This document shows, in pieces, positions 1 through 64,000 of a stretch of DNA of 64,000 nucleotides. Within the stretch, counting starts at the first letter, position 1, and every line of letters starts with the position of its first letter. The translations under genes were made by a program, and so were the position numbers. Source of the stretch: Candidatus Omnitrophota bacterium (GTDB taxonomy: Bacteria > Omnitrophota > Gorgyraeia > Duberdicusellales > 4484-171); NCBI GenBank assembly GCA_021735655.1, contig JAIPGM010000003.1, positions 1 to 64,000 on the forward strand. The letters are read 5' to 3'. The notes beneath the pieces were generated by a model. The model was not told the origin of the DNA, ran no database searches, and saw only the letters and a program-made list of their open reading frames with translations.

Positions 1-141
1 GGTATTTGAAGATTTTAGTAATTTTAAATTACAATCTGATAAAAAAGTTTACCATTTATCTCCAGCCTAATGTAGGGCTTGCGATAAATGGCTTGATATT
101 TTGAGAGTAGAATATACTGGACAATTAACATAGGAGAAAGA

Positions 142-1011
142 ATGAAAGGGATAATTTTGGCCGGAGGCAAGGCTACAAGGCTTTATCCGATAACCAGGGG
201 GGTTTGCAAGCAGATGCTCCCAGTTTACGATAAGCCACTAATTTACTATCCGCTTTCGGTTTTAATGCTTACTGGCATTAAAGACATTTTAATTATTTCA
301 ACGCCTCGCGATACTGAACGCTTTAAAGAGTTATTAGGTGATGGTAGTTCCCTAGGGGTGAATTTTTCCTATAAAGTGCAGGATAAGCCTGAAGGTATAG
401 CCCAAGCCTTTATTCTGGCTGAAGAGTTTATTGGTAAAGACAGTGTTTGTTTAATCTTAGGCGATAATATTTTATATGGACATGATATCTCTGAACTTTT
501 AATTAAAGCCGCCAAAGATGTGTCTGGTGGAGTTATTTTTGGCTATTATGTGAAAGATCCTGAACGATATGGAGTAATTGAATTTGATAATGAGCATAGG
601 ATTTTATCAATTGACGAGAAGCCAAAGGATCCAAAATCAAACTGGGCAGTAACTGGTTTATACTTTTATGATAATCAGGTAGTTAAAATTGCTAAGTCCC
701 TAAAGCCCTCGGCTCGTGGTGAGCTTGAAATTACCGACGTCAATAAAGAGTACTTAAAAAAGGGCAAGTTAAAAACTAAACTTTTAAGTCGTGGTTATGC
801 CTGGCTTGATACCGGAACCCACGATGCTTTAATTGACGCTTCAATGTTTATAAAGACCATTGAAGATCGTCAAGGCTTAAAAGTGGGCTGCATTGAAGAG
901 GTGGCCTATCGTAAGGGTTATATCAATGCTAAACAATTAGAACAGTTAGCCAAGCAGTTAAATACAAGCTATGGTCAATATTTATTGAGAATTTTAACCG
1001 AGCGAGGGTAA
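142..1011 (+). CDS. rfbA: glucose-1-phosphate thymidylyltransferase
   Basis: N-terminal [18 protein letters not shown] and the overall RmlA-like sequence at 289 aa. An AGGAGA RBS sits at 132-137. Confidence 0.9.
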
Positions 1012-1012
1012 A

Positions 1013-1573
1013 ATGTCATTTGAATTTAAAAGATTAGAAATCCCCGAGGTTGTTTTAATTAAGCCTAAATTACGCAGTGACGAAAGAGGCTTTTTTCTTG
1101 AAGCCTATAAACAGAGTGATTTTGTTAAATTTGGCATAACTGATGAATTTGTTCAAGAGAATCATTCTAAATCTTTTGCTAAGGGGGTAATCAGGGGTTT
1201 ACATTTTCAAAAGAAACCTTTCGAGCAGGCAAAGTTAGTAAGAGTGATTGCTGGTAGCGCTTTAGATGTGGCGGTTGATATTCGTCGTGGTTCACCTACC
1301 TTTGGAAAGTGGGTTTCGGCATTACTTTCAACGAAGAATCAGTCGATTCTTTATATACCAACCGGTTTTGCCCACGGGTTTTGTACTTTAGAAGAAAATA
1401 CCGAAGTTATTTATGGTTGTAGTAGTGAGTATTCGCCTCAGCATGATCGAGGGGTTATTTGGTCTGATCAAAATATCGGCATACATTGGCCGATTCTTAA
1501 ACCGGTTCTTTCTGAGCGCGATAAAAAATGGCCGATGTTGAAAGAGGCTGACATTGGGTTTAACTATGTCTAA
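1013..1573 (+). CDS. rfbC: dTDP-4-dehydrorhamnose 3,5-epimerase
   Basis: 186-aa cupin with RmlC-like motifs (GLHFQ, FGKW, PTGFAHGF). Its start abuts the rfbA stop. Confidence 0.85.
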   Translation: MSFEFKRLEIPEVVLIKPKLRSDERGFFLEAYKQSDFVKFGITDEFVQENHSKSFAKGVIRGLHFQKKPFEQAKLVRVIAGSALDVAVDIRRGSPTFGKWVSALLSTKNQSILYIPTGFAHGFCTLEENTEVIYGCSSEYSPQHDRGVIWSDQNIGIHWPILKPVLSERDKKWPMLKEADIGFNYV

Positions 1574-1645
1574 AAATATTTTAAAACTGGTTTTGGACGT
1601 AGATTTTTTAAAAACAGACTAGAGAATTTTTTAAAAATAACAGAA

Positions 1646-1719
1646 CTTGCTGGCTCGCGTGGCGGGCGGGTCGGCCTCAGCACCCTCATAAGCGTACTGA
1701 GGGGATGAGTTTTAGCAAG
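1646..1719 (+). promoter_or_regulatory. GC-rich nested inverted repeat in the rfbB 5' leader; the outer stem overlaps the RBS
   Basis: Outer stem: cttgct (1646-1651) pairs with agcaag (1714-1719). Inner stem: cctcag pairs with ctgagg. The GC-rich island sits in otherwise AT-rich DNA. The SD-like caaggaag lies within the outer 3' arm. Confidence 0.3.
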
Positions 1720-1729
1720 GAAGTGCATT

Positions 1730-3697
1730 ATGAATATATTAGTTACAGGCGGAGCAGGTTTTATAGGTTCACATTTCATTAGGCATCTGCTTAAGAGTCA
1801 CAATCACCGTGTCTTTAACCTTGATAACTTGAGTTATGCCGGAGATTTAGCCAGGCTTAAAGATGTCGAGAAGAACAGCAGGTATCATTTTATAAAGGGA
1901 GATATACGGAATATTGAAAACATTGAGGGAGTTTTTTCTCATGACATCGATACAGTGGTTCATTTAGCTGCCGAAAGCATTCCCGAGGATGTTTATGTCC
2001 CAGTCCAATCTGTCCCCAAGATAGGGACAAGAACAATTACATTTGGTGAGTTGTGGAAAGAACAGTCCAAAAATAATAAGCCCATAAAGAACGAAAAGGG
2101 CGAAGCAATATTTTTAAGAGGCAAACAGACGAAAATTTTAAGTTTTCTGAATGGTGGTCAATGGATGCCAGTCAAAGCAATTACTCGACATAGGTATAAA
2201 GGTAAGATCATAAAACTAATTCAGAAACAAGGAGTTATAAAAGCAACTCCAAACCATTCTATTTATAGTTCAAGTCTTGAGTTGACCAATCCACACACTA
2301 ACCCGGAGTTATTGGTTATTAGAGAAATAAACGAGATAAAAAAAAGGAATAAGAGAAAAAGCTTGGCACTTTTGGAAATTTTAGCAGCTTATATAACAGA
2401 AGGAAATGCGACTTTCAATAAAGCTAATGGCGGATATATCATAGAAATTAATCAAACTAACAAGGGATGGATTGAACATATAGGAGAACTAATTAGAAAA
2501 GAGTTTTCGTTAAAATTCTATATCGGTAAACATAAAAATAAACAGCATAAAGATGTGTTTTATTTACAGGTGTCCAATAAGAAGTTTTTCAATTATTTAA
2601 TAAAAAATTGTGGAAAATATTGTGATGGAAAATTCTTTCCAGATTGGATTTTTGATTTAGAGAGTAATCAACGGAGTTTTTTTTGGAGTAAGTTACTTGA
2701 AGGCGATGGCACTAAAGATGGCAGGTATTCTACGACTTCTTACAAATTAACGAATCAAATCAGCCTCCTTTTGACATTACAAGGAAAAAAATTCAAAGTT
2801 TTTGAATACGATAGAAAGAACTATAAAAGAAGCTGGGAGTTCAAGACTGAATTATCTGGTCAGCATTATGGATTGGTGAAGAGAAAAAAACAGGAAATTC
2901 AATATGAAGGATGGGTTTATGATCTGGAAGTAGAAAAGAGCCACAATTTCGTTTGTGGAATAGGAAATGTAGTTTGTCATAATACCCATGTCGACAATTC
3001 GATTAAGGATCCTTTTGTTTTTGAGGCGGTAAATGTTCGAGGAACGCTCAACCTCCTAGCTTGCGCCAGAAAACACAAGGTTACAAGATTTATTCATATC
3101 TCAACTGATGAAGTTTATGGAGAGATAGAAGAGGGTAAATTTACTGAGGATTCGCATTTAGCACCAAATTCACCTTATTCAGCTTCTAAAGCTGCTGGTG
3201 ATTTTTTTGTTCGTTCTTATATCCGTACTTTTGACTTTCCGGCGATTATTATCCGACCTTCTAATAACTATGGTCCTTGGCAGTATCCTGAGAAGTTTAT
3301 ACCGGTAGCTATATCTAGTGTCTTGGCTGATAAGAAGATACCAGTTTATGCTCAAGGTTTAAATTGTCGCGAATGGCTGTATGTTACTGATTGCGTTAAG
3401 GGTATTGCTTTAATTATGGATAAGGGTAAAGTCGGCGAAGTCTATAATTTAGGTTCAAATATTGAGAGACGAAATATTGATTTAGCTAAAGAGATACTTA
3501 AGATTCTTAATAAGCCCGATGATTTTATTAATTTTGTTGCTGATCGTCCCGGACACGATTTTCGGTATTGCCTAGATTCAGCTAAAGTCAATAATTTGGG
3601 CTGGAGTCCGGAAGTAGGCTTCGAAATTGGCATAACTGCTACTGTTGAATGGTATAAGAATAAGAGAACTTGGACTGAAGGTAAGTTGAGCCGATAA
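1730..3697 (+). CDS. rfbB: dTDP-glucose 4,6-dehydratase precursor containing an intein
   Basis: The N-terminus VTGGAGFIGSH...HLAAE and the C-terminal part (THVDNSI, YSASKAAGD, PSNNYGP) match RmlB. A 336-aa insert separates them. The precursor is 655 aa; a typical RmlB is about 330-350 aa. Confidence 0.85.
   Translation: MNILVTGGAGFIGSHFIRHLLKSHNHRVFNLDNLSYAGDLARLKDVEKNSRYHFIKGDIRNIENIEGVFSHDIDTVVHLAAESIPEDVYVPVQSVPKIGTRTITFGELWKEQSKNNKPIKNEKGEAIFLRGKQTKILSFLNGGQWMPVKAITRHRYKGKIIKLIQKQGVIKATPNHSIYSSSLELTNPHTNPELLVIREINEIKKRNKRKSLALLEILAAYITEGNATFNKANGGYIIEINQTNKGWIEHIGELIRKEFSLKFYIGKHKNKQHKDVFYLQVSNKKFFNYLIKNCGKYCDGKFFPDWIFDLESNQRSFFWSKLLEGDGTKDGRYSTTSYKLTNQISLLLTLQGKKFKVFEYDRKNYKRSWEFKTELSGQHYGLVKRKKQEIQYEGWVYDLEVEKSHNFVCGIGNVVCHNTHVDNSIKDPFVFEAVNVRGTLNLLACARKHKVTRFIHISTDEVYGEIEEGKFTEDSHLAPNSPYSASKAAGDFFVRSYIRTFDFPAIIIRPSNNYGPWQYPEKFIPVAISSVLADKKIPVYAQGLNCREWLYVTDCVKGIALIMDKGKVGEVYNLGSNIERRNIDLAKEILKILNKPDDFINFVADRPGHDFRYCLDSAKVNNLGWSPEVGFEIGITATVEWYKNKRTWTEGKLSR
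1976..2983 (+). mobile_element. intein with LAGLIDADG homing endonuclease domain inserted in rfbB
   Basis: Begins with Ser after HLAAE. Block B-like ATPNHSIY. LAGLIDADG-like LLEILAAYITEGNAT and WSKLLEGDGTKDG. Block F/G WVYDLEVEKSHNFVCGIGNVVCHN, followed by the Thr(+1)HVDNSI extein. Confidence 0.8.
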
Positions 3698-3699
3698 AT

Positions 3700-4629
3700 A
3701 TGGAAAAGCAAGCCAAGATTTATATTGCCGGACACACAGGATTAGTTGGAAGAGCTCTTTTACGTGAGCTTAAAAAAGAAGGTTATGCTAATTTATTAAC
3801 CAGAACCCACCAAGAGCTAGATCTCACCCACCAGACAGAAGTTGAAAGATTTTTTAGCCAAGAGCGTCCTGACTATGTATTTTTAGCTGCGGCTCGAGTT
3901 GGCGGAATCGGCGCAAACAACAGTTACCCGGCAGAATTTATCTATGAAAACCTTATGATTCAGGCTAACGTTATTAATTCAGCATATACCTCAGGGGTTA
4001 AGAAGCTTTTATTCTTTAGCAGTGCTTGCATGTATCCTAAGTATTGCCCTCAGCCAATGAAGGAAGATAGTTTATTGACAGGGTGCCTAGAGCTAACCAG
4101 CGAACCTTATGCTATAGCTAAAATCGCTGGGGTAAAAATGTGTGAGGCTTATAATCGTCAATACAAAACAGGATTTATCTGTATTATACCTTCAAATATT
4201 TATGGTCCTGACGATCATTTTGGTTCTCAAGATTCACATGTGCTTCCGGCTTTGATTGATAAATTTCATAAAGCTAAGATTGCCAATGAACCTTCAGTGA
4301 TAGTTTGGGGGAGTGGAAATTGTAAAAGAGAATTTATCTATGTAGATGATGTTGCTTCGGCTGCAATTTTTCTTATGAATTTATTTGAAATTCATTCTTA
4401 TGTTAATTTGGGATACGGAGAAGATATAACTATAAAAGAGCTAATTGTTGCAGTGAAAGAAATTGTCGGATATAAGGGCGAGATCGTGTTTGATAAGTCT
4501 AAGCCTGATGGAATTTTACGAAAAGCTCTAGATAGTAGCAGAATATTATCTTTTGGCTGGAAGCCAAAGACGTCTTTAGCTAGCGGGTTGGACAAGACCT
4601 ATAAGAGTTTTTTAAAAAAATTTAGTTAA
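3700..4629 (+). CDS. fcl: GDP-L-fucose synthase family 3,5-epimerase/4-reductase (Fcl/WcaG homolog)
   Basis: IYIAGHTGLVG, YVFLAAARVGGIGANNSYPAEFIYENL, QPMKE, EPYAIAKIAG and YNRQY are typical of Fcl. No gmd is seen in the window. Confidence 0.7.
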   Translation: MEKQAKIYIAGHTGLVGRALLRELKKEGYANLLTRTHQELDLTHQTEVERFFSQERPDYVFLAAARVGGIGANNSYPAEFIYENLMIQANVINSAYTSGVKKLLFFSSACMYPKYCPQPMKEDSLLTGCLELTSEPYAIAKIAGVKMCEAYNRQYKTGFICIIPSNIYGPDDHFGSQDSHVLPALIDKFHKAKIANEPSVIVWGSGNCKREFIYVDDVASAAIFLMNLFEIHSYVNLGYGEDITIKELIVAVKEIVGYKGEIVFDKSKPDGILRKALDSSRILSFGWKPKTSLASGLDKTYKSFLKKFS

Positions 4630-4680
4630 GGTTGTGTTTTGCGATAGAAAGTAATATTTATTTTAATATAAGGAGGTTAT

Positions 4681-5520
4681 GTGAAGAAAACAATTAAAAG
4701 TTTAAGAAAAAAAGCTGAAAACATAAGGAAAAATGTTTTAAATATGTGTATTCAGGCCCAAACCGGGCATGTTACCTCTTCTTTGTCTTGTATTGATATT
4801 TTGGTTTCTTTATACCATGGTAATGTCATGCGTCATAGGCCTAATGATCCTGGTTGGGAACAAAGGGATCGATTTATTTTAAGCAAAGGCCAAGCATCTC
4901 CGGCTTTGTATGCAGTTTTGGCTGATTGTGGTTATTTTAATTCGAAAGAACTTAATAATTTTGCTCAAAAAGGCGGAAATTTTGGCGTACACCTACAAGA
5001 TAGTGTACCCGGCGTTGAAATAACTTCTGGCTCACTGGGGCAAGGGTTTGGTTTGGCAGCTGGATTAGCATTAGGGGCTAAAAAGAATCGCAATCTTCAC
5101 TTAGTATTCACTTTACTAGGAGATGGTGAATGTTATGAGGGGTCTATTTGGGAGACAGCTATGTTCGCGGCTCATAATCAATTGAATAATCTCGTAGCAA
5201 TAGTTGATAGAAATTATCTCTGCGTAACTGATTTTACTGAAAATTTAATTGCTTTAGAGCCGTTAGATAAGAAATGGCAAGCTTTTGGTTGGGAAGTTAA
5301 ACGTATTAATGGTCATTCGATCGAGGAAATAATTTCAACTTTATGTCCTTTGCGTTCTAGGCCTTCAAGCAAGCCTCTTGTTGTTATCGCCGATACTGTA
5401 AAGGGAGAAGGAGCTGCTTCTTTGTGCTATCAGCCGTTATGTCATGGAATAGCACCTAAAGGAGAAGAAGCTGAAATAGCTATCAGAGAATTAGAAGGGA
5501 GGTTATGCGATTATGAATAA
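4681..5520 (+). CDS. transketolase, N-terminal (ThDP pyrophosphate-binding) subunit
   Basis: GTG start after an AAGGAGG RBS. Motifs GHVTSSLSCIDIL, DRFILSKGQASPALYAVLA and GSLGQGFGLAAGLA. Confidence 0.85.
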   Translation: MKKTIKSLRKKAENIRKNVLNMCIQAQTGHVTSSLSCIDILVSLYHGNVMRHRPNDPGWEQRDRFILSKGQASPALYAVLADCGYFNSKELNNFAQKGGNFGVHLQDSVPGVEITSGSLGQGFGLAAGLALGAKKNRNLHLVFTLLGDGECYEGSIWETAMFAAHNQLNNLVAIVDRNYLCVTDFTENLIALEPLDKKWQAFGWEVKRINGHSIEEIISTLCPLRSRPSSKPLVVIADTVKGEGAASLCYQPLCHGIAPKGEEAEIAIRELEGRLCDYE

Positions 5521-6451
5521 TATTTCTCAGCGTGATGCTTTTTGGAATAAGGTGTATGACAAGGCTGTTTTAGATAAAAATATCATCGTTGTCTCAGCTG
5601 ACATGGGTGCTCCAGCCCTTGATCAATTCAGGAAAGATTTTCCCTCACAGTTTGTTAATGTCGGAATTGCTGAGCAGAATGGTATAGCTATATCAGCTGG
5701 CCTTGCTTTAAGTGGTAAAAAAGTTTTTGTTTATGCGATAGCCCCGTTTATTACTTTACGTTGCTTGGAGCAAATAAGAGTAAACAATGCGATTATGAAC
5801 ATACCGATAACTATAGTTGGGGTTGGTGCCGGATTTGGTTACGAGGATTCAGGGCCGACGCATCATATTACTGAAGATCTTGCGATTATGCGTTCTATGC
5901 CCAACATAACAATTCATAGTATATCTGATAGTATCATGTCTCGAGCCATGGCTGTTATATCGTGCCAAATGAAGAACACTAATTACGTACGTTTAGATCG
6001 TTTAGTCCTTCCGAATTTATATCAAGAAAATGAGGATTTTTCTAAAGGTCTGTCAATTTTAGAAGAGTCAAAAGAAGCTTATATCATTGCAACCGGAAGT
6101 ATGGTTCATGTTGCTTTAGAGGCAGCAAAAAATATTAAGCAGCAAGGCTTTGATATCGGCGTAATTGATGTTTATTCTTTGCCGTTTAACGAAAAATTAC
6201 TTATTGATTTTATAAAAGGAGTTAAAAGGGTCGTGACCTTGGAAGAACATTTTCTTCCCGGTGGCCTTGGCAGTGCGGTCTGTGAAGTCATGCAGGATAA
6301 GGGGGTGTTATTGCCGGTTAAACGAATTGGCTTGTCTATGGAAAAGGGCTATTGCTATAAATATGGTGGCAGAGATATCATAAGAAGTTATTATGGTGTT
6401 GATTCTGGGTCCGTGACAAATATAGTGTCTGATTTTTTACAAGGAAAGTAA
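5513..6451 (+). CDS. transketolase, C-terminal (pyrimidine-binding) subunit
   Basis: GIAEQNGIAISAGLALSGKK and GPTHHITEDLAIMRSMPN. Overlaps the upstream gene by 8 nt. Confidence 0.85.
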   Translation: MNNISQRDAFWNKVYDKAVLDKNIIVVSADMGAPALDQFRKDFPSQFVNVGIAEQNGIAISAGLALSGKKVFVYAIAPFITLRCLEQIRVNNAIMNIPITIVGVGAGFGYEDSGPTHHITEDLAIMRSMPNITIHSISDSIMSRAMAVISCQMKNTNYVRLDRLVLPNLYQENEDFSKGLSILEESKEAYIIATGSMVHVALEAAKNIKQQGFDIGVIDVYSLPFNEKLLIDFIKGVKRVVTLEEHFLPGGLGSAVCEVMQDKGVLLPVKRIGLSMEKGYCYKYGGRDIIRSYYGVDSGSVTNIVSDFLQGK

Positions 6452-6454
6452 ATT

Positions 6455-7387
6455 ATGAAAATACTAGTAACTGGTGGAGCGGGCTATTTAGGTTCAATAA
6501 TGGTTCCTCGTTTATTAAATTCCGGTCACGATGTCGTCGTTGTTGATTCTTTTGCCTATCGTCAATCATCTTTGCTTGATTGTTGCAATAATAAGAAGCT
6601 GACTATAGAAAGGGCCGATACTTTAGATGAGCGAGTAATCGCGCGGCAAATTAAAAATGTTGATGCTATTTTTCCTTTAGCTTGTCTTACCGGTGCACCG
6701 CTTTGCGATAACCAGCCTGATGAGGCCAGACGCGTAATTGTTGAAGCCATAAGATTAATTCTTAAGTTGCGTTCTAAAGGACAAGCCATTATTTATCCCA
6801 CTACTAATAGCGGCTATGGTATAGGCCAAAAAGGTATTTTTTGTAACGAGAAAACTCCTTTGCGGCCAGTTTCGCTTTATGGAAAACTGAAAGTTGAGGC
6901 TGAGAAAATTTTGCTCGATGCGGGAGATTGTATTACTTTACGATTAGCAACTGCTTTTGGTATAAGTCCACGAATGCGTTTGGATTTATTAGTTAATGAT
7001 TTTACTTATCGAGCCGTAACAGATAAGTTCATAATTCTTTTTGAATCACATTTTAAAAGAAACTATATCCATGTTCGCGATGTGGCTAAAGCTTTTATCC
7101 ATGGATTGGATAATTTCCAAACCATGAAAAACCAAGCCTACAATGTTGGATTAAGCGATGCAAATTTAAGCAAGTGGGAGTTATGTCAGGAGATTAAAAA
7201 ACAAGTTCCTGATTTTTATTTTATTGAGGCCGAAGTCGGCCAAGATCCCGATAAAAGAGACTATATTGTAAGCAATGCGAAAATCGAAAATAAAGGCTTT
7301 AAGCCCGATGTTTCGTTGGAGGATGGTATAACTGAGTTGATAAAAGGATACCAAATCATTAGAAAGAATCAATATTCTAATGTCTAA
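6455..7387 (+). CDS. NAD-dependent epimerase/dehydratase family protein (extended SDR)
   Basis: ILVTGGAGYLGS Rossmann motif and YGKLK catalytic YxxxK. Confidence 0.7.
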   Translation: MKILVTGGAGYLGSIMVPRLLNSGHDVVVVDSFAYRQSSLLDCCNNKKLTIERADTLDERVIARQIKNVDAIFPLACLTGAPLCDNQPDEARRVIVEAIRLILKLRSKGQAIIYPTTNSGYGIGQKGIFCNEKTPLRPVSLYGKLKVEAEKILLDAGDCITLRLATAFGISPRMRLDLLVNDFTYRAVTDKFIILFESHFKRNYIHVRDVAKAFIHGLDNFQTMKNQAYNVGLSDANLSKWELCQEIKKQVPDFYFIEAEVGQDPDKRDYIVSNAKIENKGFKPDVSLEDGITELIKGYQIIRKNQYSNV

Positions 7388-7390
7388 ATT

Positions 7391-8887
7391 ATGATGTCAT
7401 TGGATCTAGTATTAGTAAATCCGAGTAGTAAAAAGCAGATGTATGGCAGTTTAAGCGATAGCTTAATCGGTATTGAACCACCAATATGGACAGCTTTGAT
7501 CGCTGCCTTTGTGCGCCGGAAAGGTTTTTCGGTAGCGATAATTGATGCTGTAGCTGAAGGTTTGGGCCCAACAGAAGTTTTTAATAGAATAAGGGAGTAT
7601 AACCCAAGAGTTATCGGCCTTGCTGCGATTGGAGCTAATCCTTCGGCGGCATCAACACCAAAAATGCTTGCTGTAAGAAGTCTATTGAATTTAATTCAAG
7701 AGAATAATTTTGATTCCAAGACCGTTCTTTACGGTATTCATCCTTCGGCTTTAGCCGAAGAAACCCTCAGAGAGGAGAAGATTGATTTCGTAATTAAAGG
7801 AGAAGCTTTTTATCCAATTTTAAATATTTTAAAAGAAACAAAATCGCAAGATATAGACGATTTATCGTTTAATAAGGGCATTTGTTATCTTCGGGATAAA
7901 AAGTTTATTTCTGGCGGTTGGGCTAAAGTAGTTGAGAATTTAGATGAATTACCCTTCGCAGCTTGGGATCTTTTACCGATGGATAAGTATCGAGCTCATA
8001 ATTGGCATTGTTTTGGCCATATAAGACAACGTTCTCCTTATGCCATAATTTACACTAGTTTTGGCTGCCCTTTCGATTGTAAATATTGTAATATTCATAG
8101 TCTTTACGGTGGTTCTCCGGGCATACGTTATCGTAGCCCTGAAAAGGTGGTCGAGGAAATCGATTTTCTAGTGAAAAATTATAATATTAAGCATTTAAAA
8201 ATACTTGATGAGCTTTTTGTTTCAGAAAAATCTAGGGTCGATAGATTTTGTGATCTGCTTATTAAACGTAACTACCGAATAAATATATGGGCTTATGCCA
8301 GAGTTGATACGGTTAATGAATTATTGCTAAAAAAATTAAAACAAGCTGGAGTAAATTGGATTTGCTATGGGTTCGAGGCAGCTAGCAAAAAAGTCCGGGA
8401 CGGCGTATCTAAGGGTAGGTTTGACCAGGAAGCTATTTATGAAGCTGCTCGTATAACTCATGATGCCGGGATTCATATAATCGGTAATTTTATGTTTGGT
8501 CTTCCTGATGATGATCAACAATCTATGCAAGAAACATTAAATTTAGCTAAAAAGTTACGTTGCGAATACGTGAACTTTTATACTACCATGGCTTATCCTG
8601 GTTCAAAGCTTTATCAAGAAGCAATAAAGCAGAAAAAGCAACTTCCGAAAAGCTGGTCAGGGTACTCTCAGTTTAGTTACGAAACTTTACCTTTGCCAAC
8701 AAAATATCTTTCTAGTGCCGAAGTTCTAAGCTTTAGAGACCGAGCTTTCGTGGATTATTATAGCGATCCCGAGTATAGCGCTATGATTAAAGAAGTTTTT
8801 GGCGAGGATACAGTTGAGCATATAAAAGATATGCTTAAATATAAATTAAAAAGGAAGCTGTTGGAAACTGAAGGAGTAAAGACATGA
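7391..8887 (+). CDS. B12-binding domain radical SAM protein (class B methyltransferase-like)
   Basis: N-terminal cobalamin-binding-like region, then CPFDCKYC (CxxxCxxC) near residue 225. 498 aa. Confidence 0.75.
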   Translation: MMSLDLVLVNPSSKKQMYGSLSDSLIGIEPPIWTALIAAFVRRKGFSVAIIDAVAEGLGPTEVFNRIREYNPRVIGLAAIGANPSAASTPKMLAVRSLLNLIQENNFDSKTVLYGIHPSALAEETLREEKIDFVIKGEAFYPILNILKETKSQDIDDLSFNKGICYLRDKKFISGGWAKVVENLDELPFAAWDLLPMDKYRAHNWHCFGHIRQRSPYAIIYTSFGCPFDCKYCNIHSLYGGSPGIRYRSPEKVVEEIDFLVKNYNIKHLKILDELFVSEKSRVDRFCDLLIKRNYRINIWAYARVDTVNELLLKKLKQAGVNWICYGFEAASKKVRDGVSKGRFDQEAIYEAARITHDAGIHIIGNFMFGLPDDDQQSMQETLNLAKKLRCEYVNFYTTMAYPGSKLYQEAIKQKKQLPKSWSGYSQFSYETLPLPTKYLSSAEVLSFRDRAFVDYYSDPEYSAMIKEVFGEDTVEHIKDMLKYKLKRKLLETEGVKT

Positions 8888-9954
8888 TTATTAGCAGAAC
8901 TCCGTTTAGAATATCTTTTTTTGGTGGTGGAACAGATTACCCGGTATGGTACAGGGAAAATGGTGGAGCAGTTATCTCAGCTTCGATAAATAAATATTGT
9001 TATATAACCTGTCGTTACTTGCCGCCATTTTTTGATTATAAATATAGAATAGTTTATTCGCAACGCGAGGCTGTAAAAAGCCTTTCCGATATAAAGCATC
9101 CCTCGGTTCGGGAGTGTTTAAATTTTATGAATTTAGGTAAAGGCGTTGAAATACATCATGATGGAGATCTGCCGGCTAGAACCGGTCTTGGTTCGAGTTC
9201 AGCTTTTACGGTAGGCTTGCTAAATGCTTTGTATGCTTTAAAGGGCAAGATGGTAACTAAAAAGCAGTTGGCGCTTGAAGCTATCCATGTTGAGCAAGAA
9301 AGAATTAAAGAGCATGTTGGTTCTCAAGACCAAACTATTGCCGCTTTTGGTGGATTTAACAAGATTACTTTTGCTCGGGATAATAATATTGAGGTTCAAC
9401 CGGTGACTTTACATTTTGAGAAATTAAAACACCTACAAAGACACTTAATGTTATTTTTTACTGGATTCTCTCGTACGGCTTCTGAAATTGCCCAAGAGCA
9501 AATAAATCAAACGCCTAATAGAACAAAGGAATTAGGTAACATGCATGATATGGTTTATGCCGCTATGGATATTTTAAACAGCAATCACGAAGATTTTAGT
9601 GATTTTGGTAAATTACTTAATGAAAGCTGGAAGATAAAAAGAAGCTTAACTTCTAAAATTTCAACGCCATTGATTGACCAGATTTATGAAACTGCTATGT
9701 GGGCCGGGGCAAAGGGTGGAAAAATTCTAGGGGCCGGCGGCGGCGGATTTATTTTATTTTTTGTTAATCCAGAATTTCAGCAAAAAGTAAGGCTAGCCCT
9801 TAAGAATCTTCTTTATGTTCCTTTTCGTTTTGATACCTTGGGTAGTCAAATAGTTTATTATGCTCCGGATCATCAATCTTGGTCAGATTCGAGTAAAGAT
9901 ATTTTAGCGGCTGAAGAAATTATTAGCAATGAGTCAACAGTAATTGAGAAATGA
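8884..9954 (+). CDS. GHMP-family sugar kinase (D,D-heptose 7-phosphate kinase HddA-like)
   Basis: RTPFRISFFGGGTDYP N-terminus and PARTGLGSSSA GHMP motif. Confidence 0.7.
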   Translation: MIISRTPFRISFFGGGTDYPVWYRENGGAVISASINKYCYITCRYLPPFFDYKYRIVYSQREAVKSLSDIKHPSVRECLNFMNLGKGVEIHHDGDLPARTGLGSSSAFTVGLLNALYALKGKMVTKKQLALEAIHVEQERIKEHVGSQDQTIAAFGGFNKITFARDNNIEVQPVTLHFEKLKHLQRHLMLFFTGFSRTASEIAQEQINQTPNRTKELGNMHDMVYAAMDILNSNHEDFSDFGKLLNESWKIKRSLTSKISTPLIDQIYETAMWAGAKGGKILGAGGGGFILFFVNPEFQQKVRLALKNLLYVPFRFDTLGSQIVYYAPDHQSWSDSSKDILAAEEIISNESTVIEK

Positions 9955-10658
9955 ATATTTTAAAATCTATAGATGTGGTTGTTCTTTGTGGTGGAAAAGG
10001 TGAGAGGTTACAATCAGTTTTAGGAGAAAAACCCAAAGTTTTAGTTGAAGTTTCTGGAAGGCCTTTCTTATCTATTCTAATTGACAATTTTAGGAAATTT
10101 GGTTTTAACCGTTTCATTTTAAGTGTGGGCTATAGACGGGATAAGATTATCGATTATTTTAAAGATAGAGCGGATATCTTTTTTTCTCAAGAGGAAATTG
10201 CTTTAGGAACCGGTGGCGGCTTAAAGAAAGCCGAAAGTTTAGTCAAAAGTAGTAGTTTTTTAGTTGTCAACGGCGACTCTTTCTGTGATTTAGATTTTAA
10301 TCGATTGTTTAGTTTTCACAGGGAAAAAAGAGCTATTTTAACTATGGCTTTGGTTAGAACCACAAAAGTTAAGGATTATGGAACTGTTACTATCGACAGC
10401 ACAGGAAAGATAAAAAGCTTTCAAGAAAAAGTGGAGGGGCTTAACTTTTGTTTAGCTAATGCTGGAATATATCTAATGGATAAAGAAATATTCAAGCAGA
10501 TGCCGCAAAAAAAAGTTTTTTCTTTAGAACGCGATTTATTTCCTAAAACAGAAAATAGCTTTGGCTTTGTAACAGAAGCTAAATTATATGATATCGGAAC
10601 GCCAGAGCGGTATGTTCAGGCTAAGGAGTTTTTTAACTGTAAAGGGGCCATGTCGTGA
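9951..10658 (+). CDS. sugar-1-phosphate nucleotidyltransferase (HddC-like)
   Basis: VVLCGGKGERL G-x-G-x-R motif. 235 aa, single-domain NTP transferase. Confidence 0.7.
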   Translation: MNILKSIDVVVLCGGKGERLQSVLGEKPKVLVEVSGRPFLSILIDNFRKFGFNRFILSVGYRRDKIIDYFKDRADIFFSQEEIALGTGGGLKKAESLVKSSSFLVVNGDSFCDLDFNRLFSFHREKRAILTMALVRTTKVKDYGTVTIDSTGKIKSFQEKVEGLNFCLANAGIYLMDKEIFKQMPQKKVFSLERDLFPKTENSFGFVTEAKLYDIGTPERYVQAKEFFNCKGAMS

Positions 10659-12100
10659 AAGTAATGTTATTGTTTCCAAAGTGGACTAGTGCTTATGGTT
10701 TATTTTCATATTTTGCTAAGAAGGCATCTCGCTGGCCACCTTTAAATCTAGCTTACATTGCGGCTGTAGCTGAAAATAACGGCCATATGGTAAAAATAGT
10801 TGATGGAGAGGCCGAAGATTTACCAACGGCAAAAATTTTGGAACGTATAAATGAGTTTAAGCCAGATATAATCGGCATGACTGCTACTACACCTTTTTTC
10901 CATGTAGTGGTTAAACTCGCTGAGGCGATTAAAGGGTTTAATAAAAGCATTCCGATAGCTATAGGCGGAGCGCATATAACTATTTTACAAAAGGAAGATT
11001 TTAATCTTTGTTTTGATTATGCCTTTCTTGGTGAAGCCGAAGAATCATGGGCTCAGTTTCTAGATAGATATGGTTCTGGGAAAGATATGTCAGACATAAA
11101 AGGCCTTCTTTATCGTAAAGGTGATGAGGTTGTTTGTACTGGTCTTTCTGAACCAATTAAGAATATTGATTCAATTCCTTATCCAGCGAGGCATTTACTA
11201 AAATTAGATAAATATAATATAGGCACTTTAAAAGGTGTAAAAAATTTTACGACTATTATGACAACTAGAGGTTGCCCGTTTGAATGTATATTTTGTAGCA
11301 CAAAAGTGTTCGGTTCCAGGATTCGTCGAAGGTCTTTGGATTCGGTAATGGATGAGATTAAATCAATAATTTATAATTTTAATATTAAACATTTTACCTT
11401 TTTGGATGACACTCTAACACTTGATAGAAATTATATTTTACAATTATGTAAGCGAATACAGGCCGAAGATTTTTCAATCACTTTTGATGGCAGTACTAGA
11501 GCTAATTTAGTGGATGATGAATTAATTGCTGAAATGGCTAAAGCAGGGCTAATAAGAATTTCTTTTGGTTTAGAATCAGTAGATCCTCGCATAAGAAAGA
11601 TTATTAAAAAAGAAGTGCCGCTTGAAAGTTATCAAAAGGCAAATCAAATAACTAATAAATATGGAATAGAGACGCTTAATTCAGTTATGCTTGGCTTACC
11701 AGGCGAAACAGCCGAAACTGTAGAAAGTACTCTGGGTTACTTACGTAATGCGCGTCATATTCAGCAAGCTAATCTTAGTATAGCCACTCCTTATCCAGGT
11801 ACGGAACTTTATCGGATGGCTAAAGAGGGGCAACACGGGTTACGGTTATTGACTGAAGATTTTTCAAGGTATCGTCGTTATGGATCAGCAGTTATGGAGG
11901 TGAATGAATTGTCGGCTCAAGATCTTATTGATTTACAAAACGACGGATTTCTTAGGATATATTCAGCTCCCTGGCGGATTATTCCAATGGTAAGAAAGAG
12001 TGGTATTTTAGGAGCATTGCTTACTTTTTCCAGACTGGCCAAGAAGATTAAAAGGCAGCTAAGGGTTAAGAAGGCAACAAAAGATAATAACAGCAATTAG
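10655..12100 (+). CDS. B12-binding domain radical SAM protein (second copy)
   Basis: TRGCPFECIFC CxxxCxxC motif after an N-terminal B12-binding-like domain. 481 aa. Confidence 0.75.
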   Translation: MKVMLLFPKWTSAYGLFSYFAKKASRWPPLNLAYIAAVAENNGHMVKIVDGEAEDLPTAKILERINEFKPDIIGMTATTPFFHVVVKLAEAIKGFNKSIPIAIGGAHITILQKEDFNLCFDYAFLGEAEESWAQFLDRYGSGKDMSDIKGLLYRKGDEVVCTGLSEPIKNIDSIPYPARHLLKLDKYNIGTLKGVKNFTTIMTTRGCPFECIFCSTKVFGSRIRRRSLDSVMDEIKSIIYNFNIKHFTFLDDTLTLDRNYILQLCKRIQAEDFSITFDGSTRANLVDDELIAEMAKAGLIRISFGLESVDPRIRKIIKKEVPLESYQKANQITNKYGIETLNSVMLGLPGETAETVESTLGYLRNARHIQQANLSIATPYPGTELYRMAKEGQHGLRLLTEDFSRYRRYGSAVMEVNELSAQDLIDLQNDGFLRIYSAPWRIIPMVRKSGILGALLTFSRLAKKIKRQLRVKKATKDNNSN

Positions 12101-12127
12101 TTGTATACAGAATAAGGGCAGAAAAGT

Positions 12128-13072
12128 ATGTTTTTTATTTCATCATCTTGCACAAGAAAAAGAAAAGTTAACGAGGCAATTCAGGACTTATTAGGTTTTG
12201 GTGTTAAGAATATCGAATTATCTGGCGGTCTTGTTATTTATGATCAATGGGAGGCTGATTTTCGTCTTTTGAGGGATTCGGAAGAACTAAATATTTTGAT
12301 ACATAATTATTTTCCACCGCCAGCACTTAAAAAAGATGCTTTTGTGCTCAATCTCGCTTCAGATAATGAGCAGCTTAAGCAAAAAAGTTTTGAACTTATT
12401 AAGAAGTCATTTAAATTTATAAGTGATTTTGGTATTTCTTTATATAGCGTTCACGGAGGCCATAGTGTTGATATGCTTCCGGAGTTAAAAGATATGCATT
12501 TTATTGTAGATAAGGAGTCTAAAAGAGATAAATTTCAAGCAAGTTTTAATTTTTATGAAAGTCTAGAAAGGATAGTCGCAGAAAGTTTGCCTGATAGTAA
12601 AAAATTAGCGGTTGAGAATCTTTTTCCATTCAGTAAAGAACAGAATTATTGCTTGATGACTTTACCCGAAGAGATAGAGAAATTTTTAAAATATAGTCGA
12701 AAATACAAAAATGTTGGTTTGTTGTTAGATTTGGGCCATTTAAATGTTGCTGGAAAAGCTTTTAATTTTGACCCGGCTAAGTGTGCCGAAAGAATATTAT
12801 CTGAATATTCCGATAAAATTTTTCAATTGCATCTTTCCGACAATGATGGGACCTTTGATTTCCACAAAGTTTGTAGTAGCAATTCTTGGCAGCTCAAATT
12901 AGTCGAAAATTTCTATGAAGTTGTAAAACACGTTCCGATTGTGTTTGAGTGGCATTGCAAGACAAATTCAAACGAGCAGATTAGAGATGGAATTAGCTAT
13001 ATTAAATCTTATTTTGGCCAGACTGCTTTTACTGAGTTAGAGGACAGTAAACATTTAATTTATGAGAACTAA
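12128..13072 (+). CDS. xylose isomerase-like TIM-barrel sugar phosphate isomerase/epimerase
   Basis: VENLFPF, LLLDLGHLNV and LHLSDNDG metal-ligand motifs of the AP_endonuc_2 / xylose-isomerase-like family. Confidence 0.55.
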   Translation: MFFISSSCTRKRKVNEAIQDLLGFGVKNIELSGGLVIYDQWEADFRLLRDSEELNILIHNYFPPPALKKDAFVLNLASDNEQLKQKSFELIKKSFKFISDFGISLYSVHGGHSVDMLPELKDMHFIVDKESKRDKFQASFNFYESLERIVAESLPDSKKLAVENLFPFSKEQNYCLMTLPEEIEKFLKYSRKYKNVGLLLDLGHLNVAGKAFNFDPAKCAERILSEYSDKIFQLHLSDNDGTFDFHKVCSSNSWQLKLVENFYEVVKHVPIVFEWHCKTNSNEQIRDGISYIKSYFGQTAFTELEDSKHLIYEN

Positions 13073-14273
13073 TACAGAAAATACTAAGTTATCTTTTGGT
13101 ACGATGTCAGTAACTGCTAAGGCAAAACAGTTAGTTACCGAAGCAATGGATTCAGGAATGCTTTCTCAGGGAAAGTATGTAAGAGAATTTGAAGAAAGGT
13201 TTGCCGATTTGGTTGGCGTAAAGGAAGCGGTTGCCGTGTCAACTGGAACCGAAGCCGATACTTTAGCTTTAGCCGTACTTTATGATTTTGGAGCAAAAAG
13301 AGGCGATGAAGTAATTATTCCGGCATTGTCATTCGTTGCAACTGGAAATGCAGTGTTACATGCTGGCTTTAAGCCAGTTTTTGTAGATATTCAAAGAGAA
13401 ACTTTAAATATTAACCCTGATGAAATAGAGGCAGCAATTACCAAAAAAACAAAGGCTATTATGCCGGTACATTTAATGGGTAAACCGGCTGAAATGGATA
13501 GAATAATTGAAATAGCTAAGAAGCATAATTTGTGCGTTGTTGAAGATGCCGCTGAGGCTCATGGCGCAGTATATAAAGGTAAGAATATTGGAGCTTGGGG
13601 TGATATGGCTGCCTATAGTCTTTATGCCGCCCATATTATTTCTACAATTGAGGGCGGCATTGTTGTTACTGATCGTAAAGATTTTGCTGAGGTTTTAAGA
13701 TCTTTGCGTTCACACGGACGATTTTGTAAATGTAAGCAATGTGTATTAAATGTCGGTAAGGGCGAATGCCTAAAGCGTTTCAAAGGCAATAAAGATCAAA
13801 GATTTGATTTTGAACGCATCGGTTATTCTTCAAAGATGAATGAACTCGAAGCAGCAGTCGGATTAGGAAATCTTGATATTTATCAAGATATCTTTAAGAA
13901 ACGCAGAGAAAACCTTATCTATTTAATTGGGCAATTTTCTAGATTCGCACCTTATCTTTTTACGATAAACGAAGAAGATCATGAAACTGTTGGCCCGCAC
14001 GCATTTCCAGTTATTGTTGGGGAAGATACAGGCTTTAGCCGCGATGAATTAGTTTTTTACTTAAAATCAAAGGGTATTGATTCGAGAAATCTTTTTTTAT
14101 CAATGCCAACTCAATGCCGAGGGTTTGAATTTTTAGGTTATAAACTTGGGGAATTTCCTAATGCTGAATATATAGCCGATAATGGTTTTCATATCGGCGT
14201 GCATCAAGGCTTGGGAAGAAGAGAGCTTGAGTATTTCGTAGAAGGGACTAAGCAATTCTTGGATAGACGGTGA
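13062..14273 (+). CDS. DegT/DnrJ/EryC1-fold PMP-dependent sugar 3-dehydrase (E1/DdhC-like), not an aminotransferase
   Basis: DegT fold, but His replaces the Schiff-base Lys (SLYAAHIISTIEGG). A Cys cluster, RSHGRFCKCKQCVLNVGKGECLKRF, parallels the E1 [2Fe-2S] region. Confidence 0.6.
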   Translation: MRTNTENTKLSFGTMSVTAKAKQLVTEAMDSGMLSQGKYVREFEERFADLVGVKEAVAVSTGTEADTLALAVLYDFGAKRGDEVIIPALSFVATGNAVLHAGFKPVFVDIQRETLNINPDEIEAAITKKTKAIMPVHLMGKPAEMDRIIEIAKKHNLCVVEDAAEAHGAVYKGKNIGAWGDMAAYSLYAAHIISTIEGGIVVTDRKDFAEVLRSLRSHGRFCKCKQCVLNVGKGECLKRFKGNKDQRFDFERIGYSSKMNELEAAVGLGNLDIYQDIFKKRRENLIYLIGQFSRFAPYLFTINEEDHETVGPHAFPVIVGEDTGFSRDELVFYLKSKGIDSRNLFLSMPTQCRGFEFLGYKLGEFPNAEYIADNGFHIGVHQGLGRRELEYFVEGTKQFLDRR

Positions 14274-14297
14274 ATGTCGTTAGGGAAATAGATTAGT

Positions 14298-15368
14298 ATG
14301 GTAACACTTGTAATTCCTACAAAAAACCGTTCTGATTTTTTAATCAGAATTTTACGATATTACGCAGACACAAACTATCAGTACACTATTTGTATAGGTG
14401 ATTCTAGTGAACAGTTTCATTTAGATACTACGAAGAAATTTATTGATAGTTTAAATGGTAAATTAAAAATTATGTATTTCGAGTATCCTGGATTAGGTAT
14501 TTCTTTATGCTTTAAAAAATTAATTAATCAAGTTAAAACACCCTACGCAGCTATAGTGTTGGACGATGATTTTATCATTGAGCAATCCCTCAGGAAGTGT
14601 GTTGATTTTTTGGAAAATAATCTTGATTATAGTTCTGCTGGTGGCAGGGCTATAGTTTTTTCTCTTAAAGAACCTGGCGCTCATGGTGAAATTAAAAATG
14701 TAGGCGTTTATTCGCAGAGAAATATTGAGGGAAAAACTGCCAGCCAGAGGCTGGCTGACCATTTAAAAAACTATACAGTTACTCTTTTTTCTGTGCATAG
14801 GATAGAAACATGGCGTCATCTTTGGCAAAATGTAGTTAAGTCTTCCGAGAGAGCATTTATGGAAGAGCTAATACCTTGTTGTCTTTCGGTAATACACGGC
14901 AAGAAAAAAGTTTTTGATGATTTATATTTAGTTCGTCAAGATCATGAGCAGCGTGCTTTCCATATGGATACATATGATTGGGTAACTCATCAGGATTGGT
15001 TTAATTCCTATAATATATTTCATGATTCCTTAGAAGAAGCTTTGGCGTATAAAGATGGCATTAGTAGGGATGAAGCGCATGGGGTTATAAAAGAAGGTTT
15101 TTGGAAATATTTAAATAAGAGTTTTGTCTCGAAATATGATATACGCTATAAAACTAAGATTGAAGGCATTAATCTAAAAAAAATTATAAAACGTAGCCCC
15201 ACAGTTTTTAATATAGCTAATTATATACAATTATTGTTTCGAAGGCACTTAAAAGTTTCAACTTTACTCAATAAAAAATCGCCATATTGTAGTAATTTTG
15301 CAGCAGTGTATCGTGCGGTTACAGAAAAGCCTCTTTTTGGAAATAAGGTTTATTGCAATATTGATTAG
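14298..15368 (+). CDS. putative glycosyltransferase (GT-A/GT2-like)
   Basis: VTLVIPTKNRSDFL N-terminus and a DDD-like acidic motif (IVLDDDF). Confidence 0.4.
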   Translation: MVTLVIPTKNRSDFLIRILRYYADTNYQYTICIGDSSEQFHLDTTKKFIDSLNGKLKIMYFEYPGLGISLCFKKLINQVKTPYAAIVLDDDFIIEQSLRKCVDFLENNLDYSSAGGRAIVFSLKEPGAHGEIKNVGVYSQRNIEGKTASQRLADHLKNYTVTLFSVHRIETWRHLWQNVVKSSERAFMEELIPCCLSVIHGKKKVFDDLYLVRQDHEQRAFHMDTYDWVTHQDWFNSYNIFHDSLEEALAYKDGISRDEAHGVIKEGFWKYLNKSFVSKYDIRYKTKIEGINLKKIIKRSPTVFNIANYIQLLFRRHLKVSTLLNKKSPYCSNFAAVYRAVTEKPLFGNKVYCNID

Positions 15369-15388
15369 AATAGCACTATTACCCAAAG

Positions 15389-17194
15389 ATGAAACACTTT
15401 AAGAATATTTTATTAAAAAATAAGGCTCTTGTAGTTGTTATTTTTATTTCTGGAATAATTGCTTCTTTCATGGAGGGATTAGGCTTAGGTTTAATTTTGC
15501 CTCTTTTAGAGGGGGTTAAGGGTAAGATGGCTTCGGGGGTTCCTTTTCCTTTCAGTATTATTTCAAATTTTTTTAGCACAATGGCTCTTGGAGAGAGAAT
15601 AAGATTAGTCGCATTTTTTTTAGTTATTATCACCCTCTTCAAGGGGGCAGCTTTTTACCTTAATACTTTATCAGTAACTCGTCTTCAGGTAGCGGCAATT
15701 AAGTATTATCGAATGAAGTGTTACGATCAGTTAATGAAGTTGGGCATGAGTTATCTTAATGGACAAAAAATGGGTCATTTGCAAACTATTGTTATTACTC
15801 ATACTGAGAGATTAGGTTCGTTAGTCAACATAGTTGCTAGTCTTGTTTTTAGAAGCTGTACTTTAATAATGCTTATGGTGATGTTGTTTATTTTATCTTG
15901 GAAGATGACCATGATTTCTCTTTTTATTGTTGTTTTTGCTTCAGTATTATTGCGCAAGATTGCCCAGCGGGCTGAAAAATCCGGTAAAAGGCTTACGGAG
16001 TCTATTAAAGAACTTAACCGAACAATTTTAGATACTCTTCTAGGGATGAAAATAATCCGTTTCTTTTGCCGTCAAAAAGACATGACTAGAGAGTTTCAGG
16101 CTAAAGTTGAAGATGTGAATAGGAACATGTATGCGCTTGCTAGGGCTCGACGGTCGCTTCAGCCTCTTTTTGAAACTTTAGGAGTAACAAGCTTTGCTTT
16201 AATTCTTTTAATCGGATCGTTTTTATTAATGTCAGAGAACAAGGGATTAGGCCTAGAGGTTGTTTTAACTTTTATTTTAATATTTTTTAGAATTCTTCCT
16301 CCGGCAATGGCTCTTAATGATGCTCGGGTAGGCATTAGAGGAGACTTACCCTATTATCGTCAAGCCCATCAGTTTATAGATAGTCAGGATAAGTCTTATT
16401 TATCCGGCGGGAGCAAAACAATCGAAAGATTATCTAAAAAAATTGAATTTCAAAATTTGGAATTTAGCTATAATCTTAAAGAGCTTATTGTTTTGAAAAA
16501 TTTATCATTTAGTATTCCTAAAGGTGCTAAAGTCGGAATCGTTGGCCATTCAGGATGCGGAAAATCTACAATTGTTGAGTTAATTTTACGTTTTTATGAT
16601 CCGCAAAAGGGAAATATTTTTATTGATGGTTTTGATTTAAAAGATTTGAATTTGAATTCTTGGCGTAGACTCGTGGGTGTTGTTTCTCAGGATACGTTTC
16701 TTTTTCATGACACTATCAGGGCTAATATTATCTTTGCTAAACCGGATTCTACTCAGCAAGAAATAGAATACGCAGCAAGAAAAGCGCATGCTTACGATTT
16801 CATTCAAAATTTACCTAAACGCTACGATACTCTAGTTGGTGAAAGAGGGGTGCTGCTGTCGGGTGGTCAAAGGCAAAGAATTGCTATTGCCCGGGCTATC
16901 ATCATGGATCCTGATATACTTATTTTTGACGAAGCAACTTCTAGCTTGGATACAGAGTCGGAAGGGATAGTCCAAAAGGCGCTTGATGAGGTTGGAGAGG
17001 GTAAGACAGTGATTACCATTGCTCATCGTCTTTCTACTATTTATGATTCGGATATAATTTTAGTTTTTGATTCTGGAGAAATAGTCCAACAAGGAACACA
17101 CCGAGAGCTAATTAAGCAGGGAGGCCTTTATGGCAAGTTAGTTAAGATGCAAACTATGGATGATTTAGAGCCTAAAAATATTTTTATAAGATGA
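15389..17194 (+). CDS. ABC transporter permease/ATPase, MsbA/PglK-like exporter
   Basis: N-terminal TM domain. Walker A GHSGCGKST, signature LSGGQRQRIAIARA, Walker B ILIFDEATSSLD. Confidence 0.85.
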   Translation: MKHFKNILLKNKALVVVIFISGIIASFMEGLGLGLILPLLEGVKGKMASGVPFPFSIISNFFSTMALGERIRLVAFFLVIITLFKGAAFYLNTLSVTRLQVAAIKYYRMKCYDQLMKLGMSYLNGQKMGHLQTIVITHTERLGSLVNIVASLVFRSCTLIMLMVMLFILSWKMTMISLFIVVFASVLLRKIAQRAEKSGKRLTESIKELNRTILDTLLGMKIIRFFCRQKDMTREFQAKVEDVNRNMYALARARRSLQPLFETLGVTSFALILLIGSFLLMSENKGLGLEVVLTFILIFFRILPPAMALNDARVGIRGDLPYYRQAHQFIDSQDKSYLSGGSKTIERLSKKIEFQNLEFSYNLKELIVLKNLSFSIPKGAKVGIVGHSGCGKSTIVELILRFYDPQKGNIFIDGFDLKDLNLNSWRRLVGVVSQDTFLFHDTIRANIIFAKPDSTQQEIEYAARKAHAYDFIQNLPKRYDTLVGERGVLLSGGQRQRIAIARAIIMDPDILIFDEATSSLDTESEGIVQKALDEVGEGKTVITIAHRLSTIYDSDIILVFDSGEIVQQGTHRELIKQGGLYGKLVKMQTMDDLEPKNIFIR

Positions 17195-19578
17195 GTGAAA
17201 AGAGAGCAATTATTCTTGGAGCCGGTGGAGTTGGCCTAATTTCAGCCTGGAAACTTCTCGAAGAGGGCTGGAGGGTTGATGTCTATGAAGCTACAGACCA
17301 GGTTGGTGGGATGTGTAAGACTTGGAAATGGGGAGAGTACTTATTAGATACGGGTCCACACATTTATCATACTCCTGATGAAAATTTATCTAAATTTTGG
17401 GAATCTGAATTTGGAGATTTATTTATTCAGCGTGAGTTTTGGTGTAAGAATGTTAAAGGCGATGATTTTAAGCAGTATTGGGACTATCCTTTATCTTGGG
17501 AGAGTATTTCTCGGTATCCTAAAGAGTTAAAAGATAAGGTTTTAGGAGAACTGCATAATATAAGCTTGCAAGGAAGAGCTAGAGCTACAAATTATACCGA
17601 ATATATGGATGCTCAAGTAGGGCCGACCTTGCGTGAGATGTTTTTTAAAAAGTTTCCGGAAAAGATTTGGGGTATTTCAACTAACCATATGGCTACTGAT
17701 TGGGCACCAAAAAGGATTGAGGTTCGTCAGAAGGTTACTCCTTTTTACCATAAACAGTGGAATGCTGTAGGTAAGTATGGGGCCGGTTGTATCTTTGAGC
17801 GAATAAAGGAGAAAGTTTTAACTCTTGGTGGAAATATTCATTTTAATCATATTGTAAGCGCTTTCGAATCGCAAGGAAATGCTATTTCGGCCATTGAGTT
17901 TTCAATAAAAAAGAGCAGGACAGTTTTCCCGGACGAAGTTATTATTTCTAGTTTAGCAATTACTGATTTGGCTAGATTTTTAGGTTATGAGAGTAAATTA
18001 GATTTTCGTGCTTTGCGTACCGTTTACCTAGCTTATGATAAAGAGATGATTCTGCCTAAAGGTATAGATTGGCTTTATTATGATTCGGAAAAAACTTACT
18101 TTAGCCGGATTACTGAACCCAAAAAACTTTCTCCTTACGTGTCTGCTAAAGATAAAACTTATCTTACTTTAGAGATAACTTGTTCTAAAGACGATGAAAT
18201 CTATAAGATGGAAGGAGAGAAGCTGGTAAAGAAAGTAGCTGAGCAAGTTGAGCTAGTAGGGTTAGCTAAGATTAGTGAGGTAGCTGCTTCAACCATTCAT
18301 AGCGAAGACCATGTGTATCCTATACAGCATCATGGCTACCAGGAAGAACTCTCTAAAACTCGCTCAGTGATTACCAGCTTTCAACAAATCTACTCTTTGG
18401 GAACTGGAGGAGAGTTTCACTATTCGGATATTCAAATTCTTTTTCATAAGGCTTTTGATTTGGTAGCGACACTTTGTAATAAGGGGTCAAACTTTACCCA
18501 AACTATTAGAAAAACTAAAGCTTGTCAGTTAAACTCGGTAGTTTCGATTAGAAATCGAGAGGTTGGTTTTGGCAGGCCAGCCTATATAATTGCTGAAGCT
18601 GGATTAAATCATAATGGCAGCATAGAAGTGGCTAAACAACTTATTGATCGGGCTAAAGAATCTGGAGCAGACGCGATTAAATTTCAAACTTTTAAGCCGG
18701 GAAGCCGAATATCTAAAAAGGTAAAGGCTGCTCGTTATGCCGAAACTATAATTGGCTTAGAAGAGACCCTTTACGACATGTTTGATCGTCTGGCTATGGG
18801 GCATGATGATCAAAAAGATCTTTTTAACTATGCTCGAAAGAGTGGTATTGAAATTTTCTCAACTCCTTTTGACCTTGAAAGTGCTGAGTTTTTAAATAGT
18901 TTGGGAGTAGGTGTTTTTAAAATAGCTTCGATGGATCTAGTAAGCTTACCTTTTATTAAGCAGGTGGCTAGAATGGGTAAGCCAATGATTCTTTCAACTG
19001 GCATGTCGACTTTGGGTCAGGTTGAAGAGGCTTTAGAGGTGATTCGTCAGCAAGACAATCCTAACGTGATGCTACTTCATTGTAACTCTTCTTACCCTGC
19101 AGCCCAGGAAGAAATGAATTTGCAGGTTATTGAGACTCTCAAGAAATGTTTTAAGGTTCCGGTGGGACTGTCTGATCATACTTTTGGTTTATTTGTATCA
19201 CACACAGCTCTTGTGTTGGGTGCGGATTTAATTGAAAGGCATTTTACTTTAGATCGAGCCATGGAAGGACCAGACCATATTTTATCTTCAGCGCCAGCAG
19301 AGCTAGCTGAGCTAGTTTCAATGTCAAAGAAAATACCCGAAGTTTTAGGCGATGGTATTAAAAGGATTCAGCCTAATGAATATGATACTTTAAACACGCA
19401 AAGAAAAAGTCTTTATGCAGCTTGCGATATTAAAAAAGGAACGGTGATTACACAAGGGATGGTTGCGATTAAAGGTCCTGGTGGAGGGCTTTTACCGAAA
19501 TATTTTGATTTGGTTGCTGGGCGCATCGCCAAAGTTGACATTGAAGAAGATCATCCAATCACTTGGGAGGCTATTTGA
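17191..19578 (+). CDS. fusion protein: N-terminal FAD-dependent oxidoreductase (UDP-galactopyranose mutase-like) + C-terminal NeuB-type ulosonic acid synthase
   Basis: N-term: IILGAGGVGL...YEATDQVGGMC...GPHIYHT...KKFPEKIWG. C-term: AYIIAEAGLNHNGS...DAIKFQTFK plus SAF-like AIKGPGGGL. 795 aa. Confidence 0.7.
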   Translation: MSEKRAIILGAGGVGLISAWKLLEEGWRVDVYEATDQVGGMCKTWKWGEYLLDTGPHIYHTPDENLSKFWESEFGDLFIQREFWCKNVKGDDFKQYWDYPLSWESISRYPKELKDKVLGELHNISLQGRARATNYTEYMDAQVGPTLREMFFKKFPEKIWGISTNHMATDWAPKRIEVRQKVTPFYHKQWNAVGKYGAGCIFERIKEKVLTLGGNIHFNHIVSAFESQGNAISAIEFSIKKSRTVFPDEVIISSLAITDLARFLGYESKLDFRALRTVYLAYDKEMILPKGIDWLYYDSEKTYFSRITEPKKLSPYVSAKDKTYLTLEITCSKDDEIYKMEGEKLVKKVAEQVELVGLAKISEVAASTIHSEDHVYPIQHHGYQEELSKTRSVITSFQQIYSLGTGGEFHYSDIQILFHKAFDLVATLCNKGSNFTQTIRKTKACQLNSVVSIRNREVGFGRPAYIIAEAGLNHNGSIEVAKQLIDRAKESGADAIKFQTFKPGSRISKKVKAARYAETIIGLEETLYDMFDRLAMGHDDQKDLFNYARKSGIEIFSTPFDLESAEFLNSLGVGVFKIASMDLVSLPFIKQVARMGKPMILSTGMSTLGQVEEALEVIRQQDNPNVMLLHCNSSYPAAQEEMNLQVIETLKKCFKVPVGLSDHTFGLFVSHTALVLGADLIERHFTLDRAMEGPDHILSSAPAELAELVSMSKKIPEVLGDGIKRIQPNEYDTLNTQRKSLYAACDIKKGTVITQGMVAIKGPGGGLLPKYFDLVAGRIAKVDIEEDHPITWEAI

Positions 19579-19579
19579 T

Positions 19580-20656
19580 ATGAGCTATACAAGGCAAGCC
19601 AGAGACTTATTGAAGGTAATATTGAATTTAGCTAAAGCCGAAAACAAACTTTCTGGATTTTGCATTAGTAATACTGCCAAGATAGACAAGCAAGGCCTTT
19701 ATTTCACGCCAGTGAGGAATACGCCTAGAATGGTAATTGCTGGAGTCGTTGTCTATAGTGAAAAACAAGCCATAGAGATAGCTGAGATAGTTGATGGGAA
19801 GGTTGACTACATTTTAGTCGATGCTGAAAAGAAAGTTTCTGGAGAAATGTCTGTAAGTGGTGTAGCGGCTAATGTTGAGCGTTCAGTGCGTGAAATTTTA
19901 ACCAAATCTAAATTATGGGTTTATAAGGGTAATGACTTAGCAGTGGAGGCTTTAGATAGTTTACTTTCTTATTTGACTAAGGATTCTTTAAGAGGTGTTG
20001 GCGCGAAAAAGATAGCGATTATCGGGGCGGGCAATTTAGGCTGTAAATTAGCACTTAAATTAGTGGAAAGGGGTGCTCATGTTTTCATAACACGAAGGGA
20101 TAGAGATAAGGTTGCTAGCATAGCCAGAGTTCTTAATTACATTAAACCTAGATATACTAACGCTGAGGTAGTGGGTACTGTTGACAATGAGGCCGCAGCC
20201 AAAAATGCTGACATTTTAATTGGGATGACTCAAGGGATACCGGTTATTACCGAAAAGATCATAGCCAACCTTTCGACTCAGGCCTTGATTATCGATGGAG
20301 GCAAAGGAACTTTTTATCCTGCGGCTATCAAGATGGCTCGGGAGCGCGGCATTGAAATCTATAGACTGGATGTAAGTTCAGCCTTTGAGGGCGCAATAGC
20401 TACTCTTTTTTCTCTGGAAGATGCTATGAAAAATCGAATTGGCCGGCGCTTACTCTATGGTGAACCAATAGTTGCCGGAGGCTTAATGGGAAGGGAGGGC
20501 GATGTGGTGGTGGACAGCATTTTTGAACCTAAAATAATCTATGGTATCGCCAACGGTAAGGGAGATTTCATTCGTAATCCCTCAAGCGAGCAATTGGTCA
20601 GAATAGAAAAAGTTAAGAAGGCGATATCTTTAGAGTTATCTGCAAAGGTAAGTTAA
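19580..20656 (+). CDS. NAD(P)-binding oxidoreductase (shikimate dehydrogenase / glutamyl-tRNA reductase-like fold)
   Basis: KKIAIIGAGNLGCKLALKLVERGAHVFITRRD Rossmann motif and downstream ADILIGMTQG. The start is taken at ATG 19580 (GGAGG RBS at 19567-19571) rather than the overlapping upstream ATG at 19463. Confidence 0.45.
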   Translation: MSYTRQARDLLKVILNLAKAENKLSGFCISNTAKIDKQGLYFTPVRNTPRMVIAGVVVYSEKQAIEIAEIVDGKVDYILVDAEKKVSGEMSVSGVAANVERSVREILTKSKLWVYKGNDLAVEALDSLLSYLTKDSLRGVGAKKIAIIGAGNLGCKLALKLVERGAHVFITRRDRDKVASIARVLNYIKPRYTNAEVVGTVDNEAAAKNADILIGMTQGIPVITEKIIANLSTQALIIDGGKGTFYPAAIKMARERGIEIYRLDVSSAFEGAIATLFSLEDAMKNRIGRRLLYGEPIVAGGLMGREGDVVVDSIFEPKIIYGIANGKGDFIRNPSSEQLVRIEKVKKAISLELSAKVS

Positions 20657-20659
20657 ATA

Positions 20660-22423
20660 ATGAATAAATTATATGAAAATTTGCTACCTAAAAATGGATA
20701 TGTAATTGGCGAGCTTGCTTGTGGCCACGAAGGTGATTTTAAGAAGTTAAAGCAACTCATCGAGGCCGTAGCTGTAAGTGGAGCAGATGGCGTCAAATTT
20801 CAAATTTTTATTCCTCAAGAAAGAGCGAACAAAGATCATCATGAGTGGGATATTTTTAATAAGCTGGCGATTTCAGAAGAGGATTGGAAGGCAGCTGCAA
20901 ATTATGCCCGCCAAAAGAAGTTAGCAGTATTTGCCGATATTTTTGGCGAGGCTAGTTTTCAAATAGCAAAAAGAATTGGTGTCGATGGATTTAAAATACA
21001 TTCAGAAGATTTGCTCAATACTTTTTTTATCAGCCGAGTTGCTCAGGAAAATAAAATTCTTATGATCGGAGTAGGCGGGGCACATCGTATCGAGATCTAT
21101 CAATTACTTAATTATTTGAAAACCCAAGGATTAGTTGAAAATCTATTATTAACTACTGGAGTACAGACCTTTCCTACTCCGCTAGAAGTACATTTTTTAC
21201 AAGAGGTCAGCGATCTTCTTTCTTGTTATAGTTCTTTCGGTGTTAAGCTGGCCTTCGCCGATCATATTTCTGGTGATTTAGAAGAGGCCAAAATCGTACC
21301 CTTGATGGCTTTGGCTAAGGGGGCTGCAGTTATTGAGAAGCATGTTACCATTAACAGAGATGATGAGTGGGAGGATTATCAGTCGGCTTTAAGCAAAGAG
21401 GTCTTTGGCGATTTTGTTAAACAACTAAAAAAACTTTCACCGCTTCTAAAAGAACTAGGGCCACAAACCCCATTTGAGATCCAATACCGGAAAATATTTA
21501 AGAAGACTCCGGTAGCGGCAATAGATTTAGAATCTGGTCAGCTGATTAAGCCGGAGCATATCAAATATGTTAAGCATGCAAAGCATGCAGTCCCTCTTTC
21601 GGCTTTAAATCTTGTAGGTAGGCAATGCAAAAATAATCTAAGCAAGGGGCAGGTTTTACGCCTTAAGGATATTAAGGTTAAAGTTGGCGGGATTATCGTA
21701 GCCCGGTGTAGCTCTAATCGTCTTCCTAGCAAAGCCACAAGAAAAATTTTGGAGCGCGAGACAATAGCTTTACTTATTGAGCGAATCAAGCGCTGTCGCA
21801 ACCTTGATTGTGTGGTTTTAGCTACTTCGACTGATCCTTCTGATGATGTATTGGAGGAAATCGCCAAACGAGAAGGCGTCCTTCCTTTTAGAGGATCTTT
21901 AGAGAACCTTTCTTTGCGTTTTTATCAGGCAGCTAAACATTACAATATCGATCATATCGTTAGAGTTACCGGAGATGACATTATTCGTGACGAAGTGATG
22001 ATTGATAAAATCGTAGAAAGCCATTTATTTAACTCTTCGGAAGTCACTTTTGCCGATAATATGCCTTACGGGACAGTGAGTGATGTTTTTAGCTTAAATG
22101 CTATAGAAACGATATTAAATACAGCCCAGGTCCCTGAGAACACCGAATATTTAGAATGGTATTTAGGTAACAGCCGTTATTTTAGCATTAATTATGTTAA
22201 ATCTGACTATGAATTTAACCCGAGGTGGAGGCTTACTTTAGATTACGAAGAAGACTTTCTTTTTTTTAAGGAAATCTTCGAGTGTTTTTATGGCCATAAG
22301 CCTGATTTTACTTTAGCTGATGTTTTAAAATTGTTAGCCGACCAGCCACAAATAGCCGAGATTAATATGGCTAAGACCGCTAAATATACTAAAAACGATA
22401 TTAACGTTAAATTAACTATATAG
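20660..22423 (+). CDS. fusion protein: SpsE/NeuB-like TIM-barrel domain + SpsF-like cytidylyltransferase domain
   Basis: N-term: YVIGELACGHEGD...GADGVKFQIF (a divergent NeuB motif). C-term: GGIIVARCSSNRLPSKAT and DCVVLATSTDPSDD, typical of the SpsF/CTP-transferase family. Confidence 0.65.
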   Translation: MNKLYENLLPKNGYVIGELACGHEGDFKKLKQLIEAVAVSGADGVKFQIFIPQERANKDHHEWDIFNKLAISEEDWKAAANYARQKKLAVFADIFGEASFQIAKRIGVDGFKIHSEDLLNTFFISRVAQENKILMIGVGGAHRIEIYQLLNYLKTQGLVENLLLTTGVQTFPTPLEVHFLQEVSDLLSCYSSFGVKLAFADHISGDLEEAKIVPLMALAKGAAVIEKHVTINRDDEWEDYQSALSKEVFGDFVKQLKKLSPLLKELGPQTPFEIQYRKIFKKTPVAAIDLESGQLIKPEHIKYVKHAKHAVPLSALNLVGRQCKNNLSKGQVLRLKDIKVKVGGIIVARCSSNRLPSKATRKILERETIALLIERIKRCRNLDCVVLATSTDPSDDVLEEIAKREGVLPFRGSLENLSLRFYQAAKHYNIDHIVRVTGDDIIRDEVMIDKIVESHLFNSSEVTFADNMPYGTVSDVFSLNAIETILNTAQVPENTEYLEWYLGNSRYFSINYVKSDYEFNPRWRLTLDYEEDFLFFKEIFECFYGHKPDFTLADVLKLLADQPQIAEINMAKTAKYTKNDINVKLTI

Positions 22424-22432
22424 GGTTTAACT

Positions 22433-23605
22433 ATGACAAAATTATGGCGAATTGATCAGAAAGAAGTAGATTTAATAAAAGAGGTCGTGGATAAAGGTTT
22501 TTCTGGAGAGTCTATTGAGTTGTTTGAGAAGCAATTTGCTAAAAAATTCGGGATTAACTATGCGATTGCTGTTAATTCCGGAACTTCAGCTCTTCATGTG
22601 GCAGTTTCTGCCATAGGTGTTTCAGCTGGAGATGAAGTTATTGTTCCGCCATTAACTTTTGCTGCTACTGGTTTTGCGCCTATGTACTTAGGGGCCAAAC
22701 CGGTATTCGCCGATGTTGATCATTCTACCTTTAATATTGATCCAGACTCGATCGTAAAAAAGATAACCGATAAGACAAAGGCTATTATTACTGTTTCTTT
22801 ATATGGGTTACCGCCGGATATGGATAGAATCATGGCTATAGCTAAAGAGCATAATTTGAAAGTTATCGAAGATAACGCTCAGTGTGTATTTGGTAAATAT
22901 AAAGGGAAAATTGCCGGAACAATCGGCGATATTTCTATATTTAGTTTTCAACGTAGCAAGCACTTAACTACCGGTGACGGAGGAATGATTATTACTAACG
23001 ATGAAAATCTAGCCGAAACAGCCAGAAAATTCAGCGATTTAGGTTATGTTACTCTCAAGGCTTCTTCTGGTACTCATTTGGTGTCTAAAGAGTCTTTGCA
23101 ACAGCCAAATTTTAAGCGTCATGAGTCTTTTGGCTATAATTTTCGTCTGCCGGAAGTTTGTGCAGCCATGGGTCTTGCTCAATTGGAGAAGCTGGATTAT
23201 TTGGTGGCTAAAAGAGTTGCTATCGCTCAGCTATATGAGAAGGCGATTGGGGATTGTGATTGGCTTATTCCTCAGAAGGTTCCTGAAGGGGTAATTAGTT
23301 CTTACTGGACTTATGTTTTAAGGTTGGATTCGGCCAAAAAGAATGTTACATGGAAGCAGTTTAGGGAAGTTTTCTTAAAAGAGGGCGGTGAGCCATTTTA
23401 CGGGGCTTGGAGACTTACTTATCTTGAACCAGTTTTTGGAAAGATAAAGCTTTCGGATAATAGTATGCAGTATTCATCCGGATTATGTCCAGTTGCAGAA
23501 TCAATACAGCCTTATTTGATTCAGCTTAAAACAAATTTTGAAAATTTAGATTACGCTAAAAAACAGGCCGATGTTCTAGCTAGGACAGTTAAGTTGTTAG
23601 ATTAA
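22433..23605 (+). CDS. DegT/DnrJ/EryC1/StrS family PLP-dependent sugar aminotransferase
   Basis: AVNSGTSALHVA and FSFQRSKHLTTGDGG, with the catalytic Lys present. Confidence 0.8.
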   Translation: MTKLWRIDQKEVDLIKEVVDKGFSGESIELFEKQFAKKFGINYAIAVNSGTSALHVAVSAIGVSAGDEVIVPPLTFAATGFAPMYLGAKPVFADVDHSTFNIDPDSIVKKITDKTKAIITVSLYGLPPDMDRIMAIAKEHNLKVIEDNAQCVFGKYKGKIAGTIGDISIFSFQRSKHLTTGDGGMIITNDENLAETARKFSDLGYVTLKASSGTHLVSKESLQQPNFKRHESFGYNFRLPEVCAAMGLAQLEKLDYLVAKRVAIAQLYEKAIGDCDWLIPQKVPEGVISSYWTYVLRLDSAKKNVTWKQFREVFLKEGGEPFYGAWRLTYLEPVFGKIKLSDNSMQYSSGLCPVAESIQPYLIQLKTNFENLDYAKKQADVLARTVKLLD

Positions 23606-23607
23606 GT

Positions 23608-24894
23608 ATGAATATGAATAAAAGAATACTGATGTTTTGCGGTAATGGCTATACATTTGATGAAGCTTTTGGGCCAATCATAGAGGAGATAGGCAAAAGC
23701 TTCAAGGTGGATCTTTTGATGGGTAGTTATTATTTTACTGATCGCGTTTTAAATTCTGTCAAGCGCCTACATTCAAAGGGCAGAATAGATACTTATAAAA
23801 TTATACATGCTCATAGAAGAAAACAGTCGAACTTTGGGTATCATAAAGAAATAAAGTTAATTATGGAGTCAATTAAAGATAAGGATTTCAGTCTTTTACT
23901 TTCAGGGGGTGATTTCGATATATTTAATAGATATCTTATTAGTGTGGCAAGGGCAAAAGGAGCGAATATAGCCATTATACAAGGATGTCAGCTGGTTCAT
24001 TTGCTTGCTAAATATCGAAAAATGAACAGATTAAATTTGTCTCGTAACGATTATTGCAAACAAAAGAAAAATGATATAAATGGCAGAAAGTATAGAGGTT
24101 TGAGATATCAGCTCGGTATGATTAAGCATGGTGCTCTGCGTTCCTTAAAGGTTATTAATAGTCATTACATTACTCCTTTTTTAGTTAGTGGTAAGTTTTT
24201 TGTTCCTAGTAGGTACGACAAGTTTAATTTTACTTCAGGGCGGGCTGATATAGTGATGTGTTATGATTCTTTAGAGATAACAGCTCTAAAAAGTATGATT
24301 CCAAAGGTAAAAAACATCCACCTTGTTAAACATCCTGTCCATGGCCAGTGTAAGTGCAAGGGGAGTTTAAATATAGAATTAGGAAGAAAATTATTGGTGG
24401 TTTTTTCTGGTAATATTGGAAGTGAGCTGGAAAAATATAAGTTTGAACGTTGGGTCGGCGTGATCAAGAAAGCAATAGACTTAGAAAACATAGCCGAAAT
24501 TCATTTAAGATTCCATCCTCGAACTTCATCAGCGCTCCATTGGCCAAGAAAAATGGCTAAGTCTATTAAAGATCTGGGGTGTGAAGTTAAAATTATTGAT
24601 GCTTTGAAAACTTCACTTGTTGAAACGGTGTGTAATTATGTAGGAATACTAGGAGCTCCTTCGGGGGCATTACGTGCAGCAAGGGCTGTGTGTCCAAGAG
24701 TTTTTGTAACTGCCTTGCCTGACTGTGGTGATCCTGAACCATTTGAGCAAGAGTGGTGTTTGGGTAAGGCAGAGGGAATTAATTGGATTAAAAAAGATGA
24801 AGAACTAGAGCCAAAGAATTTAGAGATTTCGGAATTTAATATGGACAACAGACTTTCGGTTGCAGATATTTTGTGTAAAACATTAGAAAAATAG
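23608..24894 (+). CDS. hypothetical protein (possibly a GT-B-like glycosyltransferase)
   Basis: 428 aa with no motif I recognise. The C-terminal half has GT-B-like character (VVFSGNIG...ILGAPSGAL). Confidence 0.3.
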   Translation: MNMNKRILMFCGNGYTFDEAFGPIIEEIGKSFKVDLLMGSYYFTDRVLNSVKRLHSKGRIDTYKIIHAHRRKQSNFGYHKEIKLIMESIKDKDFSLLLSGGDFDIFNRYLISVARAKGANIAIIQGCQLVHLLAKYRKMNRLNLSRNDYCKQKKNDINGRKYRGLRYQLGMIKHGALRSLKVINSHYITPFLVSGKFFVPSRYDKFNFTSGRADIVMCYDSLEITALKSMIPKVKNIHLVKHPVHGQCKCKGSLNIELGRKLLVVFSGNIGSELEKYKFERWVGVIKKAIDLENIAEIHLRFHPRTSSALHWPRKMAKSIKDLGCEVKIIDALKTSLVETVCNYVGILGAPSGALRAARAVCPRVFVTALPDCGDPEPFEQEWCLGKAEGINWIKKDEELEPKNLEISEFNMDNRLSVADILCKTLEK

Positions 24895-24904
24895 GTAGTT
24901 AAGA

Positions 24905-25891
24905 GTGGGATTCAAGATACTTTTAGTTGGTTGTGGGCAATTAGGCAGTAGGCATCTTCAGGCTATAGCTTCCTTGAAAAATGTGACTGAGATCTGTGTT
25001 GTTGATTCTAGCCAGGAATCTCTTGATAGAAGCAAAGCCCGTTTGGGCCAGATAGATGATCTTAATCCTGAGATAGACTTTCAATGGTTTAAGGAGATTG
25101 ATTATTCCTGGACTGCTGGAGATCTTTGCATTATCGCTACTCAAGCCAAGGGCCGTTGTCAATTACTTAAGCAAGTTGTCCAGGGTTTGGGATATGAGAG
25201 ATTCCTGATAGAGAAAATAGTATCTCAGTCAGTAGAGGAGTATGAAGACTTACTTTCCTTTTGCAAAGAAAAAAATGTCTCGGTATGGGTTAATTGTAAG
25301 ACTCGCACCTATGAGATTCATAAATATATAAAATCAAAACTTAAATCTAGTGAGCCGATAATTTTCAGCGCCATAGGTGGCAATTATGGTTTGGCTAATA
25401 ATGGAGTTCATGTAGTTGATCTATTTGTTTTTTATGATCAGGCTACTAAATTATACAGTTGTGGCTCTAAGGTAGATGAAGTTTTGCACCCTTCAAAGCG
25501 CGGTCAGGACATTCTTGATCTCAGTGGTTCTCTTTTTGGGTATTCTGATAAGGCAAGCAAATTTATGCTTACCTTTGCCGCAGATCATATGAGTCCGGAT
25601 CACATTACTATTAATACTCCCCGTTGTCGTTTTATCGTTGATCATTTTCAGAAGTTTGCCTATGAGAGCTATTCAGATCAAGATTGGACTTGGAATAAAA
25701 TTCCAATCGAGGAAGAATGGAGAGTCAGTCATATGAGCAAGAAATTTGTATCGGATATATTAACTAAGGATACTTGTCAATTGCCTACAATCTTTGAATG
25801 TTTCTTAGCTCATGAATTTATTCTTAGAGGATTACTTTTGCATTTTAACCGTTTGCTAAAGGAAGAAAACTGGAGTTGTCCGGTTACTTAG
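24905..25891 (+). CDS. Gfo/Idh/MocA family oxidoreductase
   Basis: GTG start. ILLVGCGQLGSRHLQAI Rossmann N-terminus. Confidence 0.6.
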   Translation: MGFKILLVGCGQLGSRHLQAIASLKNVTEICVVDSSQESLDRSKARLGQIDDLNPEIDFQWFKEIDYSWTAGDLCIIATQAKGRCQLLKQVVQGLGYERFLIEKIVSQSVEEYEDLLSFCKEKNVSVWVNCKTRTYEIHKYIKSKLKSSEPIIFSAIGGNYGLANNGVHVVDLFVFYDQATKLYSCGSKVDEVLHPSKRGQDILDLSGSLFGYSDKASKFMLTFAADHMSPDHITINTPRCRFIVDHFQKFAYESYSDQDWTWNKIPIEEEWRVSHMSKKFVSDILTKDTCQLPTIFECFLAHEFILRGLLLHFNRLLKEENWSCPVT

Positions 25892-25897
25892 ATAATT

Positions 25898-26875
25898 ATG
25901 GCTAAAAAAATAAAAATAGGATTAATTGGCGCAGGAGCCGTTGCCTCTAAACATCTGGATGTGATTAAAGCTATTGATTGGATAGAAGCAGTAGGCATTA
26001 CCTCTCGGACTATAAGTAAGGCTGAAAAATTAGCCCAAGAATACGGAATCTCTTTTTGTACAGAAGATATAGATTATCTTATTGAGCAGTCAAAGCCGGA
26101 TGCTTTGATGGTGCTTGTTTCTGCTGACCAGATATATCCGGTAGCTTTAAATCTTATTTCTTATGGTTTACCTTTGTTTATTGAAAAACCAGCAGGCTTA
26201 ACTCCTGATGAGGCTAAAAACTTAGCTGAATTGGCAAAGAAACACTCTCTAGCAACTATGGTTGGTTACAATAGGCGTTATTATTCTGTTTTTCATAAAG
26301 GTCTTGAAATAATACGTAAACATGGGCCGCTTTTTGGTGTATTCATCGAAGGTCATGAGCGTATGTGGTTAAGGGCCGATAAATTATCAGAAAATATGCG
26401 TTCTCAATGGATTTTTTCTAATGGTACACATACCATTGATTTGCTTCGCTTTTTTGGAGGAGAAGTAACTAATTTACAGTCAATGGCTCATCGCTATATA
26501 GAGAGCCGGGGTGATCAATTTGCTGCGGTTATGGAATTAGCAAGTGGGGCAATTGGCCAGTATTGTGCCCACTGGTATTCACCGGGAGGCTGGAGAGTTG
26601 TTTTGTATGGTCAAGGAGCTACCGTTGAATTTAAACCTCTAGAAAGCGGCCAGTGGACAGATAAAGAATTTAAAACTTATTCAATTGAACCGGATAAAGT
26701 TGACACCGAATATAAACCGGGATTTTTCAGGCAGATGGAAGCCTTTGGAGGCTTAGTCGCTGAGGGTAAGTTTCAATGGCCTATGCTTGATTTAGAAGGA
26801 GCCTATAAAACTATGACTTTAGCAGAAGGTTTGTCATCTAATGTTTCTGATAAAAATTTAGTTTTGGAGAAATGA
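25898..26875 (+). CDS. Gfo/Idh/MocA family oxidoreductase
   Basis: IKIGLIGAGAVASKHL and EKP motif (LFIEKPAG). Confidence 0.7.
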   Translation: MAKKIKIGLIGAGAVASKHLDVIKAIDWIEAVGITSRTISKAEKLAQEYGISFCTEDIDYLIEQSKPDALMVLVSADQIYPVALNLISYGLPLFIEKPAGLTPDEAKNLAELAKKHSLATMVGYNRRYYSVFHKGLEIIRKHGPLFGVFIEGHERMWLRADKLSENMRSQWIFSNGTHTIDLLRFFGGEVTNLQSMAHRYIESRGDQFAAVMELASGAIGQYCAHWYSPGGWRVVLYGQGATVEFKPLESGQWTDKEFKTYSIEPDKVDTEYKPGFFRQMEAFGGLVAEGKFQWPMLDLEGAYKTMTLAEGLSSNVSDKNLVLEK

Positions 26876-26888
26876 AAAGGATAAGGAT

Positions 26889-27887
26889 ATGAAAGTTTTG
26901 TTTGTAGGTTTGGGCAGCATAGCTGGCCGCCATATTAAAAACATAAAAATTATTGATCAGGATATTCAGATTGCCCTTTGGCGTCAGTTATCCAAAGAGA
27001 CCGATTTAGGTGAAGTTGCCTCTTTAGTGAGCGAGGTGTTTTTTTCTGAAGCTGATGCTGTGGGATGGAAGCCAGATGTTGTTTTTGTGACTAATCCAGC
27101 ACCGAGACATTGTCAAACAGCATTAACTTTTGCCAGAAATAATTGTCATCTATTTATTGAGAAGCCTTTAGCGGTAAGCGAAGATGGTTTAGATGAATTG
27201 GCTAAAGAAGTAGCTAAGAGGAAATTAGTTGCAATGGTTGGTTATGTTTTGCGGTTTTCTGAGCCGATGAAAATAATGAAGGAGACAATTGGTAAAGGTT
27301 TAATTGGAAAGCCACTCTCAATAAGGGCTTCGGTTGGGCAAAACTTATTGGATTGGCGTCCTGGGAAAGATTATCAGGAAACTGTAAGCTCACGGAGTGA
27401 TTTAGGCGGCGGTGTATGTTTTGAATTGAGTCATGAAATTGATTATGTTCGCTGGCTCTTTGGTGAAGTTAAAGAATTGCGCGCTTTATTTGGAAAAGTA
27501 GGAGATCTTAATATAGATGTTGAGGACTTAGCTGATATTTTGCTTAAGTTTGATTCCGGAGCTTATGGCAATATTCATCTTGATATGGTAGATCAAGCTA
27601 AAGAGCGTTCTTGTCGGATTGTTGGCAGTAAAGGTACTTTGACGTGGGATAGCTGCGATGAAAATCGGGTTCGAGTATTTAAAGCTGATGAGGGCATTTG
27701 GCAGGATCTCTATTGTTCTCCTTCTGAGGATAGGAATGAAATGTATATAGCTCAGATTAAACATTTTTTTGATTGCATTGCTAATAATAAACAAGCTTTA
27801 GTTTCATTGGCTCAGGCAAGAAAGGTATTACAGATAGTGATAAATATAAAAAATTTAGAGAAAGACAAGAAGGCTATTCCAGTATGA
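26889..27887 (+). CDS. Gfo/Idh/MocA family oxidoreductase
   Basis: VLFVGLGSIAGRHI and LFIEKPLA. Confidence 0.7.
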   Translation: MKVLFVGLGSIAGRHIKNIKIIDQDIQIALWRQLSKETDLGEVASLVSEVFFSEADAVGWKPDVVFVTNPAPRHCQTALTFARNNCHLFIEKPLAVSEDGLDELAKEVAKRKLVAMVGYVLRFSEPMKIMKETIGKGLIGKPLSIRASVGQNLLDWRPGKDYQETVSSRSDLGGGVCFELSHEIDYVRWLFGEVKELRALFGKVGDLNIDVEDLADILLKFDSGAYGNIHLDMVDQAKERSCRIVGSKGTLTWDSCDENRVRVFKADEGIWQDLYCSPSEDRNEMYIAQIKHFFDCIANNKQALVSLAQARKVLQIVINIKNLEKDKKAIPV

Positions 27888-28594
27888 AACCGTATATACT
27901 CGGGGCTATCTTTGCTCGTGGTGGCTCAAAAGGTTTGCCTAAGAAAAATATAAGAGACTTAGCTGGTAAGCCTCTCATTGCTTATGCTATTGAAACAGGC
28001 AAAGAAATTTTATCTATTGACAGGCTTATAGTCTCAACTGATGACGAAGAAATAGCTAAAGTAGCAAAGGAGTACGGGGCCCAAGTACCTTTTATGCGGC
28101 CAAAGGAATTGGCAACTGATGATTCTCCGGAGTTGTTGTCATGGCAGCAAGCAATTAAGGCCATTGAAGCAGAGTCTAAGGACAAAGTGGATGTTTTGGT
28201 GGTTATACCTACAACTTCACCTTTGAGGGAAGCTGAAGATTTGCAGAATTGTCTTGATGCTTTATTGAATAGTGATGCTGATATTGTGGTAGCTGTAAAA
28301 GAAGCAGAAAGAAACCCTTACTTTAATATGTTAACGCTTGATAAAGATGGTTATGCCAATTTACCTATTGCAGATAAAGGAGCTTTTACTCATCGTCAGC
28401 TTGCACCTAAAGTTTACGATATGACAACTATTGCTTATGTTGCTAGAGCCGCATATATACTTGAGACTCCATCTGTTTTAGCTGGCAAGGTTAAGACGGT
28501 GATAGTACCTAGAGAACGGGCAATAGATATTGACGATATGATGGATTTTGAGATAGCAGAATTTCTTATGAAGAAGAGGAGAAATAGTAAATGA
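27884..28594 (+). CDS. CMP-nonulosonic acid synthetase (acylneuraminate cytidylyltransferase family)
   Basis: AIFARGGSKGLPKKN N-terminal motif. 236 aa. Confidence 0.8.
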   Translation: MKPYILGAIFARGGSKGLPKKNIRDLAGKPLIAYAIETGKEILSIDRLIVSTDDEEIAKVAKEYGAQVPFMRPKELATDDSPELLSWQQAIKAIEAESKDKVDVLVVIPTTSPLREAEDLQNCLDALLNSDADIVVAVKEAERNPYFNMLTLDKDGYANLPIADKGAFTHRQLAPKVYDMTTIAYVARAAYILETPSVLAGKVKTVIVPRERAIDIDDMMDFEIAEFLMKKRRNSK

Positions 28595-29397
28595 GAAGTT
28601 TAAAAGAGCTAATGGATTTAAAAAAGAGAACGGCTATAATCACTGGCGCGGCCGGTAACGTTGGATTTGCTTTGGCTGAAAGCTTAGCTGAATTAGGGGC
28701 TAATATTGTTTTGTTGGATATTAATAAGGAACAGGGACAAGCTAAGGCAGAAGATATAAAAAATACACACAAGGTAGAGACTTTATTCTTGCCTGTTGAT
28801 TTAGAAAATGAAAAAGAAATAACAGAGGTTCCTGAAATAGTAATTAATAAGTTTGGCTCAATTGATATTTTGATTAATTGTGCAGCTTTATTAGCAACTT
28901 CTGGCCTAGAGGGCTGGGCTGTTCCTTTTGAGAAGCAGAAAGTCGATTCTTGGCGCAGAGCTTTAGAGGTTAATTTGACTTCAGTTTTTCTTTTAACTCA
29001 AGGCTGCAGGCAGTATCTTATTGATAGTGGACATGGTTCAATTGTAAATATTGGCTCTATTTATGGAGTAGGTGGGCCAGACCTAAGGTTGTATGAGGGT
29101 GTAGAGAACTTAGGAAATCCGGCTGCTTATGCAGCTAGTAAGGGAGGACTTCTCCAGTTCACTCGTTGGTTGGCAACAGTACTTGCACCTTCGGTGCGGG
29201 TGAATTCAATCAGTCCGGGAGGCGTATTCAGGAAGCATGAGGACCCTTTTCTTTCTCGCTATATTGAACGTACTCCCTTGAAACGCATGGCTAAGGAAGA
29301 GGATTTAAAAGGGGCAGTTGCTTTTTTGGCAAGTGACCTTTCTTTATATGTAACTGGTCAAAATTTAATGGTCGATGGAGGCTGGAGCGCATGGTAG
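28591..29397 (+). CDS. short-chain dehydrogenase/reductase (classical SDR)
   Basis: TGAAGNVGFALA, NCAAL, YAASKGGLL. Ends DGGWSAW. Confidence 0.75.
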   Translation: MRSLKELMDLKKRTAIITGAAGNVGFALAESLAELGANIVLLDINKEQGQAKAEDIKNTHKVETLFLPVDLENEKEITEVPEIVINKFGSIDILINCAALLATSGLEGWAVPFEKQKVDSWRRALEVNLTSVFLLTQGCRQYLIDSGHGSIVNIGSIYGVGGPDLRLYEGVENLGNPAAYAASKGGLLQFTRWLATVLAPSVRVNSISPGGVFRKHEDPFLSRYIERTPLKRMAKEEDLKGAVAFLASDLSLYVTGQNLMVDGGWSAW

Positions 29398-30434
29398 ATA
29401 GACTTTGGGATAGGATTGTTAATCCTAATTCTGTTTTTGTAATTGCTGAAGCGGGTGTTAACCATAATGGAGACATTAACCTGGCAAAGCAATTAGTAGA
29501 CATGGCTATTGTTTCAGGAGCTGATGCAGTAAAGTTTCAGACTTTTTCTGCAGAGCGTTTAGTTATACCTTCAGCACCAAAAGCAGATTATCAAACTCAG
29601 ACAGACCCTAATTCTAAATCGCAGCTAGAAATGTTAGAGAAACTTCAGCTTTCCGAAGATGATTATCGTATTTTATACCAGTATTGCAAGGATAAAGGAA
29701 TCATTTTTTTATCAACGCCGTTTGACAAAGAGAGTGCAAACTTTTTAGAAGGCTTGGGTCTTGAAGTATTTAAAATACCTTCAGGTGAGATTACTAACAT
29801 TCCTTTACTTACCCATATAGCCACAAAGCAAAAACCAATGATTATTTCTACAGGAATGTCGACTTTAGATGAAGTGGAAGAAGCAGTTAGAGCTGTTAAT
29901 GATACCGGTAATAACAATATTGTGCTTTTGCATTGTGTAAGTAGCTATCCTGCAAAGTCAGAAGATGTTAATCTTAAAGCTATGCAAACCATGAGTCAGA
30001 AGCTAAATGTTCCTATTGGTTATTCTGACCACACCTTGGGATCTGATGTGGCTCTGGCTGCAGTTGCAATGAGTGCGGTAGTTATAGAGAAACATTTTAC
30101 TTTAGATAGGAATTTATCCGGTCCGGATCAGAAAAGTTCTCTTGAGCCGGCGGAATTTAAAGATTTAGTAGAAAGAATACATAAGATAAAGCTTGCCTTA
30201 GGAGATGGTGATAAAAAACCTGCCTCCAGCGAAGCCAATGTTGCTTCAGTAGCACGCAAAAGTCTTGTTGCTGGTTGCCACATAAAGGCTGGAACAATGC
30301 TAAGCGAAGGTTTGATTACTATAAAGCGGCCAGGTACAGGGCTTGCGCCTTCGATGGCTTCTTCTTTGGTTGGGCGAAAAGCAAAGGTTGATATACCTAA
30401 AGACGAACTTTTATCATTGGATATGTTGGTATGA
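29391..30434 (+). CDS. N-acetylneuraminate/legionaminate synthase family (NeuB/LegI-like)
   Basis: VIAEAGVNHNGD, DAVKFQTF and C-terminal SAF domain IKRPGTGL. Confidence 0.85.
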   Translation: MVDRLWDRIVNPNSVFVIAEAGVNHNGDINLAKQLVDMAIVSGADAVKFQTFSAERLVIPSAPKADYQTQTDPNSKSQLEMLEKLQLSEDDYRILYQYCKDKGIIFLSTPFDKESANFLEGLGLEVFKIPSGEITNIPLLTHIATKQKPMIISTGMSTLDEVEEAVRAVNDTGNNNIVLLHCVSSYPAKSEDVNLKAMQTMSQKLNVPIGYSDHTLGSDVALAAVAMSAVVIEKHFTLDRNLSGPDQKSSLEPAEFKDLVERIHKIKLALGDGDKKPASSEANVASVARKSLVAGCHIKAGTMLSEGLITIKRPGTGLAPSMASSLVGRKAKVDIPKDELLSLDMLV

Positions 30435-31597
30435 GAAAGATCGGTATTGTAACAAGCGGTAGGTGTGATTATGGAATCTACTTACCTATATTAAAGCAGA
30501 TCGTCGAGCATCCCGATCTAGAGCTGTTGCTTTATGTTACCGGTATGCATCTTGAGCCGGAGTTTGGTTTAACCTACAAAGATATAGAACAGGACGGCTT
30601 TAGCATAGATGAAAAAATAGAAATTTCCTTAAATTCCGATACCCCGATTGCTATATCAAAATCTGTTGGCCTTGGGGTTTCAGGATTTTCTAAAGCTTAC
30701 GATAAATTGAGACCTGATATTGTTGTTATCTTGGGGGATAGATTTGAGATTTTGAGTGCAGCCATAGCTTCTCACATAGCTCGAATTCCTATTGCTCATA
30801 TTCATGGAGGGGAAGTTACTCAGGGAGCGTTTGATGATGCTTTTAGGCATTCAATGACTAAAATGAGTCATTTGCATTTTACTTCCACCGAGGATTACCG
30901 AAGAAGAGTCATTCAACTAGGAGAATCTCCAGAAAGAGTGTTCAACGTAGGCGCCTTAGGGGTAGATAACATAAAAGGGTTAAAACTTCTCTCTAAAGAG
31001 GAGTTGGAAAAAGAGTTAGATTTTAAGTTTCAAAAACATAATTTACTAGTTACTTTCCATCCGGTTACTTTGGAATCCAATACATCGGAAAGTCAGTTTA
31101 AGAATTTACTTGATGCTTTAGATGAATTAGATCAGACCGGCATTATTCTTACTAAAGCCAATGCTGATGTTGGCGGTCGAGTAATCAATAAGATGATTGA
31201 TCAATATGTGAGCAAGAATTTTCAGAAAGCCAAAGTTTTTACCTCACTGGGAAATTTAAAGTATCTGTCAGTAATGCAGTTGGTTGATGCGGTTGTTGGA
31301 AATTCATCAAGTGGGATTATTGAAGCTTCAAGTTTTAAAATTGGAACCATAAATATCGGCGATCGACAAAAGGGAAGGGTTCGAACAGAAAGTATAATTG
31401 ATTGTGAACCGACGAAAGAGGCGATCGAAGTTTCTTTTAAGAAGCTTTATTCAAAAGAGTTTCAGCAGAGCCTTGCTTTGGTTGGTAGCCCTTATGGCGA
31501 TGGCGGCACGGCGAAAAGAATTATTGATATTTTAAAGAGCTTTGATAAGGAAGGTAGCTTAAAAAAGGCTTTTTATGATTTGGATTTTAAATATTGA
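30431..31597 (+). CDS. hydrolysing UDP/GDP-N-acetylhexosamine 2-epimerase (NeuC/LegG-like)
   Basis: KIGIVTSGRCDYGIYLPILKQI...VTGMHL pattern of the NeuC family. Confidence 0.8.
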   Translation: MRKIGIVTSGRCDYGIYLPILKQIVEHPDLELLLYVTGMHLEPEFGLTYKDIEQDGFSIDEKIEISLNSDTPIAISKSVGLGVSGFSKAYDKLRPDIVVILGDRFEILSAAIASHIARIPIAHIHGGEVTQGAFDDAFRHSMTKMSHLHFTSTEDYRRRVIQLGESPERVFNVGALGVDNIKGLKLLSKEELEKELDFKFQKHNLLVTFHPVTLESNTSESQFKNLLDALDELDQTGIILTKANADVGGRVINKMIDQYVSKNFQKAKVFTSLGNLKYLSVMQLVDAVVGNSSSGIIEASSFKIGTINIGDRQKGRVRTESIIDCEPTKEAIEVSFKKLYSKEFQQSLALVGSPYGDGGTAKRIIDILKSFDKEGSLKKAFYDLDFKY

Positions 31598-31612
31598 AAT
31601 AAAAGCAGGGTA

Positions 31613-32266
31613 ATGATGGAAAAGATTATACTTATTGGCGGTGGCGGACATTGTAAGGTCATTATTGATGCTATTTTAAAAGGCAAGCAATATGAAATAG
31701 AAGGTATCATTGATCCAAATATAAGTATAGGTAAAAAGGTTTTAAATATTCCGGTAATCGGTAAGGATGATAATTTATTAGATATCTATAATCGGGGTAT
31801 TAAAAATGCTTTTATTGCTGTTGGTTCAATAGGTGACTTTTCAACAATAAGAAAAAGAGAAGAAATTTATCAGAAGCTTAAAATGATAGGATTTAGTTTG
31901 CCGATAATTGTTCATCCGGCGGCTGTTATTGCAGATGAGTGTTCGCTCGACGAAGGCATATTCGTCGCCGCTGGCGCAGTTATTAATTCAGGAACAAGAG
32001 TCGGAAAGAACACAATATTAAATACATTATCTTCTATTGACCATGATTGTCAGATTGCAGATTTTGTCCATATTGCTCCCGGTACCAATTTAAGCGGCGG
32101 GGTAACTATTGGCAAATTTACTCATATTGGAGTTGGTACAGTTGTTAACCAGGGAATTAATATAGGTTGTAATTGTTTAATCGGTTCAGGCAGCGTAGTG
32201 GTTAAAGATATCATTGATAATTTAAAAGCCTTTGGGAATCCTTGTAAAGCTATGGAGAAGAGATGA
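31613..32266 (+). CDS. NeuD/PglD-family sugar N-acetyltransferase (hexapeptide repeat)
   Basis: N-terminal IILIGGGGHCKVIID Rossmann-like part plus hexapeptide repeats (IGKFTHIGVGTVV). Confidence 0.7.
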   Translation: MMEKIILIGGGGHCKVIIDAILKGKQYEIEGIIDPNISIGKKVLNIPVIGKDDNLLDIYNRGIKNAFIAVGSIGDFSTIRKREEIYQKLKMIGFSLPIIVHPAAVIADECSLDEGIFVAAGAVINSGTRVGKNTILNTLSSIDHDCQIADFVHIAPGTNLSGGVTIGKFTHIGVGTVVNQGINIGCNCLIGSGSVVVKDIIDNLKAFGNPCKAMEKR

Positions 32267-33159
32267 TAAGAATTATACCGCGTCTTGATATTAAAGGTCC
32301 TAATCTAGTTAAAGGAGTTCACCTTGAGGGCCTTAGGGTTTTAGGCAAGGCTGAAGATTTTGCTTCAAAATATTATACTGATGGAGCCGACGAGCTTATT
32401 TATATTGATGTTGTTGCCAGTCTCTATGGTAGAGAAAATCTTTTAGAGATTGTAAGGAGAACAGCACAAAATATATTTATCCCTTTGACTGCCGGCGGTG
32501 GGATAAGGACAATTGACGATATAAAAGAATTATTACGAGCCGGCGCAGATAAGGTAGCAATAAATACTGCTGCCATACGAAATCCAGCCTTTATTAGTGA
32601 AGCTGCGAAAGTTTTTGGTTCGCAATGTATTGTTATTTCAATCGAGGCTAAATTTAGAAGTGAAGGTAAGTATGAGGCTTTAACTGATAATGGCAGGGAA
32701 AAAACTGATCGTGATGTGTTTGATTGGGTACAGGAGGCGGTTGGCCTTGGTGCCGGAGAACTGCTTATTACTAGTATTGATAAGGAAGGTACTGGTAGAG
32801 GATATGATTTGAAGCTAATTAAGAGAATTTCAGAGTCAGTGCCAGTCCCGGTTATTGCCTGTGGCGGTGCTGGAAAGACTAAGCATTTTCTTGAAGTCAT
32901 TGAAGACGGTTGCGCCGACGCTATAAGTGCTGCTTCTATTTTTCATTATCATTGTCTAGAAAAGTTGCGCTCCGTTGAAAATTTTAAAGAAGAAGGTAAT
33001 GTTGAGTTCATTAGCCAGAATAGAGAATCATTAGATTTCATGAAAAAGCGGCTTGAACCAGTGGATATTTTAGCTGTTAAAAGATATTTATCTGATTTTG
33101 GTATTGCCTGTAGAGCCATAGAGGCGTTTAGAGAAGTTACAAAAGCAGAAAAGATATGA
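32263..33159 (+). CDS. imidazole glycerol phosphate synthase cyclase-subunit paralog (HisF-like, WbuZ-type)
   Basis: IIPRLDIKGPNLVKGV...GADELIYIDV...TAGGGIR. Confidence 0.8.
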   Translation: MIRIIPRLDIKGPNLVKGVHLEGLRVLGKAEDFASKYYTDGADELIYIDVVASLYGRENLLEIVRRTAQNIFIPLTAGGGIRTIDDIKELLRAGADKVAINTAAIRNPAFISEAAKVFGSQCIVISIEAKFRSEGKYEALTDNGREKTDRDVFDWVQEAVGLGAGELLITSIDKEGTGRGYDLKLIKRISESVPVPVIACGGAGKTKHFLEVIEDGCADAISAASIFHYHCLEKLRSVENFKEEGNVEFISQNRESLDFMKKRLEPVDILAVKRYLSDFGIACRAIEAFREVTKAEKI

Positions 33160-33848
33160 AAGGATCAAAGCCGATTACTGTGATAGTTGATTATGGAATG
33201 GGCAATCTTTTCAGTCTAGAGAGAGTGATAAGACATCTTGGCGGGACTGCAGTTATATCTTCCGACCCGGAAACTATAGCTTCTGCTGAGCGGGTTATTT
33301 TACCTGGGGTAGGTGCTTTTGGTGATGGTATGGATAAGATAAAAAATCGGGAGTTGGTTGCGCCGATACAAAGAGCTATTGATTCGGGTAAGCCGTTTCT
33401 AGGGATATGTTTAGGCATGCAGCTTCTTATGACCGAGAGTGAAGAGTTTGGTGTTCATGGAGGATTAGATGTTATTTCTGGGTCTGTGCGTAGGTTTTTT
33501 GATTCCAAGGGTGATAAGGCGTCCTATAAGATACCACACGTTGGATGGAACCGCTTGCTTGCTCCTAAGATAGTTGAATTCGGCCAGCCAGTTTCTTGCG
33601 AGGGAAGTAATAAATTTTGGGAGGATACTATTTTAAATACAACTCAAGAGGGTGAATTTGTGTATTTTGTGCATTCGTATACCGTTACCCCTCAGAACCC
33701 TGAGCATATTCTTGCTGAGACTGAATATGGTCAGTCTCGTTTTTGCTCGGCAATACGTTCCAACAATGTGTTTGGCTGCCAGTTTCATCCTGAGGTAAGT
33801 GCGAATGTAGGTTTACGAATCTTAAAAGAGTTTTTATATACTGTTTAA
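33156..33848 (+). CDS. glutamine amidotransferase HisH-like (WbuY-type)
   Basis: VDYGMGNLFS, LPGVGAFG, GICLGMQLL. A class I GATase. Confidence 0.8.
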   Translation: MKGSKPITVIVDYGMGNLFSLERVIRHLGGTAVISSDPETIASAERVILPGVGAFGDGMDKIKNRELVAPIQRAIDSGKPFLGICLGMQLLMTESEEFGVHGGLDVISGSVRRFFDSKGDKASYKIPHVGWNRLLAPKIVEFGQPVSCEGSNKFWEDTILNTTQEGEFVYFVHSYTVTPQNPEHILAETEYGQSRFCSAIRSNNVFGCQFHPEVSANVGLRILKEFLYTV

Positions 33849-33887
33849 GTTTACAAATAGGATTTTTGGCTAGAGAAAGGAGTAATA

Positions 33888-35087
33888 ATGTTATTTCCAG
33901 GAAAAACCTTAGATCGACAGTTGGCAAAAAGCCCCAAAGAGGTTAAATATTGTACAAAGTGCGTGGTTTCAAATCAAAGACCAAGAATTACCTTTGATGA
34001 AAATGGAGTCTGCAGTGCATGTAATTATGCTTATCTTAAGCATAATAAGATTGATTGGGCTAAAAGAGAGAAAATGCTGTTGGAGTTGCTTGATAAGCAT
34101 AGGTCCAGTGATGGAAGTTATGATTGCGTTGTTCCTGGTTCCGGCGGAAAGGATAGTAGTTATGTTGCGCATCAATTGAAATATAAATATCAGATGCACC
34201 CACTTACTGTAACTTGGGCACCTTTTATTTACACAGACGTTGGCTGGCAGAATTATATCGCCTTTAAAGATCATGGGTTTAATAATCTTTTGTGTTTTCC
34301 TGACGGAATAATCCATCGTAAATTAGCTCGTCTTAGTTTTGAATTGTTAGGTGATGCCTGGGAGCCTTTTGCTTATGGGCAAAAGGCATATGCTTTCCAT
34401 ATTGCTACTAAGTTCAAGATTCCTTTAATTTTTTATGGCGAAAGCGGTGAAGTAGAATATGGGGGCTCAACTACTTATATAGATAGTCCGGTAGAGCCAA
34501 CCGATAACTATAGCGAAGTTTATTATAAGGGCTCCGGGGTTGATGAAATTATAAAACATGGTCAAGATGTGGGACTGTTTAGCGAAGAAGAAGTAAAGAG
34601 TAATCCTTTTCAATTTTATCGGATGCCTCCACTTGAGGATGTAGAGAAACTTAAACCACAGATGCACTGGTTTTCTTTTTATAAAAAATGGGTGCCACAG
34701 GAGAATTATTACTACTCTGTTGATCATACTGGTTTTCAAGCAAATTTCGATGGGCGCTCAGAAGGTACCTATTCCAAATATGCTAGCTTAGATGATAAAA
34801 CTGACGGATTCCATTTTTATTTGGCATATATCAAGTTTGGTATTGCCCGAGCTACATCAGATGCTGCGCATGAAATCAGAGACGGGCATCTAACCAGAGA
34901 AGAAGGGGTAGCCTTGGTTCATCGTTACGATGGTGAACTTCCTAAAAAATATTTTAAGGAATTTCTTGAGTATTTAGATATTAAAGAAGAGCAATTCTGG
35001 GAAGTTATTGATTTTTATCGTTCACTTTCTCCCCATCTTTGGGAAAAAATAAATGGTGAATGGAAACTCAAACATAAAGTATTTTGA
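33888..35087 (+). CDS. N-acetyl sugar amidotransferase (PP-loop; WbuX/PseA/LfnA family)
   Basis: CxxC N-terminal Zn-ribbon-like motif (CTKC...CSAC). PP-loop VVPGSGGKDSSYVA. Confidence 0.75.
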   Translation: MLFPGKTLDRQLAKSPKEVKYCTKCVVSNQRPRITFDENGVCSACNYAYLKHNKIDWAKREKMLLELLDKHRSSDGSYDCVVPGSGGKDSSYVAHQLKYKYQMHPLTVTWAPFIYTDVGWQNYIAFKDHGFNNLLCFPDGIIHRKLARLSFELLGDAWEPFAYGQKAYAFHIATKFKIPLIFYGESGEVEYGGSTTYIDSPVEPTDNYSEVYYKGSGVDEIIKHGQDVGLFSEEEVKSNPFQFYRMPPLEDVEKLKPQMHWFSFYKKWVPQENYYYSVDHTGFQANFDGRSEGTYSKYASLDDKTDGFHFYLAYIKFGIARATSDAAHEIRDGHLTREEGVALVHRYDGELPKKYFKEFLEYLDIKEEQFWEVIDFYRSLSPHLWEKINGEWKLKHKVF

Positions 35088-35115
35088 AGGTTGAGGATAG
35101 TAAGAAGGATTTAAA

Positions 35116-36195
35116 ATGAAAGACATAAAAAAAATATTTGTAACTAGTAACAATACGATTGAAGAAACTTTAGCTGTTATCCAGCGTGGAGGTGTGGGCA
35201 TAGCTTTGGTTGTAGATAACCAGCAGCATCTAGTTGGCACAATAACTGATGGAGATATCCGTAGGGCTATTTTGAACAAAATCCCTTTAAGTAAAAAAAT
35301 CACTGTCTTGTTTGATTATCGTCCTGAAGACTACCCAGTCCCGGTTTCAATGCCTCATGACATAACTCGTGAAGAGCTCATTGAGATTATGAGTGAGAAA
35401 AAACTAAATCAAATACCGCTCCTCGATAGCGATTCCCACATCGTAGAACTAGCTTTACTTTCGGAGCTTGTCGAAGAAGAGCTTAACTTGCCGGTTAGAG
35501 CAGTAGTTATGGCTGGCGGAAAGGGGCAGCGGTTGCACCCGCTTACTAAAGATACACCAAAACCGATGCTTCTTTTAGAAGATCGTCCCTTGGTGGAACG
35601 TACCATAGCCCAGCTGCGTAGATCAGGAATTACAAAAGTAAATATTTCTACTCATTACAAATCTGATGTGATTATAAAACATTTTGGTAAAGGAGATGCT
35701 TTTGGTGTAGATATTGATTATATTAATGAAGATCAACCATTGGGTACTGCTGGAGCTTTGGGATTAATGAAACCCATTGATGAACCGACTTTAGTTATCA
35801 ATGGAGATGTGTTAACTAAATTAGATTTTCGTAGGTTGCTTGATTTCCATCGCCATCATGATGCGATAATGACTGTAGGGGTGCGCAAGTGCGAGATAGA
35901 GATACCTTACGGAGTTATTGATATTGATGATGTAGTCGTAAAAAAGATTATTGAAAAACCAGTAAAGAATTTTATTGTTAATGCCGGAATTTATTTGTTA
36001 GGACCAATAGCCTATAAGTATATTCCCAAAAATATAAATTTTGATATGACCGATTTAGTTGATGAGTTACTAAAAGCTAAGCATAAAGTAGTCTGCTTTC
36101 CGATACAGGAGTATTGGCTTGACATAGGACATCCTGAAAATTATGAACAAGCAAAGGAGGACATTAAGAATGGCGCACTTCAGCTGGAAAAATAA
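35116..36195 (+). CDS. CBS-domain-containing sugar-1-phosphate nucleotidyltransferase
   Basis: N-terminal CBS pair (GIALVVDNQQHLVGTITDGDIRR), then AVVMAGGKGQRL. Confidence 0.7.
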   Translation: MKDIKKIFVTSNNTIEETLAVIQRGGVGIALVVDNQQHLVGTITDGDIRRAILNKIPLSKKITVLFDYRPEDYPVPVSMPHDITREELIEIMSEKKLNQIPLLDSDSHIVELALLSELVEEELNLPVRAVVMAGGKGQRLHPLTKDTPKPMLLLEDRPLVERTIAQLRRSGITKVNISTHYKSDVIIKHFGKGDAFGVDIDYINEDQPLGTAGALGLMKPIDEPTLVINGDVLTKLDFRRLLDFHRHHDAIMTVGVRKCEIEIPYGVIDIDDVVVKKIIEKPVKNFIVNAGIYLLGPIAYKYIPKNINFDMTDLVDELLKAKHKVVCFPIQEYWLDIGHPENYEQAKEDIKNGALQLEK

Positions 36196-37171
36196 AAAAG
36201 TTTTTGTTACCGGTGCCGGAGGATTTATCGGAAGTCACTTGTGTGAATGTTTAGTTAAGCTAGGCGCAAAGGTAAAGGCAATGGCAGAGTATAACTCCTT
36301 GGGAAGATGGGGTTGGCTTGATTATTCTAGTTTACATGATGAAATGGATATTTTTTTAGGCGATATCAGAGATAGAGACAGCACCAGAGAAGCTGTTAAG
36401 GGCCAGGATATGGTTTTTCACCTAGCGGCTCTTATAGGTATACCTTATTCTTATATAGCTCCAGCTTCATATATTGAAACTAATATAGCTGGCACTCTTA
36501 ATTTATTGCAAGCAGCAAGAGAGTATGATATCGAATGTTTTTTACAGACCTCAACTAGTGAGACTTATGGAACCGCTCAATATACCCCTATTGATGAAAA
36601 GCATCAACTTCAGGGTCAATCTCCTTATTCAGCTTCGAAAATAGGTGCAGACAAAATGGCAGAGAGTTTTTATCGTTCTTTCAAAGTTCCGGTAGTAACG
36701 GTTAGGCCTTTTAATACCTATGGCCCCAGACAGTCTGCCCGGGCAGTTATACCTACAATTATTACACAAATTTTAGAAAAAGATAAAGTCTGCATTGGTT
36801 CGCTTGCTCCCAGGCGTGATTTGACCTATGTCCAGGATATTGCCTTAGCCTTCATTGGTGCAGCCCAGGCAGGCAAATCTGCCTTTGGTGAAGTGTTTAA
36901 TGTTGGCTCGGGAAAGTCAATATCTATAGGTGAATTAGCCCAAGTGATTGCTAAGCTTATTGGAAAAGAGGTACCCGTAGAAAGCAGTTGCCAGCGTATA
37001 AGGCCAGAGGCTAGTGAAGTAATGTTGTTGATGGCAGATAGTAGTAAAGCTAAAAAAATATTTGGGTGGGAACCAAGCCTTTCTCTAGAAGAAGGACTCA
37101 AGAAAACAATTGAATGGTTTAAGGATAAGGATAATTTAAAGTTATATAAAAATGACCGTTATGTAGTATAA
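36170..37171 (+). CDS. NAD-dependent nucleotide-sugar 4,6-dehydratase (LegB-like extended SDR)
   Basis: VFVTGAGGFIGSH, YSASK. Start chosen at ATG 36170 (AAGGAGG RBS at 36154-36160). The ORF-track ATG at 36143 would overlap the upstream gene further. Confidence 0.6.
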   Translation: MAHFSWKNKKVFVTGAGGFIGSHLCECLVKLGAKVKAMAEYNSLGRWGWLDYSSLHDEMDIFLGDIRDRDSTREAVKGQDMVFHLAALIGIPYSYIAPASYIETNIAGTLNLLQAAREYDIECFLQTSTSETYGTAQYTPIDEKHQLQGQSPYSASKIGADKMAESFYRSFKVPVVTVRPFNTYGPRQSARAVIPTIITQILEKDKVCIGSLAPRRDLTYVQDIALAFIGAAQAGKSAFGEVFNVGSGKSISIGELAQVIAKLIGKEVPVESSCQRIRPEASEVMLLMADSSKAKKIFGWEPSLSLEEGLKKTIEWFKDKDNLKLYKNDRYVV

Positions 37172-37181
37172 GGTTAAAACA

Positions 37182-38381
37182 ATGAGCTCTATGAATAAAA
37201 AAATTACTGTCAGTACATCAATTAATGACTTAATTCCTTTAAGCGTTCCTGAAATTAAGGGTAATGAATGGAAATATATAAAGGAGTGCCTAGATACCAA
37301 TTGGGTTTCATCAGTAGGAAGTTATGTTGATCAATTTGAAAATGCTGTAGCTGATTATGTTGGGCGCGGTTATGGTGTAGCTTGTGTTAATGGTACATCA
37401 GCCTTGCATGTAGCTCTTTTACTTTCGGGTATAAAATCTCAAGAGGAAGTTTTACTTCCGGCGCTTACCTTTGTCGCACCGGCCAATGCTATTTGCTATA
37501 CTGGGGCAAAGCCAGTTTTTATTGACGTTGATCTTGATAATTGGCAAATAGATACAGGAAAGATTTTAGGGTTTTTGAAAAAAGAGTGTAAATATCAAAA
37601 AGGAAAGTTAATTAATAAGAATACCGGTAGAGTAATTAAAGCAATAATGCCTGTGCATATACTAGGACACCCGGCTGATATGGACGCTATCATGAGCATT
37701 GCCCGAAAATATAAACTAAAAGTTATTGAAGATGCTGCTGAAGGATTAGGGTCAGCCTATAAAAATCGACCTCTGGGAATTTCAGGAGATATTGCTTGTT
37801 TTAGCTTTAATGGAAACAAGATATTAACTACTGGCGGCGGAGGTATGGTTGTTGTTGATAAAAAATCCTGGTCTGATCGGGCCCGTTATCTTATAACTCA
37901 AGCCCGGAATAATGTCTTAGAGAATATTCACAATGAAATTGGCTACAATTACCGCCTGACCAATATTCAAGCTGCTATGGGTTTTGCCCAGATGGAGCAA
38001 CTCGATAAATTTGTTGAGAAAAAGAGAGATATTGCTCGTCGATATAATGAGCAATTAAAAGATGTACCGGGAATCGGCTTACCAAAAGAAGCTTCCTGGG
38101 CTAAATCCAATTACTGGCTATATACAATCTTTGTTGACAGAGCTAAATATAGAATTGATAGCAGAGCTTTATTAGAAAAACTAAAAAGATCTAATATCCA
38201 GACTCGGCCTCTGTGGCACCCTTTACATTCCCTAAAGCCGTTTAAAAAGTGTTTTTCTTACAAGATAAAAGTAGCCAATAAATTGTATAAAAATTGTTTG
38301 AGCTTGCCTTCATCAGTAGGGCTTACCAAGAGCGATCAAAAGAAAGTCATCGACATTATAAAACGCAGTAGGAGCTTGTAA
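37182..38381 (+). CDS. DegT/DnrJ/EryC1 family PLP-dependent sugar aminotransferase (LegC-like)
   Basis: NGTSALHVAL and FSFNGNKILTTGGGG, with Lys present. Confidence 0.8.
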   Translation: MSSMNKKITVSTSINDLIPLSVPEIKGNEWKYIKECLDTNWVSSVGSYVDQFENAVADYVGRGYGVACVNGTSALHVALLLSGIKSQEEVLLPALTFVAPANAICYTGAKPVFIDVDLDNWQIDTGKILGFLKKECKYQKGKLINKNTGRVIKAIMPVHILGHPADMDAIMSIARKYKLKVIEDAAEGLGSAYKNRPLGISGDIACFSFNGNKILTTGGGGMVVVDKKSWSDRARYLITQARNNVLENIHNEIGYNYRLTNIQAAMGFAQMEQLDKFVEKKRDIARRYNEQLKDVPGIGLPKEASWAKSNYWLYTIFVDRAKYRIDSRALLEKLKRSNIQTRPLWHPLHSLKPFKKCFSYKIKVANKLYKNCLSLPSSVGLTKSDQKKVIDIIKRSRSL

Positions 38382-38393
38382 AAGGAGTAGTCT

Positions 38394-39434
38394 ATGAGCC
38401 CAGACATGAATATAGTGCGTTCCCAGAAACTTGCCGATAAAATTGTTATTGTAGACGGACAACCCGGTTGCGGTAAAACTATGCTTTCACCGATTGTTGC
38501 TGCTTTGGATAGGGTGGAGTTACTTATGTTTGTTTATGAGATAGAATATTTTTGCGCTTTAAGATATTTACAAAAAATGGATAAAGATACAGCCGAAACT
38601 TTAATTAAATTGATTACTGATTTAAGAATTTATAATGCAATGATGTCGCGGGAAGTAAATTTTCGCTTCAGCGATGCTTCAAGCGCCTTTAAAGATATAA
38701 ATCCCCTGAAATACATTAGGAGGCTTTTTCAAAAGGGTGATGACTTGGTCCCTGAAAGAATAAAGAACCAGAGACCAATTTTGCATTTGGCTACCCATGA
38801 TCTCTTAAGCAGGGCCGATTCAGTTTTTGCTGCTTTAGGTGAAAATCTTGTTTTTATAGAGGTGGTGAGGCATCCTTTATACATGCTTAAACAAGAAGCA
38901 GTTAATATGCAGCGGCTATTCTTATCCGATCCTAAGCATTTTGAAGTATATTTTTCTTATAAGGATAAAGAGTTGCCTTATTTTGTTTATGGGTGGGAGG
39001 ATTTATTTTTTTCTTCTAATCATATTGAAAAAGCTATCTATTTAATCAATAGCATGACTGAGAGAACAGAGGCTTTTAAGAATAATGTAGAGGAAAAGTT
39101 GAACGGAGCTAAGTTGATAACAATTCCTTTTGAAGGTTTTGTGATAAGTCCTGAACCTTATTTGAAAGAAATAGAATTAGCTTTAGACACAAAAGTAACT
39201 AAGGCTACGCGTAAAATGATGAAACGTCAGAATGTGCCACGTAAGATGTATGCTCAAGGTGTTAAACTCGATGTTTACGAAAAGTATGGATGGGAGGCAC
39301 CTAAATCAACAGATGAGTATAGTGAATTAAACCTGCGTCGGAAATTTGCCCAAGATAATGCTTCTGAGGATGCAATGGTTGTGCTTGATAGGCTTTCTAA
39401 AAAGTATGAAGATGAATATTTAAATAAAAAGTAA
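38394..39434 (+). CDS. P-loop protein, sulfotransferase-like (tentative)
   Basis: GQPGCGKT P-loop at residues 22-29. The later VVRHPLY resembles the 3'-PAPS-binding RxP motif of sulfotransferases. Confidence 0.3.
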   Translation: MSPDMNIVRSQKLADKIVIVDGQPGCGKTMLSPIVAALDRVELLMFVYEIEYFCALRYLQKMDKDTAETLIKLITDLRIYNAMMSREVNFRFSDASSAFKDINPLKYIRRLFQKGDDLVPERIKNQRPILHLATHDLLSRADSVFAALGENLVFIEVVRHPLYMLKQEAVNMQRLFLSDPKHFEVYFSYKDKELPYFVYGWEDLFFSSNHIEKAIYLINSMTERTEAFKNNVEEKLNGAKLITIPFEGFVISPEPYLKEIELALDTKVTKATRKMMKRQNVPRKMYAQGVKLDVYEKYGWEAPKSTDEYSELNLRRKFAQDNASEDAMVVLDRLSKKYEDEYLNKK

Positions 39435-39448
39435 AAGAGAGGTTTATT

Positions 39449-40111
39449 GTGAAAACAATTGTATTAGTTCCGGCAAAACTTAAAAGTGACAGAGTTCCTT
39501 TTAAAAATATAAAACAGTTAGGTGGAGTTCCTTTAGTCAATTATACCATGCGTACTTTAAATAAACTTTCAGACATTAATGATATTGTTGTTTTTGCCTC
39601 AGAGCCTTCCATATGCGAGTATATACAGCGCGGATTAAAATATACATTCCTGGAGCGTCCGACAGAGCTGGATACTCAAGATACAAAAATACAGGATATT
39701 ATAAGAGAGTTTTTAAACAGAAGTGATGCCGATATAGTTGTCCTAGTGCATATTACTTCACCATTTTTGCAGGCTGAAACAATCTCTGACTGCATAAAAA
39801 AGGTTCATTCTGGTCAGTATCATACAGCTTTCACTGCATATGAAGTTAGAAAATTCTGTTGGTTTCGCGATAAACCGCTTAACTATTCTTTAGATAAACC
39901 TACACCACGCACTCAGGATATAAACCCGGTAGTTGTAGAGCAGGCTAGTTTATATGTATTTAGGAGAGAGGTTTTTGAAAAAACAGGCCAGCGGATTTGC
40001 TCTAAGCCTTATATTAAATATATTGATCATTTCGAGGGCCATGATATTGATACTCCGGAAGACTTTAGGGTTGCAGAATTGATTGTTAATACAGGTCTCT
40101 TTGCAATATAG
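39449..40111 (+). CDS. cytidylyltransferase (CMP-sugar synthetase / SpsF-like family)
   Basis: GTG start. IVLVPAKLKSDRVPFKN motif. Confidence 0.65.
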   Translation: MKTIVLVPAKLKSDRVPFKNIKQLGGVPLVNYTMRTLNKLSDINDIVVFASEPSICEYIQRGLKYTFLERPTELDTQDTKIQDIIREFLNRSDADIVVLVHITSPFLQAETISDCIKKVHSGQYHTAFTAYEVRKFCWFRDKPLNYSLDKPTPRTQDINPVVVEQASLYVFRREVFEKTGQRICSKPYIKYIDHFEGHDIDTPEDFRVAELIVNTGLFAI

Positions 40112-40122
40112 GATGTAATTAA

Positions 40123-41262
40123 ATGGATCAAGAAACAATTTTTAAGAAAATTTACAATGTCGAACTTAACCAGGATAAGTATGACATTGTAATTGGTAAA
40201 GGTTTACTTGAAACTGCTGTTTTAGAAGCCTTAGAGAAACGGACTAAAAATAAGAATGTTGTTTTTGTCTTTGATGTATTTTTTCAAGATAGAAGCAATG
40301 CTTTTATAGATTTTTTATCTAAGGCTGGCTACAAAGTTTACCCATATTATATGGTAGCTGGCAAGCATAATAAAACTATAAGTGAGGCAATAAAAATATA
40401 CGAAATTCTTGAGGCTAACAGTCTATCTAGAGACTCAACTATAGTAGCTTTAGGAGGTGGTGTTCTTGGCGATTTAGCTGGATTCGTAGCAAGCACATAT
40501 CATCGCGGGATGAAGCTTATAAATATACCGACCACCCTTACGGCCATGATTGACAGTAGCATTGGAGGCAAGGTCGCTATAAATTTCAGAAAGACTATTA
40601 ATGCCATAGGAAATTACTATCATCCTATAGCAAATGTTATTGATTTTAAATTTATTAGTACATTACCTCAACGTGACTTTAAGGCTGGACTGGCTGAGAT
40701 AATAAAATGTGCAATTATTAACGATAAAGAACTGTTTGATTATCTTAAATCTAATAGCCAGAAGATTCTTGACCGGGATGAAGATTCTTTATTCAATATC
40801 ATGTGTCGAGCCATAGAGATTAAACTTGTTCATGTATCAGGGGATGTGAAGGAGAAGAATGAGAGACTCAAGCTCAATTACGGCCACACCTTAGGACATT
40901 CCATAGAGATTTCGACCGATGTCTTAGAGGAGATTTATCGCCATGGAGAGGGGGTGTCTCTTGGCATGGTTGCTGCAGCATTTTTGGCAAGAAAATATTT
41001 TGGACAAGGTCAAGATATCTTAGATGCTCATGAGGAGATTCTTAACCAGTATGGCCTTCCAACCCGAGTTCATGCAAAAGATATTGGTTTTGAATATAAG
41101 AGTTTGATTGAAGAATGTATGCGAAATGTTCATAAAGATAAAAAGAAAAAGGATAACAAACTCAGATTTATTCTTCCTGATGAAATTGGTAAATGCCAGG
41201 TCTACGATCGTGTGGCAGATGATGCTATCAGGGAGGCATTTGTTTATCTTATAAAGGAGTGA
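40123..41262 (+). CDS. 3-dehydroquinate synthase-like sugar phosphate cyclase / Fe-ADH superfamily protein
   Basis: LGGGVLGDLAGFVASTYHRGMKLINIPTTL and HSIE/HG metal-ligand motifs. Confidence 0.65.
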   Translation: MDQETIFKKIYNVELNQDKYDIVIGKGLLETAVLEALEKRTKNKNVVFVFDVFFQDRSNAFIDFLSKAGYKVYPYYMVAGKHNKTISEAIKIYEILEANSLSRDSTIVALGGGVLGDLAGFVASTYHRGMKLINIPTTLTAMIDSSIGGKVAINFRKTINAIGNYYHPIANVIDFKFISTLPQRDFKAGLAEIIKCAIINDKELFDYLKSNSQKILDRDEDSLFNIMCRAIEIKLVHVSGDVKEKNERLKLNYGHTLGHSIEISTDVLEEIYRHGEGVSLGMVAAAFLARKYFGQGQDILDAHEEILNQYGLPTRVHAKDIGFEYKSLIEECMRNVHKDKKKKDNKLRFILPDEIGKCQVYDRVADDAIREAFVYLIKE

Positions 41263-41263
41263 T

Positions 41264-42025
41264 ATGAAAGAAAAAAAATCTTTAGAAAGAAAAACTTGTA
41301 TTATAACTGGATCTGGTAAGGGAATTGGAAGAGCAGCCGCAGAGCTTTTTTATAATCATGGGGCTAACTTGGCATTGATTACCAGAGATAAACAAGACTT
41401 GATATCCTTAAGGGACGATGTCGGATTTGACGATGAACGAATTTTTCTAAGCCAGGGAGACGTCTCTGATGAGGAAACGGTTAAAAGATTCATACAAGAA
41501 ACTATAGGAAAATTTAAAAAAATAGATGTTCTTATTAATAATGCCGGTATACGTTTCAGGAAAGATTTTTTAGACACCACGACAGAGGAGTGGGATCAAG
41601 TAATTAATAATAACCTCAATAGCACATATCTTTTTTCTAGGGAAGCAGGGCGAAATATGGTTTCAAGAAAAGAGGGCAAAATTGTTAATATTGTATCGAT
41701 TGTAGGTACGCTTGGATTGCCTCAGCTTTCCGCATACGGAGCATCAAAAGGAGGAGTAATCACGCTTACGAAATGCTTAGCTTTAGAGTGGGCCAAATGC
41801 AATATTAATGTTAACGCTATTGCCCCAGGATTTTGCGAAACATCGTATGTAGAAAAGTTTAGAAAAAAAGAAGAACTATATAAATTTACTATAGAAAGGA
41901 CGCCGCAGAAAAAATGGGGAACTTCTCTTGACATAGCAGAAGCCTGTCTTTTCTTATCCACAGAAGCATCTAAGTATATTACTGGTGAAGTGTTAAATGT
42001 TGATGGTGGTTGGAGTGCTTGGTAA
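41264..42025 (+). CDS. short-chain dehydrogenase/reductase (FabG-like SDR)
   Basis: ITGSGKGIGRAAA, NNAG, YGASKGGV. Ends DGGWSAW. Confidence 0.8.
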   Translation: MKEKKSLERKTCIITGSGKGIGRAAAELFYNHGANLALITRDKQDLISLRDDVGFDDERIFLSQGDVSDEETVKRFIQETIGKFKKIDVLINNAGIRFRKDFLDTTTEEWDQVINNNLNSTYLFSREAGRNMVSRKEGKIVNIVSIVGTLGLPQLSAYGASKGGVITLTKCLALEWAKCNINVNAIAPGFCETSYVEKFRKKEELYKFTIERTPQKKWGTSLDIAEACLFLSTEASKYITGEVLNVDGGWSAW

Positions 42026-42091
42026 AAATAATAAATTAAGAATAAAAAATGTTTTAAGATAGTAGAAAATTATTGTATTTTGTAATTAATA
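42026..42091 (+). promoter_or_regulatory. AT-rich intergenic spacer; candidate internal promoter
   Basis: One of the few non-coding gaps above 60 nt in the locus. Very AT-rich. No terminator hairpin is visible. Confidence 0.2.
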
Positions 42092-44260
42092 TTGAGACAA
42101 ATATTTAAAATGGGAATGAGGGGTGAGGAGAAAAATAATCAGAGAAGTTATTATATACAAAATCTTACAGTCGCTCCTTGGCTAGTATCGATAGCTCCTT
42201 ATCTAATGCGTAATTTTTTCAAGGGGAATAGAAATATCAAAGTTTATTTTATCGATGCTTCAATATGTGGTTTATGGCTGGCGCGCTTCATGTTATTATT
42301 TTTTGGTCTCAAGCTTAATGAGTTGAAATTTCGTTTGGTTGATGTCCATGATGACGATGGTGTTCTTCTGCATCTACGAGTAGATTATTTTGATTCTACG
42401 GTTGTGCAAAAATATATATTGGAAAGGCCTATTTTCTCGGAGCTGTTTTTAAACAAGCCTGCTAAAAGTAGAATAGCTATGTTTTTGGCAAAACGCATTT
42501 TTGCCTCTGCTAGTAAGCCTGAATCGACATTAGATAGAGCAGTTTATCTCATTCAAGTAGTTAAGCAAAAGTCAAAAGAGTATGTAGCTGAATGCTTGCA
42601 GCCTGTTTTGTTTTTGGACAGAAGGTTGTGGATGAATGAAATTAAAAGATATGCGTGCAAGCATAATATATCTGTTATTGGCGCTAAAAGTTTTAATATC
42701 AATTTTAAATATTTTTTATTAGGGTTTTTGGGACCAAAAATAAATATTTTAAAAAATATCTATTTTTGGTTTTTAAGAATAAAAAGAAGTTTTTGCAGTA
42801 AGTATGGCTGGATTGTTAAAAATAAGAAATCAATTTCAATCGTTATCAGACATAAAAAAAATAATGCAGATAATAGCATTATTGGTAGCCAGGTAAAGCT
42901 TGGGGTTAACTATTATGGTCATCTTAATCTTAATAATCCAGAACTGTATTCGGATTTATTTTTTTTACAGCAGTCAGATTTATCAGGAAAAGATATTTTA
43001 ATCGTATCTAATATGCTGTTTGATCCCATTGATGATAAAAAATTAATGGAGATTGCCAAGCATGATATGAATGTAGTTGCGCTTTCAGCAAAGGCAACTA
43101 ATAGTTTTTCCGTGCCGTTTTTTTACCATTGGCCGAGTCGTAGCTCAAATTCATCGTTTAAGTTTATCTCAAAAAATGCTTATAATGGCGATGAGCGCAG
43201 ATGGTTTCTGCGGCAGATGAGAGACTACTATAAGGATTGTAATTATTGGCAGGATTTTTTTGCAAAGCATAATGTTAAGGCATTTATGACTTGGTATAAG
43301 TATGATGCTTCTCACTGTGTTGTTGCCGATGCCATGCGGAATGTTGGAGGAATAATGGCTGTTTATCAACGCGCCTTTGAGGAATTTCCTTCTTGCAAGA
43401 CAACGATTGCGTCTGATGTTGTGTTTGGTTTTTCGCCTGCAAATGCTGAGATTGAACGTCTTTCCGGTTCACAGATTTCCTACCATATTTCTACAGGTTA
43501 TTATGCTGACTACAGGCTACCTTTGCTAAAGGCGCATGCACAGAGGGTGCGCACATCTCTACAGCAAAGAGGAGCTAAACAAATTATTGCTTATTTTGAT
43601 GAAAATTCCGGAGCTGATTCTCGTTGGCATAATGGGCATGAATCTACAATAGCTAATTATGATTTTTTACTTAAAAAAGTTTTATCTCAAAAATGGTTTG
43701 GTCTTATTTTAAAACCTAAGGTTCCCTCAACGTTAAGATTGAGGCTGGGGCTAACGGCAGACTTACTTAAGGAAGCAGAAGCAACTGGAAGGTGTTTTGT
43801 CTTTGAGGCAGGGGCCTTGCATAGTGCCTACCCTCCCGCTATAGCTGCTCTAGCTTCTGATATCGCCATCCACGGTCATCTGTATGCTGCAACAGCTGGG
43901 CTTGAATCAGCGCTTGCAGGAGTCCCTACTCTTTTACTTGATCGTGAAGGCTGGTCGATTAGTAAATTATACCATTTGGGTTTAGGACGGGTAGTTTTTA
44001 CTGATTGGCAAAGTCTTTGGAAAACATATATTGAATATTGGCAGGATTCCAGGAAGGTGCCAGGCTTCGGCGATTGGTCTTCGATGATAAATGATTTAGA
44101 TCCTTTCAGAGATGGCCGAGCAGCAGAAAGAATAGGTACATACTTGAAGTGGTTGCTTGACGGCTTTAAGCAAGGGCTTAAACGAGAAGATATTATGGCT
44201 TCTGCCGCAGAGCGTTATGCTAGGATTTGGGGAAGTGATAAAATAGCTACACTGGGGTAG
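42092..44260 (+). CDS. large hypothetical protein (722 aa), GT-B-like C-terminal region; candidate glycosyltransferase
   Basis: The C-terminal AIAALASDIAIHGHLYAATAGLESALAGVPTLLLD resembles the GT-B nucleotide-binding half. Confidence 0.3.
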   Translation: MRQIFKMGMRGEEKNNQRSYYIQNLTVAPWLVSIAPYLMRNFFKGNRNIKVYFIDASICGLWLARFMLLFFGLKLNELKFRLVDVHDDDGVLLHLRVDYFDSTVVQKYILERPIFSELFLNKPAKSRIAMFLAKRIFASASKPESTLDRAVYLIQVVKQKSKEYVAECLQPVLFLDRRLWMNEIKRYACKHNISVIGAKSFNINFKYFLLGFLGPKINILKNIYFWFLRIKRSFCSKYGWIVKNKKSISIVIRHKKNNADNSIIGSQVKLGVNYYGHLNLNNPELYSDLFFLQQSDLSGKDILIVSNMLFDPIDDKKLMEIAKHDMNVVALSAKATNSFSVPFFYHWPSRSSNSSFKFISKNAYNGDERRWFLRQMRDYYKDCNYWQDFFAKHNVKAFMTWYKYDASHCVVADAMRNVGGIMAVYQRAFEEFPSCKTTIASDVVFGFSPANAEIERLSGSQISYHISTGYYADYRLPLLKAHAQRVRTSLQQRGAKQIIAYFDENSGADSRWHNGHESTIANYDFLLKKVLSQKWFGLILKPKVPSTLRLRLGLTADLLKEAEATGRCFVFEAGALHSAYPPAIAALASDIAIHGHLYAATAGLESALAGVPTLLLDREGWSISKLYHLGLGRVVFTDWQSLWKTYIEYWQDSRKVPGFGDWSSMINDLDPFRDGRAAERIGTYLKWLLDGFKQGLKREDIMASAAERYARIWGSDKIATLG

Positions 44261-44298
44261 TTATCCAAATGTAACAATAGGTTAGAGAAGATATAACT

Positions 44299-45051
44299 GT
44301 GAATATACAAATTTTTATAAAAAAAGTTAAAAATAAACTGAAAACATTTTGGTTGCAAATAGCTACCTTAAGGAGTGCTAATTTGCGTTGGTTGTTTCGG
44401 AATCGTTATTTGCGTATGGATGCTAATGTAACAACAAATCCGGTTGAGAGAAGGATTTTTCATATTGATCGATATAAATTCGCCGTGAATAAACTTAGAA
44501 AAGTTTATAGCGATACAAGGAATTTACTTATTGTTGATGTTGCTTGTGGTACAGGGTATGGCTCGGATATTTTAAAAAAAGTTAATCCGAAAAAAATAAT
44601 AGGTATTGATATTTGTCCTGAGACAGTTAAATATGCTCAAAAAAAATATGGAACGCATCATTGTATTTTTAATACTAGCGATGCTGTCGAAATGAATATT
44701 ATTAAATCAGGAACTGTCGATGTGGTCGTTTCATTTGAAACCATTGAGCATTTAGAGCAGCCGATAATTTTTTTGAAGAACGTAAAAAGGGTATTGAAGA
44801 ATAAAGGATGCTTAATTATTTCCACACCTAATAGTTGGGGAGAAACAAGAGACCATAGGTTTGATTATGATTATCAATTGCTGAAGACTCACCTTGAACA
44901 ATTCTTCACGATAGACTCTATGTATGTTCAAAATAGCGGAAGTATGAATTTATGGATGAATAGAGGTTTTCAGCGGCGGTTAATTCCAGTGAGTCCCGAT
45001 AACGTTAATGAGGCCGAATGTTTTATAGCCATAGCCAGAAATTATTTTTAA
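44299..45051 (+). CDS. class I SAM-dependent methyltransferase
   Basis: GTG start. LIVDVACGTGYGS motif I and DVVVSFETIEHL. Confidence 0.65.
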   Translation: MNIQIFIKKVKNKLKTFWLQIATLRSANLRWLFRNRYLRMDANVTTNPVERRIFHIDRYKFAVNKLRKVYSDTRNLLIVDVACGTGYGSDILKKVNPKKIIGIDICPETVKYAQKKYGTHHCIFNTSDAVEMNIIKSGTVDVVVSFETIEHLEQPIIFLKNVKRVLKNKGCLIISTPNSWGETRDHRFDYDYQLLKTHLEQFFTIDSMYVQNSGSMNLWMNRGFQRRLIPVSPDNVNEAECFIAIARNYF

Positions 45052-45082
45052 TAGTGTTGTTTTGTGCAGAGCGAATAAATTT

Positions 45083-46018
45083 ATGAGAAATAAAATTAAT
45101 TTTTTAAAGGGATATGTCAAAAGGTATGTAGTTGCTGCATATAAACGACAGAAGTTACAGGCAGGTGAGTTTCCCCCCCAGCTATGGATAGAGAATACCA
45201 ATCATTGTAATGCAGCGTGTGTCATGTGTCCTCGTGATAAGCATAATCGGTCGCTTGGTTTTATGGAGTTTTCCCTTTTTGAACGTCTGATTAAGGAAAT
45301 AGCTGTACATAAAAATAATGTTTCAGCTGTTCATATGCATAATTATGGCGAACCGCTTATGGATAAAGAATTAATCAAAAAAGTAAAACTAGCTAAGGAT
45401 TATGGGATAAAACATGTTTATTTTGTTACCAACGCAGCATTGTTGACTAGTGATTTATCAGAAAAGCTAATAGCCTCAGGGCTTGATCAATTTAAAATAA
45501 GTTTTTATGGAACCGATAGACAAACATATAACGCTACAATGAGAGGGCTTGATTTTGATCAAACAATGTCTAATGTTAAGCAATTTTTCCAAATACGAAA
45601 GAAGATGAAGTCCCTTCAACCTAAAGTTATAATTCAATACCTTCCTCAGTCTCACAACAAGGCAGAAATTAGCAAATTTAAAAGTATTTTTGATTCCATG
45701 ATTGATTCTAAATTAGGCGATAGGTTGAATATTTATTCTTTGTTGAATTTCGGGGAAGGGAGAAGTTATAATAACTTTGCCAGAAGAATAGTTAGTTCAA
45801 TATGCAATTATCCGTGGAGGACTATGGTGGTATTGCATGATGGCCGGGTTACGGCTTGCTGTATGGATTATAATGGGGTTTTATCTATGGGAAATGTTAC
45901 TCAGAGCACTATAAAGCAAATATGGAATAACCAAACTTATAAAAAAATCAGAGAGGATTTTAAAAAGCTTGATTACAAAGAATACCAGGTTTGTAGAAAT
46001 TGTGATCTTATTTTTTAG
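45083..46018 (+). CDS. radical SAM protein
   Basis: HCNAACVMCP CxxxCxxC motif. Starts at ATG 45083 or at the upstream in-frame TTG 45062. Contains a C7 tract at 45173-45179. Confidence 0.6.
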   Translation: MRNKINFLKGYVKRYVVAAYKRQKLQAGEFPPQLWIENTNHCNAACVMCPRDKHNRSLGFMEFSLFERLIKEIAVHKNNVSAVHMHNYGEPLMDKELIKKVKLAKDYGIKHVYFVTNAALLTSDLSEKLIASGLDQFKISFYGTDRQTYNATMRGLDFDQTMSNVKQFFQIRKKMKSLQPKVIIQYLPQSHNKAEISKFKSIFDSMIDSKLGDRLNIYSLLNFGEGRSYNNFARRIVSSICNYPWRTMVVLHDGRVTACCMDYNGVLSMGNVTQSTIKQIWNNQTYKKIREDFKKLDYKEYQVCRNCDLIF

Positions 46019-46028
46019 GTAAATTTTT

Positions 46029-47828
46029 ATGAGAATAATTTGTTTTTTAAATCCAAAATTAATTAGCAGTCACAAAATTCCCGTTTTTAATAAAAATCGT
46101 TATATTATTTCCTATGATGAGTTTAAACCGCGGGAAGCTATTACTAGAGATAGCAACCTTAAACAAATTATAATTTTTCCAATAACAAATCAAGAGCGGG
46201 CCACTTGCGAAAGAGAGTATATCGCTAATGTTTCAAAATTATCCGAGATTTTTGATTCATTGGAGTGGTGGGCGAATCCAATTTCTGAGAAAAATGAACA
46301 TTCTTCTATACAGTATAAAGATTTGTGTTTATTTTTTTCTTTAATAAAAACTATAGATAAACATAGGGATGAACGATGCGACATTTTGGTTTATGGGGAC
46401 GGTAGTATTTATAATATTCTGAGAAAGCATTATTCGAACAAGGGGATACAGGTAGTATTCATAGGTAGCAAACTCTTTAGAAACATCCAAAGTTTTATAT
46501 ACCAGATACTAAAAATCGTATTATTATTTTTTAAAATTATTTCACGCAAGTTATTTTTGAGGAAAATAGCCAGTAAACTAAGGAAACAATTAAGTAACAA
46601 AAGCTGTTATTATGTAATAAGGACATGGCTTTATAATCAACCAGATGCTAATTTCAGAAATGATGCTTTTTTTGGAAGATTGCCTGAATACGCAGCGAAT
46701 CGAGGCAATAAAGTATTACTGCTAGGTGGAATTATTGATAATTATCGAAAGATTTTGCAAAAAATATTAAAGTCTGATGGTAAAACTATTGTTATTCCGG
46801 AAGAGTATTTTTTAAAATATTCAGATATTTTTAAGTTATTCGTTTATTTTAAATTTAAAATCAGGAAGCTTGATAGCAAAATTATTTTTAAGGGAATTGA
46901 TGTAACAGATTACTATTCTCAAGAGATTTTTAAAGGATTTTGGCAAGACTCATATATTTATAATATTATTCGTTATATGATTGCAAAGCGTTTTGGCGAA
47001 ACTGTTAATTTTAATGTTTTCCTGCAGACTTTTGAAAATTATGCTTGGGAAAAAGTGACCATTAAAGGGATTAAGGCGGCAAGGAGCAATTGTAGGGTAT
47101 TAGGATTTCAGCATGCCTTCGTGTCAAGGAATTCATTTAAGTATTTTCCTGGACAACAGGAATTAGACAGGATTCCTTTACCAGATAAAATTATTACTAT
47201 GGGTGAGAGGACAAAAGAGATTTTGCAAAATTACGGAGCTTATCGCAAAGAACAAATCGTAGTTGGTTGTGCTTTACGCCAACAGTATCTCGATGATTTG
47301 TCTTTTATAGAGAGGCGGCGTTGCAATAAAATACTAGTACCATTGACAATGGTTACTCAGGAGTCAATCAGAATTATTAAGTTTCTTTGCGACTCTAATA
47401 TTTCTAAGACAAATAAAAATATTGTTATTAGGCCTCATCCAGCACGGGATTTTAAATCAGTAAAAGAAAAGATTCCATTTGAAATACCCAGTAATTTTAT
47501 AATTAATAATTGTAAGACGATGAAGGAAGAGTTATCTGATGCAGGTATGGTTTTGTATACTTGGTCAACGATTTCTGCCGAAGCATTAAGATTGGGGTTG
47601 CCGGTAATTTATCTGGATATATTAAGGCCACTTTATGTTGATCCTTTATTTGAATGTGATGCTCTTAAAAGAAAGGTTAGTGAGGCTGATGAGCTTGTGC
47701 CGGCAGTTGACAGCCTTTATGGGATAAGTAATGATGATTTTGAAATTGAACGGAAGATGGCCAGTGAGTATAGTAAAAGTTATTTTTATCCAGTAACAGA
47801 AAGTAATTTAGCACATTTTTTTTCGTAA
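46029..47828 (+). CDS. large hypothetical protein (599 aa), GT-B-like; candidate glycosyltransferase/polymerase
   Basis: C-terminal IVIRPHPARD...DAGMVLYTWSTISAEALRLGLPVIYLD resembles a GT-B donor-binding domain. Confidence 0.3.
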   Translation: MRIICFLNPKLISSHKIPVFNKNRYIISYDEFKPREAITRDSNLKQIIIFPITNQERATCEREYIANVSKLSEIFDSLEWWANPISEKNEHSSIQYKDLCLFFSLIKTIDKHRDERCDILVYGDGSIYNILRKHYSNKGIQVVFIGSKLFRNIQSFIYQILKIVLLFFKIISRKLFLRKIASKLRKQLSNKSCYYVIRTWLYNQPDANFRNDAFFGRLPEYAANRGNKVLLLGGIIDNYRKILQKILKSDGKTIVIPEEYFLKYSDIFKLFVYFKFKIRKLDSKIIFKGIDVTDYYSQEIFKGFWQDSYIYNIIRYMIAKRFGETVNFNVFLQTFENYAWEKVTIKGIKAARSNCRVLGFQHAFVSRNSFKYFPGQQELDRIPLPDKIITMGERTKEILQNYGAYRKEQIVVGCALRQQYLDDLSFIERRRCNKILVPLTMVTQESIRIIKFLCDSNISKTNKNIVIRPHPARDFKSVKEKIPFEIPSNFIINNCKTMKEELSDAGMVLYTWSTISAEALRLGLPVIYLDILRPLYVDPLFECDALKRKVSEADELVPAVDSLYGISNDDFEIERKMASEYSKSYFYPVTESNLAHFFS

Positions 47829-47852
47829 GTATAAAAAGGAAATTAAGGTTAG

Positions 47853-48737
47853 ATGAAAATACTAATTACAGGGGCAGCGGGCATGCTTGCTGAGGAAGTG
47901 GTATCTAATTTATTAAAGCATGGGCACAAGGTTGTTCAAGCAGACATAAACCAACGTCTTCCAGATATATTAAAAATTAATATTCAAGATCGTGATGGTG
48001 TCATGAGGTTGGTAGAAAAAGAGAGCCCGGATTATATTTTCCATCTTGCTGCTGAGACTGATGTCGATTTATGTGAAGAAGATCCCGATCATGCTTTTAG
48101 AGTGAATAGCCAGGGAACCGAGAATATTGCTCTAGTTTGTTTGGAGCATAAGATACCTTGTCTATATATTAGCACAGGGGCAGTTTTTTCTGGAGTTAAG
48201 CAAGAGCCTTACACAGAGTTCGATACACCTTTACCAGTAAGTGTTTACGGTAGGAGTAAGCTAAAGGGCGAAGAGATAGTTAAAAATACTTTAAATAAAT
48301 ATTTTATAATTCGTGCTGGATGGATGGTTGGTGGTTGGGAACTTGACAAAAAGTTTGTTTATAAGATAGTTCAACAGCTAAAAAAAGGCCAAAAGCAATT
48401 ACGTGTAGTTGCTGATAAATTTGGTTCACCTACCTTTACAAAAGATTTTGCAAATAATCTTATGAGTGTTATTAATAGTAAGCGCTATGGATTGTATCAT
48501 ATGGCAAATACAGGTACATGTTCACGTTATGATATGGCAGTAAAGATAGTTGAATATATGGGGTTGAATGGTCAAGTAACAATTGAGCCTGTTAGCTCTG
48601 AACAATTTCCTTTATCTGCCCCCCGTGCTCGTTCAGAAATGATGCAAAATCACAAGTTGCAATTGTTAGGACTCAACAATATGCCACGTTGGGAAGATTC
48701 TCTCAAAAACTACATTAAAGAGAATAAATGCAGATAA
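47853..48737 (+). CDS. rfbD: dTDP-4-dehydrorhamnose reductase
   Basis: ILITGAAGMLA, YGRSKLKGE. Sized and ordered like RmlD. Confidence 0.8.
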   Translation: MKILITGAAGMLAEEVVSNLLKHGHKVVQADINQRLPDILKINIQDRDGVMRLVEKESPDYIFHLAAETDVDLCEEDPDHAFRVNSQGTENIALVCLEHKIPCLYISTGAVFSGVKQEPYTEFDTPLPVSVYGRSKLKGEEIVKNTLNKYFIIRAGWMVGGWELDKKFVYKIVQQLKKGQKQLRVVADKFGSPTFTKDFANNLMSVINSKRYGLYHMANTGTCSRYDMAVKIVEYMGLNGQVTIEPVSSEQFPLSAPRARSEMMQNHKLQLLGLNNMPRWEDSLKNYIKENKCR

Positions 48738-48738
48738 A

Positions 48739-49683
48739 ATGACAGAGTCAAAAAAAATAGATATTATTATTCCTGCTTACAATAAAGCAGATTTAACAGT
48801 TAAGGCCATTGATAGCGTATTGCAGCAAACTTACAATAATATAGAAATAATAGTAGTCGATGATGGTTCAACGGATGAAACTAAAAAGTTAATTTCATCC
48901 GTTAAAGATAAAAGCAAGGTAAAGTATATCTATAAAGATAATGGTGGTGCTTGTAGCGCTAGAAATTTAGGTATAAAAGTTTCTCAAGCTCAGTACATCG
49001 GATTTCTCGATTGCGATGATATGTACTTACCTCAAAAGGTGGAATTAAGTCTTGCTTATCTAGAGGATAACCCCGATATTGGGTTTGTTCATACGGCAGC
49101 TTATTTTATAGACGAGAACGACACTATTTTGCGTCAATTTTCTCCTAAGATAAGCACTAAAGTGGGCAAAATTAAAGATAATCTTGTTTTACGTAATTTT
49201 ATTTGTCCATCAACTACGATTATTAGAAAATCGTGCATCGATGAAGTTGGTTACTTTGATGAGTCAATTTTTACTCCGGCAGATTGGGATATGTGGCTAA
49301 GGTTGACAGAAAAATTTAAAGCTAGCTATATTGATATCCCTTTAACTATGTATAGAGTTTCAGATAGCTACATTTTAAGCAATCTAATTCAATCAGAGAA
49401 AGAAGAGCAGATAGTGCTAGATAAGCTATTTGTGAGAAATCTTCAAATTAATGATTTCACTAAAAGCAAAGCAATCTCTAATATGTATCTACGCTCGGCT
49501 ATAAATTACCTAATGACTGGAGATTTGCCTTCATCTAGGAGTAAGTTCCTTGCATCGTTAAGAGAAAACAGATTGAATTTCAAGGCTTTAGCGATGTTCA
49601 TATACTTTACTTTGGCTAAGCAAAACCTAAGAGCAAAAGTGACGAAAAAAATATTCGCTAAAGATTATTTCTCTGACGCATGA
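48739..49683 (+). CDS. glycosyltransferase family 2
   Basis: IDIIIPAYNKADL...VVDDGSTDET and DCDD motif. Confidence 0.8.
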   Translation: MTESKKIDIIIPAYNKADLTVKAIDSVLQQTYNNIEIIVVDDGSTDETKKLISSVKDKSKVKYIYKDNGGACSARNLGIKVSQAQYIGFLDCDDMYLPQKVELSLAYLEDNPDIGFVHTAAYFIDENDTILRQFSPKISTKVGKIKDNLVLRNFICPSTTIIRKSCIDEVGYFDESIFTPADWDMWLRLTEKFKASYIDIPLTMYRVSDSYILSNLIQSEKEEQIVLDKLFVRNLQINDFTKSKAISNMYLRSAINYLMTGDLPSSRSKFLASLRENRLNFKALAMFIYFTLAKQNLRAKVTKKIFAKDYFSDA

Positions 49684-49709
49684 TCAGGAGGATAATTTAA
49701 TTTAACGGT

Positions 49710-51431
49710 ATGGTTTTTACTAATTTTAAAAATAAAAATACCCTTGAAACTTTAATAAACACAACAGGGTTATTGGCTCTTGGTTTAGCCTCTTTTTTAT
49801 ACTGCATTCTTCATAGAAACTTTGCTGAATTAAACCTAAAATTATCCTTTTTGGATTTTCCCATCTTTATTGGGGAAGTACTATTAATTTTTTGTTTACT
49901 TTTTTTAGCAATAAAGCTGACTCTTAATTTTCCCAGATTTAACCGAGGGCATTGTTTAGTATTAATTTATTTTTTATTTATATTAATAAAAGCCTTTTGG
50001 GGATACTCTAAATGGGGACCGCTTGCCTTTCGGCACGCAGCTTTATTTTACTACCCCCTATTTTTTATCTTTGGCTATAAATTTTACCAGAAAAGTTTTT
50101 TTAACAAGTACACAATCCCGATTATATTTTTATTTTTGGTGTACAACACCCGTCAGACTACTTTAGTTTCACTTCTGCTTGCAGTTGTCCTTTTGATTGC
50201 TTATTGGAGGAAAAGTAAGCTATCCTACGTTCTCCTTTTAGGTCTTTTATCCTTTACACCCTTTCACTTGCTCTATAAAAGCTCACGAACAGCAATGATT
50301 AGCAGTTTCCTTACCATACTTTTCATTCTGGCTGCTTTGCTTTTTATATCTAAGCTAAAAATAAGGTATAAAATTTACCTCTTGATAGCTTCTTTTGTTT
50401 TCTCCCTGTTAGTTTTATTTAAGGTTTCACCGACCAATGAATTAAAATCTTTAGTGTCGTTTAAGCATTTACTTAATGGATATAAACTAGAACGCCAAAG
50501 AATAGCTGAAAGAGAGATTAATTTTGGAATTCAGGATATAAAAGTAGCCCTATACAATCCAGAGGTTAAGCAAAATGGCTTAAAACAGACTATTCAAGTA
50601 AAGCCAGATGAACCTCAGGTAGACTTAGAAAGAGTTAAGCCGGCCTTAGAAGAAATAGTAGTTGTTAGCAGCAGTCTTAAAGATCCAGAGGCCGAGGTAA
50701 TACAAGCAAGAATAAGAGAGCTTAAGGATAAGGTGGGAAAAAATGAAGCCACATTATCTAAAAACCAATTGAACACTCAAGAGGGCCTCAATAGCCTATA
50801 TAGAAATGCTAAGGGTGTAGTTCGTATTTTAGAAGATAAATCGAGCATACTTTCTTTGGAGGATATAAGGAAGATTGAGCGAGCTAAGACTTTGCTTGGT
50901 GAACTTTCAGTTATAATCGATAAATCCCAAGCAAAGAGTAAGGCTAAACCAATTACCCGCAATCTAGACGGAGCCAATACTAGTTCTTTGTTTAGGATTT
51001 TTATTTGGGAAGATATGATAAAGCAACTCATAGAAGAAAAACCGCTTTTGGGATTTGACTTTGGCAAACCCCTGCGCTCAAAGAATATTGAAATATTATA
51101 TTTGGCTGAAGCCGATTGGAAAGCCTGCGGTTGGATAACTCCACACAACTCTTATCTTCATGCTGTCTACAGGGCTGGGGTTGTAGGACTATTGTACGTA
51201 ATTATAATTTATATTTTTCTGCTGATAATGATAAAAAACTTTATTTCTTTACGTTCAGTTAAAGGCATACTACTGTCGGGGAGCGTAATGGTTTGGTTGA
51301 TAGCAGCTAATTTTTTTGTTATTTTTGAATTGCCTTATAGTGCTATTCCTTTTTGGAGTCTATTCGGTATGAGCTGGGCTTATCTAAGCGGTCTCAATAG
51401 AAAACTTAACAGTCAGAGGAGGAAGATGTAG
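49710..51431 (+). CDS. O-antigen ligase/polymerase family membrane protein (Wzy_C domain)
   Basis: Multiple TM segments flank a roughly 170-aa hydrophilic loop. C-terminal HNSYLHAVYRAGVVGLL motif. Confidence 0.6.
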   Translation: MVFTNFKNKNTLETLINTTGLLALGLASFLYCILHRNFAELNLKLSFLDFPIFIGEVLLIFCLLFLAIKLTLNFPRFNRGHCLVLIYFLFILIKAFWGYSKWGPLAFRHAALFYYPLFFIFGYKFYQKSFFNKYTIPIIFLFLVYNTRQTTLVSLLLAVVLLIAYWRKSKLSYVLLLGLLSFTPFHLLYKSSRTAMISSFLTILFILAALLFISKLKIRYKIYLLIASFVFSLLVLFKVSPTNELKSLVSFKHLLNGYKLERQRIAEREINFGIQDIKVALYNPEVKQNGLKQTIQVKPDEPQVDLERVKPALEEIVVVSSSLKDPEAEVIQARIRELKDKVGKNEATLSKNQLNTQEGLNSLYRNAKGVVRILEDKSSILSLEDIRKIERAKTLLGELSVIIDKSQAKSKAKPITRNLDGANTSSLFRIFIWEDMIKQLIEEKPLLGFDFGKPLRSKNIEILYLAEADWKACGWITPHNSYLHAVYRAGVVGLLYVIIIYIFLLIMIKNFISLRSVKGILLSGSVMVWLIAANFFVIFELPYSAIPFWSLFGMSWAYLSGLNRKLNSQRRKM

Positions 51432-52160
51432 ATGCAAGAGAAAGCTTCAGTAGTTGGAATGGATAAATTTTGCAAGAATTCTTTTGATGCTTTCTTTCAA
51501 AAGATACCTTTTTTGTGGCTTAAAAAGTTACTAGATAGAAATAACATTGATTTAAATGAAAAGTCGGTCTTAATCGCTGGATGTGGGATAGGCCGTGACA
51601 TTTACCACTTGCAAGATTTTTATAAATTTGACAGATTGTACGCCTCCGACATTAGTATCGATTCGCTTAAATCAACTATTTCTTCTTTTCCTTTGGCCAA
51701 AGGAGTAATTGTCGATAATCAACGGTTAGGATTGGAAACTGATTCTGTTGATTATGTTTTTGTGGGAACCTCTTTGCATCATTTGAAGGAACCATTGAGA
51801 GGGCTATATGAGCTATTGAGAGTTGCTAAAAAAGGACTGATAGTTATGGAGCCTAACGATACTTGGCTTACCAGACTTTTTGAGAAATTAGGCTTGGCTC
51901 AGGAATACGAAATTGAACATAAAAATTATGTTTATCGATTTAGGAAAAGAGAGGTAGCCAAGATAAGCAATGCCTTATTTTTCAAATACGATCTTTGCCG
52001 TTTTTTTGCTACCCATAGGGCACCAACAACAAAGATAGAGTTTTGTGCCCTAAAAATTATACACAGATTATCTAATTTATTTTTTCCTAGTTTTGGAAAT
52101 CATATTGTGTTTATAATCAAAAAAGAAAAGTTACTTCCTAGATGCTTGCAAGCTAAGTAA
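51432..52160 (+). CDS. class I SAM-dependent methyltransferase (putative)
   Basis: VLIAGCGIGRD motif I-like. 242 aa. Confidence 0.5.
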   Translation: MQEKASVVGMDKFCKNSFDAFFQKIPFLWLKKLLDRNNIDLNEKSVLIAGCGIGRDIYHLQDFYKFDRLYASDISIDSLKSTISSFPLAKGVIVDNQRLGLETDSVDYVFVGTSLHHLKEPLRGLYELLRVAKKGLIVMEPNDTWLTRLFEKLGLAQEYEIEHKNYVYRFRKREVAKISNALFFKYDLCRFFATHRAPTTKIEFCALKIIHRLSNLFFPSFGNHIVFIIKKEKLLPRCLQAK

Positions 52161-52167
52161 TGTTTGA

Positions 52168-53343
52168 ATGAAGATTCTTCAGGTTCATAATTATTATAAA
52201 CAGTCCGGAGGTGAGGATGAGGTTTTTGCTGCTGAAACAGAAATCTTACGTCAGAATGGGAACGAAGTTTTAACCCAGACAACTTGCAATAGCTCAATCG
52301 ATGAAATGTCGCGGCCAAGACTGGCTTTGCACACTATATGGTCAGAGAGCTCTAGGAATAATTTCTTTCAATTATTAAAGAATAATCGGCCAGACATAGT
52401 CCACTTTCATAATATTTTTCCTCTTATTTCTCCCTCGGTCTATTACGTTTGCAAGCAGCTTAAAATTCCAACAGTCCAGACTCTCCATAATTATCGGCTG
52501 ATATGCCCGGCGGCTATTCTTTTTAGAGATTCAGCGATATGTGAGGATTGTTTTAATTCTTGTTGTTTTTGTCCCGGGATTCGACATGGCTGTTATCATG
52601 ATTCACATTTACAGACAGCGGTTATTTCTAGTATGTTAATTTCCCATCGTTTATTTGGAACTTGGAAAAACAAGGTTAATTTTTACATAGCTCTTACTGA
52701 ATTTTCACGGAAAAAATTTATCCAAGGGGGCTTGCCAAAAGATAAGGTGGTAGTCAAACCTAATTTTATTTATCCTGAGATAGAATCGGGTAAAAGCAAA
52801 AACAGATATATTCTTTTCGTCGGTCGCCTTTCTCCGGAAAAAGGAATAATGACACTTCTTGGGGCTTGGAAGCTTCTAAAAAATGTTCCTTTAAAGATTG
52901 TTGGGGGAGGACCTCTGGAGAAAACAGCCTTAGAAAACTTAGAAGCAGAAGGTTTAAAAGATATAGAGTTTTTAGGACGGAAGTCTCACCAAGAGACAGT
53001 TGAATTAATAAAGAAGGCTTATTGCTTAATATTTCCTTCAAATTGGTACGAATGTTTTCCGATGGTAATAATTGAGTCTTTTGCTAGTTCAACTCCAGTG
53101 ATTGCTTCTAGACTGGGAGCAATGGAAGATATTATCGATGAGGGCAGAAATGGAATTTTCTTTGAGCCGCAAAATCCTAAAGATCTTGCCCAGAAAGTAA
53201 ACTATGTTTGGAATAATAGTGACAAAATTGCTATAATGGGACAAGAAGCCAGGAAAGACTACCAGGATAAATATTCTGCCAATAGGAACTATAAGCTACT
53301 TATGGATATTTATTATAGAGCTATTGATCAAGCTAATGCTTAA
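52168..53343 (+). CDS. glycosyltransferase family 4 (GT-B)
   Basis: KILQVHNYYKQSGGED, FVGRLSPEKG, E-x7-E region (ESFASSTPVIAS). Confidence 0.8.
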   Translation: MKILQVHNYYKQSGGEDEVFAAETEILRQNGNEVLTQTTCNSSIDEMSRPRLALHTIWSESSRNNFFQLLKNNRPDIVHFHNIFPLISPSVYYVCKQLKIPTVQTLHNYRLICPAAILFRDSAICEDCFNSCCFCPGIRHGCYHDSHLQTAVISSMLISHRLFGTWKNKVNFYIALTEFSRKKFIQGGLPKDKVVVKPNFIYPEIESGKSKNRYILFVGRLSPEKGIMTLLGAWKLLKNVPLKIVGGGPLEKTALENLEAEGLKDIEFLGRKSHQETVELIKKAYCLIFPSNWYECFPMVIIESFASSTPVIASRLGAMEDIIDEGRNGIFFEPQNPKDLAQKVNYVWNNSDKIAIMGQEARKDYQDKYSANRNYKLLMDIYYRAIDQANA

Positions 53344-53480
53344 CTTATGACAAGAAACAATTATAGGAGTTATATATTTTTATTTGATGTTTATTGTTTT
53401 ATTGTTGCCGCTATATATGTAGGGTGGAGAATATTTATTTTTCTAAAAAGATATTTTTAGGATACTGTTTAATCAATAAA

Positions 53481-55127
53481 ATGTTATCGAAAAAGACAAA
53501 TTCCTTTAGTAGCTTTTCAAACCTGCTTCATTTACCTAGTTTTGCATTGATCATAGGCTATATAATTTATTGGTTTGAGATATATTTTTTTAAAAAAGGC
53601 CAAGGTTTAAGCTCACCATTAGCTACCTGTTTGCTTGCCGTTCTTGCTATATATTTATTTTTCGGACAAAGAAAGCTATTTTTCTCAGCAGTTGATTGGT
53701 GCATTAAGGAATATAAACAAGAGAGTAAAATAAGAAAAGCCGTAATATTGCTGGCTTGTTGTATTGTCTTTTTAATACTGTTGACTACATTTTTTGCACT
53801 TTTACTACCGCCGCATCTAGCTCAGGAGTTTGATGCCTTGAATTATCATTTGACGCTTCCTCGGCAGCATTTGATTTTAGGTTCCTTTTCGCATATTCAC
53901 TGGTCTGCGGCCGATTTATTTCCTTTGCCGATACAGTTTGCGCTGGCTCCCTATTGGCTAATTAAGGAGATTCCTAGTAAGTTTATCCATATATTGTTTG
54001 TTTTTGGGTTATTAGCGATTTCTTTAAATCTTATAAGGTGTTTTAGCAACAACAATTTTTTGTCTTTATTTATCGGATTAATGGCTATCTTGGGTTCTCA
54101 TAATGTGGGCATACAAATTCCGATTCTGATGCTTGATATTGTTATATGTTATCTATTTTTAGCTAGTATTGATAGTTTTTTAGAGGGAAAAATTATCCTC
54201 GGGTCTATAGAGTTATCTTTCTTTATATGGTCAAAGTCTTTTGTCCCATTTCAAATGTTGGCAATTTTAACTATAATTTTTCTGATCGGATTACTTTTGA
54301 AAAAGCTTGGGGCCAATAATAGAAGTTGGGTTTTTGAAAAAACTTCTTACGATAAGTTACTCTCCAGAAAATATCTTAAGAAGAGTGTATTGTATCTATT
54401 TCTATCTAGTATGCTTGTCGGCGGACCTTTTATGGCTAAGTCGCTACTTAAGTCAGGAACGCCCTTGTTTCCTTTTTCTCCCGGTCTTCTAAAGACATCT
54501 TCAGTTGACCAAAAAACACCGCATTGGCGATCAATCGTAGCTTCTTCAGAAAGGCATTTTTCCACCAAAGATGCTTATGGATCAGGAAGGTCAATATTAG
54601 AATTCTTACGGCATCTATGGCTTATAGCTGTGCCCGAAGATCAGACTACAAATCGTTACGACTACCCCCTCGGTTTGCCTTATTTACTTTTTCTTGCCCC
54701 TTTTATTTACTTTGTTTTTATATCTTTTAAAAAGAAACAGCTTGTTTTGTTACCTTTATTTGCAGTTAGTTTTTGGATGCTTTGGTGGTTTGGTTCCCAG
54801 CAAGCCAGGTTTCTTTATATTCCTTTATTGATTATTTTTATCAGTGTGGCGGCTAAAATAAAACAACCAAGAAATTCATTTATTTACGCCTTAGTTATCG
54901 CATTACTCTTTAATTTTATATCTATTTTTAGAGCTCACTCAGGTGATCTCTTCAAGCCTTCAGTAAAGGTGTTGCGAACCAAAGACAAACAGCTGATAGA
55001 AATGAATAAAAAGTATCGTGATAGATCTAGTTTGAGTCCAGTAGTTTTAGATTATTATGATGTTGCTTATGCCAATTTTCCTTTAAAGATTGTTGGCAAA
55101 AACCGTTTTTGGGTTTTAGAGGAGTAG
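53481..55127 (+). CDS. polytopic membrane protein, GT-C-like glycosyltransferase candidate
   Basis: At least 12 hydrophobic segments. Start uncertain: the ORF is open from 53394. Confidence 0.35.
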   Translation: MLSKKTNSFSSFSNLLHLPSFALIIGYIIYWFEIYFFKKGQGLSSPLATCLLAVLAIYLFFGQRKLFFSAVDWCIKEYKQESKIRKAVILLACCIVFLILLTTFFALLLPPHLAQEFDALNYHLTLPRQHLILGSFSHIHWSAADLFPLPIQFALAPYWLIKEIPSKFIHILFVFGLLAISLNLIRCFSNNNFLSLFIGLMAILGSHNVGIQIPILMLDIVICYLFLASIDSFLEGKIILGSIELSFFIWSKSFVPFQMLAILTIIFLIGLLLKKLGANNRSWVFEKTSYDKLLSRKYLKKSVLYLFLSSMLVGGPFMAKSLLKSGTPLFPFSPGLLKTSSVDQKTPHWRSIVASSERHFSTKDAYGSGRSILEFLRHLWLIAVPEDQTTNRYDYPLGLPYLLFLAPFIYFVFISFKKKQLVLLPLFAVSFWMLWWFGSQQARFLYIPLLIIFISVAAKIKQPRNSFIYALVIALLFNFISIFRAHSGDLFKPSVKVLRTKDKQLIEMNKKYRDRSSLSPVVLDYYDVAYANFPLKIVGKNRFWVLEE

Positions 55128-55128
55128 G

Positions 55129-55920
55129 ATGGAGAAAGATATTGAGGCTATTAGCATCTTAGGCACTAAGCTTAACATTATCCAAATCCCAGGAGTTATT
55201 GATATCATGGAGCGTTGGATTAAGGAGGTTGAAACCGGCAATTATATTGTTATAGCCAATGCTAATGATGTAATGATGGGTAGAAAGTATCAAGCTGTTA
55301 ATCAGTCCATTAATGAAAGTAGCCTTTCGGTTGCCGATGGAATTTCTTTAGTTTGGGCAGCCAGAGTTCAAGGTCGGCATCTAGAACGACGGGTCTACGG
55401 CCCGGACCTAATGCTTGAATTTTTAAAAACTAGTTGCCATAAAGAATATTCGCATTTTTTCTATGGTTCCGATCCAGACACTTTAAAAACAATGGTAGAT
55501 AAAATAAAGACAAAATTTCCACAAATAAAAATAAGCGGGTTTTATTCTCCGCCTTTTAGGAAACTGACCGATAGCGAAGATGAGGCTGTAGCTAAGATGA
55601 TTAATCAGTCTTGTCCTGACGTGTTATGGGTGGGGTTGGGTTGTCCCAGACAGCAACTTTGGATGCATGAGCATAGAGATAAACTAAAAGTTCCGGTCAT
55701 GGCAGGGGTGGGGGCGGCTTTTGACTTTATAGCTGGGACTAAGTTACAAGCTCCCCAATGGATGCGTAACAATGGATTTGAATGGTTATTTCGTTTAGTC
55801 ACCGAGCCCAAGAGGTTGTGGAAGCGATATTTGGTTGGTAATTTTATATTTTTATGGTTATACTTAAAAGAGTTAGTTAAAATAAAGTTTTTAAAGTTTT
55901 CGCAGCAATTTAAACCTTAG
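55129..55920 (+). CDS. WecB/TagA/CpsF family glycosyltransferase (GT26)
   Basis: ILGTKLNIIQIPGVIDIM...NANDVMM...FFYGSDPDTL pattern of the TagA/WecG family. Confidence 0.8.
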   Translation: MEKDIEAISILGTKLNIIQIPGVIDIMERWIKEVETGNYIVIANANDVMMGRKYQAVNQSINESSLSVADGISLVWAARVQGRHLERRVYGPDLMLEFLKTSCHKEYSHFFYGSDPDTLKTMVDKIKTKFPQIKISGFYSPPFRKLTDSEDEAVAKMINQSCPDVLWVGLGCPRQQLWMHEHRDKLKVPVMAGVGAAFDFIAGTKLQAPQWMRNNGFEWLFRLVTEPKRLWKRYLVGNFIFLWLYLKELVKIKFLKFSQQFKP

Positions 55921-55990
55921 GGGTAAATTAAAACTAGGAAGGGTTAAACATGAAGAAAGCTTTAAAGGCTAAAGTTTAGGAGGTTAGTAA

Positions 55991-56776
55991 ATGAAAGCAG
56001 TAATATTATGTGGAGGAAGAGGGACAAGAATTAGAGATGCCTCAGAAGTTTTACCTAAGTCAATGCTTCCGGTGGGCAATATGCCCTTGCTTTGGCATAT
56101 AATGAAAATTTACGCTCATTATGGGATAAAAGATTTCGTTTTATGCCTTGGTTATAAAGGGTGGGCGATAAAAGAGTTTTTTTTAAATTATCAAGCTAAG
56201 GTTTTTGATGTAGTGTTGAAGTTAGATAAAGAAAATTCAATAATTTATGGCCAAAACCATCATGAAAAGTTAGATTGGAAAATCTCGCTTGTAGAAACAG
56301 GCGAAGAATCACAAACCGGAGCAAGAATTTGGAATGCACGCAAATATTTAGAAGATTGTGATATGTTTTGTGTAACTTATGGTGACGGTGTTGGCAATAT
56401 CGACATCAAATCTTTAATAGAAGTTCATAAAAAATCGGGTTTACTTGGCACAATAACTGGAGTTCATCCTTCAGGCCGTTTTGGCGAAATAGAGACAAAA
56501 GGTAAGATTATTTCTTCTTTCGCAGAGAAGCCAAATGTAAGCTTTGGTTCTTATAATGGCGGGTTTATGGTTTTTGATAGAAAAGTTTTAGGAAAATATT
56601 TTAGATCTGGAAAAGATTTGATATTGGAGGCAGAAACTTTGCCTAATATGGTGAATGACAAGCAGTTAGGAATATATGAGCATAATGGTTTTTGGCAATG
56701 TGTTGACACTAATCGGGAATTAGAAATATTGGAGGGTTTATGGAATTCTTCTAATCCTCCTTGGAAAGTATGGTGA
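55991..56776 (+). CDS. rfbF: glucose-1-phosphate cytidylyltransferase
   Basis: MKAVILCGGRGTRI...LWHIMKIYAHYGIKDF...LWNSSNPPWKVW, near-colinear with RfbF/DdhA. Confidence 0.9.
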   Translation: MKAVILCGGRGTRIRDASEVLPKSMLPVGNMPLLWHIMKIYAHYGIKDFVLCLGYKGWAIKEFFLNYQAKVFDVVLKLDKENSIIYGQNHHEKLDWKISLVETGEESQTGARIWNARKYLEDCDMFCVTYGDGVGNIDIKSLIEVHKKSGLLGTITGVHPSGRFGEIETKGKIISSFAEKPNVSFGSYNGGFMVFDRKVLGKYFRSGKDLILEAETLPNMVNDKQLGIYEHNGFWQCVDTNRELEILEGLWNSSNPPWKVW

Positions 56777-57753
56777 ATACGCAAGTAAAATTTTGGAAAG
56801 GCAAAAGAGTCTTGATTACGGGCTATGAAGGATTCTTAGGATCTAATCTTGCTAAAGTTCTGCTAAACTTTGGTGCAAAGATATCGGGTTTGGATATTTT
56901 GACTAGAAGAAAAGATACAATCCTTACTCAAAAAGAATTAGCCAAGATAAAGATAATTAAAGGAAATGTTGATAATTTATCTTTAGTAAAGAGGATTTTA
57001 AGGAATGATAAAATAGAGGTTATTTTTCATCTCGCTGCAGAGGCTTTAGTTGGCGAGTGTCTAAAAAGACCAGTCAAAGGATTTTCGACCAATATTAAGG
57101 GAACTTGGAATATTTTAGAAGCTTGGCGGCAAACAAAAATAGCCAAAGCAATAGTTGTAGCTTCAAGCGATAAAGCCTACGGAAGTCATTCTAAGCTTCC
57201 TTATAAAGAAGATAGTGCGCTTTGCGGTTTGCATCCCTATGATGTTTCGAAGTCATGTGCTGACTTAATTGCTCATGCTTATCATAATACCTATGGAGCG
57301 CCGGTAGTGATAACTCGCTGTGGTAACATTTTTGGTCCGGGAGACTTCAATTTTTCCAGAATTGTTCCTGAAACCTTACGTTCGGTAATTAGAAATAAAA
57401 CTTTGGTTATTCGTAGTGATGGAAAGTTCACTCGTGATTATGTATATGTTGATGATATTGTAGCCGGATATATAAACTTAGCTCAAAAATCTAAAAAGTT
57501 AAAACTATTTGGCCAGGCTTTTAATTTTAGCGCCGAGCAGCCGCTTTCAGTTTTAGCTTTGGTAAAGTTGATTTATAAATTAGCTGACAGAAGATCTAAC
57601 TATAAAATCTTAAAACAGGCGAAATATGAAATTAAGCATCAATATCTTTCATCTAGGAAGGCTGCTAGAGTTCTTGGCTGGAAACCAAAGCTGAAGCTAG
57701 ATAAGGCTTTGGAGAAAACTTACCAGTGGTATAAAGATAATCTAAGCAAATGA
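56770..57753 (+). CDS. rfbG: CDP-glucose 4,6-dehydratase
   Basis: FWKGKRVLITGYEGFLGS, YDVSKSCAD. ATG 56770 overlaps the rfbF stop; an alternative in-frame TTG lies at 56761. Confidence 0.85.
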   Translation: MVNTQVKFWKGKRVLITGYEGFLGSNLAKVLLNFGAKISGLDILTRRKDTILTQKELAKIKIIKGNVDNLSLVKRILRNDKIEVIFHLAAEALVGECLKRPVKGFSTNIKGTWNILEAWRQTKIAKAIVVASSDKAYGSHSKLPYKEDSALCGLHPYDVSKSCADLIAHAYHNTYGAPVVITRCGNIFGPGDFNFSRIVPETLRSVIRNKTLVIRSDGKFTRDYVYVDDIVAGYINLAQKSKKLKLFGQAFNFSAEQPLSVLALVKLIYKLADRRSNYKILKQAKYEIKHQYLSSRKAARVLGWKPKLKLDKALEKTYQWYKDNLSK

Positions 57754-58490
57754 AGATAAATTTTTTAGGAACAAATGGATGGTACGATACTGATACCGGA
57801 AATACTCTTTGTATTCTTATTGAAACTAAAAAAGAATATATTATTCTCGATGCCGGAGGCGGTTTTTACAAAATTGGTCAATATATAAAGAAAAAGAAGC
57901 CAATTTATCTTTTCTTAAGCCATTTTCATCTCGACCACATTATTGGACTTCATACCTTATTGCTAGGTAACTTTTCTCAGGGGATTAAGCTTTACGGACC
58001 ACCGGGAGTAAAGAAATACTTATCACAAATAGTAAATTATCCTTATACAGCGCCAATTTCTAAGTTAAAAACAAAGGTTATCGTTAATCAAATTAAAAAA
58101 GAAGTACGTTTTCCTTTTAAGGTTGAGTTTGGCAAGCTGCTTCATCCTTCATTATGTTACGGCTATCGGTTTAATTTGGAAGGCAAAACAATTGTTTATT
58201 GCACCGATACCGGAATTTGCAGTAATTTATATAAGTTAGCTAGGGATTCTGATTTATTTATTACTGAATGCTCGGCGACTGCCGGAAAAAAGGAAAAGGA
58301 TTGGCCTCATTTAACGGCTCAGGATGCAGCTAAGGTTGCTAAGAAATCCCAAGTAAAAAAATTATTTTTAGTTCATTTTAATGCTTCCTTATTTAAAACT
58401 GAAAAGCAACGCAATATGGCTAAGGCACAAGCAAAAGAGATATTTGGGAATACTTTTGCGGCCAGTGACGGACAAGTAGTTAATTTATAA
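57750..58490 (+). CDS. MBL-fold metallo-hydrolase
   Basis: HFHLDHIIGL (HxHxDH) motif. 246 aa. Confidence 0.6.
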   Translation: MKINFLGTNGWYDTDTGNTLCILIETKKEYIILDAGGGFYKIGQYIKKKKPIYLFLSHFHLDHIIGLHTLLLGNFSQGIKLYGPPGVKKYLSQIVNYPYTAPISKLKTKVIVNQIKKEVRFPFKVEFGKLLHPSLCYGYRFNLEGKTIVYCTDTGICSNLYKLARDSDLFITECSATAGKKEKDWPHLTAQDAAKVAKKSQVKKLFLVHFNASLFKTEKQRNMAKAQAKEIFGNTFAASDGQVVNL

Positions 58491-58501
58491 AGCTTTAAAT
58501 A

Positions 58502-59386
58502 ATGAAGAAAACACCCGTAGCTATAATTGGTACTGGAAATATTGGTACTGATCTTTTAATTAAGATCCAGCGTTCGTCAATTTTAGAATGTGTTCTTTTT
58601 ACTGGCCGGCGTCTAGATTCACGGGGCATGCAAAGAGCAAGGTTGCTTGGCGTACCCATTTCCGATCAATCAATAAAAGCCATTCAGAGAAATCATAATA
58701 TTTGCGATATAGTCTTTGACGCAACCTCAGCTAAAGCTCATCAATATCACGCACCAATTTTAAAGAAATTAGGTAAGATCGCTATAGACTTAACGCCTTC
58801 AAAAGTTGGCAAGATGTGTATACCGGTTATTAACATGAACCAATGTTTAGATGAAAATAATGTGAATTTGGTTACTTGCGGCGGTCAAGCAGCTATTCCA
58901 ATAGCTCATGCAATTATGAGGGTGCATCCGGAGACCGAATATATAGAAGTTGTAGCAAGTATTGCTTCTAAATCCGCGGGCCTTGGGACTAGAGATAATA
59001 TTGATGAGTTTACTCAGACTACCGGTGATGCTATTTTAAATTTTACCGGAGTTCCTCGGGCAAAGGCAATTATTATTTTAAATCCGGCTGAACCACCAGT
59101 TTTAATGCACAATACCATTTATGCCCAGATTACTAAGCCAAAGATCAAAAAAATGACTGCGGCAATAAATGATATTGTTAACAAGGTTCAAAAATATGTT
59201 CCTGGTTATAAAGTAACTGTGGGTCCAGTGGCCGAGGGCAATCGGGTAACGGTTATGATTGAGGTGGTGGGTTTGGGCGATTTTCTTCCTAAATATTCCG
59301 GCAACTTAGATATTATTACCTGCGCTGCTGTGAATATTGCGGAAAGTTTTGCTCAAAAAAAGATAAGAGGCAAAGTGCCTTTATGA
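58502..59386 (+). CDS. acetaldehyde dehydrogenase (acetylating), DmpF/MhpF family
   Basis: VAIIGTGNIGTDLLIKI, VTCGGQAAIP, ASIASKSAGLGTRDNIDEFT, near-colinear with MhpF. Confidence 0.8.
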   Translation: MKKTPVAIIGTGNIGTDLLIKIQRSSILECVLFTGRRLDSRGMQRARLLGVPISDQSIKAIQRNHNICDIVFDATSAKAHQYHAPILKKLGKIAIDLTPSKVGKMCIPVINMNQCLDENNVNLVTCGGQAAIPIAHAIMRVHPETEYIEVVASIASKSAGLGTRDNIDEFTQTTGDAILNFTGVPRAKAIIILNPAEPPVLMHNTIYAQITKPKIKKMTAAINDIVNKVQKYVPGYKVTVGPVAEGNRVTVMIEVVGLGDFLPKYSGNLDIITCAAVNIAESFAQKKIRGKVPL

Positions 59387-60435
59387 AAAAAAGGAAAAAG
59401 ATTTTATTCTTTGATTCTACTTTGCGCGATGGGTCTCATGCAATTAGCCATCAGCTGAAAGCTTCCCAGATTAAGCAATATTGTAAGTATGCAGATGACT
59501 CAGGGTTACATACAATTATTGTCGGCCATGGAAATGGTCTAAGTGCCTCATCTTTGCAGGTAGGGTTGTCGGCTCTTTCTGATACAGAGATGATTGTAAC
59601 TGCTCGCAAGAATCTTAAAGCTACGAAATTGGGAGTTTTTTTGATTCCTGGTTTTGGTACAATTAAGGATGATCTTGCTCCGGCAATTGATCAAGGGGTT
59701 GATTTAGTTTGTGTTGCTTCTCATTGTACCGAGGCTAATGTTACTCGTCAACATATCGAATACGTAAGAAAACGAGGCAAAGCCGCTTATGGGGTTTTAA
59801 TGATGCAGCATATGGCTTCAGCCGAACGTTTATCCGAAGAAGCTCACAAAATGCAAGATTATGGCGCATTGGGTGTTATTTTAATGGATTCTGCCGGAGC
59901 TTCTCATCCGGAGATGGTTTCAGAGCGGGTTGGCCTACTAGTTAAGAATCTTGATTGTCAAGTTGGATTCCATGCTCATAATAATTTAGGTTTAGCGATT
60001 GCTAATTCATACAGTGCAATTAAAGCTGGGGCTACAATTATTGATGGAACAGTTAGGGGTTTTGGGGCTGGGGCCGGGAATTGTCAAATTGAAGTTTTAG
60101 CAGGATTGCTCTATAAAATTGGCGTAAAGACAGGTCTAGATTTATATAAATTGATGGATGTTGGTGATGAAGTAGTAACTAAATTGAGTGAGAAATCTCA
60201 AGGTGTGAGCTCAATTAGCCTAATTAGCGGAATAACTGGGGTTTTTTCGGGTTTTTCTAAACATGTTGAGAAAGCAGCTAAGCGATTTGGCGTTGATCCG
60301 CGAGATATTTTTATGGAGTTAGGAAAAAGAAAAATGGTAGCCGGGCAGGAAGATTATATTGTTGACGTGGCAATGTATTTAGCTCAGAAGAAAACTGGCC
60401 AGAAAGACAGCTATCAGATAGAATCACTTTCTTAA
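59383..60435 (+). CDS. 4-hydroxy-2-oxovalerate aldolase-like (DmpG/MhpE family, DRE-TIM)
   Basis: DSTLRDGSHAI, GFHAHNNLGLAIANS, MVAGQEDYIVDVA, matching the HOA aldolase family. Confidence 0.8.
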   Translation: MKKRKKILFFDSTLRDGSHAISHQLKASQIKQYCKYADDSGLHTIIVGHGNGLSASSLQVGLSALSDTEMIVTARKNLKATKLGVFLIPGFGTIKDDLAPAIDQGVDLVCVASHCTEANVTRQHIEYVRKRGKAAYGVLMMQHMASAERLSEEAHKMQDYGALGVILMDSAGASHPEMVSERVGLLVKNLDCQVGFHAHNNLGLAIANSYSAIKAGATIIDGTVRGFGAGAGNCQIEVLAGLLYKIGVKTGLDLYKLMDVGDEVVTKLSEKSQGVSSISLISGITGVFSGFSKHVEKAAKRFGVDPRDIFMELGKRKMVAGQEDYIVDVAMYLAQKKTGQKDSYQIESLS

Positions 60436-60448
60436 TAAGGAGTAGACA

Positions 60449-62230
60449 ATGAGAGTGGCCGATTACATTTTTAATTTTTTAGTCGATAAAGGCGTAAGAA
60501 ATGTTTTTATGGTTTCCGGCGGCCAAGCTATGTTTTTGGTTGATGCTGTTGGACGTCAAAAAGAAATAGAAGTTGTTTGTACACATCATGAACAGGCAGC
60601 TGGGATGGCAGCTGAAGCTTATGGGCGAGTAACTCAAAAATTAGGAGTAGCTTTAGTTACTGCCGGGCCGGGCAGTATGAATATTGTAAATGCGGTAGCC
60701 GGAGGCTGGACAGATTCATCACCAATGATGGTTATTTCCGGCCAATCATCTTTATCATATGTACAGTATCAAGAAGAAACTAATATTCGACAGTATGGAA
60801 TTCAAGGAATTTACATTAAGCCAATAGTTCAGAATATTACTAAGTATTTTGTTACTGTTGATGATCCAGCAAAAATTTTATTTTATCTTCAAAAAGCTTA
60901 TTATTATGCAACTACTGGGCGTCCTGGCCCGGTTTGGATCGATGTTCCGATTGATGTGCAAAAGATGGAGGTTCCCGATCGCTTATTAGAAGAGTTTGAA
61001 CCACCGCTTGAGGCTTATCTTCCCGATGAGCTAACAGATAGTGTTGAGCTGTTATTGACGACAATTTCCAAAGCTAAGCGGCCAATATTTTTAGTTGGCC
61101 AGGGTGTTCGCTTGGGCGGTGCGGTTGATCAGTTTTATCAAGTTCTTGAAAGATTAGCGATTCCGGTATTAACCTCGCGTCTGGGAATAGATTTAATTAA
61201 TAGTGATCATCGTCTTTATGTCGGTCGTCCAGGAATTTATGGTGAGCGAGCAGCTAACTTTGCAATTCAGAATGCTGATGTTATAGTGGCTGTTGGCTCG
61301 CGCTTAGCAACAGCATTAGTTGGCTATGATTCTAAAAACTTTGGTAAACAGGCTTATAAAATAGCTGTTGATATTGATAAAAAAGAGCTAAATAAGATCG
61401 GCGTTGAAATAAATTTGCGAATTCATGCTGATGTAAAAGATTTTTTTAAAGAAATCCAGCGGCAGCTAGTTTCGGTTTCAGTTGGCGATTTTAGTCAATG
61501 GATTAAACAATGTAATGATTGGAAAAAGAACTATCCGGTAGTTTTGCCGTCTTATGAGAAGGAGAAACCAGTCAATTCTTATTATTTTACTGAAAAGCTA
61601 TCTCAGGTTACACCTTCTGAGGTAATGGTTTTGGTTGATACTGGTTCTTGTTTTCATGTGGCTTGTCAGGCTTGGAAGATTAAAACCGGGCAACGTTTTC
61701 TTACTACTGGGGGTCTTTCTTCGATGGGTTATTGGGCTGCAGTTTTGGGGGTTTGCGAGGCCAACAATCGAAAGAATACGATTGTTATTACCGGTGATGG
61801 TAGCTTACAGATGAATTTACAGGAATTAGCAACAATTAAACATTACAATTTTCCGATTAAAGTTATTATTTTCAATAACAACGGTTATCTTTTAATAAGG
61901 CATACACAGAAGAACTACATGAATAGTCGTTTTTGCGGTGAAGGGCCGGATAGCGGTGTTTGGTGTCCGGATTCTTTAAGGATAGCCGAGGCCTATGGGA
62001 TTAAAGGTGTCCGCATAGATTCAGTTAAAGGGCTTAGTGAAAAAATTAAAGAAGTAATTGAATATCCCGGCCCGGTGGTTTGCGATGTAATGACTCCTGA
62101 GTGGCAATTACTTATTCCTCGAGTTTCTTCAGAAAAAAAGCCCGATGGAACATTGGTTTCAAAACCCTATGAAGATATGTACCCGTTTTTGAGTAAAAAA
62201 GAATTAAAACAAAACATGCTTTTTGAATAA
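60449..62230 (+). CDS. thiamine-diphosphate-dependent enzyme, acetolactate-synthase-like (YerE-like carboligase candidate)
   Basis: N-terminal Pyr domain (VFMVSGGQAMFLVDA), central domain, C-terminal PP domain GDGSLQMNLQEL. 593 aa. Confidence 0.75.
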   Translation: MRVADYIFNFLVDKGVRNVFMVSGGQAMFLVDAVGRQKEIEVVCTHHEQAAGMAAEAYGRVTQKLGVALVTAGPGSMNIVNAVAGGWTDSSPMMVISGQSSLSYVQYQEETNIRQYGIQGIYIKPIVQNITKYFVTVDDPAKILFYLQKAYYYATTGRPGPVWIDVPIDVQKMEVPDRLLEEFEPPLEAYLPDELTDSVELLLTTISKAKRPIFLVGQGVRLGGAVDQFYQVLERLAIPVLTSRLGIDLINSDHRLYVGRPGIYGERAANFAIQNADVIVAVGSRLATALVGYDSKNFGKQAYKIAVDIDKKELNKIGVEINLRIHADVKDFFKEIQRQLVSVSVGDFSQWIKQCNDWKKNYPVVLPSYEKEKPVNSYYFTEKLSQVTPSEVMVLVDTGSCFHVACQAWKIKTGQRFLTTGGLSSMGYWAAVLGVCEANNRKNTIVITGDGSLQMNLQELATIKHYNFPIKVIIFNNNGYLLIRHTQKNYMNSRFCGEGPDSGVWCPDSLRIAEAYGIKGVRIDSVKGLSEKIKEVIEYPGPVVCDVMTPEWQLLIPRVSSEKKPDGTLVSKPYEDMYPFLSKKELKQNMLFE

Positions 62231-63188
62231 TAAAGGACAAATTTTGATTAAGAAAAAAAACGTACTAGTTACTGGTGCTCGTGGATTCATTGGAAAAAAT
62301 ATTGTTGAACATTTCAAAGCTAACCTTTCAAACAATTATACTGTTTTTTCTCCCTATCATAATGAGTTAGAACTGCTTGATTCTCAAGTGGTTATTTCGT
62401 TTATTAAGAGTAAATCAATAGATCTTATTATTCATTGTGCTAATATTGGGGGATCACGTAAAACTGCCTACGATCAAGATCGTACTGATGTGGTATATAA
62501 AAATTTAGCGATGTTTTTTAATCTAGTCGGTGCAATGAATAAAGACACTCGAATGGTATTTTTTGGTAGCGGCGCAGAGTATGCCAGAGCCTATTATAAG
62601 CCCAAGATGAAAGAAGATTATTTCGATGAACACATACCGGAAGATAGCTACGGTTTTTCAAAATACGTATGTTCTAAGTATATAGAAAGTTCTGAGAAAA
62701 TAGTAAATTTGCGTCTTTTCGGAGTTTTTGGAAAGCACGAAGATTATGAGTTTAAATTTATATCTAATGCTATTGTTAAAAATTTATTAGGTTTACCAAT
62801 CACCATAAATCAAAATATTTATTTTGATTATTTGTATATAAACGATTTTTTAAAGATAGTTGAGTATTTTATAGATAAAATGCCTAAACAAAAGTTTTAT
62901 AACGCTGCTAGAGGCCAAACAATTGACTTGGTAACGATAGCTAAAGAAATTAATAAAGTTTCCGAAAAGCAGTCGGAGATAATTGTTAAACATGAAGGTT
63001 TGAATACCGAGTATAGTGCCGATAATTCAAGACTTTTAAAAGAAATCGGTAATTTTGACTTTACTCCTTTTGACCAAGCAATAAAGGAGTTGTATCTTTG
63101 GTATAAATCTAATTTGAATAAAATTAATAAAGCCAAAATTACCAAAGATGAATATATTAAGTATTGTCACATAGATAGCCAACAGTAA
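62223..63188 (+). CDS. NAD-dependent epimerase/reductase (extended SDR)
   Basis: VLVTGARGFIGKN and YGFSKYVCSK (YxxxK). Confidence 0.65.
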   Translation: MNNKGQILIKKKNVLVTGARGFIGKNIVEHFKANLSNNYTVFSPYHNELELLDSQVVISFIKSKSIDLIIHCANIGGSRKTAYDQDRTDVVYKNLAMFFNLVGAMNKDTRMVFFGSGAEYARAYYKPKMKEDYFDEHIPEDSYGFSKYVCSKYIESSEKIVNLRLFGVFGKHEDYEFKFISNAIVKNLLGLPITINQNIYFDYLYINDFLKIVEYFIDKMPKQKFYNAARGQTIDLVTIAKEINKVSEKQSEIIVKHEGLNTEYSADNSRLLKEIGNFDFTPFDQAIKELYLWYKSNLNKINKAKITKDEYIKYCHIDSQQ

Positions 63189-64000
63189 TGAATAACCAGA
63201 AGTTATTGCGAAAACAAATCCTTAAAAAGGTGAAGGACTTTCAAGTCAAAAGTCCAAAGTCTAAATTTGTTCCCGGCGAAACTTATATTAACTATGCTGG
63301 GCGTATTTTTGACCATGAAGAACTCATCAATTCAGTTGATGCTTCTTTAGATTTTTGGTTAACTTCTGGACGATTCGCTTGTGAGTTTGAGAAGGAGTTA
63401 GCAAGATTTTTAGGAATTAAACATTGCATGTTAACAAATTCCGGTTCTTCGGCCAATCTTTTAGCTATTTCAGCGTTAAAGTCACCGTTATTAAAGAAAC
63501 GAAGTTTGAAGGCAGGCGATGAAGTTATTACCACTGCTTGCGGATTCCCGACAACTTTAAATCCAATTTTACAAAATAATCTTGTTCCGGTTTTTGTTGA
63601 TTTGGAGTTGGGTACCTATAATATTGATGTTACTAAAATAGAGCGAGCAATTTCTAAGAAAACAAAGGCTATTTTTGTTGCTCATACCTTAGGTAACCCG
63701 GTTGAACTAGATGCAATTATGAAAATAGTTAAAAAGCATAATTTATTTTTTATCGAAGATAATTGCGACAGTCTAGGTTCTAAATATAATGATAAATATA
63801 CCGGCAGTTTTGGTCAAATTTCAACTTGTAGTTTTTATGCCAGCCATCATATCACTATGGGAGAGGGCGGAGCGGTTTTAACCAATGACCCTTTACTTCG
63901 CAAGATAATTCTTTCTTTACGCGATTGGGGCCGTGATTGTTTTTGTGAACCAGGCCGGGATAATAGTTGTGGTAAGCGGTTTTCTAAAAAGCAGGGTAAG
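63188..64000 (+). CDS. ddhC: CDP-6-deoxy-D-xylo-4-hexulose 3-dehydrase (E1, DdhC/RfbH/AscC), 3'-truncated by the window end
   Basis: SFYASHHITMGEGGAV (His replaces Lys) and RDWGRDCFCEPGRDNSCGKRF iron-sulfur Cys motif. No stop codon before the window end. Confidence 0.8.
   Translation, partial: MNNQKLLRKQILKKVKDFQVKSPKSKFVPGETYINYAGRIFDHEELINSVDASLDFWLTSGRFACEFEKELARFLGIKHCMLTNSGSSANLLAISALKSPLLKKRSLKAGDEVITTACGFPTTLNPILQNNLVPVFVDLELGTYNIDVTKIERAISKKTKAIFVAHTLGNPVELDAIMKIVKKHNLFFIEDNCDSLGSKYNDKYTGSFGQISTCSFYASHHITMGEGGAVLTNDPLLRKIILSLRDWGRDCFCEPGRDNSCGKRFSKKQGK

What the first reader, a model, noticed from the sequence alone, without database searches (positions are those of the whole stretch)
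13062..14273. Second E1-type (His-for-Lys, Fe-S motif) sugar 3-dehydrase with no visible E3 reductase partner
Against DegT aminotransferases, the Schiff-base lysine position is His (SLYAAHIISTIEGG versus SFxxxK in the two true aminotransferases at 22433 and 37182). A Cys motif C-x-C-x2-C-x8-C (RSHGRFCKCKQCVLNVGKGECLKRF) lies at the position where DdhC/E1 has [17 protein letters not shown]. The truncated ddhC at 63188 shows the same two features. So the window encodes two PMP/[2Fe-2S]-type C3-deoxygenases, which implies two independent 3-deoxy sugar branches. Neither is adjacent to an E3-type ferredoxin-NADP reductase (DdhD). That partner may lie outside the window or be replaced.
Basis: partly seen in the sequence, partly recalled or inferred. 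Interest (0 to 1): 0.65.

Follow-up and report, generated by a model that had tools for sequence, protein, structure and literature searches.

The report
Rewired E1-like sugar 3-dehydrase, GDP-heptose cassette
This gene belongs to a large, unstudied group of sugar-deoxygenating enzymes found in hundreds of uncultured, mostly anaerobic bacterial lineages; the group keeps the catalytic histidine and most of the iron-sulfur-binding cysteines of the classic E1 enzyme but sits in a heptose pathway and has no dedicated reductase partner.

Summary
ORF 13062-14273 (403 aa, DegT fold) has His191 where the window's two aminotransferases have the Schiff-base Lys. It carries C222-x-C224-x2-C227-x8-C236 in the loop where E1/DdhC holds its cluster cysteines.

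All seven signature positions (Ala164, His191, five Cys) are identical in 80/80 species-level homologs. The motif also holds in the 120 best protein hits. About 435 species carry the family, and the 80 listed are all MAGs.

It is not an E1 ortholog:
- It scores 257.6 against an RfbH cut-off of 423.
- It lacks ligand C193 (Ala164) and gains loop Cys227 instead.
- It groups outside the canonical E1/ColD clade.

Its conserved neighbours are HddA-like kinase, HddC-like transferase, a Cj1427 ortholog (GDP-heptose C4-dehydrogenase), a GDP-fucose-synthase-like reductase, a B12 radical-SAM enzyme and a two-subunit ThDP enzyme.

Best reading: a PMP-dependent 3-dehydrase acting on a GDP-4-keto-heptose, with an Fe-S loop probably fed by general ferredoxin or flavodoxin (SpnQ-like), followed by ThDP-dependent branching.

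The truncated gene at 63188 is a true DdhC inside an erwiniose-type cluster. No E3 gene was found in the window, in 10 kb downstream, or in 80 related loci. Cofactor and substrate remain inferred.

The parts
13062..14273 (+). Target gene: His-type DegT-fold protein with a 4-Cys loop, a putative PMP-dependent NDP-4-keto-sugar 3-dehydrase
   Evidence: ORF. Pfam DegT 320.5 bits. Best solved relative is E1 3bcx, E 3e-60. RfbH model 257.6 bits, below the cut-off of 423. Exact match in a Candidatus Omnitrophica MAG.
13632..13634 (+). His191 codon (CAT), at the Schiff-base Lys position; the proposed general base
   Evidence: Aligns with E1 H220 and ColD H188. The aminotransferases have Lys here. Invariant in 80/80 loci. 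Codon confirmed.
13725..13769 (+). Cys loop C222-x-C224-x2-C227-x8-C236; the proposed Fe-S binding site
   Evidence: C222, C224 and C236 align with E1/DdhC C251, C253 and C261. C227 is specific to this clade. All are invariant. AF2 confidence is below 50 here.
13551..13553 (+). Ala164 codon, at the position of E1 ligand Cys193 (EDAAE versus EDCCD/EDNCD)
14115..14117 (+). Cys352 codon (SMPTQC), a fifth invariant Cys within the tight family; role unknown
   Evidence: Invariant in the tight family. It is Gln or His in the 46-51% identical relatives and in DdhC. It lies in a low-confidence AF2 loop, 343-354.
3700..4629 (+). GDP-fucose-synthase-like SDR; a candidate C4 reductase (with or without epimerase) of the cassette
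   Evidence: NCBIfam Fcl 451.8 bits, cut-off 500. Best PDB hits are E. coli GDP-fucose synthetase and further 'GDP-L-fucose synthase' entries (7anh, 7anc, 7m13, 8ewu, 7cxt) that I recall, unverified, as C. jejuni heptose C4 reductases. Present in 21/48 full loci.
4681..6451 (+). Split transketolase-type ThDP enzyme (N subunit 4681-5520, C subunit 5513-6451)
   Evidence: Pfam and NCBIfam. A two-subunit ThDP enzyme is present in 41/48 full loci: TK-type in 24, PDH-E1 alpha/beta-type in 19, both in only 2.
6455..7387 (+). [quoted passage not shown] It would make the 4-keto substrate.
   Evidence: 408 bits, E 1.6e-121 to PDB 6vo6/6vo8. The 6vo8 entry title names Cj1427 with GDP-D-glycero-D-mannoheptose. 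Present in 32/48 full loci.
7391..8887 (+). B12-binding radical SAM enzyme, a conserved cassette member
   Evidence: Pfam B12-binding plus Radical_SAM. Present in 28/48 full loci.
8884..9954 (+). HddA-like GHMP sugar kinase, the near-obligate partner of the target
   Evidence: Best PDB hits are heptose kinases 3k85, 4usk and 4n3o. Present in 46/48 full loci at about 62% identity.
9951..10658 (+). HddC-like sugar-1-phosphate nucleotidyl (guanylyl) transferase
   Evidence: Best PDB hits 5xhw/6jq8, '6-deoxy-D-mannoheptose pathway protein'. NCBIfam HddC 138.9 bits. Present in 37/48 full loci.
10655..12100 (+). Second B12 radical SAM enzyme (accessory, in few loci)
   Evidence: Pfam. At 50% identity or more in 3/48 full loci.
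12128..13072 (+). Xylose-isomerase-like TIM barrel protein overlapping the target start by 11 nt (accessory)
   Evidence: Pfam AP_endonuc_2. Conserved in only 1-2 related loci.
63188..64000 (+). Canonical DdhC/E1 (truncated by the window end) with H220, C193, C251, C253, C261
   Evidence: RfbH 433.7 bits although truncated. The full gene, L006:10966-12273, scores 694.2 bits. Residues.
55991..63188 (+). Erwiniose-type branched-sugar cassette feeding and using DdhC: DdhA-like, DdhB-like, MBL, acetaldehyde dehydrogenase, DmpG/BphI-like aldolase, YerE/ErwE-like ThDP enzyme, SDR
   Evidence: Pfam and NCBIfam. The same gene set is described for erwiniose in PMC9306805.

Best explanation
The gene encodes a PMP-dependent sugar-nucleotide 3-dehydrase of the His-for-Lys class. 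It works like E1/SpnQ but belongs to a separate, uncharacterised clade.

Proposed sequence of steps (all inferred):
1. The HddA-like kinase and HddC-like transferase make a GDP-heptose.
2. The Cj1427 ortholog oxidises C4, giving GDP-4-keto-heptose.
3. The target forms a PMP ketimine at C4. His191 removes the C4' proton and the 3-OH leaves.
4. The resulting 3,4-ene-PMP adduct is reduced by two single electrons passed through an Fe-S cluster. That cluster is held by C222, C224, C236 (equivalent to E1 C251, C253, C261) and C227, which replaces the missing E1 ligand C193.
5. Electrons come from the cell's general ferredoxin or flavodoxin, because no E3-type reductase is encoded nearby.
6. The GDP-3-deoxy-4-keto-heptose is then a substrate for the conserved two-subunit ThDP enzyme (C-branching at C4, as in yersiniose and erwiniose), for SDR reductases and for a B12 radical-SAM enzyme.

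Shown here: the fold, His191, the invariant Cys loop, the identity of the neighbours and the absence of an E3 gene nearby.
Inferred: the cofactors, the cluster type, the substrate, the electron donor and the order of steps.
For: (1) Fold and catalytic residue. DegT fold, with E1 as the best solved relative. His191 aligns with E1 H220 and ColD H188, while the window's aminotransferases keep Lys. The review PMC8987622 states that this His replaces the catalytic Lys in all characterised 3-dehydratases.

(2) Cys ligands. Three of the four E1 cluster Cys sit at homologous columns, and the following C-x-KRF motif is shared. The window's own DdhC has Cys only at 193, 251, 253 and 261 among the candidate positions. 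That fits the C-X57-C-X1-C-X7-C ligand set I recall from Agnihotri et al. 2004.

(3) Ligand count is preserved. Among the nearest 50%-identity clusters, every sequence with Ala or Ser at position 164 has 4 loop Cys (17/17). Loops with 3 Cys occur only with Cys164 (5/5). Fisher p = 0.009, not corrected for phylogeny.

(4) Invariance. All signature residues are identical in 80/80 species and the motif holds in 120/120 hits.

(5) Context. In 48 loci with full 10-kb flanks: GHMP 46, NTP transferase 37, Cj1427-like 32, ThDP enzyme 41, B12-rSAM 28, Fcl-like 21. The Cj1427 ortholog scores 408 bits. An L-2-hydroxyglutarate-oxidase-like gene occurs in 9 loci. I recall from the Cj1427 papers, which were not readable here, that alpha-ketoglutarate is reduced to L-2-hydroxyglutarate; one search shows only that alpha-ketoglutarate is supplied with Cj1427.

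(6) Chemical precedent. A ColD-type C3-dehydratase converts the Cj1427 product to GDP-3-deoxy-4-keto-heptose in vitro (PMC10680097).

(7) No dedicated reductase. No E3 or ferredoxin gene appears in the window, the downstream flank or 80 loci. This resembles SpnQ, which uses general ferredoxin/flavodoxin reductase pairs.

(8) Parallel within the window. The canonical DdhC sits next to a ThDP branching enzyme in an erwiniose-type cluster.
Against: - No biochemical data exist for any member of the clade.
- The characterised GDP-sugar 3-dehydratases that I know of (ColD, C. jejuni HS:5/HS:11) have no Fe-S cluster and need no reductase.
- The clade falls outside the canonical E1/ColD group in a rough NJ tree. 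Its C-terminal domain is closest to short-loop His-type proteins without Cys, so the loop may not be strictly homologous in function.
- A Cys4 loop could bind Zn instead.
- The AF2 model is unreliable (pLDDT below 50) at the His loop, the Cys loop and the C352 loop, so geometry could not be checked.
- GmhA and GmhB are not part of the cassette.
- The role of the ThDP enzyme is unproven.
- An Fcl-like 4-reductase and C4 branching would compete for the same carbonyl.
Confidence: 0.55

Rival explanations
1. ColD-type mechanism. The enzyme removes the 3-OH from a GDP-4-keto sugar. The enamine is then hydrolysed and PMP is regenerated from PLP by L-glutamate. The Cys loop binds Zn or is purely structural, so no reductase is needed, which would explain why none is encoded.
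For: The partners use GDP-sugars: HddC-like, Fcl-like and Cj1427-like. Characterised GDP-sugar C3-dehydratases are ColD-type and work with PLP plus glutamate, including on the Cj1427 product. ColD gives a full-length match of 177.5 bits. No reductase or ferredoxin gene occurs in 80 loci.
Against: ColD has no Cys in this loop. The target keeps three E1 ligand positions and an invariant fourth Cys across 80 species. The target scores higher to E1 than to ColD: 207 against 177 bits overall, and 104 against 70 bits for the C-terminal half. The listed hosts belong to lineages generally regarded as anaerobic, and the cassette includes O2-sensitive radical-SAM enzymes, so an Fe-S enzyme fits there.
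Confidence: 0.2
2. A second canonical E1/DdhC paralog. It acts on CDP-4-keto-6-deoxy-D-glucose with a [2Fe-2S] cluster and uses a DdhD/E3 reductase encoded elsewhere in the genome.
For: E1 is the best solved relative and RfbH is the top NCBIfam model. His and the Cys loop are present. DdhA/DdhB-like genes exist in the window at 55991-57753.
Against: The RfbH score of 257.6 is far below the cut-off of 423, whereas the other gene passes even when truncated. The C193 ligand is absent. The clade lies outside canonical E1. The conserved partners are GDP-heptose enzymes, not DdhA/DdhB, in 48 loci. The DdhA/DdhB genes lie about 43 kb away, next to the true DdhC.
Confidence: 0.05
3. Not a 3-dehydrase. 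It is a His-type DegT protein with another activity on the heptose intermediate, for example a non-catalytic or PMP-only transamination, a dehydration at another carbon, or an isomerisation. The Cys loop would then serve another redox or structural role.
For: Most near relatives are uncharacterised His-type families: 117 of the 150 nearest clusters have His, and none of the eight representative relatives scanned reaches an NCBIfam cut-off except the canonical E1-like fusion P0171. SpnQ can transaminate without reductant. The cassette contains unexplained enzymes (B12-rSAM, ThDP).
Against: Every characterised His-for-Lys DegT enzyme named in the review is a 3-dehydratase. A C4-dehydrogenase that makes the required 4-keto substrate is conserved next to the gene.
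Confidence: 0.1

Closest known systems
E1 / DdhC / RfbH / AscC (CDP-6-deoxy-L-threo-D-glycero-4-hexulose 3-dehydrase, Yersinia and Salmonella; PDB 3bcx)
   Same: DegT fold. His at the Lys position. A Cys-rich loop at the same site, with three ligand positions (C251, C253, C261) and the C-x-KRF motif conserved. It is the best solved-structure match.
   Different: About 33% identity. Below the RfbH family cut-off. C193 is replaced by Ala, an extra loop Cys227 is present, and the loop is 4 residues longer. Context is GDP-heptose rather than CDP-glucose. No E3/DdhD partner nearby. It falls in a separate clade.
SpnQ (TDP-4-keto-2,6-dideoxy-D-glucose 3-dehydrase, spinosyn pathway)
   Same: A His-type, Fe-S-motif 3-dehydrase with no dedicated E3; it uses general ferredoxin/flavodoxin reductase pairs (review). 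This is the closest functional analogy for the missing partner.
   Different: SpnQ acts on a dTDP-2,6-dideoxy sugar in an actinomycete antibiotic pathway. The target's context is GDP-heptose glycan synthesis in uncultured bacteria from lineages generally regarded as anaerobic.
ColD and the C. jejuni HS:5/HS:11 GDP-heptose C3-dehydratases
   Same: His at the Lys position (H188). GDP-sugar substrates. The pathway neighbours match: HddA, HddC, a 4-keto-forming SDR and an Fcl-like C4 reductase. The HS:5 enzyme converts the Cj1427 product to a 3-deoxy-4-keto-heptose in vitro.
   Different: ColD-type enzymes have no Cys in the loop. They regenerate PMP with glutamate and need no electrons. The target scores lower to ColD than to E1.
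Yersiniose/erwiniose logic (E1, then ThDP enzyme YerE/ErwE, then reductase YerF/ErwF)
   Same: A 3-dehydrase co-occurs with a ThDP-dependent enzyme and SDR reductases. The same window holds a textbook erwiniose-type set around its true DdhC. A ThDP enzyme is present in 41/48 related loci.
   Different: The ThDP enzyme here is a split transketolase or a PDH-E1 alpha/beta pair, not the acetolactate-synthase-like YerE/ErwE. The sugar is probably a GDP-heptose. A B12 radical-SAM enzyme is added. Branching is inferred only.

Membership tests
Pfam PF01041 DegT/DnrJ/EryC1/StrS | Profile match above the gathering score over the full domain | tested here: met
   320.5 bits against a cut-off of 19.8; residues 19-394 match profile positions 5-357 of 360. 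Foldseek TM 0.8 to DegT-fold structures.
Sugar 3-dehydratases of the His-for-Lys class (E1, ColD, SpnQ) | His in place of the Schiff-base Lys | tested here: met
   H191 aligns with E1 H220 and ColD H188. The aminotransferases in the same window have Lys. Invariant in 80/80 loci.
E1 / DdhC / RfbH (NCBIfam NF011936 equivalog) | Score at or above the curated cut-off (423 bits) | tested here: not met
   257.6 bits. The window's other gene scores 433.7 truncated and 694.2 full length.
E1 / DdhC / RfbH | Four cluster cysteines C193, C251, C253, C261 (C-X57-C-X1-C-X7-C; ligand identities recalled from Agnihotri et al. 2004, the paper could not be read here) | tested here: not met
   C251, C253 and C261 are conserved as C222, C224 and C236. 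C193 is Ala164 in all 80 species. Extra C227 lies in the loop.
E1 / DdhC / RfbH | Pathway context: CDP-glucose enzymes DdhA and DdhB adjacent | tested here: not met
   The neighbours are HddA-like, HddC-like, Cj1427-like and Fcl-like. The DdhA/DdhB-like genes lie at 55991-57753, next to the true DdhC.
E1 / DdhC / RfbH | Dedicated E3 (DdhD/AscD) [2Fe-2S] flavoprotein reductase partner | tested here: inconclusive
   None in the window, none in 10 kb downstream, and none in 80 related loci by motif scan. The rest of the genome could not be searched.
E1 / SpnQ type | Bound Fe-S cluster and PMP cofactor | not testable with these tools
   Only sequence inference is available. AF2 confidence is below 50 across the loop. 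This needs metal analysis and UV-vis/EPR.
ColD type | No cysteine cluster in the loop after the RxHG motif; glutamate-dependent PMP regeneration | tested here: not met
   The ColD loop, RAHGWTRNLPKKNKVTGV, has no Cys, whereas the target has four. Glutamate dependence is not testable here.
GDP-heptose modification pathway (C. jejuni Cj1423-Cj1430 type) | Co-located HddA, HddC, Cj1427-type C4-dehydrogenase and Fcl-like C4 reductase | tested here: met
   Best PDB hits are HddA (3k85, 4n3o), HddC (5xhw), Cj1427 (6vo6/6vo8, 408 bits) and GDP-fucose synthetase together with 'GDP-L-fucose synthase' entries that I recall, unverified, as C. jejuni heptose C4 reductases. Conserved in related loci. GmhA and GmhB are not in the cassette.

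The most novel reading that the evidence does not exclude
The clade is the first Fe-S-dependent 3-deoxygenase acting on a GDP-sugar. Its cluster site is entirely within one loop (C-x-C-x2-C-x8-C, possibly with C352) and it takes electrons directly from ferredoxin or flavodoxin. Together with a Cj1427-type dehydrogenase, an interchangeable transketolase or PDH-E1 ThDP enzyme and a B12 radical-SAM enzyme, it would build a previously undescribed 3-deoxy, C4-branched and/or C-methylated heptose for the surface glycans of hundreds of uncultured, mostly anaerobic lineages (Omnitrophota, Elusimicrobiota, Brocadia, Nitrospirota and others).
Probability: 0.3. Interest if true: 0.7.

Novelty: new variant of a known kind. 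Interest (0 to 1): 0.52.

Why it matters
C3-deoxygenation of sugars has three studied solutions: E1 with E3, SpnQ with general reductases, and ColD with glutamate. All three come from a few cultured bacteria.

This gene represents a fourth, very widespread sequence solution. At least 435 species carry it, the signature residues are invariant, and no curated family or structure exists for it. The cluster-binding site appears rewired, and the pathway around it starts from a GDP-heptose.

If confirmed, it would:
- test which cysteines really hold the E1-type cluster;
- show how the electron supply works without E3;
- reveal a natural route to 3-deoxy (probably branched) heptoses in the cell envelopes of uncultured phyla.

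It also gives enzymologists a defined eight-gene cassette to reconstitute.

Tried and rejected
(1) AF2 model of the target, built with a 35-sequence alignment. Overall pLDDT was 79.5, but it fell below 50 at the His loop, the Cys loop and the C352 loop, and no coordinates are returned. Cys geometry and distance to the cofactor could not be assessed. Foldseek only confirmed the general DegT fold.

(2) Single-sequence AF2 of the Cj1427-like SDR was useless as a model (pLDDT 34). I used the Foldseek output only to read the title of entry 6vo8.

(3) The primary E1, SpnQ and Cj1427 papers were not held. A text search for the ligand numbers found nothing relevant. The E1 ligand identities therefore rest on my memory plus the pattern in the window's own DdhC.

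(4) Hypothesis that the transketolase merely supplies sedoheptulose-7-phosphate: rejected as the main role. In 19 of 48 loci it is replaced by a PDH-E1 alpha/beta pair, and only 2 loci have both. GmhA is present in only 4/80 loci.

(5) Candidate redox partners in the window are not conserved with the family. These were the flavoprotein-NeuB fusion at 17191, the NADP-oxidoreductase-like ORF at 19463 and the GFO/IDH/MocA genes.

(6) The overlapping TIM-barrel gene (12128-13072), the TIGR04440 protein and the ABC transporter are not conserved partners; each occurs in 1-4 loci.

(7) A literature search for the gene combination returned nothing.

(8) The NJ tree is rough and I did not rely on its fine branching.
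Full report
**The observation**

ORF 13062-14273 (+) encodes 403 aa with a full-length DegT/DnrJ/EryC1/StrS domain (320.5 bits).

- His for Lys. Against solved structures, SLYAAH191IISTIEGG places His191 on His220 of E1. Wild-type 3bcx has H there and the H220K mutant 3bb8 has K. His191 also falls on His188 of ColD, whose H188N and H188K mutant entries show N and K in that column.
- Aminotransferase controls. In a MAFFT alignment the window's two aminotransferases carry Lys at this column: SFQRSKHLTTGDGG at 22433 and SFNGNKILTTGGGG at 37182.
- Cys motif. C222-x-C224-x2-C227-x8-C236 (codons 13725-13769) lies in the loop where E1 has [21 protein letters not shown].
- Second gene. The truncated ORF at 63188 shows the same two features.

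**Not chance**

The exact protein is on record from a Candidatus Omnitrophica MAG, on a contig of 278,835 bp.

- The 120 best database hits are 65-80% identical, and all carry the His and HGRxCxCxxCx8C.
- A scan of one genome per GTDB species found 435 species with a relative. The 80 listed are all MAGs. They come from Omnitrophota, Margulisiibacteriota, Saganbacteria, Elusimicrobiota, Planctomycetota (Brocadia, Sedimentisphaerales), Nitrospirota, Deltaproteobacteria/Thermodesulfobacteriota and Ignavibacteria.
- In all 80 the residues at 164/191/222/224/227/236/352 read A-H-C-C-C-C-C.

**Relation to E1**

The gene cut by the window end is a true DdhC. Its full-length copy was recovered from an overlapping contig (L006:10966-12273). 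It scores 694.2 bits against the RfbH equivalog, whose cut-off is 423.

That DdhC has His220 and Cys at 193, 251, 253 and 261, the same numbering as Yersinia E1. It lacks Cys192 and Cys257. This matches the ligand set C-X57-C-X1-C-X7-C that I recall from Agnihotri et al. 2004. The paper is cited in the review read but could not be opened.

The target differs in these ways:
- It scores only 257.6 bits on the same RfbH model.
- It keeps C251, C253 and C261 as C222, C224 and C236, and keeps the following C-x-KRF.
- It has Ala164 instead of C193 and an additional Cys227 inside a loop that is four residues longer.
- A fifth Cys (C352) is invariant in the tight family but is Gln or His in the 46-51% identical relatives.

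**Wider family picture**

A HMMER search of 1.84 billion cluster representatives shows that His at the Lys position is common around this protein. It occurs in 117 of the 150 nearest 50%-identity clusters.

Cys-rich loops occur in two settings. One has Cys at position 164 (canonical E1-like, with 3-5 loop Cys). The other has Ala or Ser at 164, and then always has 4 loop Cys (17/17). Three-Cys loops occur only with Cys164 (5/5). Fisher p is 0.009, without phylogenetic correction. At least four potential ligands are thus always kept, which fits a ligand swap from C193 to C227.

A rough NJ tree and domain-wise phmmer place the target with the other A/S164 four-Cys clusters and with short-loop His-type proteins. 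It falls outside the canonical E1/ColD clade. Eight representative relatives were scanned against NCBIfam; only the canonical E1-like fusion P0171 reaches a cut-off. This is a distinct, uncharacterised clade rather than a DdhC paralog.

**Genomic context**

Window proteins were used as queries against the 80 loci, and all ORFs were also clustered without prior assumptions. Both approaches define a cassette.

Counts in the 48 loci with complete 10-kb flanks:

| Partner | Loci (of 48) |
|---|---|
| GHMP kinase | 46 |
| Nucleotidyltransferase | 37 |
| SDR matching window 6455-7387 | 32 |
| B12 radical-SAM enzyme | 28 |
| Fcl-like SDR | 21 |
| Two-subunit ThDP enzyme | 41 |

The ThDP enzyme is transketolase-type in 24 loci and PDH-E1 alpha/beta-type in 19. 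Only 2 loci have both.

Identities of the partners:
- The SDR is an ortholog of Cj1427 (408 bits, E 1.6e-121 to PDB 6vo6/6vo8). The entry title, read, names Cj1427 with NADH and GDP-D-glycero-D-mannoheptose. [quoted passage not shown]
- The kinase and transferase are closest to HddA and HddC.
- The Fcl-like protein is closest to E. coli GDP-fucose synthetase and to further 'GDP-L-fucose synthase' entries that I recall, unverified, as C. jejuni heptose C4 reductases.
- Nine loci add an L-2-hydroxyglutarate-oxidase-like flavoprotein (261 bits against a cut-off of 299). I recall that Cj1427 reduces alpha-ketoglutarate to L-2-hydroxyglutarate, which such an oxidase would recycle; the primary paper could not be read here.

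In C. jejuni, a ColD-type C3-dehydratase acts in the GDP-heptose pathway (PMC10440746). It also converts the Cj1427 product into GDP-3-deoxy-4-keto-heptose in vitro. The target therefore most likely removes the 3-OH of a GDP-4-keto-heptose.

**The reductase question**

No protein with ferredoxin, FAD or NAD domains of the E3/DdhD type occurs among the 57 ORFs of 150 aa or more in the window. None occurs in the 10 kb beyond the window end, which hold a GT2, an initiating transferase, VanZ, an MBL, Wzy, phosphodiesterases and a GT9. A motif scan of all ORFs in 80 related loci found no E3-like protein and only one stray ferredoxin-like ORF.

Both 3-dehydrase genes therefore lack a nearby E3. The rest of the genome could not be searched.

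The precedent is SpnQ, which uses general ferredoxin/flavodoxin reductase pairs (review). The alternative is ColD-type chemistry, which needs no electrons.

**Mechanism proposed**

1. PMP forms a ketimine at C4.
2. His191 abstracts the C4' proton and the 3-OH leaves.
3. The ene-adduct is reduced through a cluster held by C222, C224, C227 and C236, with electrons from housekeeping ferredoxin or flavodoxin.

What favours Fe-S over Zn: three ligand positions are homologous with E1, the ligand count is conserved, and the cassette includes O2-sensitive radical-SAM enzymes in lineages generally regarded as anaerobic.

What weakens it: the GDP-sugar 3-dehydratases known so far are cluster-free, the clade is not nested in E1, and the AF2 model is unreliable in the three loops that matter.

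**After the dehydrase**

Two unrelated two-subunit ThDP enzymes are almost mutually exclusive across the loci. This argues that ThDP-dependent C2 transfer is a core step rather than a supply of sedoheptulose-7-phosphate.

The same window gives a parallel. Around the true DdhC lie a DdhA-like gene, a DdhB-like gene, an acetylating acetaldehyde dehydrogenase (399.6 bits against a cut-off of 282), a DmpG/BphI-like aldolase, an acetolactate-synthase-like ThDP enzyme and an SDR. PMC9306805 describes this gene set for erwiniose: ErwJ, ErwI, ErwE and ErwF acting on CDP-4-keto-3,6-dideoxyglucose.

By analogy, the target's product may be branched at C4. This is inference only.

**Verdict**

There are indeed two His-type, Cys-loop 3-dehydrase genes in two separate deoxysugar cassettes without a visible E3. 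However, the target is a new variant (rewired Cys motif, GDP-heptose context, separate clade), not a second DdhC. Its cofactor content and chemistry remain to be shown.

Noticed in passing
window 1730-3697 (+): The dTDP-glucose 4,6-dehydratase (RmlB) gene is interrupted by an intein of about 335 aa, inserted in the conserved HLAAE|S...VVCHN|THVD motif. It has Ser at position 1, a C-terminal HN and Thr at +1, with LAGLIDADG-like motifs (LAAYITEGNA, LLEGDGTKDG). The Pfam Intein_splicing hit is just below its cut-off (31.9 against 35.8).
   Followed up: partly
window 55991-64000 (+) and L006:10966-12273: An erwiniose-type branched-sugar cluster: DdhA-like, DdhB-like, MBL hydrolase, acetylating acetaldehyde dehydrogenase, DmpG/BphI-like aldolase, YerE/ErwE-like ThDP enzyme, SDR and a canonical DdhC. 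This matches the gene set reported for Pectobacterium erwiniose (PMC9306805), here in an Omnitrophica MAG and without a ddhD gene nearby.
   Followed up: partly
L007-L086 (80 related loci): In the conserved cassette the two-subunit ThDP enzyme is either a split transketolase (24 of 48 full loci) or a PDH-E1 alpha/beta pair (19 of 48). Only 2 loci have both. This looks like non-orthologous displacement of one pathway step.
   Followed up: yes
L046:8851-9981 and eight other loci (L008, L011, L022, L037, L039, L075, L081, L085): An L-2-hydroxyglutarate-oxidase-like FAD protein (261 bits against a cut-off of 299) sits inside the cassette. It would recycle the L-2-hydroxyglutarate that, as I recall, a Cj1427-type dehydrogenase makes from alpha-ketoglutarate.
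   Followed up: partly
proteins P0121-P0270 (nearest 50%-identity clusters): His at the Schiff-base Lys position is very common: 117 of the 150 nearest clusters. Two large uncharacterised His-type groups stand out. One has a short loop (RSHGRP, about 375 aa). The other has an acidic NHGRDSIYLSIDDDD loop and often occurs in fusion proteins of 600-800 aa. Of the eight representatives scanned against NCBIfam, none from these groups reaches a cut-off.
   Followed up: partly
window 17191-19578, 20660-22423, 29391-30434, 33888-41262 (+): At least three NeuB-type synthases are present. Two are fusions: a GLF/flavoprotein-like N-terminus plus NeuB plus SAF, and NeuB plus a CMP-sugar cytidylyltransferase. 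There is also a legionaminic-acid-type set (CBS-NTP transferase, LegB-like, LegC at 488.7 bits against a cut-off of 420) and a WbuY/WbuZ-like HisF/HisH pair at 32263-33848. This is an unusually dense nonulosonic-acid repertoire.
   Followed up: no
window 14298-17194 (+); also L007, L010, L016, L053: A TIGR04440-type glycosyltransferase-like protein and a 600-aa ABC exporter directly follow the target here and in a few related loci. They are not part of the conserved cassette.
   Followed up: partly
L009 (CP070751.1, 2911874-2933073): A homolog at 71% identity lies on a 5.16-Mb 'chromosome' labelled Thermoplasmata archaeon. That size and gene content are odd for the lineage, so this may be mis-binning or horizontal transfer.
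   Followed up: no
window 19463-20656 (+): This ORF has a TTG start and overlaps the preceding gene by 116 nt. The true start is probably further downstream.
   Followed up: no
window 40123-41262 (+): A 3-dehydroquinate-synthase-like (sugar phosphate cyclase family) gene sits next to an SDR and a cytidylyltransferase inside the glycan cluster. Its function there is unexplained.
   Followed up: no

Follow-up and report, generated by a model that had tools for sequence, protein, structure and literature searches.

A 64,000-nucleotide stretch of Candidatus Omnitrophota DNA (the window) encodes a single protein in which a flavodomain related to UDP-galactopyranose mutase (UGM, or Glf) precedes a NeuB-type ulosonic-acid synthase. 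As judged from the sequences of its homologs, this fusion is a genuine and strongly conserved enzyme, with a range that extends from SAR11 bacteria of the ocean to archaea. It very likely forms the bifunctional core of a conserved pathway that yields a CMP-activated acid of the ulosonic (sialic-acid-like) type. We are equally confident that the two halves make up one enzyme of one pathway with an ulosonic-acid product, in which the flavodomain acts on that pathway's nucleotide-sugar. The product is probably a sialic-acid-like surface sugar not yet known, made by an undescribed route. As to the reaction itself, we tentatively favor an unmasking, in which displacement at flavin N5 followed by iminium hydrolysis would turn the nucleotide-sugar into a free aldose, in open-chain form, that NeuB can use.

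Architecture and conservation of the fusion

The fusion gene is an uninterrupted open reading frame (17191..19578, + strand) that starts with ATG and encodes 795 amino acids in the order UGM-like flavodomain, linker, NeuB domain and SAF domain. The first-pass annotation of the window had placed Glf-like, NeuB and SAF parts in this one gene, and the translation bears this out. It contains the motifs IILGAGGVGL, YEATDQVGGMC, GPHIYHT, KKFPEKIWG, AYIIAEAGLNHNGS and KFQTFK, and Pfam assigns NAD_binding_8 to residues 8–71 (50.6 bits), GLF to residues 151–344 (35.0 bits against a gathering cutoff of 26.3), NeuB to residues 484–724 (291 bits) and SAF to residues 739–793 (38 bits). The domains and the neighboring genes are as follows.

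15389..17194, + strand: MsbA/HepA-like ABC exporter, fused permease and ATPase (Pfam ABC_membrane and ABC_tran)
17191..18525, + strand: FAD-binding UGM-like flavodomain, residues 1–445 (NAD_binding_8, GLF, UGM matches in the PDB, Foldseek)
18526..18585, + strand: interdomain linker, residues 446–465, the least conserved segment of the fusion
18586..19380, + strand: NeuB-type PEP-condensing TIM-barrel domain, residues 466–730 (Pfam NeuB, complete catalytic set)
19381..19578, + strand: SAF/antifreeze-like domain, residues 731–795 plus stop (Pfam SAF)
19580..20656, + strand: two-domain NAD(P)-dependent dehydrogenase, 358 amino acids, directly downstream of the fusion
20660..22423, + strand: NeuB*-CTP, a divergent NeuB-SAF fused to a CMP-type cytidylyltransferase (Pfam NeuB, 113 bits, with SAF and CTP_transf_3)
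22433..23605, + strand: DegT/PseC/LegC-type PLP aminotransferase (Pfam DegT_DnrJ_EryC1, 305 bits)
23608..24894, + strand: 428-amino-acid protein, family not assigned, recurring near the fusion in some genomes

The mean top-residue frequency is 0.58 in the linker, compared with 0.73–0.80 in the domains of the fusion, and residues 433–443, directly ahead of the linker, have pLDDT values below 50 and are predicted to be disordered. The AF2 model leaves the interdomain geometry undefined (pTM 0.57), so that channeling between the domains, as the annotation had envisaged, is without structural support.

An assembly or sequencing chimera is ruled out by at least 120 near-full-length homologs among the matches listed (at least 95% query coverage, 58–87% identity), which come from independent assemblies, and by the recovery of 75 fusion loci from named genomes, among them the complete Arcobacter iocasae KX21116 chromosome. 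About 25 deeper clusters of fusions extend down to 29% identity. Carriers include SAR11, SAR116, SAR86, Prochlorococcus, CPR bacteria and archaea, and cultured ones are found in Arcobacter, Rheinheimera and Halobacteriovorax. The search for the same architecture in other genomes, which the annotation had recommended, thus found it widely. The term "unusual" used there is apt in that the enzyme is unstudied, and we found no description of it in the literature; its distribution, however, indicates that the fusion is widespread and ancient. Among 120 sequences, 20% of the positions in the flavodomain and 28% of those in the NeuB domain are at least 98% invariant, a pattern indicating that purifying selection acts on both halves.

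Active sites of the two halves

The best sequence matches of the flavodomain among solved structures (PDB sequences) are all UGMs (E = 7e-9). UGMs are also among its best fold matches in Foldseek (TM 0.75 to T. cruzi UGM), but protoporphyrinogen oxidase likewise reaches TM 0.75, and the fold search cannot separate the two. Invariant in 66 close sequences are G10/G12/G15, E33, G55-P56-H57, H60, W160, R175, Y186, R273, R306, Y376, Y411 and D413. This set aligns to H60, H63, W160, R174, Y185, R250, R280, Y314, Y349 and D351 of Klebsiella UGM, which are the residues contacting the nucleotide-sugar. Because the best solved-structure matches are all UGMs and the nucleotide-sugar-binding residues are invariant, we assign the flavodomain by sequence to the Glf/UGM relatives, in agreement with the annotation, and not to a generic amine-oxidase fold. 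In 26 long representatives, one of which (P0221) is a non-fusion protein, the UGM-type positions are kept in 25–26, with the exception of Y186, whose position is variable (F11, Y9, H4, W1). The Arg equivalent to Klebsiella R343 is absent from all fusions, which carry an active-site signature of their own: no Arg at 405, Asp413 and Gln415.

Conserved binding residues, combined with loss of the R343 equivalent (an Arg in nearly all unfused relatives), might be expected of a non-catalytic flavodomain that binds a nucleotide-sugar and regulates NeuB. We regard such a sensor as very improbable, given that invariance extends to the FAD-binding motif and to the His loop, located at flavin N5 in UGMs, and that the flavodomain is about as conserved as the catalytic NeuB domain.

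In the NeuB domain, E469, K497, Q499, T558, K577, S580, S602, Y635, S661, H663, E682, H684 and D695 align to N. meningitidis NeuB E25, K53, Q55, T110, K129, S132, S154, Y186, S213, H215, E234, H236 and D247, respectively, and the catalytic, PEP-binding and metal-binding residues are retained in 25 divergent fusions. The NCBIfam scores are 373.5 bits for TIGR03569 (NeuB) and 309.3 bits for the PseI model, under the respective cutoffs of 399.65 and 340.25. The sugar-binding β2–α2 loop is remodeled, with four residues inserted at the N74 loop and R506 and E518 conserved, and the Phe288 pocket of NeuB is replaced by Q-R/K-K in the fusions. In the SAF domain, where K761-G762-P763 is invariant, Gly762 lies opposite N. 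meningitidis Arg314 in the alignment to 1xuu; in the 25 divergent fusions this position is never Arg (G8, S7, A6, P3, T1). Arg314 touches the acetyl carbonyl of a ManNAc analog, and the loop Asn touches its C6-OH (PMC11339185). Since this acetyl-reading Arg is missing, the sugar used by the NeuB domain would not be a ManNAc-type 2-acetamido sugar. Animal synthases whose substrate is a sugar phosphate likewise lack Arg314 and have an altered β2–α2 loop (PMC11339185, PMC8208679).

Gene content across the fusion loci

The dehydrogenase lies directly 3′ of the fusion gene in 59 of 63 loci, and in a triple fusion (P0142) it is joined to the fusion in one protein; it is an obligate partner, which the first-pass annotation had missed. 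The enzyme in the window is probably NADPH-dependent, judging from T-R-R after the second Rossmann strand. TTG 19463 was rejected as its start in favor of ATG 19580.

Such an obligate NAD(P)-binding neighbor, sometimes fused, could also be the electron partner of a flavodomain that works as a dehydrogenase or oxidase, for instance by introducing or altering a carbonyl group in the sugar or acid. Amine oxidases, protoporphyrinogen oxidases and desaturases share the fold, and the missing R343-equivalent Arg could alter flavin behavior. We nevertheless consider a redox role unlikely: the UGM residues that hold the nucleotide diphosphate and place C1 at N5 are invariant in close sequences (Y186 varies in the long representatives), matches to oxidase and desaturase families are confined to the first 40–80 residues, the FAD-binding Rossmann part, and the partner resembles not a flavin reductase but a substrate-specific dehydrogenase of two domains.

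Other frequent neighbors are a CTP_transf_3 of some kind (51/63), a DegT or class III aminotransferase (37/63) and an SDR (35/63). NeuB*-CTP fusions occur in 15 of the 63 loci; the one in the window has lost PEP-binding residues (T110→D, S154→G, S213→A) and kept the metal ligands, and its cytidylyltransferase presumably activates the pathway product. The aminotransferase in the window scores about 241 bits with PseC and LegC-family models, under cutoff. The 428-amino-acid protein has no match in Pfam, NCBIfam or the PDB, and homologs of about 440 amino acids are present in nine fusion loci. The upstream MsbA-like exporter reported by the annotation is indeed present, its stop sharing 4 nt (ATGA) with the start of the fusion. 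In NCBIfam it scores best with HepA_fam_ABC (466 bits) and with MsbA (412 bits), although neither score reaches its cutoff. As 32 of 63 loci have a homolog no more than 10 kb from the fusion, it is a frequent but not an obligate partner. RmlA-like genes occur in 12 loci, RmlB-like genes in 14 and any NTP_transferase in 22 of 63, and a NeuC-like gene in only one related locus. No hydrolase-like or phosphatase-like family is among the neighbor families present in at least five fusion loci, and no glycosyltransferase family is consistently adjacent. Elsewhere in the window, a canonical NeuC (30431-31597) adjoins the canonical NeuB.

In an unfused sister family, the neighbors are GT2 glycosyltransferases and NDP-sugar genes, with no NeuB, a classic mutase context. 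Together with the conserved UGM residues, this would suit an ordinary NDP-pyranose/furanose mutase serving another glycan residue, with NeuB joined for co-expression or complex formation and no metabolite passed. Such independence seems to us improbable, because the fusion, its active-site signature and the co-varying loss of Arg314 persist in bacteria and archaea alike at identities as low as 29%, and no particular glycosyltransferase family is a constant neighbor. Without functional coupling of the domains, persistence of this kind would be difficult to account for.

Proposed route and known systems

In the unmasking route that we tentatively favor, the N-terminal domain would bind FAD and a nucleotide-sugar in the manner of UGM, as its residues suggest. 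The UGM mechanism runs via an N5 adduct and an open-chain iminium (PMC7662398); by homology, N5 of the reduced flavin would displace the nucleotide at C1, and the ring would open to a flavin iminium. Without furanose re-closure or nucleotide recapture, the iminium would then be hydrolyzed, freeing an open-chain aldehyde aldose, an unprecedented step that would stand in for the NeuC, LegG or PseG hydrolases of known pathways. To our knowledge, no UGM homolog hydrolyzes its iminium, and the step is thus a conjecture. The fused NeuB domain, its catalytic residues intact, would condense the aldehyde with PEP to a 3-deoxy-2-ulosonic acid. The dehydrogenase, often with the SDR and the aminotransferase, may tailor this acid by keto-reduction or by oxidation and then transamination; alternatively, it may keep the flavin reduced. 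Gene content suggests that CTP_transf_3 would supply the CMP-sugar to glycosyltransferases and that the glycan would often leave via the MsbA-like exporter.

The annotation had instead imagined a furanose or oxidized intermediate channeled into the condensation. We favor release of an open-chain aldose because NeuC-type hydrolyzing epimerases are essentially absent from the loci, no other hydrolase-like family recurs among the conserved neighbors and NeuB has lost the N-acetyl-reading Arg; furanose channeling is not the most economical scheme, since a released free furanose would re-equilibrate. Unmasking is further favored by the conserved UGM-type active site with frequently adjacent nucleotide-sugar genes, by a NeuB domain that is catalytically complete, lacks Arg314 and has a remodeled β2–α2 loop, by the pathway partners (dehydrogenase, CTP_transf_3, SDR and aminotransferase), and by the lack of an alternative free-aldose source in the conserved gene content. 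UGM-family mutases accept NDP-6-deoxyhexoses, the products of Rml-type genes (PMC12369002). Against unmasking, Rml-type genes are neighbors in only about one-fifth of the loci and are in any case frequent in glycan gene clusters. The fold search does not split UGM from protoporphyrinogen oxidase, the R343-equivalent Arg is missing, and the AF2 model gives the domains no defined arrangement.

The changes at Arg314 and in the β2–α2 loop, being shared with the animal synthases, raise the prospect that the aldose comes from central metabolism, and the cytidylyltransferase is the sole nearly constant nucleotide-sugar-forming enzyme, so that the pathway's CMP-sugar is an equally possible substrate of the flavodomain. 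NeuB would then start from a free sugar or a sugar phosphate of central metabolism, and, once the acid had been tailored and activated with CMP, the flavodomain would contract the CMP-ulosonate from pyranose to furanose before transfer, keeping the reaction type known for its family (PMC7662398); loss of the N-acetyl-reading Arg implies a free 5-OH, as a furanose ring needs. This order of events is less probable in our view, though the most credible of the alternatives. Flavin N5 attack on a carboxylate-bearing tertiary anomeric carbon is unprecedented. The paired Arg and the Tyr residues of UGM suit a diphosphate, but CMP-sugars carry only one phosphate. In addition, the neighborhood has no conserved phosphatase, and the fusion would link the opening and closing steps of the pathway instead of two consecutive ones.

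UGM/Glf and the FADH2-dependent NDP-pyranose/furanose mutases, such as C. jejuni HS41.17, which acts on CDP-6-deoxyhexoses (PMC12369002), have the same fold as the flavodomain. UGM shares with it the FAD Rossmann motif, the Gly-Pro-His loop, the base-stacking Trp, the Arg pair, the diphosphate-holding Tyr residues and, presumably, reduced flavin N5 as nucleophile. Identity is about 20%, however, and TIGR00031 gives 38.9 bits against a cutoff of 303.75; only the flavodomain lacks Arg at the Klebsiella R343 position and is fused to a PEP-condensing synthase. While UGM forms an NDP-furanose, the likely outcome here is sugar release or action on a CMP-ketose. The closest sequence family consists of unfused PRK07208-type "FAD-dependent oxidoreductase / protoporphyrinogen oxidase" proteins of 420–490 amino acids (NF005547 matches the fusion with 193.7 bits over residues 3–417). 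These are 25–37% identical, have a UGM-like residue set and occur in polysaccharide loci, but have Arg at 405, mostly Asn at 413 and no NeuB domain or neighbor.

The NeuB/LegI/PseI synthases (N. meningitidis NeuB, 1xuu; C. jejuni PseI, 8h2c) share the TIM barrel and SAF domain at 31–35% identity, with all metal ligands, the catalytic Glu and PEP-binding residues. The fusion differs from them in falling under the NCBIfam equivalog cutoffs, in having Gly, Ser, Ala, Pro or Thr for the essential SAF Arg314, and in its added N-terminal flavodomain and 4-residue β2–α2 insertion with conserved Arg and Glu. NeuC and LegG (hydrolyzing UDP/GDP-GlcNAc-type 2-epimerases) and PseG (a UDP-sugar hydrolase) free an aldose from its nucleotide for a NeuB-type synthase. 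The analogy that we propose to the flavodomain is functional only, as there is no sequence or fold relationship, and flavin-iminium hydrolysis would contrast with their glycal formation and hydration or direct hydrolysis. Finally, the Leptospira NeuB-phosphatase (PMC3438082) and the NeuB-cytidylyltransferase of the window (20660-22423) resemble the fusion in joining a NeuB-type domain to an enzyme of the same pathway, but their partner domains act after condensation and, unlike that of the fusion, neither is a flavoprotein.

The flavoprotein–NeuB fusion and its hosts

The open reading frame at 17191-19578 on the plus strand is uninterrupted and encodes 795 residues, and every motif quoted in the first-pass annotation was found in its translation. 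That annotation had read the protein as a flavoprotein domain joined to a NeuB synthase with a C-terminal SAF domain, an architecture borne out by Pfam, which assigned four domains.

Pfam domains of the fusion protein
Residues 8-71: NAD_binding_8
Residues 151-344: GLF (PF03275), 35.0 bits, gathering cutoff 26.3
Residues 484-724: NeuB (PF03102), 291 bits, above cutoff
Residues 739-793: SAF, 38 bits, above cutoff

We searched 5.8 billion proteins with a word-indexed method and obtained at least 120 homologues of 755-815 aa, 58-87% identical to the fusion at 95% query coverage or more, whose sources are numerous independent assemblies and phyla. With the flavodomain (residues 1-445) as the query, an exhaustive HMMER search added 25 further representatives of 50%-identity clusters, of about 780-830 aa and down to 29% identity, which we used as the set of divergent fusions; unfused relatives of 420-490 aa first appeared at about 37% identity and predominated at 25-30%. 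The long representatives number 26 when P0221 is included, which is not a fusion: this protein of 812 aa has an unrelated N-terminal part of 324 residues, then the flavodomain (325-760), without a NeuB domain.

Scanning one genome per GTDB species yielded 75 fusion loci. Their hosts include Pelagibacteraceae (SAR11), SAR116, SAR86, a Prochlorococcus single-cell genome, Magnetococcales, Nitrospirota, Planctomycetes, Elusimicrobia, several CPR phyla and Nitrososphaerales archaea, as well as the cultured Arcobacter iocasae KX21116 (complete chromosome) and Rheinheimera sp. YQF-1; a further cultured host, Halobacteriovorax sp. HLS, came from the word-indexed protein search. The architecture is thus widely found in other genomes, and the assembly chimera that had been raised as an alternative is ruled out by homologues from independent assemblies and by the 75 loci in named genomes. 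Among plasmid and phage annotated records, only matches to the NeuB half were found and no full-length fusion. One copy, 64% identical, lies on a 13-kb MAG contig (CAMCZP010000076.1) labelled Leptospira interrogans serovar Manilae, a label that may reflect binning rather than true origin.

Positions at least 98% invariant among the 120 homologues make up 20% of the flavodomain and 28% of the NeuB domain, and the linker between the two is the least conserved segment. The AF2 model left the interdomain arrangement undefined (pTM 0.57). Fusion monophyly had a support of only 45/100 in a neighbor-joining tree of NeuB domains from which P0221 was removed, too low a value for us to claim a single origin of the fusion.

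The two halves compared with UGM and NeuB

The best NCBIfam fit of the flavodomain was the uncharacterised PRK07208 group (193.7 bits, residues 3-417); the score against the Glf equivalog TIGR00031 was 38.9 bits, with a cutoff of 303.75. Since the Pfam GLF model is matched above its cutoff while TIGR00031 falls far below, the flavodomain is, as judged from these models, a member of the UDP-galactopyranose mutase (UGM) superfamily but not a Glf orthologue. The closest solved structures by sequence were all UGMs, with E-values from 7e-9. Foldseek gave a TM of 0.75 to Trypanosoma cruzi UGM and an equal TM of 0.75 to protoporphyrinogen oxidases, so that fold alone is not decisive and the question is settled at the level of residues. 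A generic amine-oxidase domain was ruled out by the extent of the matches: oxidase and desaturase models cover the first 40-80 residues only, whereas UGM matches reach residue 185-230 or farther and take in the residues that contact the substrate. The Glf relationship claimed earlier for the N-terminal half therefore holds; the earlier interpretation as a whole is supported in part. A redox role for the flavodomain is, in our estimate, improbable.

Like UGMs, the flavodomain has the FAD-binding GxGxxG, the acidic residue that ends β2, the Gly-Pro-His loop, which presumably lies next to flavin N5, and the nucleotide-diphosphate binding set (Klebsiella W160, R174, Y185, R280, Y314 and Y349).

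Positions of the fusion protein aligned to Klebsiella UGM
G55-P56-H57: G58-P59-H60
H60: H63
W160: W160
R175: R174
Y186: Y185
R273: R250
R306: R280
Y376: Y314
Y411: Y349
D413: D351

All of these positions, whose UGM counterparts hold the nucleotide diphosphate and place sugar C1 at flavin N5, were invariant in 66 close homologues, as was the FAD Rossmann set (G10, G12, G15, E33 and G39-G40). Apart from Y186, where divergent representatives have Phe, Tyr, His or Trp, the aligned positions, the Rossmann set and the Gly-Pro-His loop were kept in 25 or 26 of the 26 long representatives, the non-fusion P0221 among them. That the flavodomain is regulatory strikes us as very improbable.

A difference from Klebsiella UGM lies in the C-terminal G-R-x-x-x-Y-x-Y-x-D motif, whose Arg (R343) is Thr405 in the window protein. 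Fusions have A, T, S or C here and in no case Arg, whereas 89 of 93 unfused relatives have Arg. Because the position splits fused from unfused proteins, and because Asp413 and Gln415 are common to fusions, the flavodomain stands apart on sequence grounds as a branch of its own within the UGM superfamily, built for nucleotide-sugar binding. Its unfused sister family, itself uncharacterised, sits among glycosyltransferases and NDP-sugar genes, without NeuB. The reading in which the flavodomain is a metabolically independent mutase is, to our mind, improbable as well.

The NeuB domain scored below the equivalog cutoffs of both NeuB_NnaB (TIGR03569; 373.5 against 399.65) and PseI (TIGR03586; 309.3 against 340.25); the stand-alone NeuB encoded at 29391-30434 in the window passes its equivalog cutoff with 465.9 bits. 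As in NeuB-type synthases, the metal-binding, catalytic and PEP-binding set is complete. By alignment to Neisseria meningitidis NeuB, the metal ligands H663 and H684 (His215 and His236), the catalytic E469 and E682 (Glu25 and Glu234) and the PEP-binding K497, T558, K577, S580, S602 and S661 (Lys53, Thr110, Lys129, Ser132, Ser154 and Ser213) are intact, and so are D695 and Y635. All of these residues are kept in the 25 divergent fusions, in which T558 is Thr, Ser or Ala.

By contrast with NeuB-type synthases, three sugar-recognition elements are consistently altered in the fusions: Arg314, Asn74 of the β2-α2 loop and the Phe288 pocket. Arg314 corresponds to Gly762 in the window protein and to G, S, A, P or T, never Arg, in the divergent fusions; the canonical NeuB paralogue in the window keeps it as R313. 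Four residues are inserted in the β2-α2 loop, where R506 and E518 are conserved and Asn74 aligns to Glu518 or Gly522 depending on the alignment. In place of the Phe288 pocket stands a conserved Q-(R/K)-K motif. In N. meningitidis NeuB, Arg314 is in contact with the acetyl carbonyl of a ManNAc analogue; it is completely conserved in bacterial enzymes with a SAF domain and is absent from animal Neu5Ac-9-phosphate synthase, and the loop Asn contacts the C6-OH of ManNAc (PMC11339185). PDB entries for the R314A and R314K mutants were among the structural matches. Given that the catalytic set is complete and the N-acetyl reader Arg314 is replaced, the NeuB domain is predicted to be active in PEP condensation, with an aldose other than a 2-acetamido sugar of the ManNAc type. 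Each half of the fusion fails at least one defining feature of its characterised family, UGM or NeuB.

Gene neighbourhood and the dehydrogenase partner

The window is one long glycan locus with nearly all large ORFs on the plus strand, and the genes around the fusion are tightly packed.

Genes around the fusion
15389-17194, plus strand: MsbA-like ABC exporter, overlapping the fusion start by 4 nt (ATGA)
17191-19578, plus strand: fusion
19580-20656, plus strand: dehydrogenase, starting 1 nt past the fusion stop codon
20660-22423, plus strand: NeuB*-cytidylyltransferase
22433-23605, plus strand: DegT aminotransferase
23608-24894, plus strand: 428-aa protein of unknown family, without a match in a sequence search of solved structures

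The ORF call of the dehydrogenase begins at TTG 19463, inside the fusion gene; ATG 19580 is indicated as the true start by homologues of about 350-360 aa and an upstream GGAGG. We counted neighbours in 63 related loci, each 9 kb or longer, some of which are near-duplicates (L002-L004).

Neighbours of the fusion in 63 related loci
Dehydrogenase: 59 (within 60 nt in 47; same strand in 57)
Any CTP_transf_3 cytidylyltransferase, within 10 kb: 51
Any aminotransferase (DegT or class III): 37
PtmA-like SDR, often directly upstream of the fusion: 35
MsbA-like ABC exporter: 32
NTP_transferase: 22
Methyltransferase: 17
Aldo-keto reductase: 17

The typical operon of CPR bacteria, Arcobacter and SAR86 runs from the SDR through the fusion and the dehydrogenase to the cytidylyltransferase, with overlapping stop and start codons. 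RmlA-like genes adjoin the fusion in 12 loci and RmlB-like genes in 14. A NeuC-like gene was found in a single related locus (L012), and the sole NeuC in the window (30431-31597) adjoins the canonical NeuB, not the fusion. No phosphatase or other hydrolase-like family recurs among the fusion-neighbour families of the related loci.

The dehydrogenase has a nearly invariant T-R-R after its second Rossmann strand, a feature that points to NADPH; its sequence thus suggests that it uses this cofactor. Many invariant Lys and Arg residues in its N-terminal domain suggest, likewise, an anionic substrate. Searching solved structures with its sequence gave nothing useful outside the Rossmann part. In one homologue of 1141 aa (P0142) the two proteins form a triple fusion, with UGM-like, NeuB and SAF domains (1-791) followed by a ShikDH-like dehydrogenase (844-1129). 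We conclude that the fusion is a widespread, deeply conserved and unstudied flavoprotein–NeuB enzyme with an obligate dehydrogenase partner.

The NeuB*-cytidylyltransferase, a divergent NeuB-SAF domain joined to a cytidylyltransferase, has lost PEP-binding residues (T110 to D, S154 to G and S213 to A) and kept both metal ligands, so that for its NeuB* domain either a pseudo-enzyme or a new function is conceivable. In the NeuB-domain tree this domain makes up a robust clade by itself (100/100), and it co-occurs with the flavoprotein–NeuB fusion in 15 of the 63 loci.

A complete canonical legionaminic-acid-like module lies downstream of the fusion (27884-38381, plus strand). It comprises a cytidylyltransferase, a PtmA-like SDR, the equivalog-passing NeuB, a NeuC-like 2-epimerase, a PglD-like acetyltransferase, a CBS-NTP_transferase, a 4,6-dehydratase and a DegT aminotransferase, together with a HisF-like/HisH-like pair and a 399-aa protein without a Pfam match, which are possibly an acetamidino-forming set. 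At least two ulosonic-acid routes are therefore encoded side by side. Farther on (39449-42025, plus strand), another CTP_transf_3 gene precedes a 3-dehydroquinate-synthase-like gene and an SDR, a group that could be one more CMP-sugar or cyclitol-type sub-pathway.

Several other genes of the window stand out. The 655-aa product of a dTDP-glucose/GDP-mannose 4,6-dehydratase-type gene (1730-3697, plus strand), next to RmlA (142-1011) and RmlC (1013-1573), is apparently interrupted by an intein: residues 130-418, between two Epimerase/GDP_Man_Dehyd halves, match Intein_splicing with 31.9 bits, under the Pfam cutoff of 35.8. Unusual tailoring genes (4681-6451, 7391-12100 and 59383-62230, plus strand) encode a split transketolase pair, two B12-binding radical SAM enzymes flanking a GHMP kinase and an NTP-transferase, and an HMGL-like/DmpG aldolase adjoining a TPP enzyme; together they suggest C-branched or C-methylated sugars. 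A family of 510-630 aa without a Pfam match occurs near the fusion in archaeal and Halobacteriovorax-type loci (median gap 11 nt; 164 nt in L001), at about 2.1-4.5 kb in L002-L004, 8305-9837 in L001 and 8308-9873 in L006, and its member in the window is at 46029-47828 (plus strand). We regard this family as a candidate for the glycosyltransferase that transfers the new sugar.

A possible flavin-dependent route to ulosonic acids

All of the chemistry considered for the fusion is drawn from sequence, predicted structure and gene neighbourhood, from which we infer a pathway to a CMP-activated ulosonic acid. Since the flavodomain is the sole conserved component with nucleotide-sugar-binding features, it would be the supplier of free aldose to the NeuB domain. 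UGMs expel the nucleotide and open the sugar ring to an N5-iminium (PMC7662398). In the fusion, N5 of the reduced flavin would act in the same manner on a nucleotide-sugar, the iminium would be hydrolysed to the open-chain aldehyde, and the acyclic aldose would be handed directly to the fused NeuB domain. Hydrolysis would yield the aldehyde form that NeuB-type enzymes use and would give a reason for the fusion. The dehydrogenase, the SDR and the aminotransferase would tailor the acid afterwards. Alternatively, the dehydrogenase might keep the flavin reduced, which would be a real need because NADPH reduces bacterial UGMs about 10,000-fold more slowly than eukaryotic UGMs (PMC7662398). UGM-family enzymes accept NDP-6-deoxyhexoses produced by an NTP-transferase, a 4,6-dehydratase and a C4-reductase (PMC12369002), and genes of these kinds adjoin the fusion in some loci.

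We offer this unmasking of the aldose by the flavodomain as our preferred but tentative reading, somewhat less likely than not to be right. An alternative would place the flavodomain at the back end, contracting the ring of the CMP-ulosonate; the near-universal cytidylyltransferase of fusion loci speaks for it, as does the 5-OH, which would be free, and we nevertheless think it unlikely. Returning to aldose unmasking, the flavodomain, the fused NeuB domain, the dehydrogenase and the cytidylyltransferase might together form a fourth, flavin-dependent route to a non-2-acetamido ulosonic acid that decorates the surfaces of SAR11, SAR116, SAR86 and Prochlorococcus, which are among the Earth's most abundant microbes, and of CPR bacteria and ammonia-oxidising archaea, a proposal that we hold slightly more loosely still. 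We regard the fusion as the probable basis of a new route to a sialic-acid-like sugar.

Sialic-acid-like sugars affect phage attachment, grazing resistance, immune evasion and cell-surface charge, and the flavoprotein–NeuB family is conserved across bacteria and archaea, including lineages that dominate the ocean and have hardly described surface glycans. The proposed chemistry, if true, would account for the fusion of the two domains, and hydrolytic release of an open-chain sugar would be a new outcome among the few flavin-N5 covalent reactions. Should the chemistry differ in detail, the family would still be a well-defined target within reach of experiment, with cultured hosts and an operon of four or five genes, and might lead to a nonulosonic or ulosonic acid that is new, together with the CMP donor of this acid.

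We did not find a flavoprotein–NeuB or UGM–NeuB architecture described in the full-text literature searched, which covers subscription journals only in part, and a large NeuB phylogeny paper makes no mention of such a fusion. Two other NeuB fusions, one to a phosphatase in Leptospira and one to a cytidylyltransferase, differ from it in that no flavoprotein is involved. To our knowledge, every bacterial route known so far, be it to Neu5Ac, to legionaminic or pseudaminic acid or to a related acid, frees the precursor sugar by NeuC-type or PseG-type enzymes. The fusion loci resemble canonical Neu5Ac, legionaminic and pseudaminic modules in that most have a CMP-type cytidylyltransferase (CTP_transf_3) nearby, in the window the NeuB*-cytidylyltransferase, but differ from them in that, save for one locus, they have no NeuC-type sugar-releasing gene; the flavoprotein–NeuB family appears to define a different, flavin-dependent route.

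What the first reader, a model, noticed from the sequence alone, without database searches (positions are those of the whole stretch)
24905..38381. Legionaminic-acid-type nonulosonic acid pathway with an acetamidino-forming WbuX/Y/Z trio
The window contains NeuB/LegI (29391), hydrolysing NeuC/LegG (30431) and a NeuD/PglD-type acetyltransferase (31613). It also has a CBS-domain nucleotidyltransferase (35116) of the kind used for GDP-GlcNAc in the Campylobacter legionaminic pathway. A 4,6-dehydratase (36170), an aminotransferase (37182) and a CMP-NulO synthetase (27884) complete the core. Between them sit HisF-like (32263), HisH-like (33156) and a PP-loop amidotransferase (33888). Established knowledge: that trio (WbuZ/WbuY/WbuX, PseA family) converts an N-acetyl group into an acetamidino group, as in Leg5Am7Ac of Legionella and C. 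coli. Inference: the locus makes a CMP-5-acetamidino-legionaminic-acid-like sugar. Three tandem Gfo/Idh/MocA oxidoreductases and an SDR are coupled to it, which may add a further oxidation or epimerisation.
Basis: partly seen in the sequence, partly recalled or inferred. Interest (0 to 1): 0.55.

Follow-up and report, generated by a model that had tools for sequence, protein, structure and literature searches.

The report
Legionaminic-type sugar pathway with amidotransferase trio
This stretch of an uncultured Omnitrophota genome encodes a standard pathway for a bacterial sialic-acid-like sugar (legionaminic type) plus three enzymes that probably turn one N-acetyl group into a charged acetamidino group. 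The same arrangement occurs in dozens of other genomes, so it is a correct but fairly ordinary finding.

Summary
All 14 genes sit at the stated coordinates, co-directional and tightly packed, with strong family matches. These are LegB- and LegC-type enzymes, a PglD/NeuD acetyltransferase, a hydrolysing NeuC-type 2-epimerase, a NeuB-type synthase, a CMP-sugar synthetase and a CBS-nucleotidyltransferase. A HisF-like/HisH-like/WbuX trio sits in the middle.

Neither refutation condition is met. The genes score as Leg-type, not Pse-type, and no PseG or PseH is present. The HisF-like protein has Glu in place of HisF's catalytic Asp130, as do nearly all WbuX-adjacent copies in 80 other genomes.

WbuX is 49% identical to the Legionella pneumophila N-acetyl sugar amidotransferase (PDB 8WEX). 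It keeps that enzyme's zinc-binding Cys4 motif and PP-loop.

The source is a Candidatus Omnitrophota genome assembled from a metagenome. The same trio-in-NulO-cluster layout recurs across many phyla.

One refinement is needed. Only the third Gfo/Idh/MocA gene and the SDR belong to a known Leg-cluster triad (ptmF-legF-ptmA, or elaA-elaB-elaC, which is linked to C8 epimerisation). The first two Gfo genes form a separable pair of unknown role.

Stereochemistry and the amidinated position cannot be read from sequence. I rate this a new member of a known kind, of modest interest.

The parts
24905..25891 (+). Gfo1: divergent Gfo/Idh/MocA oxidoreductase, first member of a conserved Gfo1-Gfo2 pair. 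Its role is unknown and its membership of the Leg module is uncertain.
   Evidence: Pfam GFO_IDH_MocA 26.8 bits. Motifs GCGQLG, EKI103 and H169VVD are present. The family has about 360 proteins. It is paired with a Gfo2 homologue in L002, L005-8, L082 and L084-86. L082 and L083 have no NeuB within 10 kb.
25898..26875 (+). Gfo2: Gfo/Idh/MocA oxidoreductase, partner of Gfo1.
   Evidence: Pfam 77.9 bits plus the C3 domain. EKP96 and H178TID are present. It always lies directly downstream of Gfo1 homologues.
26889..27887 (+). Gfo3: PtmF/ElaA-like Gfo/Idh/MocA oxidoreductase, first gene of the Gfo-CMP synthetase-SDR triad.
   Evidence: Pfam match. The best PDB hit is 3EZY, the search model used for ElaA. 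Lys92 (EKP) and His182 (HEID) match the ElaA catalytic residues K91 and H181. The triad is present in 21 of 56 related loci.
27884..28594 (+). CMP-nonulosonate synthetase (LegF/ElaB-like).
   Evidence: CTP_transf_3 87.8 bits. The PseF model gives 153 bits, below its 205.7 cut-off. PDB hits are NeuA 9FTB and PseF 6IFD. A DxD is present at 215-217.
28591..29397 (+). SDR oxidoreductase (PtmA/ElaC-like).
   Evidence: adh_short_C2 171.6 bits. The best NCBIfam hit is PRK09186 at 190 bits (cut-off 255); the PtmA equivalog gives 133.5 bits (cut-off 350). The best PDB hit is 6UH2, the ElaC search model. TGAAGNVG and Y180xxxK are present.
29391..30434 (+). Nonulosonic acid synthase (LegI/NeuB type) with a SAF domain.
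   Evidence: TIGR03569 466 bits (cut-off 399.65), against PseI 304 bits (cut-off 340). The best PDB hit is B. subtilis SpsE, 1VLI.
30431..31597 (+). Hydrolysing NDP-sugar 2-epimerase (LegG/NeuC type).
   Evidence: TIGR03568 483 bits (cut-off 235.9), against wecB 77 bits.
31613..32266 (+). PglD/NeuD-type N-acetyltransferase (the LegH step).
   Evidence: TIGR03570 206 bits (cut-off 160.8). PglD_N plus Hexapep domains are present.
32263..33159 (+). HisF-like (beta/alpha)8 barrel (WbuZ role) with a C-terminal extension of about 50 aa. Presumed glutaminase activator and ammonia channel.
   Evidence: hisF 283 bits (cut-off 294.55) and WbuZ 281 bits (cut-off 299.7). Asp9 is kept, and Glu128 replaces HisF Asp130. 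Its stop overlaps the HisH start.
33156..33848 (+). HisH-like class-I glutamine amidotransferase (WbuY role).
   Evidence: TIGR01855 196 bits. The nucleophile Cys85 lies in GICLG, and a C-terminal H-P-E is present.
33888..35087 (+). N-acetyl sugar amidotransferase (NASAT; WbuX/PseA/PtmG family).
   Evidence: TIGR03573 342 bits (cut-off 203). PDB 8WEX (L. pneumophila NASAT) gives E 6e-98 and 49% identity over 373 aligned positions. Cys22/25/42/45 and the PP-loop S85GGKDS90 are present.
35116..36195 (+). CBS-domain sugar-1-phosphate nucleotidyltransferase (PtmE type).
   Evidence: CBS 40.9 bits plus NTP_transferase 143.8 bits. The best NCBIfam hit is mannose-1-P guanylyltransferase at 157 bits.
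36143..37171 (+). NAD-dependent NDP-GlcNAc 4,6-dehydratase (LegB type). The likely start is 36170.
   Evidence: TIGR04180 443 bits (cut-off 475). The next family scores 166 bits and PseB 58 bits. GAGGFIG, T138SE and Y162xxxK are present.
37182..38381 (+). PLP aminotransferase (LegC type).
   Evidence: TIGR04181 489 bits (cut-off 420), against PseC 273 bits.
42092..44260 (+). Tentative: a protein from an orphan GT-B-fold family, candidate transferase for a cytidine-nucleotide-activated sugar.

Best explanation
Positions 26889-38381 form a GDP-type (Campylobacter-like) legionaminic-acid-family pathway with an embedded three-protein acetamidine-forming unit.

Inferred order of steps:
1. PtmE makes the NDP (probably GDP) hexosamine.
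2. LegB carries out the 4,6-dehydration.
3. LegC aminates C4.
4. The PglD/NeuD-type enzyme N-acetylates it.
5. The NeuC-type enzyme releases the nucleotide and epimerises C2.
6. NeuB/LegI condenses the product with PEP to give a 5,7-diacetamido-3,5,7,9-tetradeoxy-nonulosonate.
7. The cytidylyltransferase makes the CMP-sugar.
8. The WbuX-type PP-loop enzyme activates one acetamido carbonyl with ATP.
9. HisH hydrolyses glutamine, and the ammonia passes through or along the HisF-like barrel.
10. Ammonia displaces the activated oxygen to give an acetamidino group.

The Gfo3/SDR pair flanking the cytidylyltransferase is the ptmF/ptmA (elaA/elaC) module. It may invert C8 at the CMP-sugar stage.

Shown here: gene identities, motifs, synteny and conservation. 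Inferred: the order of steps, the nucleotide used, the stage and position of amidination, and the stereochemistry. The product probably goes into a surface polysaccharide, because Wzy-like, ABC-exporter and glycosyltransferase genes flank the module.
For: - Family scores place every core enzyme in Leg/Neu-type rather than Pse-type models.
- WbuX is 49% identical to the L. pneumophila NASAT of the Leg5Am7Ac-producing LPS locus, and it keeps the Zn-Cys4 and PP-loop motifs.
- PtmG and lpg0748 are linked in the literature to the conversion of CMP-Leg5Ac7Ac to CMP-Leg5Am7Ac, and lpg0749 is listed there as a HisF.
- Among 56 related loci of at least 15 kb, 54 have the HisF-like gene, 53 the HisH-like gene, 48 NeuB and 50 the CMP synthetase. 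45 have all four and 16 have a full Leg set.
- The HisH catalytic Cys and H-P-E are intact.
- HisF Asp130 is replaced throughout the WbuX-linked clade.
- The Gfo3-CMP synthetase-SDR order matches the P. shigelloides and C. jejuni ptm genes and A. baumannii elaABC. The catalytic residues sit at matching positions.
Against: - LegB scores 32 bits below its curated cut-off.
- The NeuB_NnaB model does not separate Neu from Leg synthases. Published active-site discriminators gave a mixed result: Gly at the Neu/Leg-versus-Pse position, but Ser where Leg enzymes were reported to have Tyr.
- No enzyme of the trio has been reconstituted in vitro in the papers read, so the HisH/HisF role rests on co-occurrence.
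- NASATs also act on hexosamines such as FucNAc and ManNAc3NAcA.
- The window encodes two more NeuB-like proteins and two more cytidylyltransferase domains, so several activated sugars are made here.
Confidence: 0.75

Rival explanations
1. The pathway and amidination are as above, but the final sugar is an epimer rather than legionaminic acid proper (for example 8-epi-Leg, as in 8eLeg5Am7Ac of Aliivibrio salmonicida, or a further isomer). Gfo3 would oxidise a hydroxyl of the CMP-sugar and the SDR would reduce it from the other face. Gfo1-Gfo2 might act on another centre.
For: - In A. baumannii, lgaABCDEFG gives Leg, while lgaABCDEF plus elaABC gives 8eLeg5Ac7Ac and plus aciABCD gives Aci.
- ElaA (Gfo/Idh/MocA) and ElaC (SDR) are proposed as the C8 oxidase and reductase.
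- Gfo3, the synthetase and the SDR share the ElaA/B/C search-model neighbours 3EZY, 6IFD and 6UH2, and their catalytic residues sit at matching positions.
- 8eLeg5Am7Ac exists in nature.
Against: - The same Gfo-synthetase-SDR triad (ptmF-legF-ptmA) is present in C. jejuni and P. shigelloides. There the sugar is reported as Leg and the two oxidoreductases are assigned to precursor supply.
- ElaA/ElaC activity is supported by structures, docking and mutants in the paper read, not by an enzyme assay.
- The SDR misses the PtmA equivalog cut-off (133 bits against 350).
Confidence: 0.35
2. The WbuX/HisH/HisF trio amidinates a different N-acetyl sugar of the same glycan, such as a 6-deoxy-hexosamine like FucNAc or QuiNAc. 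The nonulosonate stays di-N-acetylated.
For: - WbuX (E. coli O145) and WbpG (P. aeruginosa O5) act on FucNAc and ManNAc3NAcA.
- Acetimidoyl-modified UDP-HexNAc was reported in C. jejuni extracts.
- The window carries many other sugar pathways: rml genes, extra dehydratases and extra aminotransferases.
Against: - The trio sits between the Leg acetyltransferase and PtmE.
- 45 of 56 loci holding close relatives of this WbuX also carry NeuB and a CMP synthetase within 10 kb.
- The closest solved relative is the NASAT of the Legionella Leg5Am7Ac locus.
Confidence: 0.1
3. The HisF-like and HisH-like genes are the organism's histidine-biosynthesis imidazole glycerol phosphate synthase and lie in the glycan locus by chance.
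For: The hisF model scores 283 bits, only 11 bits under its cut-off. The HisH model is passed at 196 bits. The rest of the genome could not be searched for other copies.
Against: - No hisA, B, C, D, G or I gene is in the window.
- Glu replaces the catalytic Asp130, and the equivalent position is not Asp in all but one WbuX-adjacent copy.
- The order HisF-HisH-WbuX is conserved across phyla.
- Ten such neighbours all fall below both the hisF and the WbuZ cut-offs, so they behave as a clade of their own.
Confidence: 0.02
4. NeuB, NeuC and the cytidylyltransferase make CMP-Neu5Ac (true sialic acid) from UDP-GlcNAc. LegB/LegC/NeuD make a separate bacillosamine-type sugar.
For: The TIGR03569 and TIGR03568 models cover both Neu and Leg enzymes.
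Against: - The LegB, LegC, PglD-type and PtmE genes are contiguous with NeuB/NeuC and recur with them in 16 of 56 loci.
- This gene set is the published criterion for assigning a Leg pathway.
Confidence: 0.03

Closest known systems
Campylobacter jejuni/coli flagellin glycosylation genes Cj1319-Cj1332 (legB, legC, ptmG, ptmH, legI, legG, ptmE, ptmF, legF, ptmA)
   Same: The enzyme families are the same: LegB, LegC, a NeuB-type synthase, a NeuC-type hydrolysing epimerase, the CBS-nucleotidyltransferase PtmE, a Gfo-cytidylyltransferase-SDR triad, and a WbuX-family amidotransferase (PtmG) that gives CMP-Leg5Am7Ac.
   Different: - Here HisF-like and HisH-like genes lie directly upstream of the amidotransferase, and the acetyltransferase is inside the cluster.
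- There is no ptmH methyltransferase next to the trio and no Maf transferase.
- The context is a polysaccharide locus, not a flagellar one.
- The SDR does not reach the PtmA equivalog cut-off.
- No direct sequence comparison with the Cj proteins was possible.
Legionella pneumophila LPS locus lpg0748-lpg0753 (NASAT/ORF28, HisF lpg0749, NeuA, NeuB, NeuC)
   Same: A NASAT linked to Leg5Am7Ac formation lies next to a HisF homologue and NeuABC. It is 49% identical to the window protein and shares the Zn-Cys4 and PP-loop motifs.
   Different: Legionella starts from UDP-diNAcBac, and no PtmE-type gene is reported for that locus in the papers read. The window has PtmE, LegB and LegC, the features taken to indicate a GDP-linked route.
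Acinetobacter baumannii KL49 lgaABCDEF/elaABC (8-epi-legionaminic acid)
   Same: A Leg core is combined with a Gfo/Idh/MocA (ElaA), cytidylyltransferase (ElaB) and SDR (ElaC) triad. The catalytic Lys/His of ElaA and the DxD of ElaB sit at matching positions.
   Different: KL49 has no amidotransferase trio. The Ela structures were not in the PDB copy searched, so similarity is shown only through shared nearest neighbours.
E. coli O145 WbuX/WbuY/WbuZ and P. aeruginosa WbpG
   Same: The amidotransferase family (TIGR03573) is the same, and it associates with HisH/HisF-like partners.
   Different: Those enzymes are assigned to hexosamine substrates (L-FucNAc, ManNAc3NAcA). The window's HisF-like protein scores below the WbuZ equivalog cut-off (281 bits against 299.7).
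Aliivibrio salmonicida Leg cluster (8eLeg5Am7Ac)
   Same: This is a documented natural product that combines an acetamidino group with a Leg-family epimer. It is the chemistry this gene set would be expected to allow.
   Different: No sequence comparison was done. The gene content of that cluster was not read in detail.

Membership tests
Legionaminic acid (GDP-type) biosynthesis cluster | Non-inverting NAD-dependent NDP-GlcNAc 4,6-dehydratase (LegB) | tested here: inconclusive
   TIGR04180 gives 443.4 bits, 32 bits below the curated cut-off of 475. It is still far above the next family (166 bits) and PseB (58 bits). Retention at C5 cannot be tested from sequence.
Legionaminic acid (GDP-type) biosynthesis cluster | LegC-type aminotransferase | tested here: met
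   TIGR04181 gives 488.7 bits (cut-off 420), against PseC 273 bits (cut-off 423.5).
Legionaminic acid (GDP-type) biosynthesis cluster | Hydrolysing 2-epimerase (LegG/NeuC) present and PseG/PseH absent | tested here: met
   TIGR03568 gives 483 bits (cut-off 235.9). No PseG-type (GT28-like) or GNAT PseH-type hit was found among the 56 window ORFs of at least 100 aa.
Legionaminic acid (GDP-type) biosynthesis cluster | NeuB-family synthase of the Neu/Leg rather than Pse type | tested here: met
   TIGR03569 gives 465.9 bits (cut-off 399.65), against PseI 303.6 bits (cut-off 340.25). The sequence is KIPSGE, with Gly where Pse synthases have Phe. It has Ser at the N. meningitidis N184 position, where Leg enzymes were reported to have Tyr. 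The model does not separate Leg from Neu.
Legionaminic acid (GDP-type) biosynthesis cluster | PtmE-type CBS-nucleotidyltransferase, indicating a GDP-linked route | tested here: met
   The domain architecture CBS plus NTP_transferase is present. GTP specificity itself cannot be tested here.
Legionaminic acid (GDP-type) biosynthesis cluster | Product has the D-glycero-D-galacto configuration | not testable with these tools
   This needs NMR of the released sugar. The elaA/elaC-like pair makes an epimer possible.
N-acetyl sugar amidotransferase (NASAT; WbuX/PseA/PtmG, TIGR03573) | Family HMM above cut-off, PP-loop SGGxDS, and the CxxC...[GN]xCxxC zinc motif | tested here: met
   The HMM gives 342.3 bits (cut-off 203.2). 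S85GGKDS90 and Cys22/25/42/45 are present. The match to 8WEX has E 6e-98.
N-acetyl sugar amidotransferase (NASAT; WbuX/PseA/PtmG, TIGR03573) | Catalyses acetamido to acetamidino conversion on a CMP-nonulosonate | not testable with these tools
   Only genetic and metabolomic evidence for PtmG/PseA is cited in the literature read.
WbuZ (glycosyl amidation-associated HisF paralogue, TIGR03572) | Equivalog HMM above cut-off | tested here: not met
   The score is 280.7 bits against a cut-off of 299.7. Ten other WbuX-adjacent homologues also miss it, at 256-286 bits. The window protein works in the same context but is not an equivalog by this model.
Housekeeping imidazole glycerol phosphate synthase (HisF/HisH) | hisF equivalog score, catalytic Asp11 and Asp130, and a his-operon context | tested here: not met
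   hisF gives 283.3 bits (cut-off 294.55). The Asp130 position is Glu128. No other his genes are in the window.
ptmF-legF-ptmA / elaA-elaB-elaC triad | Contiguous Gfo/Idh/MocA, CTP_transf_3 and SDR genes with catalytic residues intact | tested here: met
   The gene order spans 26889-29397. K92/H182, D215xD217 and Y180xxxK184 are present. The triad occurs in 21 of 56 related loci.
ptmF-legF-ptmA / elaA-elaB-elaC triad | PtmA equivalog (NF050062) | tested here: not met
   The score is 133.5 bits against a cut-off of 350.

The most novel reading that the evidence does not exclude
The module, with its extra Gfo1-Gfo2 pair, may make a nonulosonate stereoisomer or oxidised derivative that carries an acetamidino group and has not yet been described. 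The 64-kb locus as a whole may build a glycan from three different cytidine-activated acids:
- a second synthase fused to an FAD oxidoreductase;
- a NeuB-like::cytidylyltransferase fusion;
- a set comprising a P-loop protein, a cytidylyltransferase, an AroB-type enzyme and an SDR, which could yield a carbocyclic or otherwise non-canonical CMP-linked unit.
Probability: 0.15. Interest if true: 0.6.

Novelty: new member of a known kind. Interest (0 to 1): 0.3.

Why it matters
An acetamidino group makes an otherwise acidic sugar net-neutral, so it changes the surface charge of the cell.

The finding shows that uncultured, very small Omnitrophota carry the full toolkit known from Campylobacter and Legionella. 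The WbuX/HisH/HisF-like trio is also among the most conserved parts of such loci: WbuX is 68-95% identical across phyla.

That conservation, together with the Glu-for-Asp130 signature in the HisF-like partner, gives a clean set of proteins for the first in vitro reconstitution of acetamidine formation. That reaction remains undescribed biochemically in the papers read. As a discovery in its own right the finding is modest.

Tried and rejected
- **Reciprocal best hits to Cj1319-1332 and lpg0746-0753.** The single genome-contig scan returned the 80 closest relatives, none from Campylobacter or Legionella. Only the L. pneumophila NASAT could be compared, through PDB 8WEX.
- **ElaA/B/C crystal structures.** They were not in the PDB copy. 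Only their search models matched.
- **NeuB active-site discriminators from PMC7371886.** They gave a mixed answer. PDB hits to SpsE, PseI and NeuB were equidistant, at 186-195 bits.
- **NCBIfam hisF versus WbuZ.** The models could not separate the two for this protein or for ten relatives.
- **Promoter/terminator scan of 22-42 kb.** Promoter-like sites (50 found, shuffles 59.4±7.4) did not exceed expectation and terminator-like sites (18 found, shuffles 13.0±2.9) barely did; none was taken as a unit boundary, so module boundaries cannot be set that way.
- **Rfam.** No match in the window.
- **Single-sequence AF2 of the 428-aa protein at 23608.** The model was unusable at pLDDT 41, so it was not fold-searched. 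phmmer against PDB found nothing meaningful.
- **My initial guess that the window was a Leptospira rfb locus.** This was wrong. The source is an Omnitrophota MAG.

Full report
**Observation.** They are separated by 0-40 bases or overlap. The gene calls on an identical public contig agree (Logan SRR12088349, 90,288 bp). Pfam and NCBIfam assign them as follows:

| Start | Assignment | Score |
|---|---|---|
| 24905, 25898, 26889 | Gfo/Idh/MocA | first one weak (26.8 bits) |
| 27884 | CTP_transf_3 cytidylyltransferase | 87.8 bits |
| 28591 | SDR | 171.6 bits |
| 29391 | NeuB_NnaB | 466 bits |
| 30431 | NeuC_NnaA | 483 bits |
| 31613 | NeuD/PglB/VioB acetyltransferase | 206 bits |
| 32263 | HisF-like | hisF 283, WbuZ 281 bits |
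| 33156 | HisH | 196 bits |
| 33888 | WbuX | 342 bits |
| 35116 | CBS + NTP_transferase | 40.9 + 143.8 bits |
| 36143/36170 | LegB | 443 bits |
| 37182 | LegC | 489 bits |

**Source.** The WbuX-like protein is 100% identical to a protein of an NCBI 'Candidatus Omnitrophica bacterium' MAG, on a contig of 278,835 bp. The closest species-level genome locus is L002, another Omnitrophota MAG. It is collinear over Gfo1 to the 722-aa protein, at 68-77% DNA identity.

**Leg versus Pse.**
- The dehydratase scores LegB 443 bits against PseB 58.
- The aminotransferase scores LegC 489 against PseC 273.
- The synthase scores NeuB_NnaB 466 against PseI 304.
- The 2-epimerase is of the hydrolysing NeuC type (483 bits, against wecB 77).
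- No PseG- or PseH-like protein is in the window.
- A PtmE-type CBS-nucleotidyltransferase is present. In the Tannerella work this, together with LegG and the absence of PseG, was the criterion for a GDP-linked Leg route.

Two weaknesses remain. LegB is 32 bits below its curated cut-off. The NeuB active-site markers proposed for Vibrionaceae are mixed here: Gly at the Neu/Leg position, but Ser where Leg enzymes were reported to have Tyr.

**The amidotransferase trio.** WbuX matches the crystal structure of the L. pneumophila N-acetyl sugar amidotransferase, 8WEX. The match has E 6e-98 and 49% identity over 373 aligned positions. It keeps the zinc-binding Cys4 motif (Cys22/25/42/45) and the PP-loop S85GGKDS90, which define the family. 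The literature links the family to Leg amidination in several ways:
- PtmG (Cj1324) is linked to conversion of CMP-Leg5Ac7Ac to CMP-Leg5Am7Ac.
- ORF28/lpg0748 of Legionella is its homologue.
- lpg0749 is listed as a HisF.
- A serogroup 6 Legionella locus has the order HisF-HisH-'LPS biosynthesis protein'.

The HisH-like protein keeps its nucleophile, Cys85 in GICLG, and a C-terminal H-P-E.

- No other his gene is in the window.
- The HisF-like protein keeps Asp9, but Glu128 sits at the position of HisF's catalytic Asp130.
- I read that position in 68 WbuX-adjacent HisF-like copies from 66 of the 80 related loci. It is Glu in 56; Gln, Cys, Ala or Gly in 11; and Asp in only one.
- More distant second copies in four loci instead keep that Asp but have Leu in place of Asp11.
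- The window protein and ten relatives all fall just below both the hisF and the WbuZ cut-offs, so they behave as a clade of their own.

The housekeeping reading is effectively excluded, although the rest of the genome could not be searched.

**How common is the arrangement?** A scan of one genome per species with this WbuX returned 80 loci. They come from Omnitrophota, Planctomycetes, Elusimicrobia, Chloroflexi, candidate-phyla-radiation groups, Bacteroidota (Pedobacter, Pontibacter, Taibaiella), Pseudomonas, Sphingorhabdus and archaea. Counts among the 56 loci of at least 15 kb:

| Feature | Loci |
|---|---|
| HisF-like gene | 54 |
| HisH-like gene | 53 |
| NeuB | 48 |
| CMP synthetase | 50 |
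| All four of the above | 45 |
| Full Leg set within 10 kb | 16 |
| Gfo3-synthetase-SDR triad | 21 |
| Two WbuX paralogues | 8 |

The sample is biased towards this WbuX subfamily. It still shows that the layout is widespread rather than special to this window.

**The oxidoreductases.** The three Gfo proteins are very divergent. Gfo2 and Gfo3 are 29% identical over 140 aa, and Gfo1 has no BLAST match to either. All three keep a Rossmann motif, the EK(P/I) lysine and an HxxD histidine.

Gfo3, the synthetase and the SDR form the triad known as ptmF-legF-ptmA in Campylobacter and Plesiomonas. In A. baumannii KL49 it is elaA-elaB-elaC, proposed to oxidise and re-reduce C8 of CMP-Leg5,7Ac2. Three observations support the correspondence:
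- Lys92 and His182 of Gfo3 match ElaA K91 and H181.
- D215xD217 of the synthetase matches ElaB D211 and D213.
- The nearest PDB neighbours are the very models used to solve ElaA, ElaB and ElaC.

In A. baumannii, plain Leg loci lack the two oxidoreductases and 8eLeg or Aci loci have them. C. jejuni has the triad and is reported to make Leg. Stereochemistry therefore stays open.

Gfo1 and Gfo2 are a separate two-gene module. With NulO and WbuX genes the pair occurs in L002, L005-L008, L085 and L086, and with NulO genes alone in L084 within the flank read. In L086 the order is the same as here, Gfo1-Gfo2-Gfo3-synthetase-SDR...NeuB-NeuC-HisF-HisH-WbuX-PtmE. In L082 the pair has no NeuB within 10 kb, and in L083 the same is true of Gfo1, followed there by a Shikimate_DH-like gene rather than Gfo2. 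Their role is unknown.

**Mechanism proposed.** This is inferred from the families:
1. PtmE activates the hexosamine.
2. LegB, LegC and the acetyltransferase give NDP-diNAcBac.
3. The NeuC-type enzyme gives 2,4-diacetamido-2,4,6-trideoxymannose.
4. NeuB adds PEP.
5. The cytidylyltransferase gives the CMP-sugar.
6. WbuX activates an acetamido oxygen with ATP, and ammonia from HisH, delivered via the HisF-like barrel, forms the amidine.

Work on Campylobacter suggests that amidination occurs at the CMP-sugar stage. Which nitrogen is modified cannot be read from sequence.

**Surroundings.** The module is one of several in the locus.
- Upstream lie a second NeuB fused to an FAD oxidoreductase, a Shikimate_DH-like protein, a NeuB-like::cytidylyltransferase fusion, an aminotransferase and an unknown 428-aa protein.
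- Downstream lie a P-loop protein, another cytidylyltransferase, an AroB-equivalog dehydroquinate synthase, an SDR and an orphan 722-aa protein.
- The 722-aa protein gives a confident AF2 model (pLDDT 90.3) with a GT-B fold. It is closest to the CDP-dependent polymerases TarL and TagF and to Bcs3, so it is a candidate transferase.
- Wzy-like, WecG, GT1, GT2 and ABC-exporter genes point to a surface polysaccharide. No Maf-type gene was seen.

**Verdict.** The finding is a new member of a known kind. Its interest lies mainly in the host lineage, in the clean signature of the HisF-like partner, and in the unexplained accessory genes around it.

Noticed in passing
window 1730-3697: The dTDP-glucose 4,6-dehydratase gene (rmlB) is interrupted by an insertion of about 335 aa that looks like an intein. 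The junctions read HLAAE|S84IPED...VVCHN418|T419HVD, and there are LAGLIDADG-like blocks (LAAYITEGN, LLEGDGTK). TIGR01181 matches in two stretches. Pfam Intein_splicing scores 31.9 bits, below its 35.8 cut-off.
   Followed up: partly
window 17191-19578: There is a second NeuB-type synthase, 44% identical to the one at 29391. It is fused to an N-terminal FAD/NAD(P) oxidoreductase that resembles UDP-galactopyranose mutase and amine oxidases. Roughly 30 full-length relatives (31-50% identity, about 780-830 aa) exist among 1.84 billion cluster representatives.
   Followed up: partly
window 19463-22423: A Shikimate_DH-like NAD-binding protein is followed by a divergent NeuB-like::cytidylyltransferase fusion of 587 aa. 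The same pair precedes an equivalent Leg/WbuX cluster in L086 (fusion 57% identical).
   Followed up: partly
window 38394-42025: This four-gene set comprises a P-loop protein (GQPGCGKT), a second CTP_transf_3 cytidylyltransferase, a dehydroquinate synthase that passes the aroB cut-off (318 bits against 305) and an SDR. It is conserved in L002. Partial sets with Gfo1, a Shikimate_DH-like gene and an HpcH aldolase occur in L083 and L087. It may be a pathway to another cytidine-activated unit.
   Followed up: partly
[not shown]
   Followed up: yes
window 23608-24894: This 428-aa protein has no family match. Weak homologues sit next to ABC exporters in L084 and L086. It contains an 'HP' motif reminiscent of bacterial sialyltransferases; that resemblance comes from my own recollection and was not tested. 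The AF2 single-sequence model failed.
   Followed up: partly
L015, L018, L026, L029, L052, L054, L067, L071: Eight related loci carry two WbuX paralogues, the second about 45% identical to the window protein. Two loci also duplicate HisF/HisH. This hints at sugars with two acetamidino groups or two substrates.
   Followed up: no
L085, L086: Relatives of the cluster carry a formyltransferase, with a polysaccharide deacetylase as well in L085. In L086 it lies next to NeuB in place of the NeuD-type gene (none seen within the flank); L085 keeps a PglD-type gene and has the two extra genes after PtmE. This suggests N-formyl variants.
   Followed up: no
window 30431-36195 versus L002: Similarity to the nearest relative is mosaic. 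NeuC to PtmE are 75-95% identical at protein level (WbuX 95%, HisF-like and PtmE 91%, HisH-like 75%), while NeuB is only 51% and the Gfo/synthetase/SDR genes 58-70%. This suggests exchange of sub-modules.
   Followed up: partly
window 4681-14273: This stretch holds split transketolase subunits, two B12-binding radical SAM enzymes, a GHMP kinase, a nucleotidyltransferase, a sugar-phosphate-isomerase-like TIM barrel and an aminotransferase. Part of the set recurs next to Gfo1-Gfo2 in a Coriobacteriia contig (L082). It may be a pathway for a branched or methylated sugar.
   Followed up: no
window 58502-62230: DmpF/DmpG-like acetaldehyde dehydrogenase and aldolase genes and a thiamine-diphosphate enzyme lie at the end of a glycan locus, which is an unusual context for them.
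   Followed up: no
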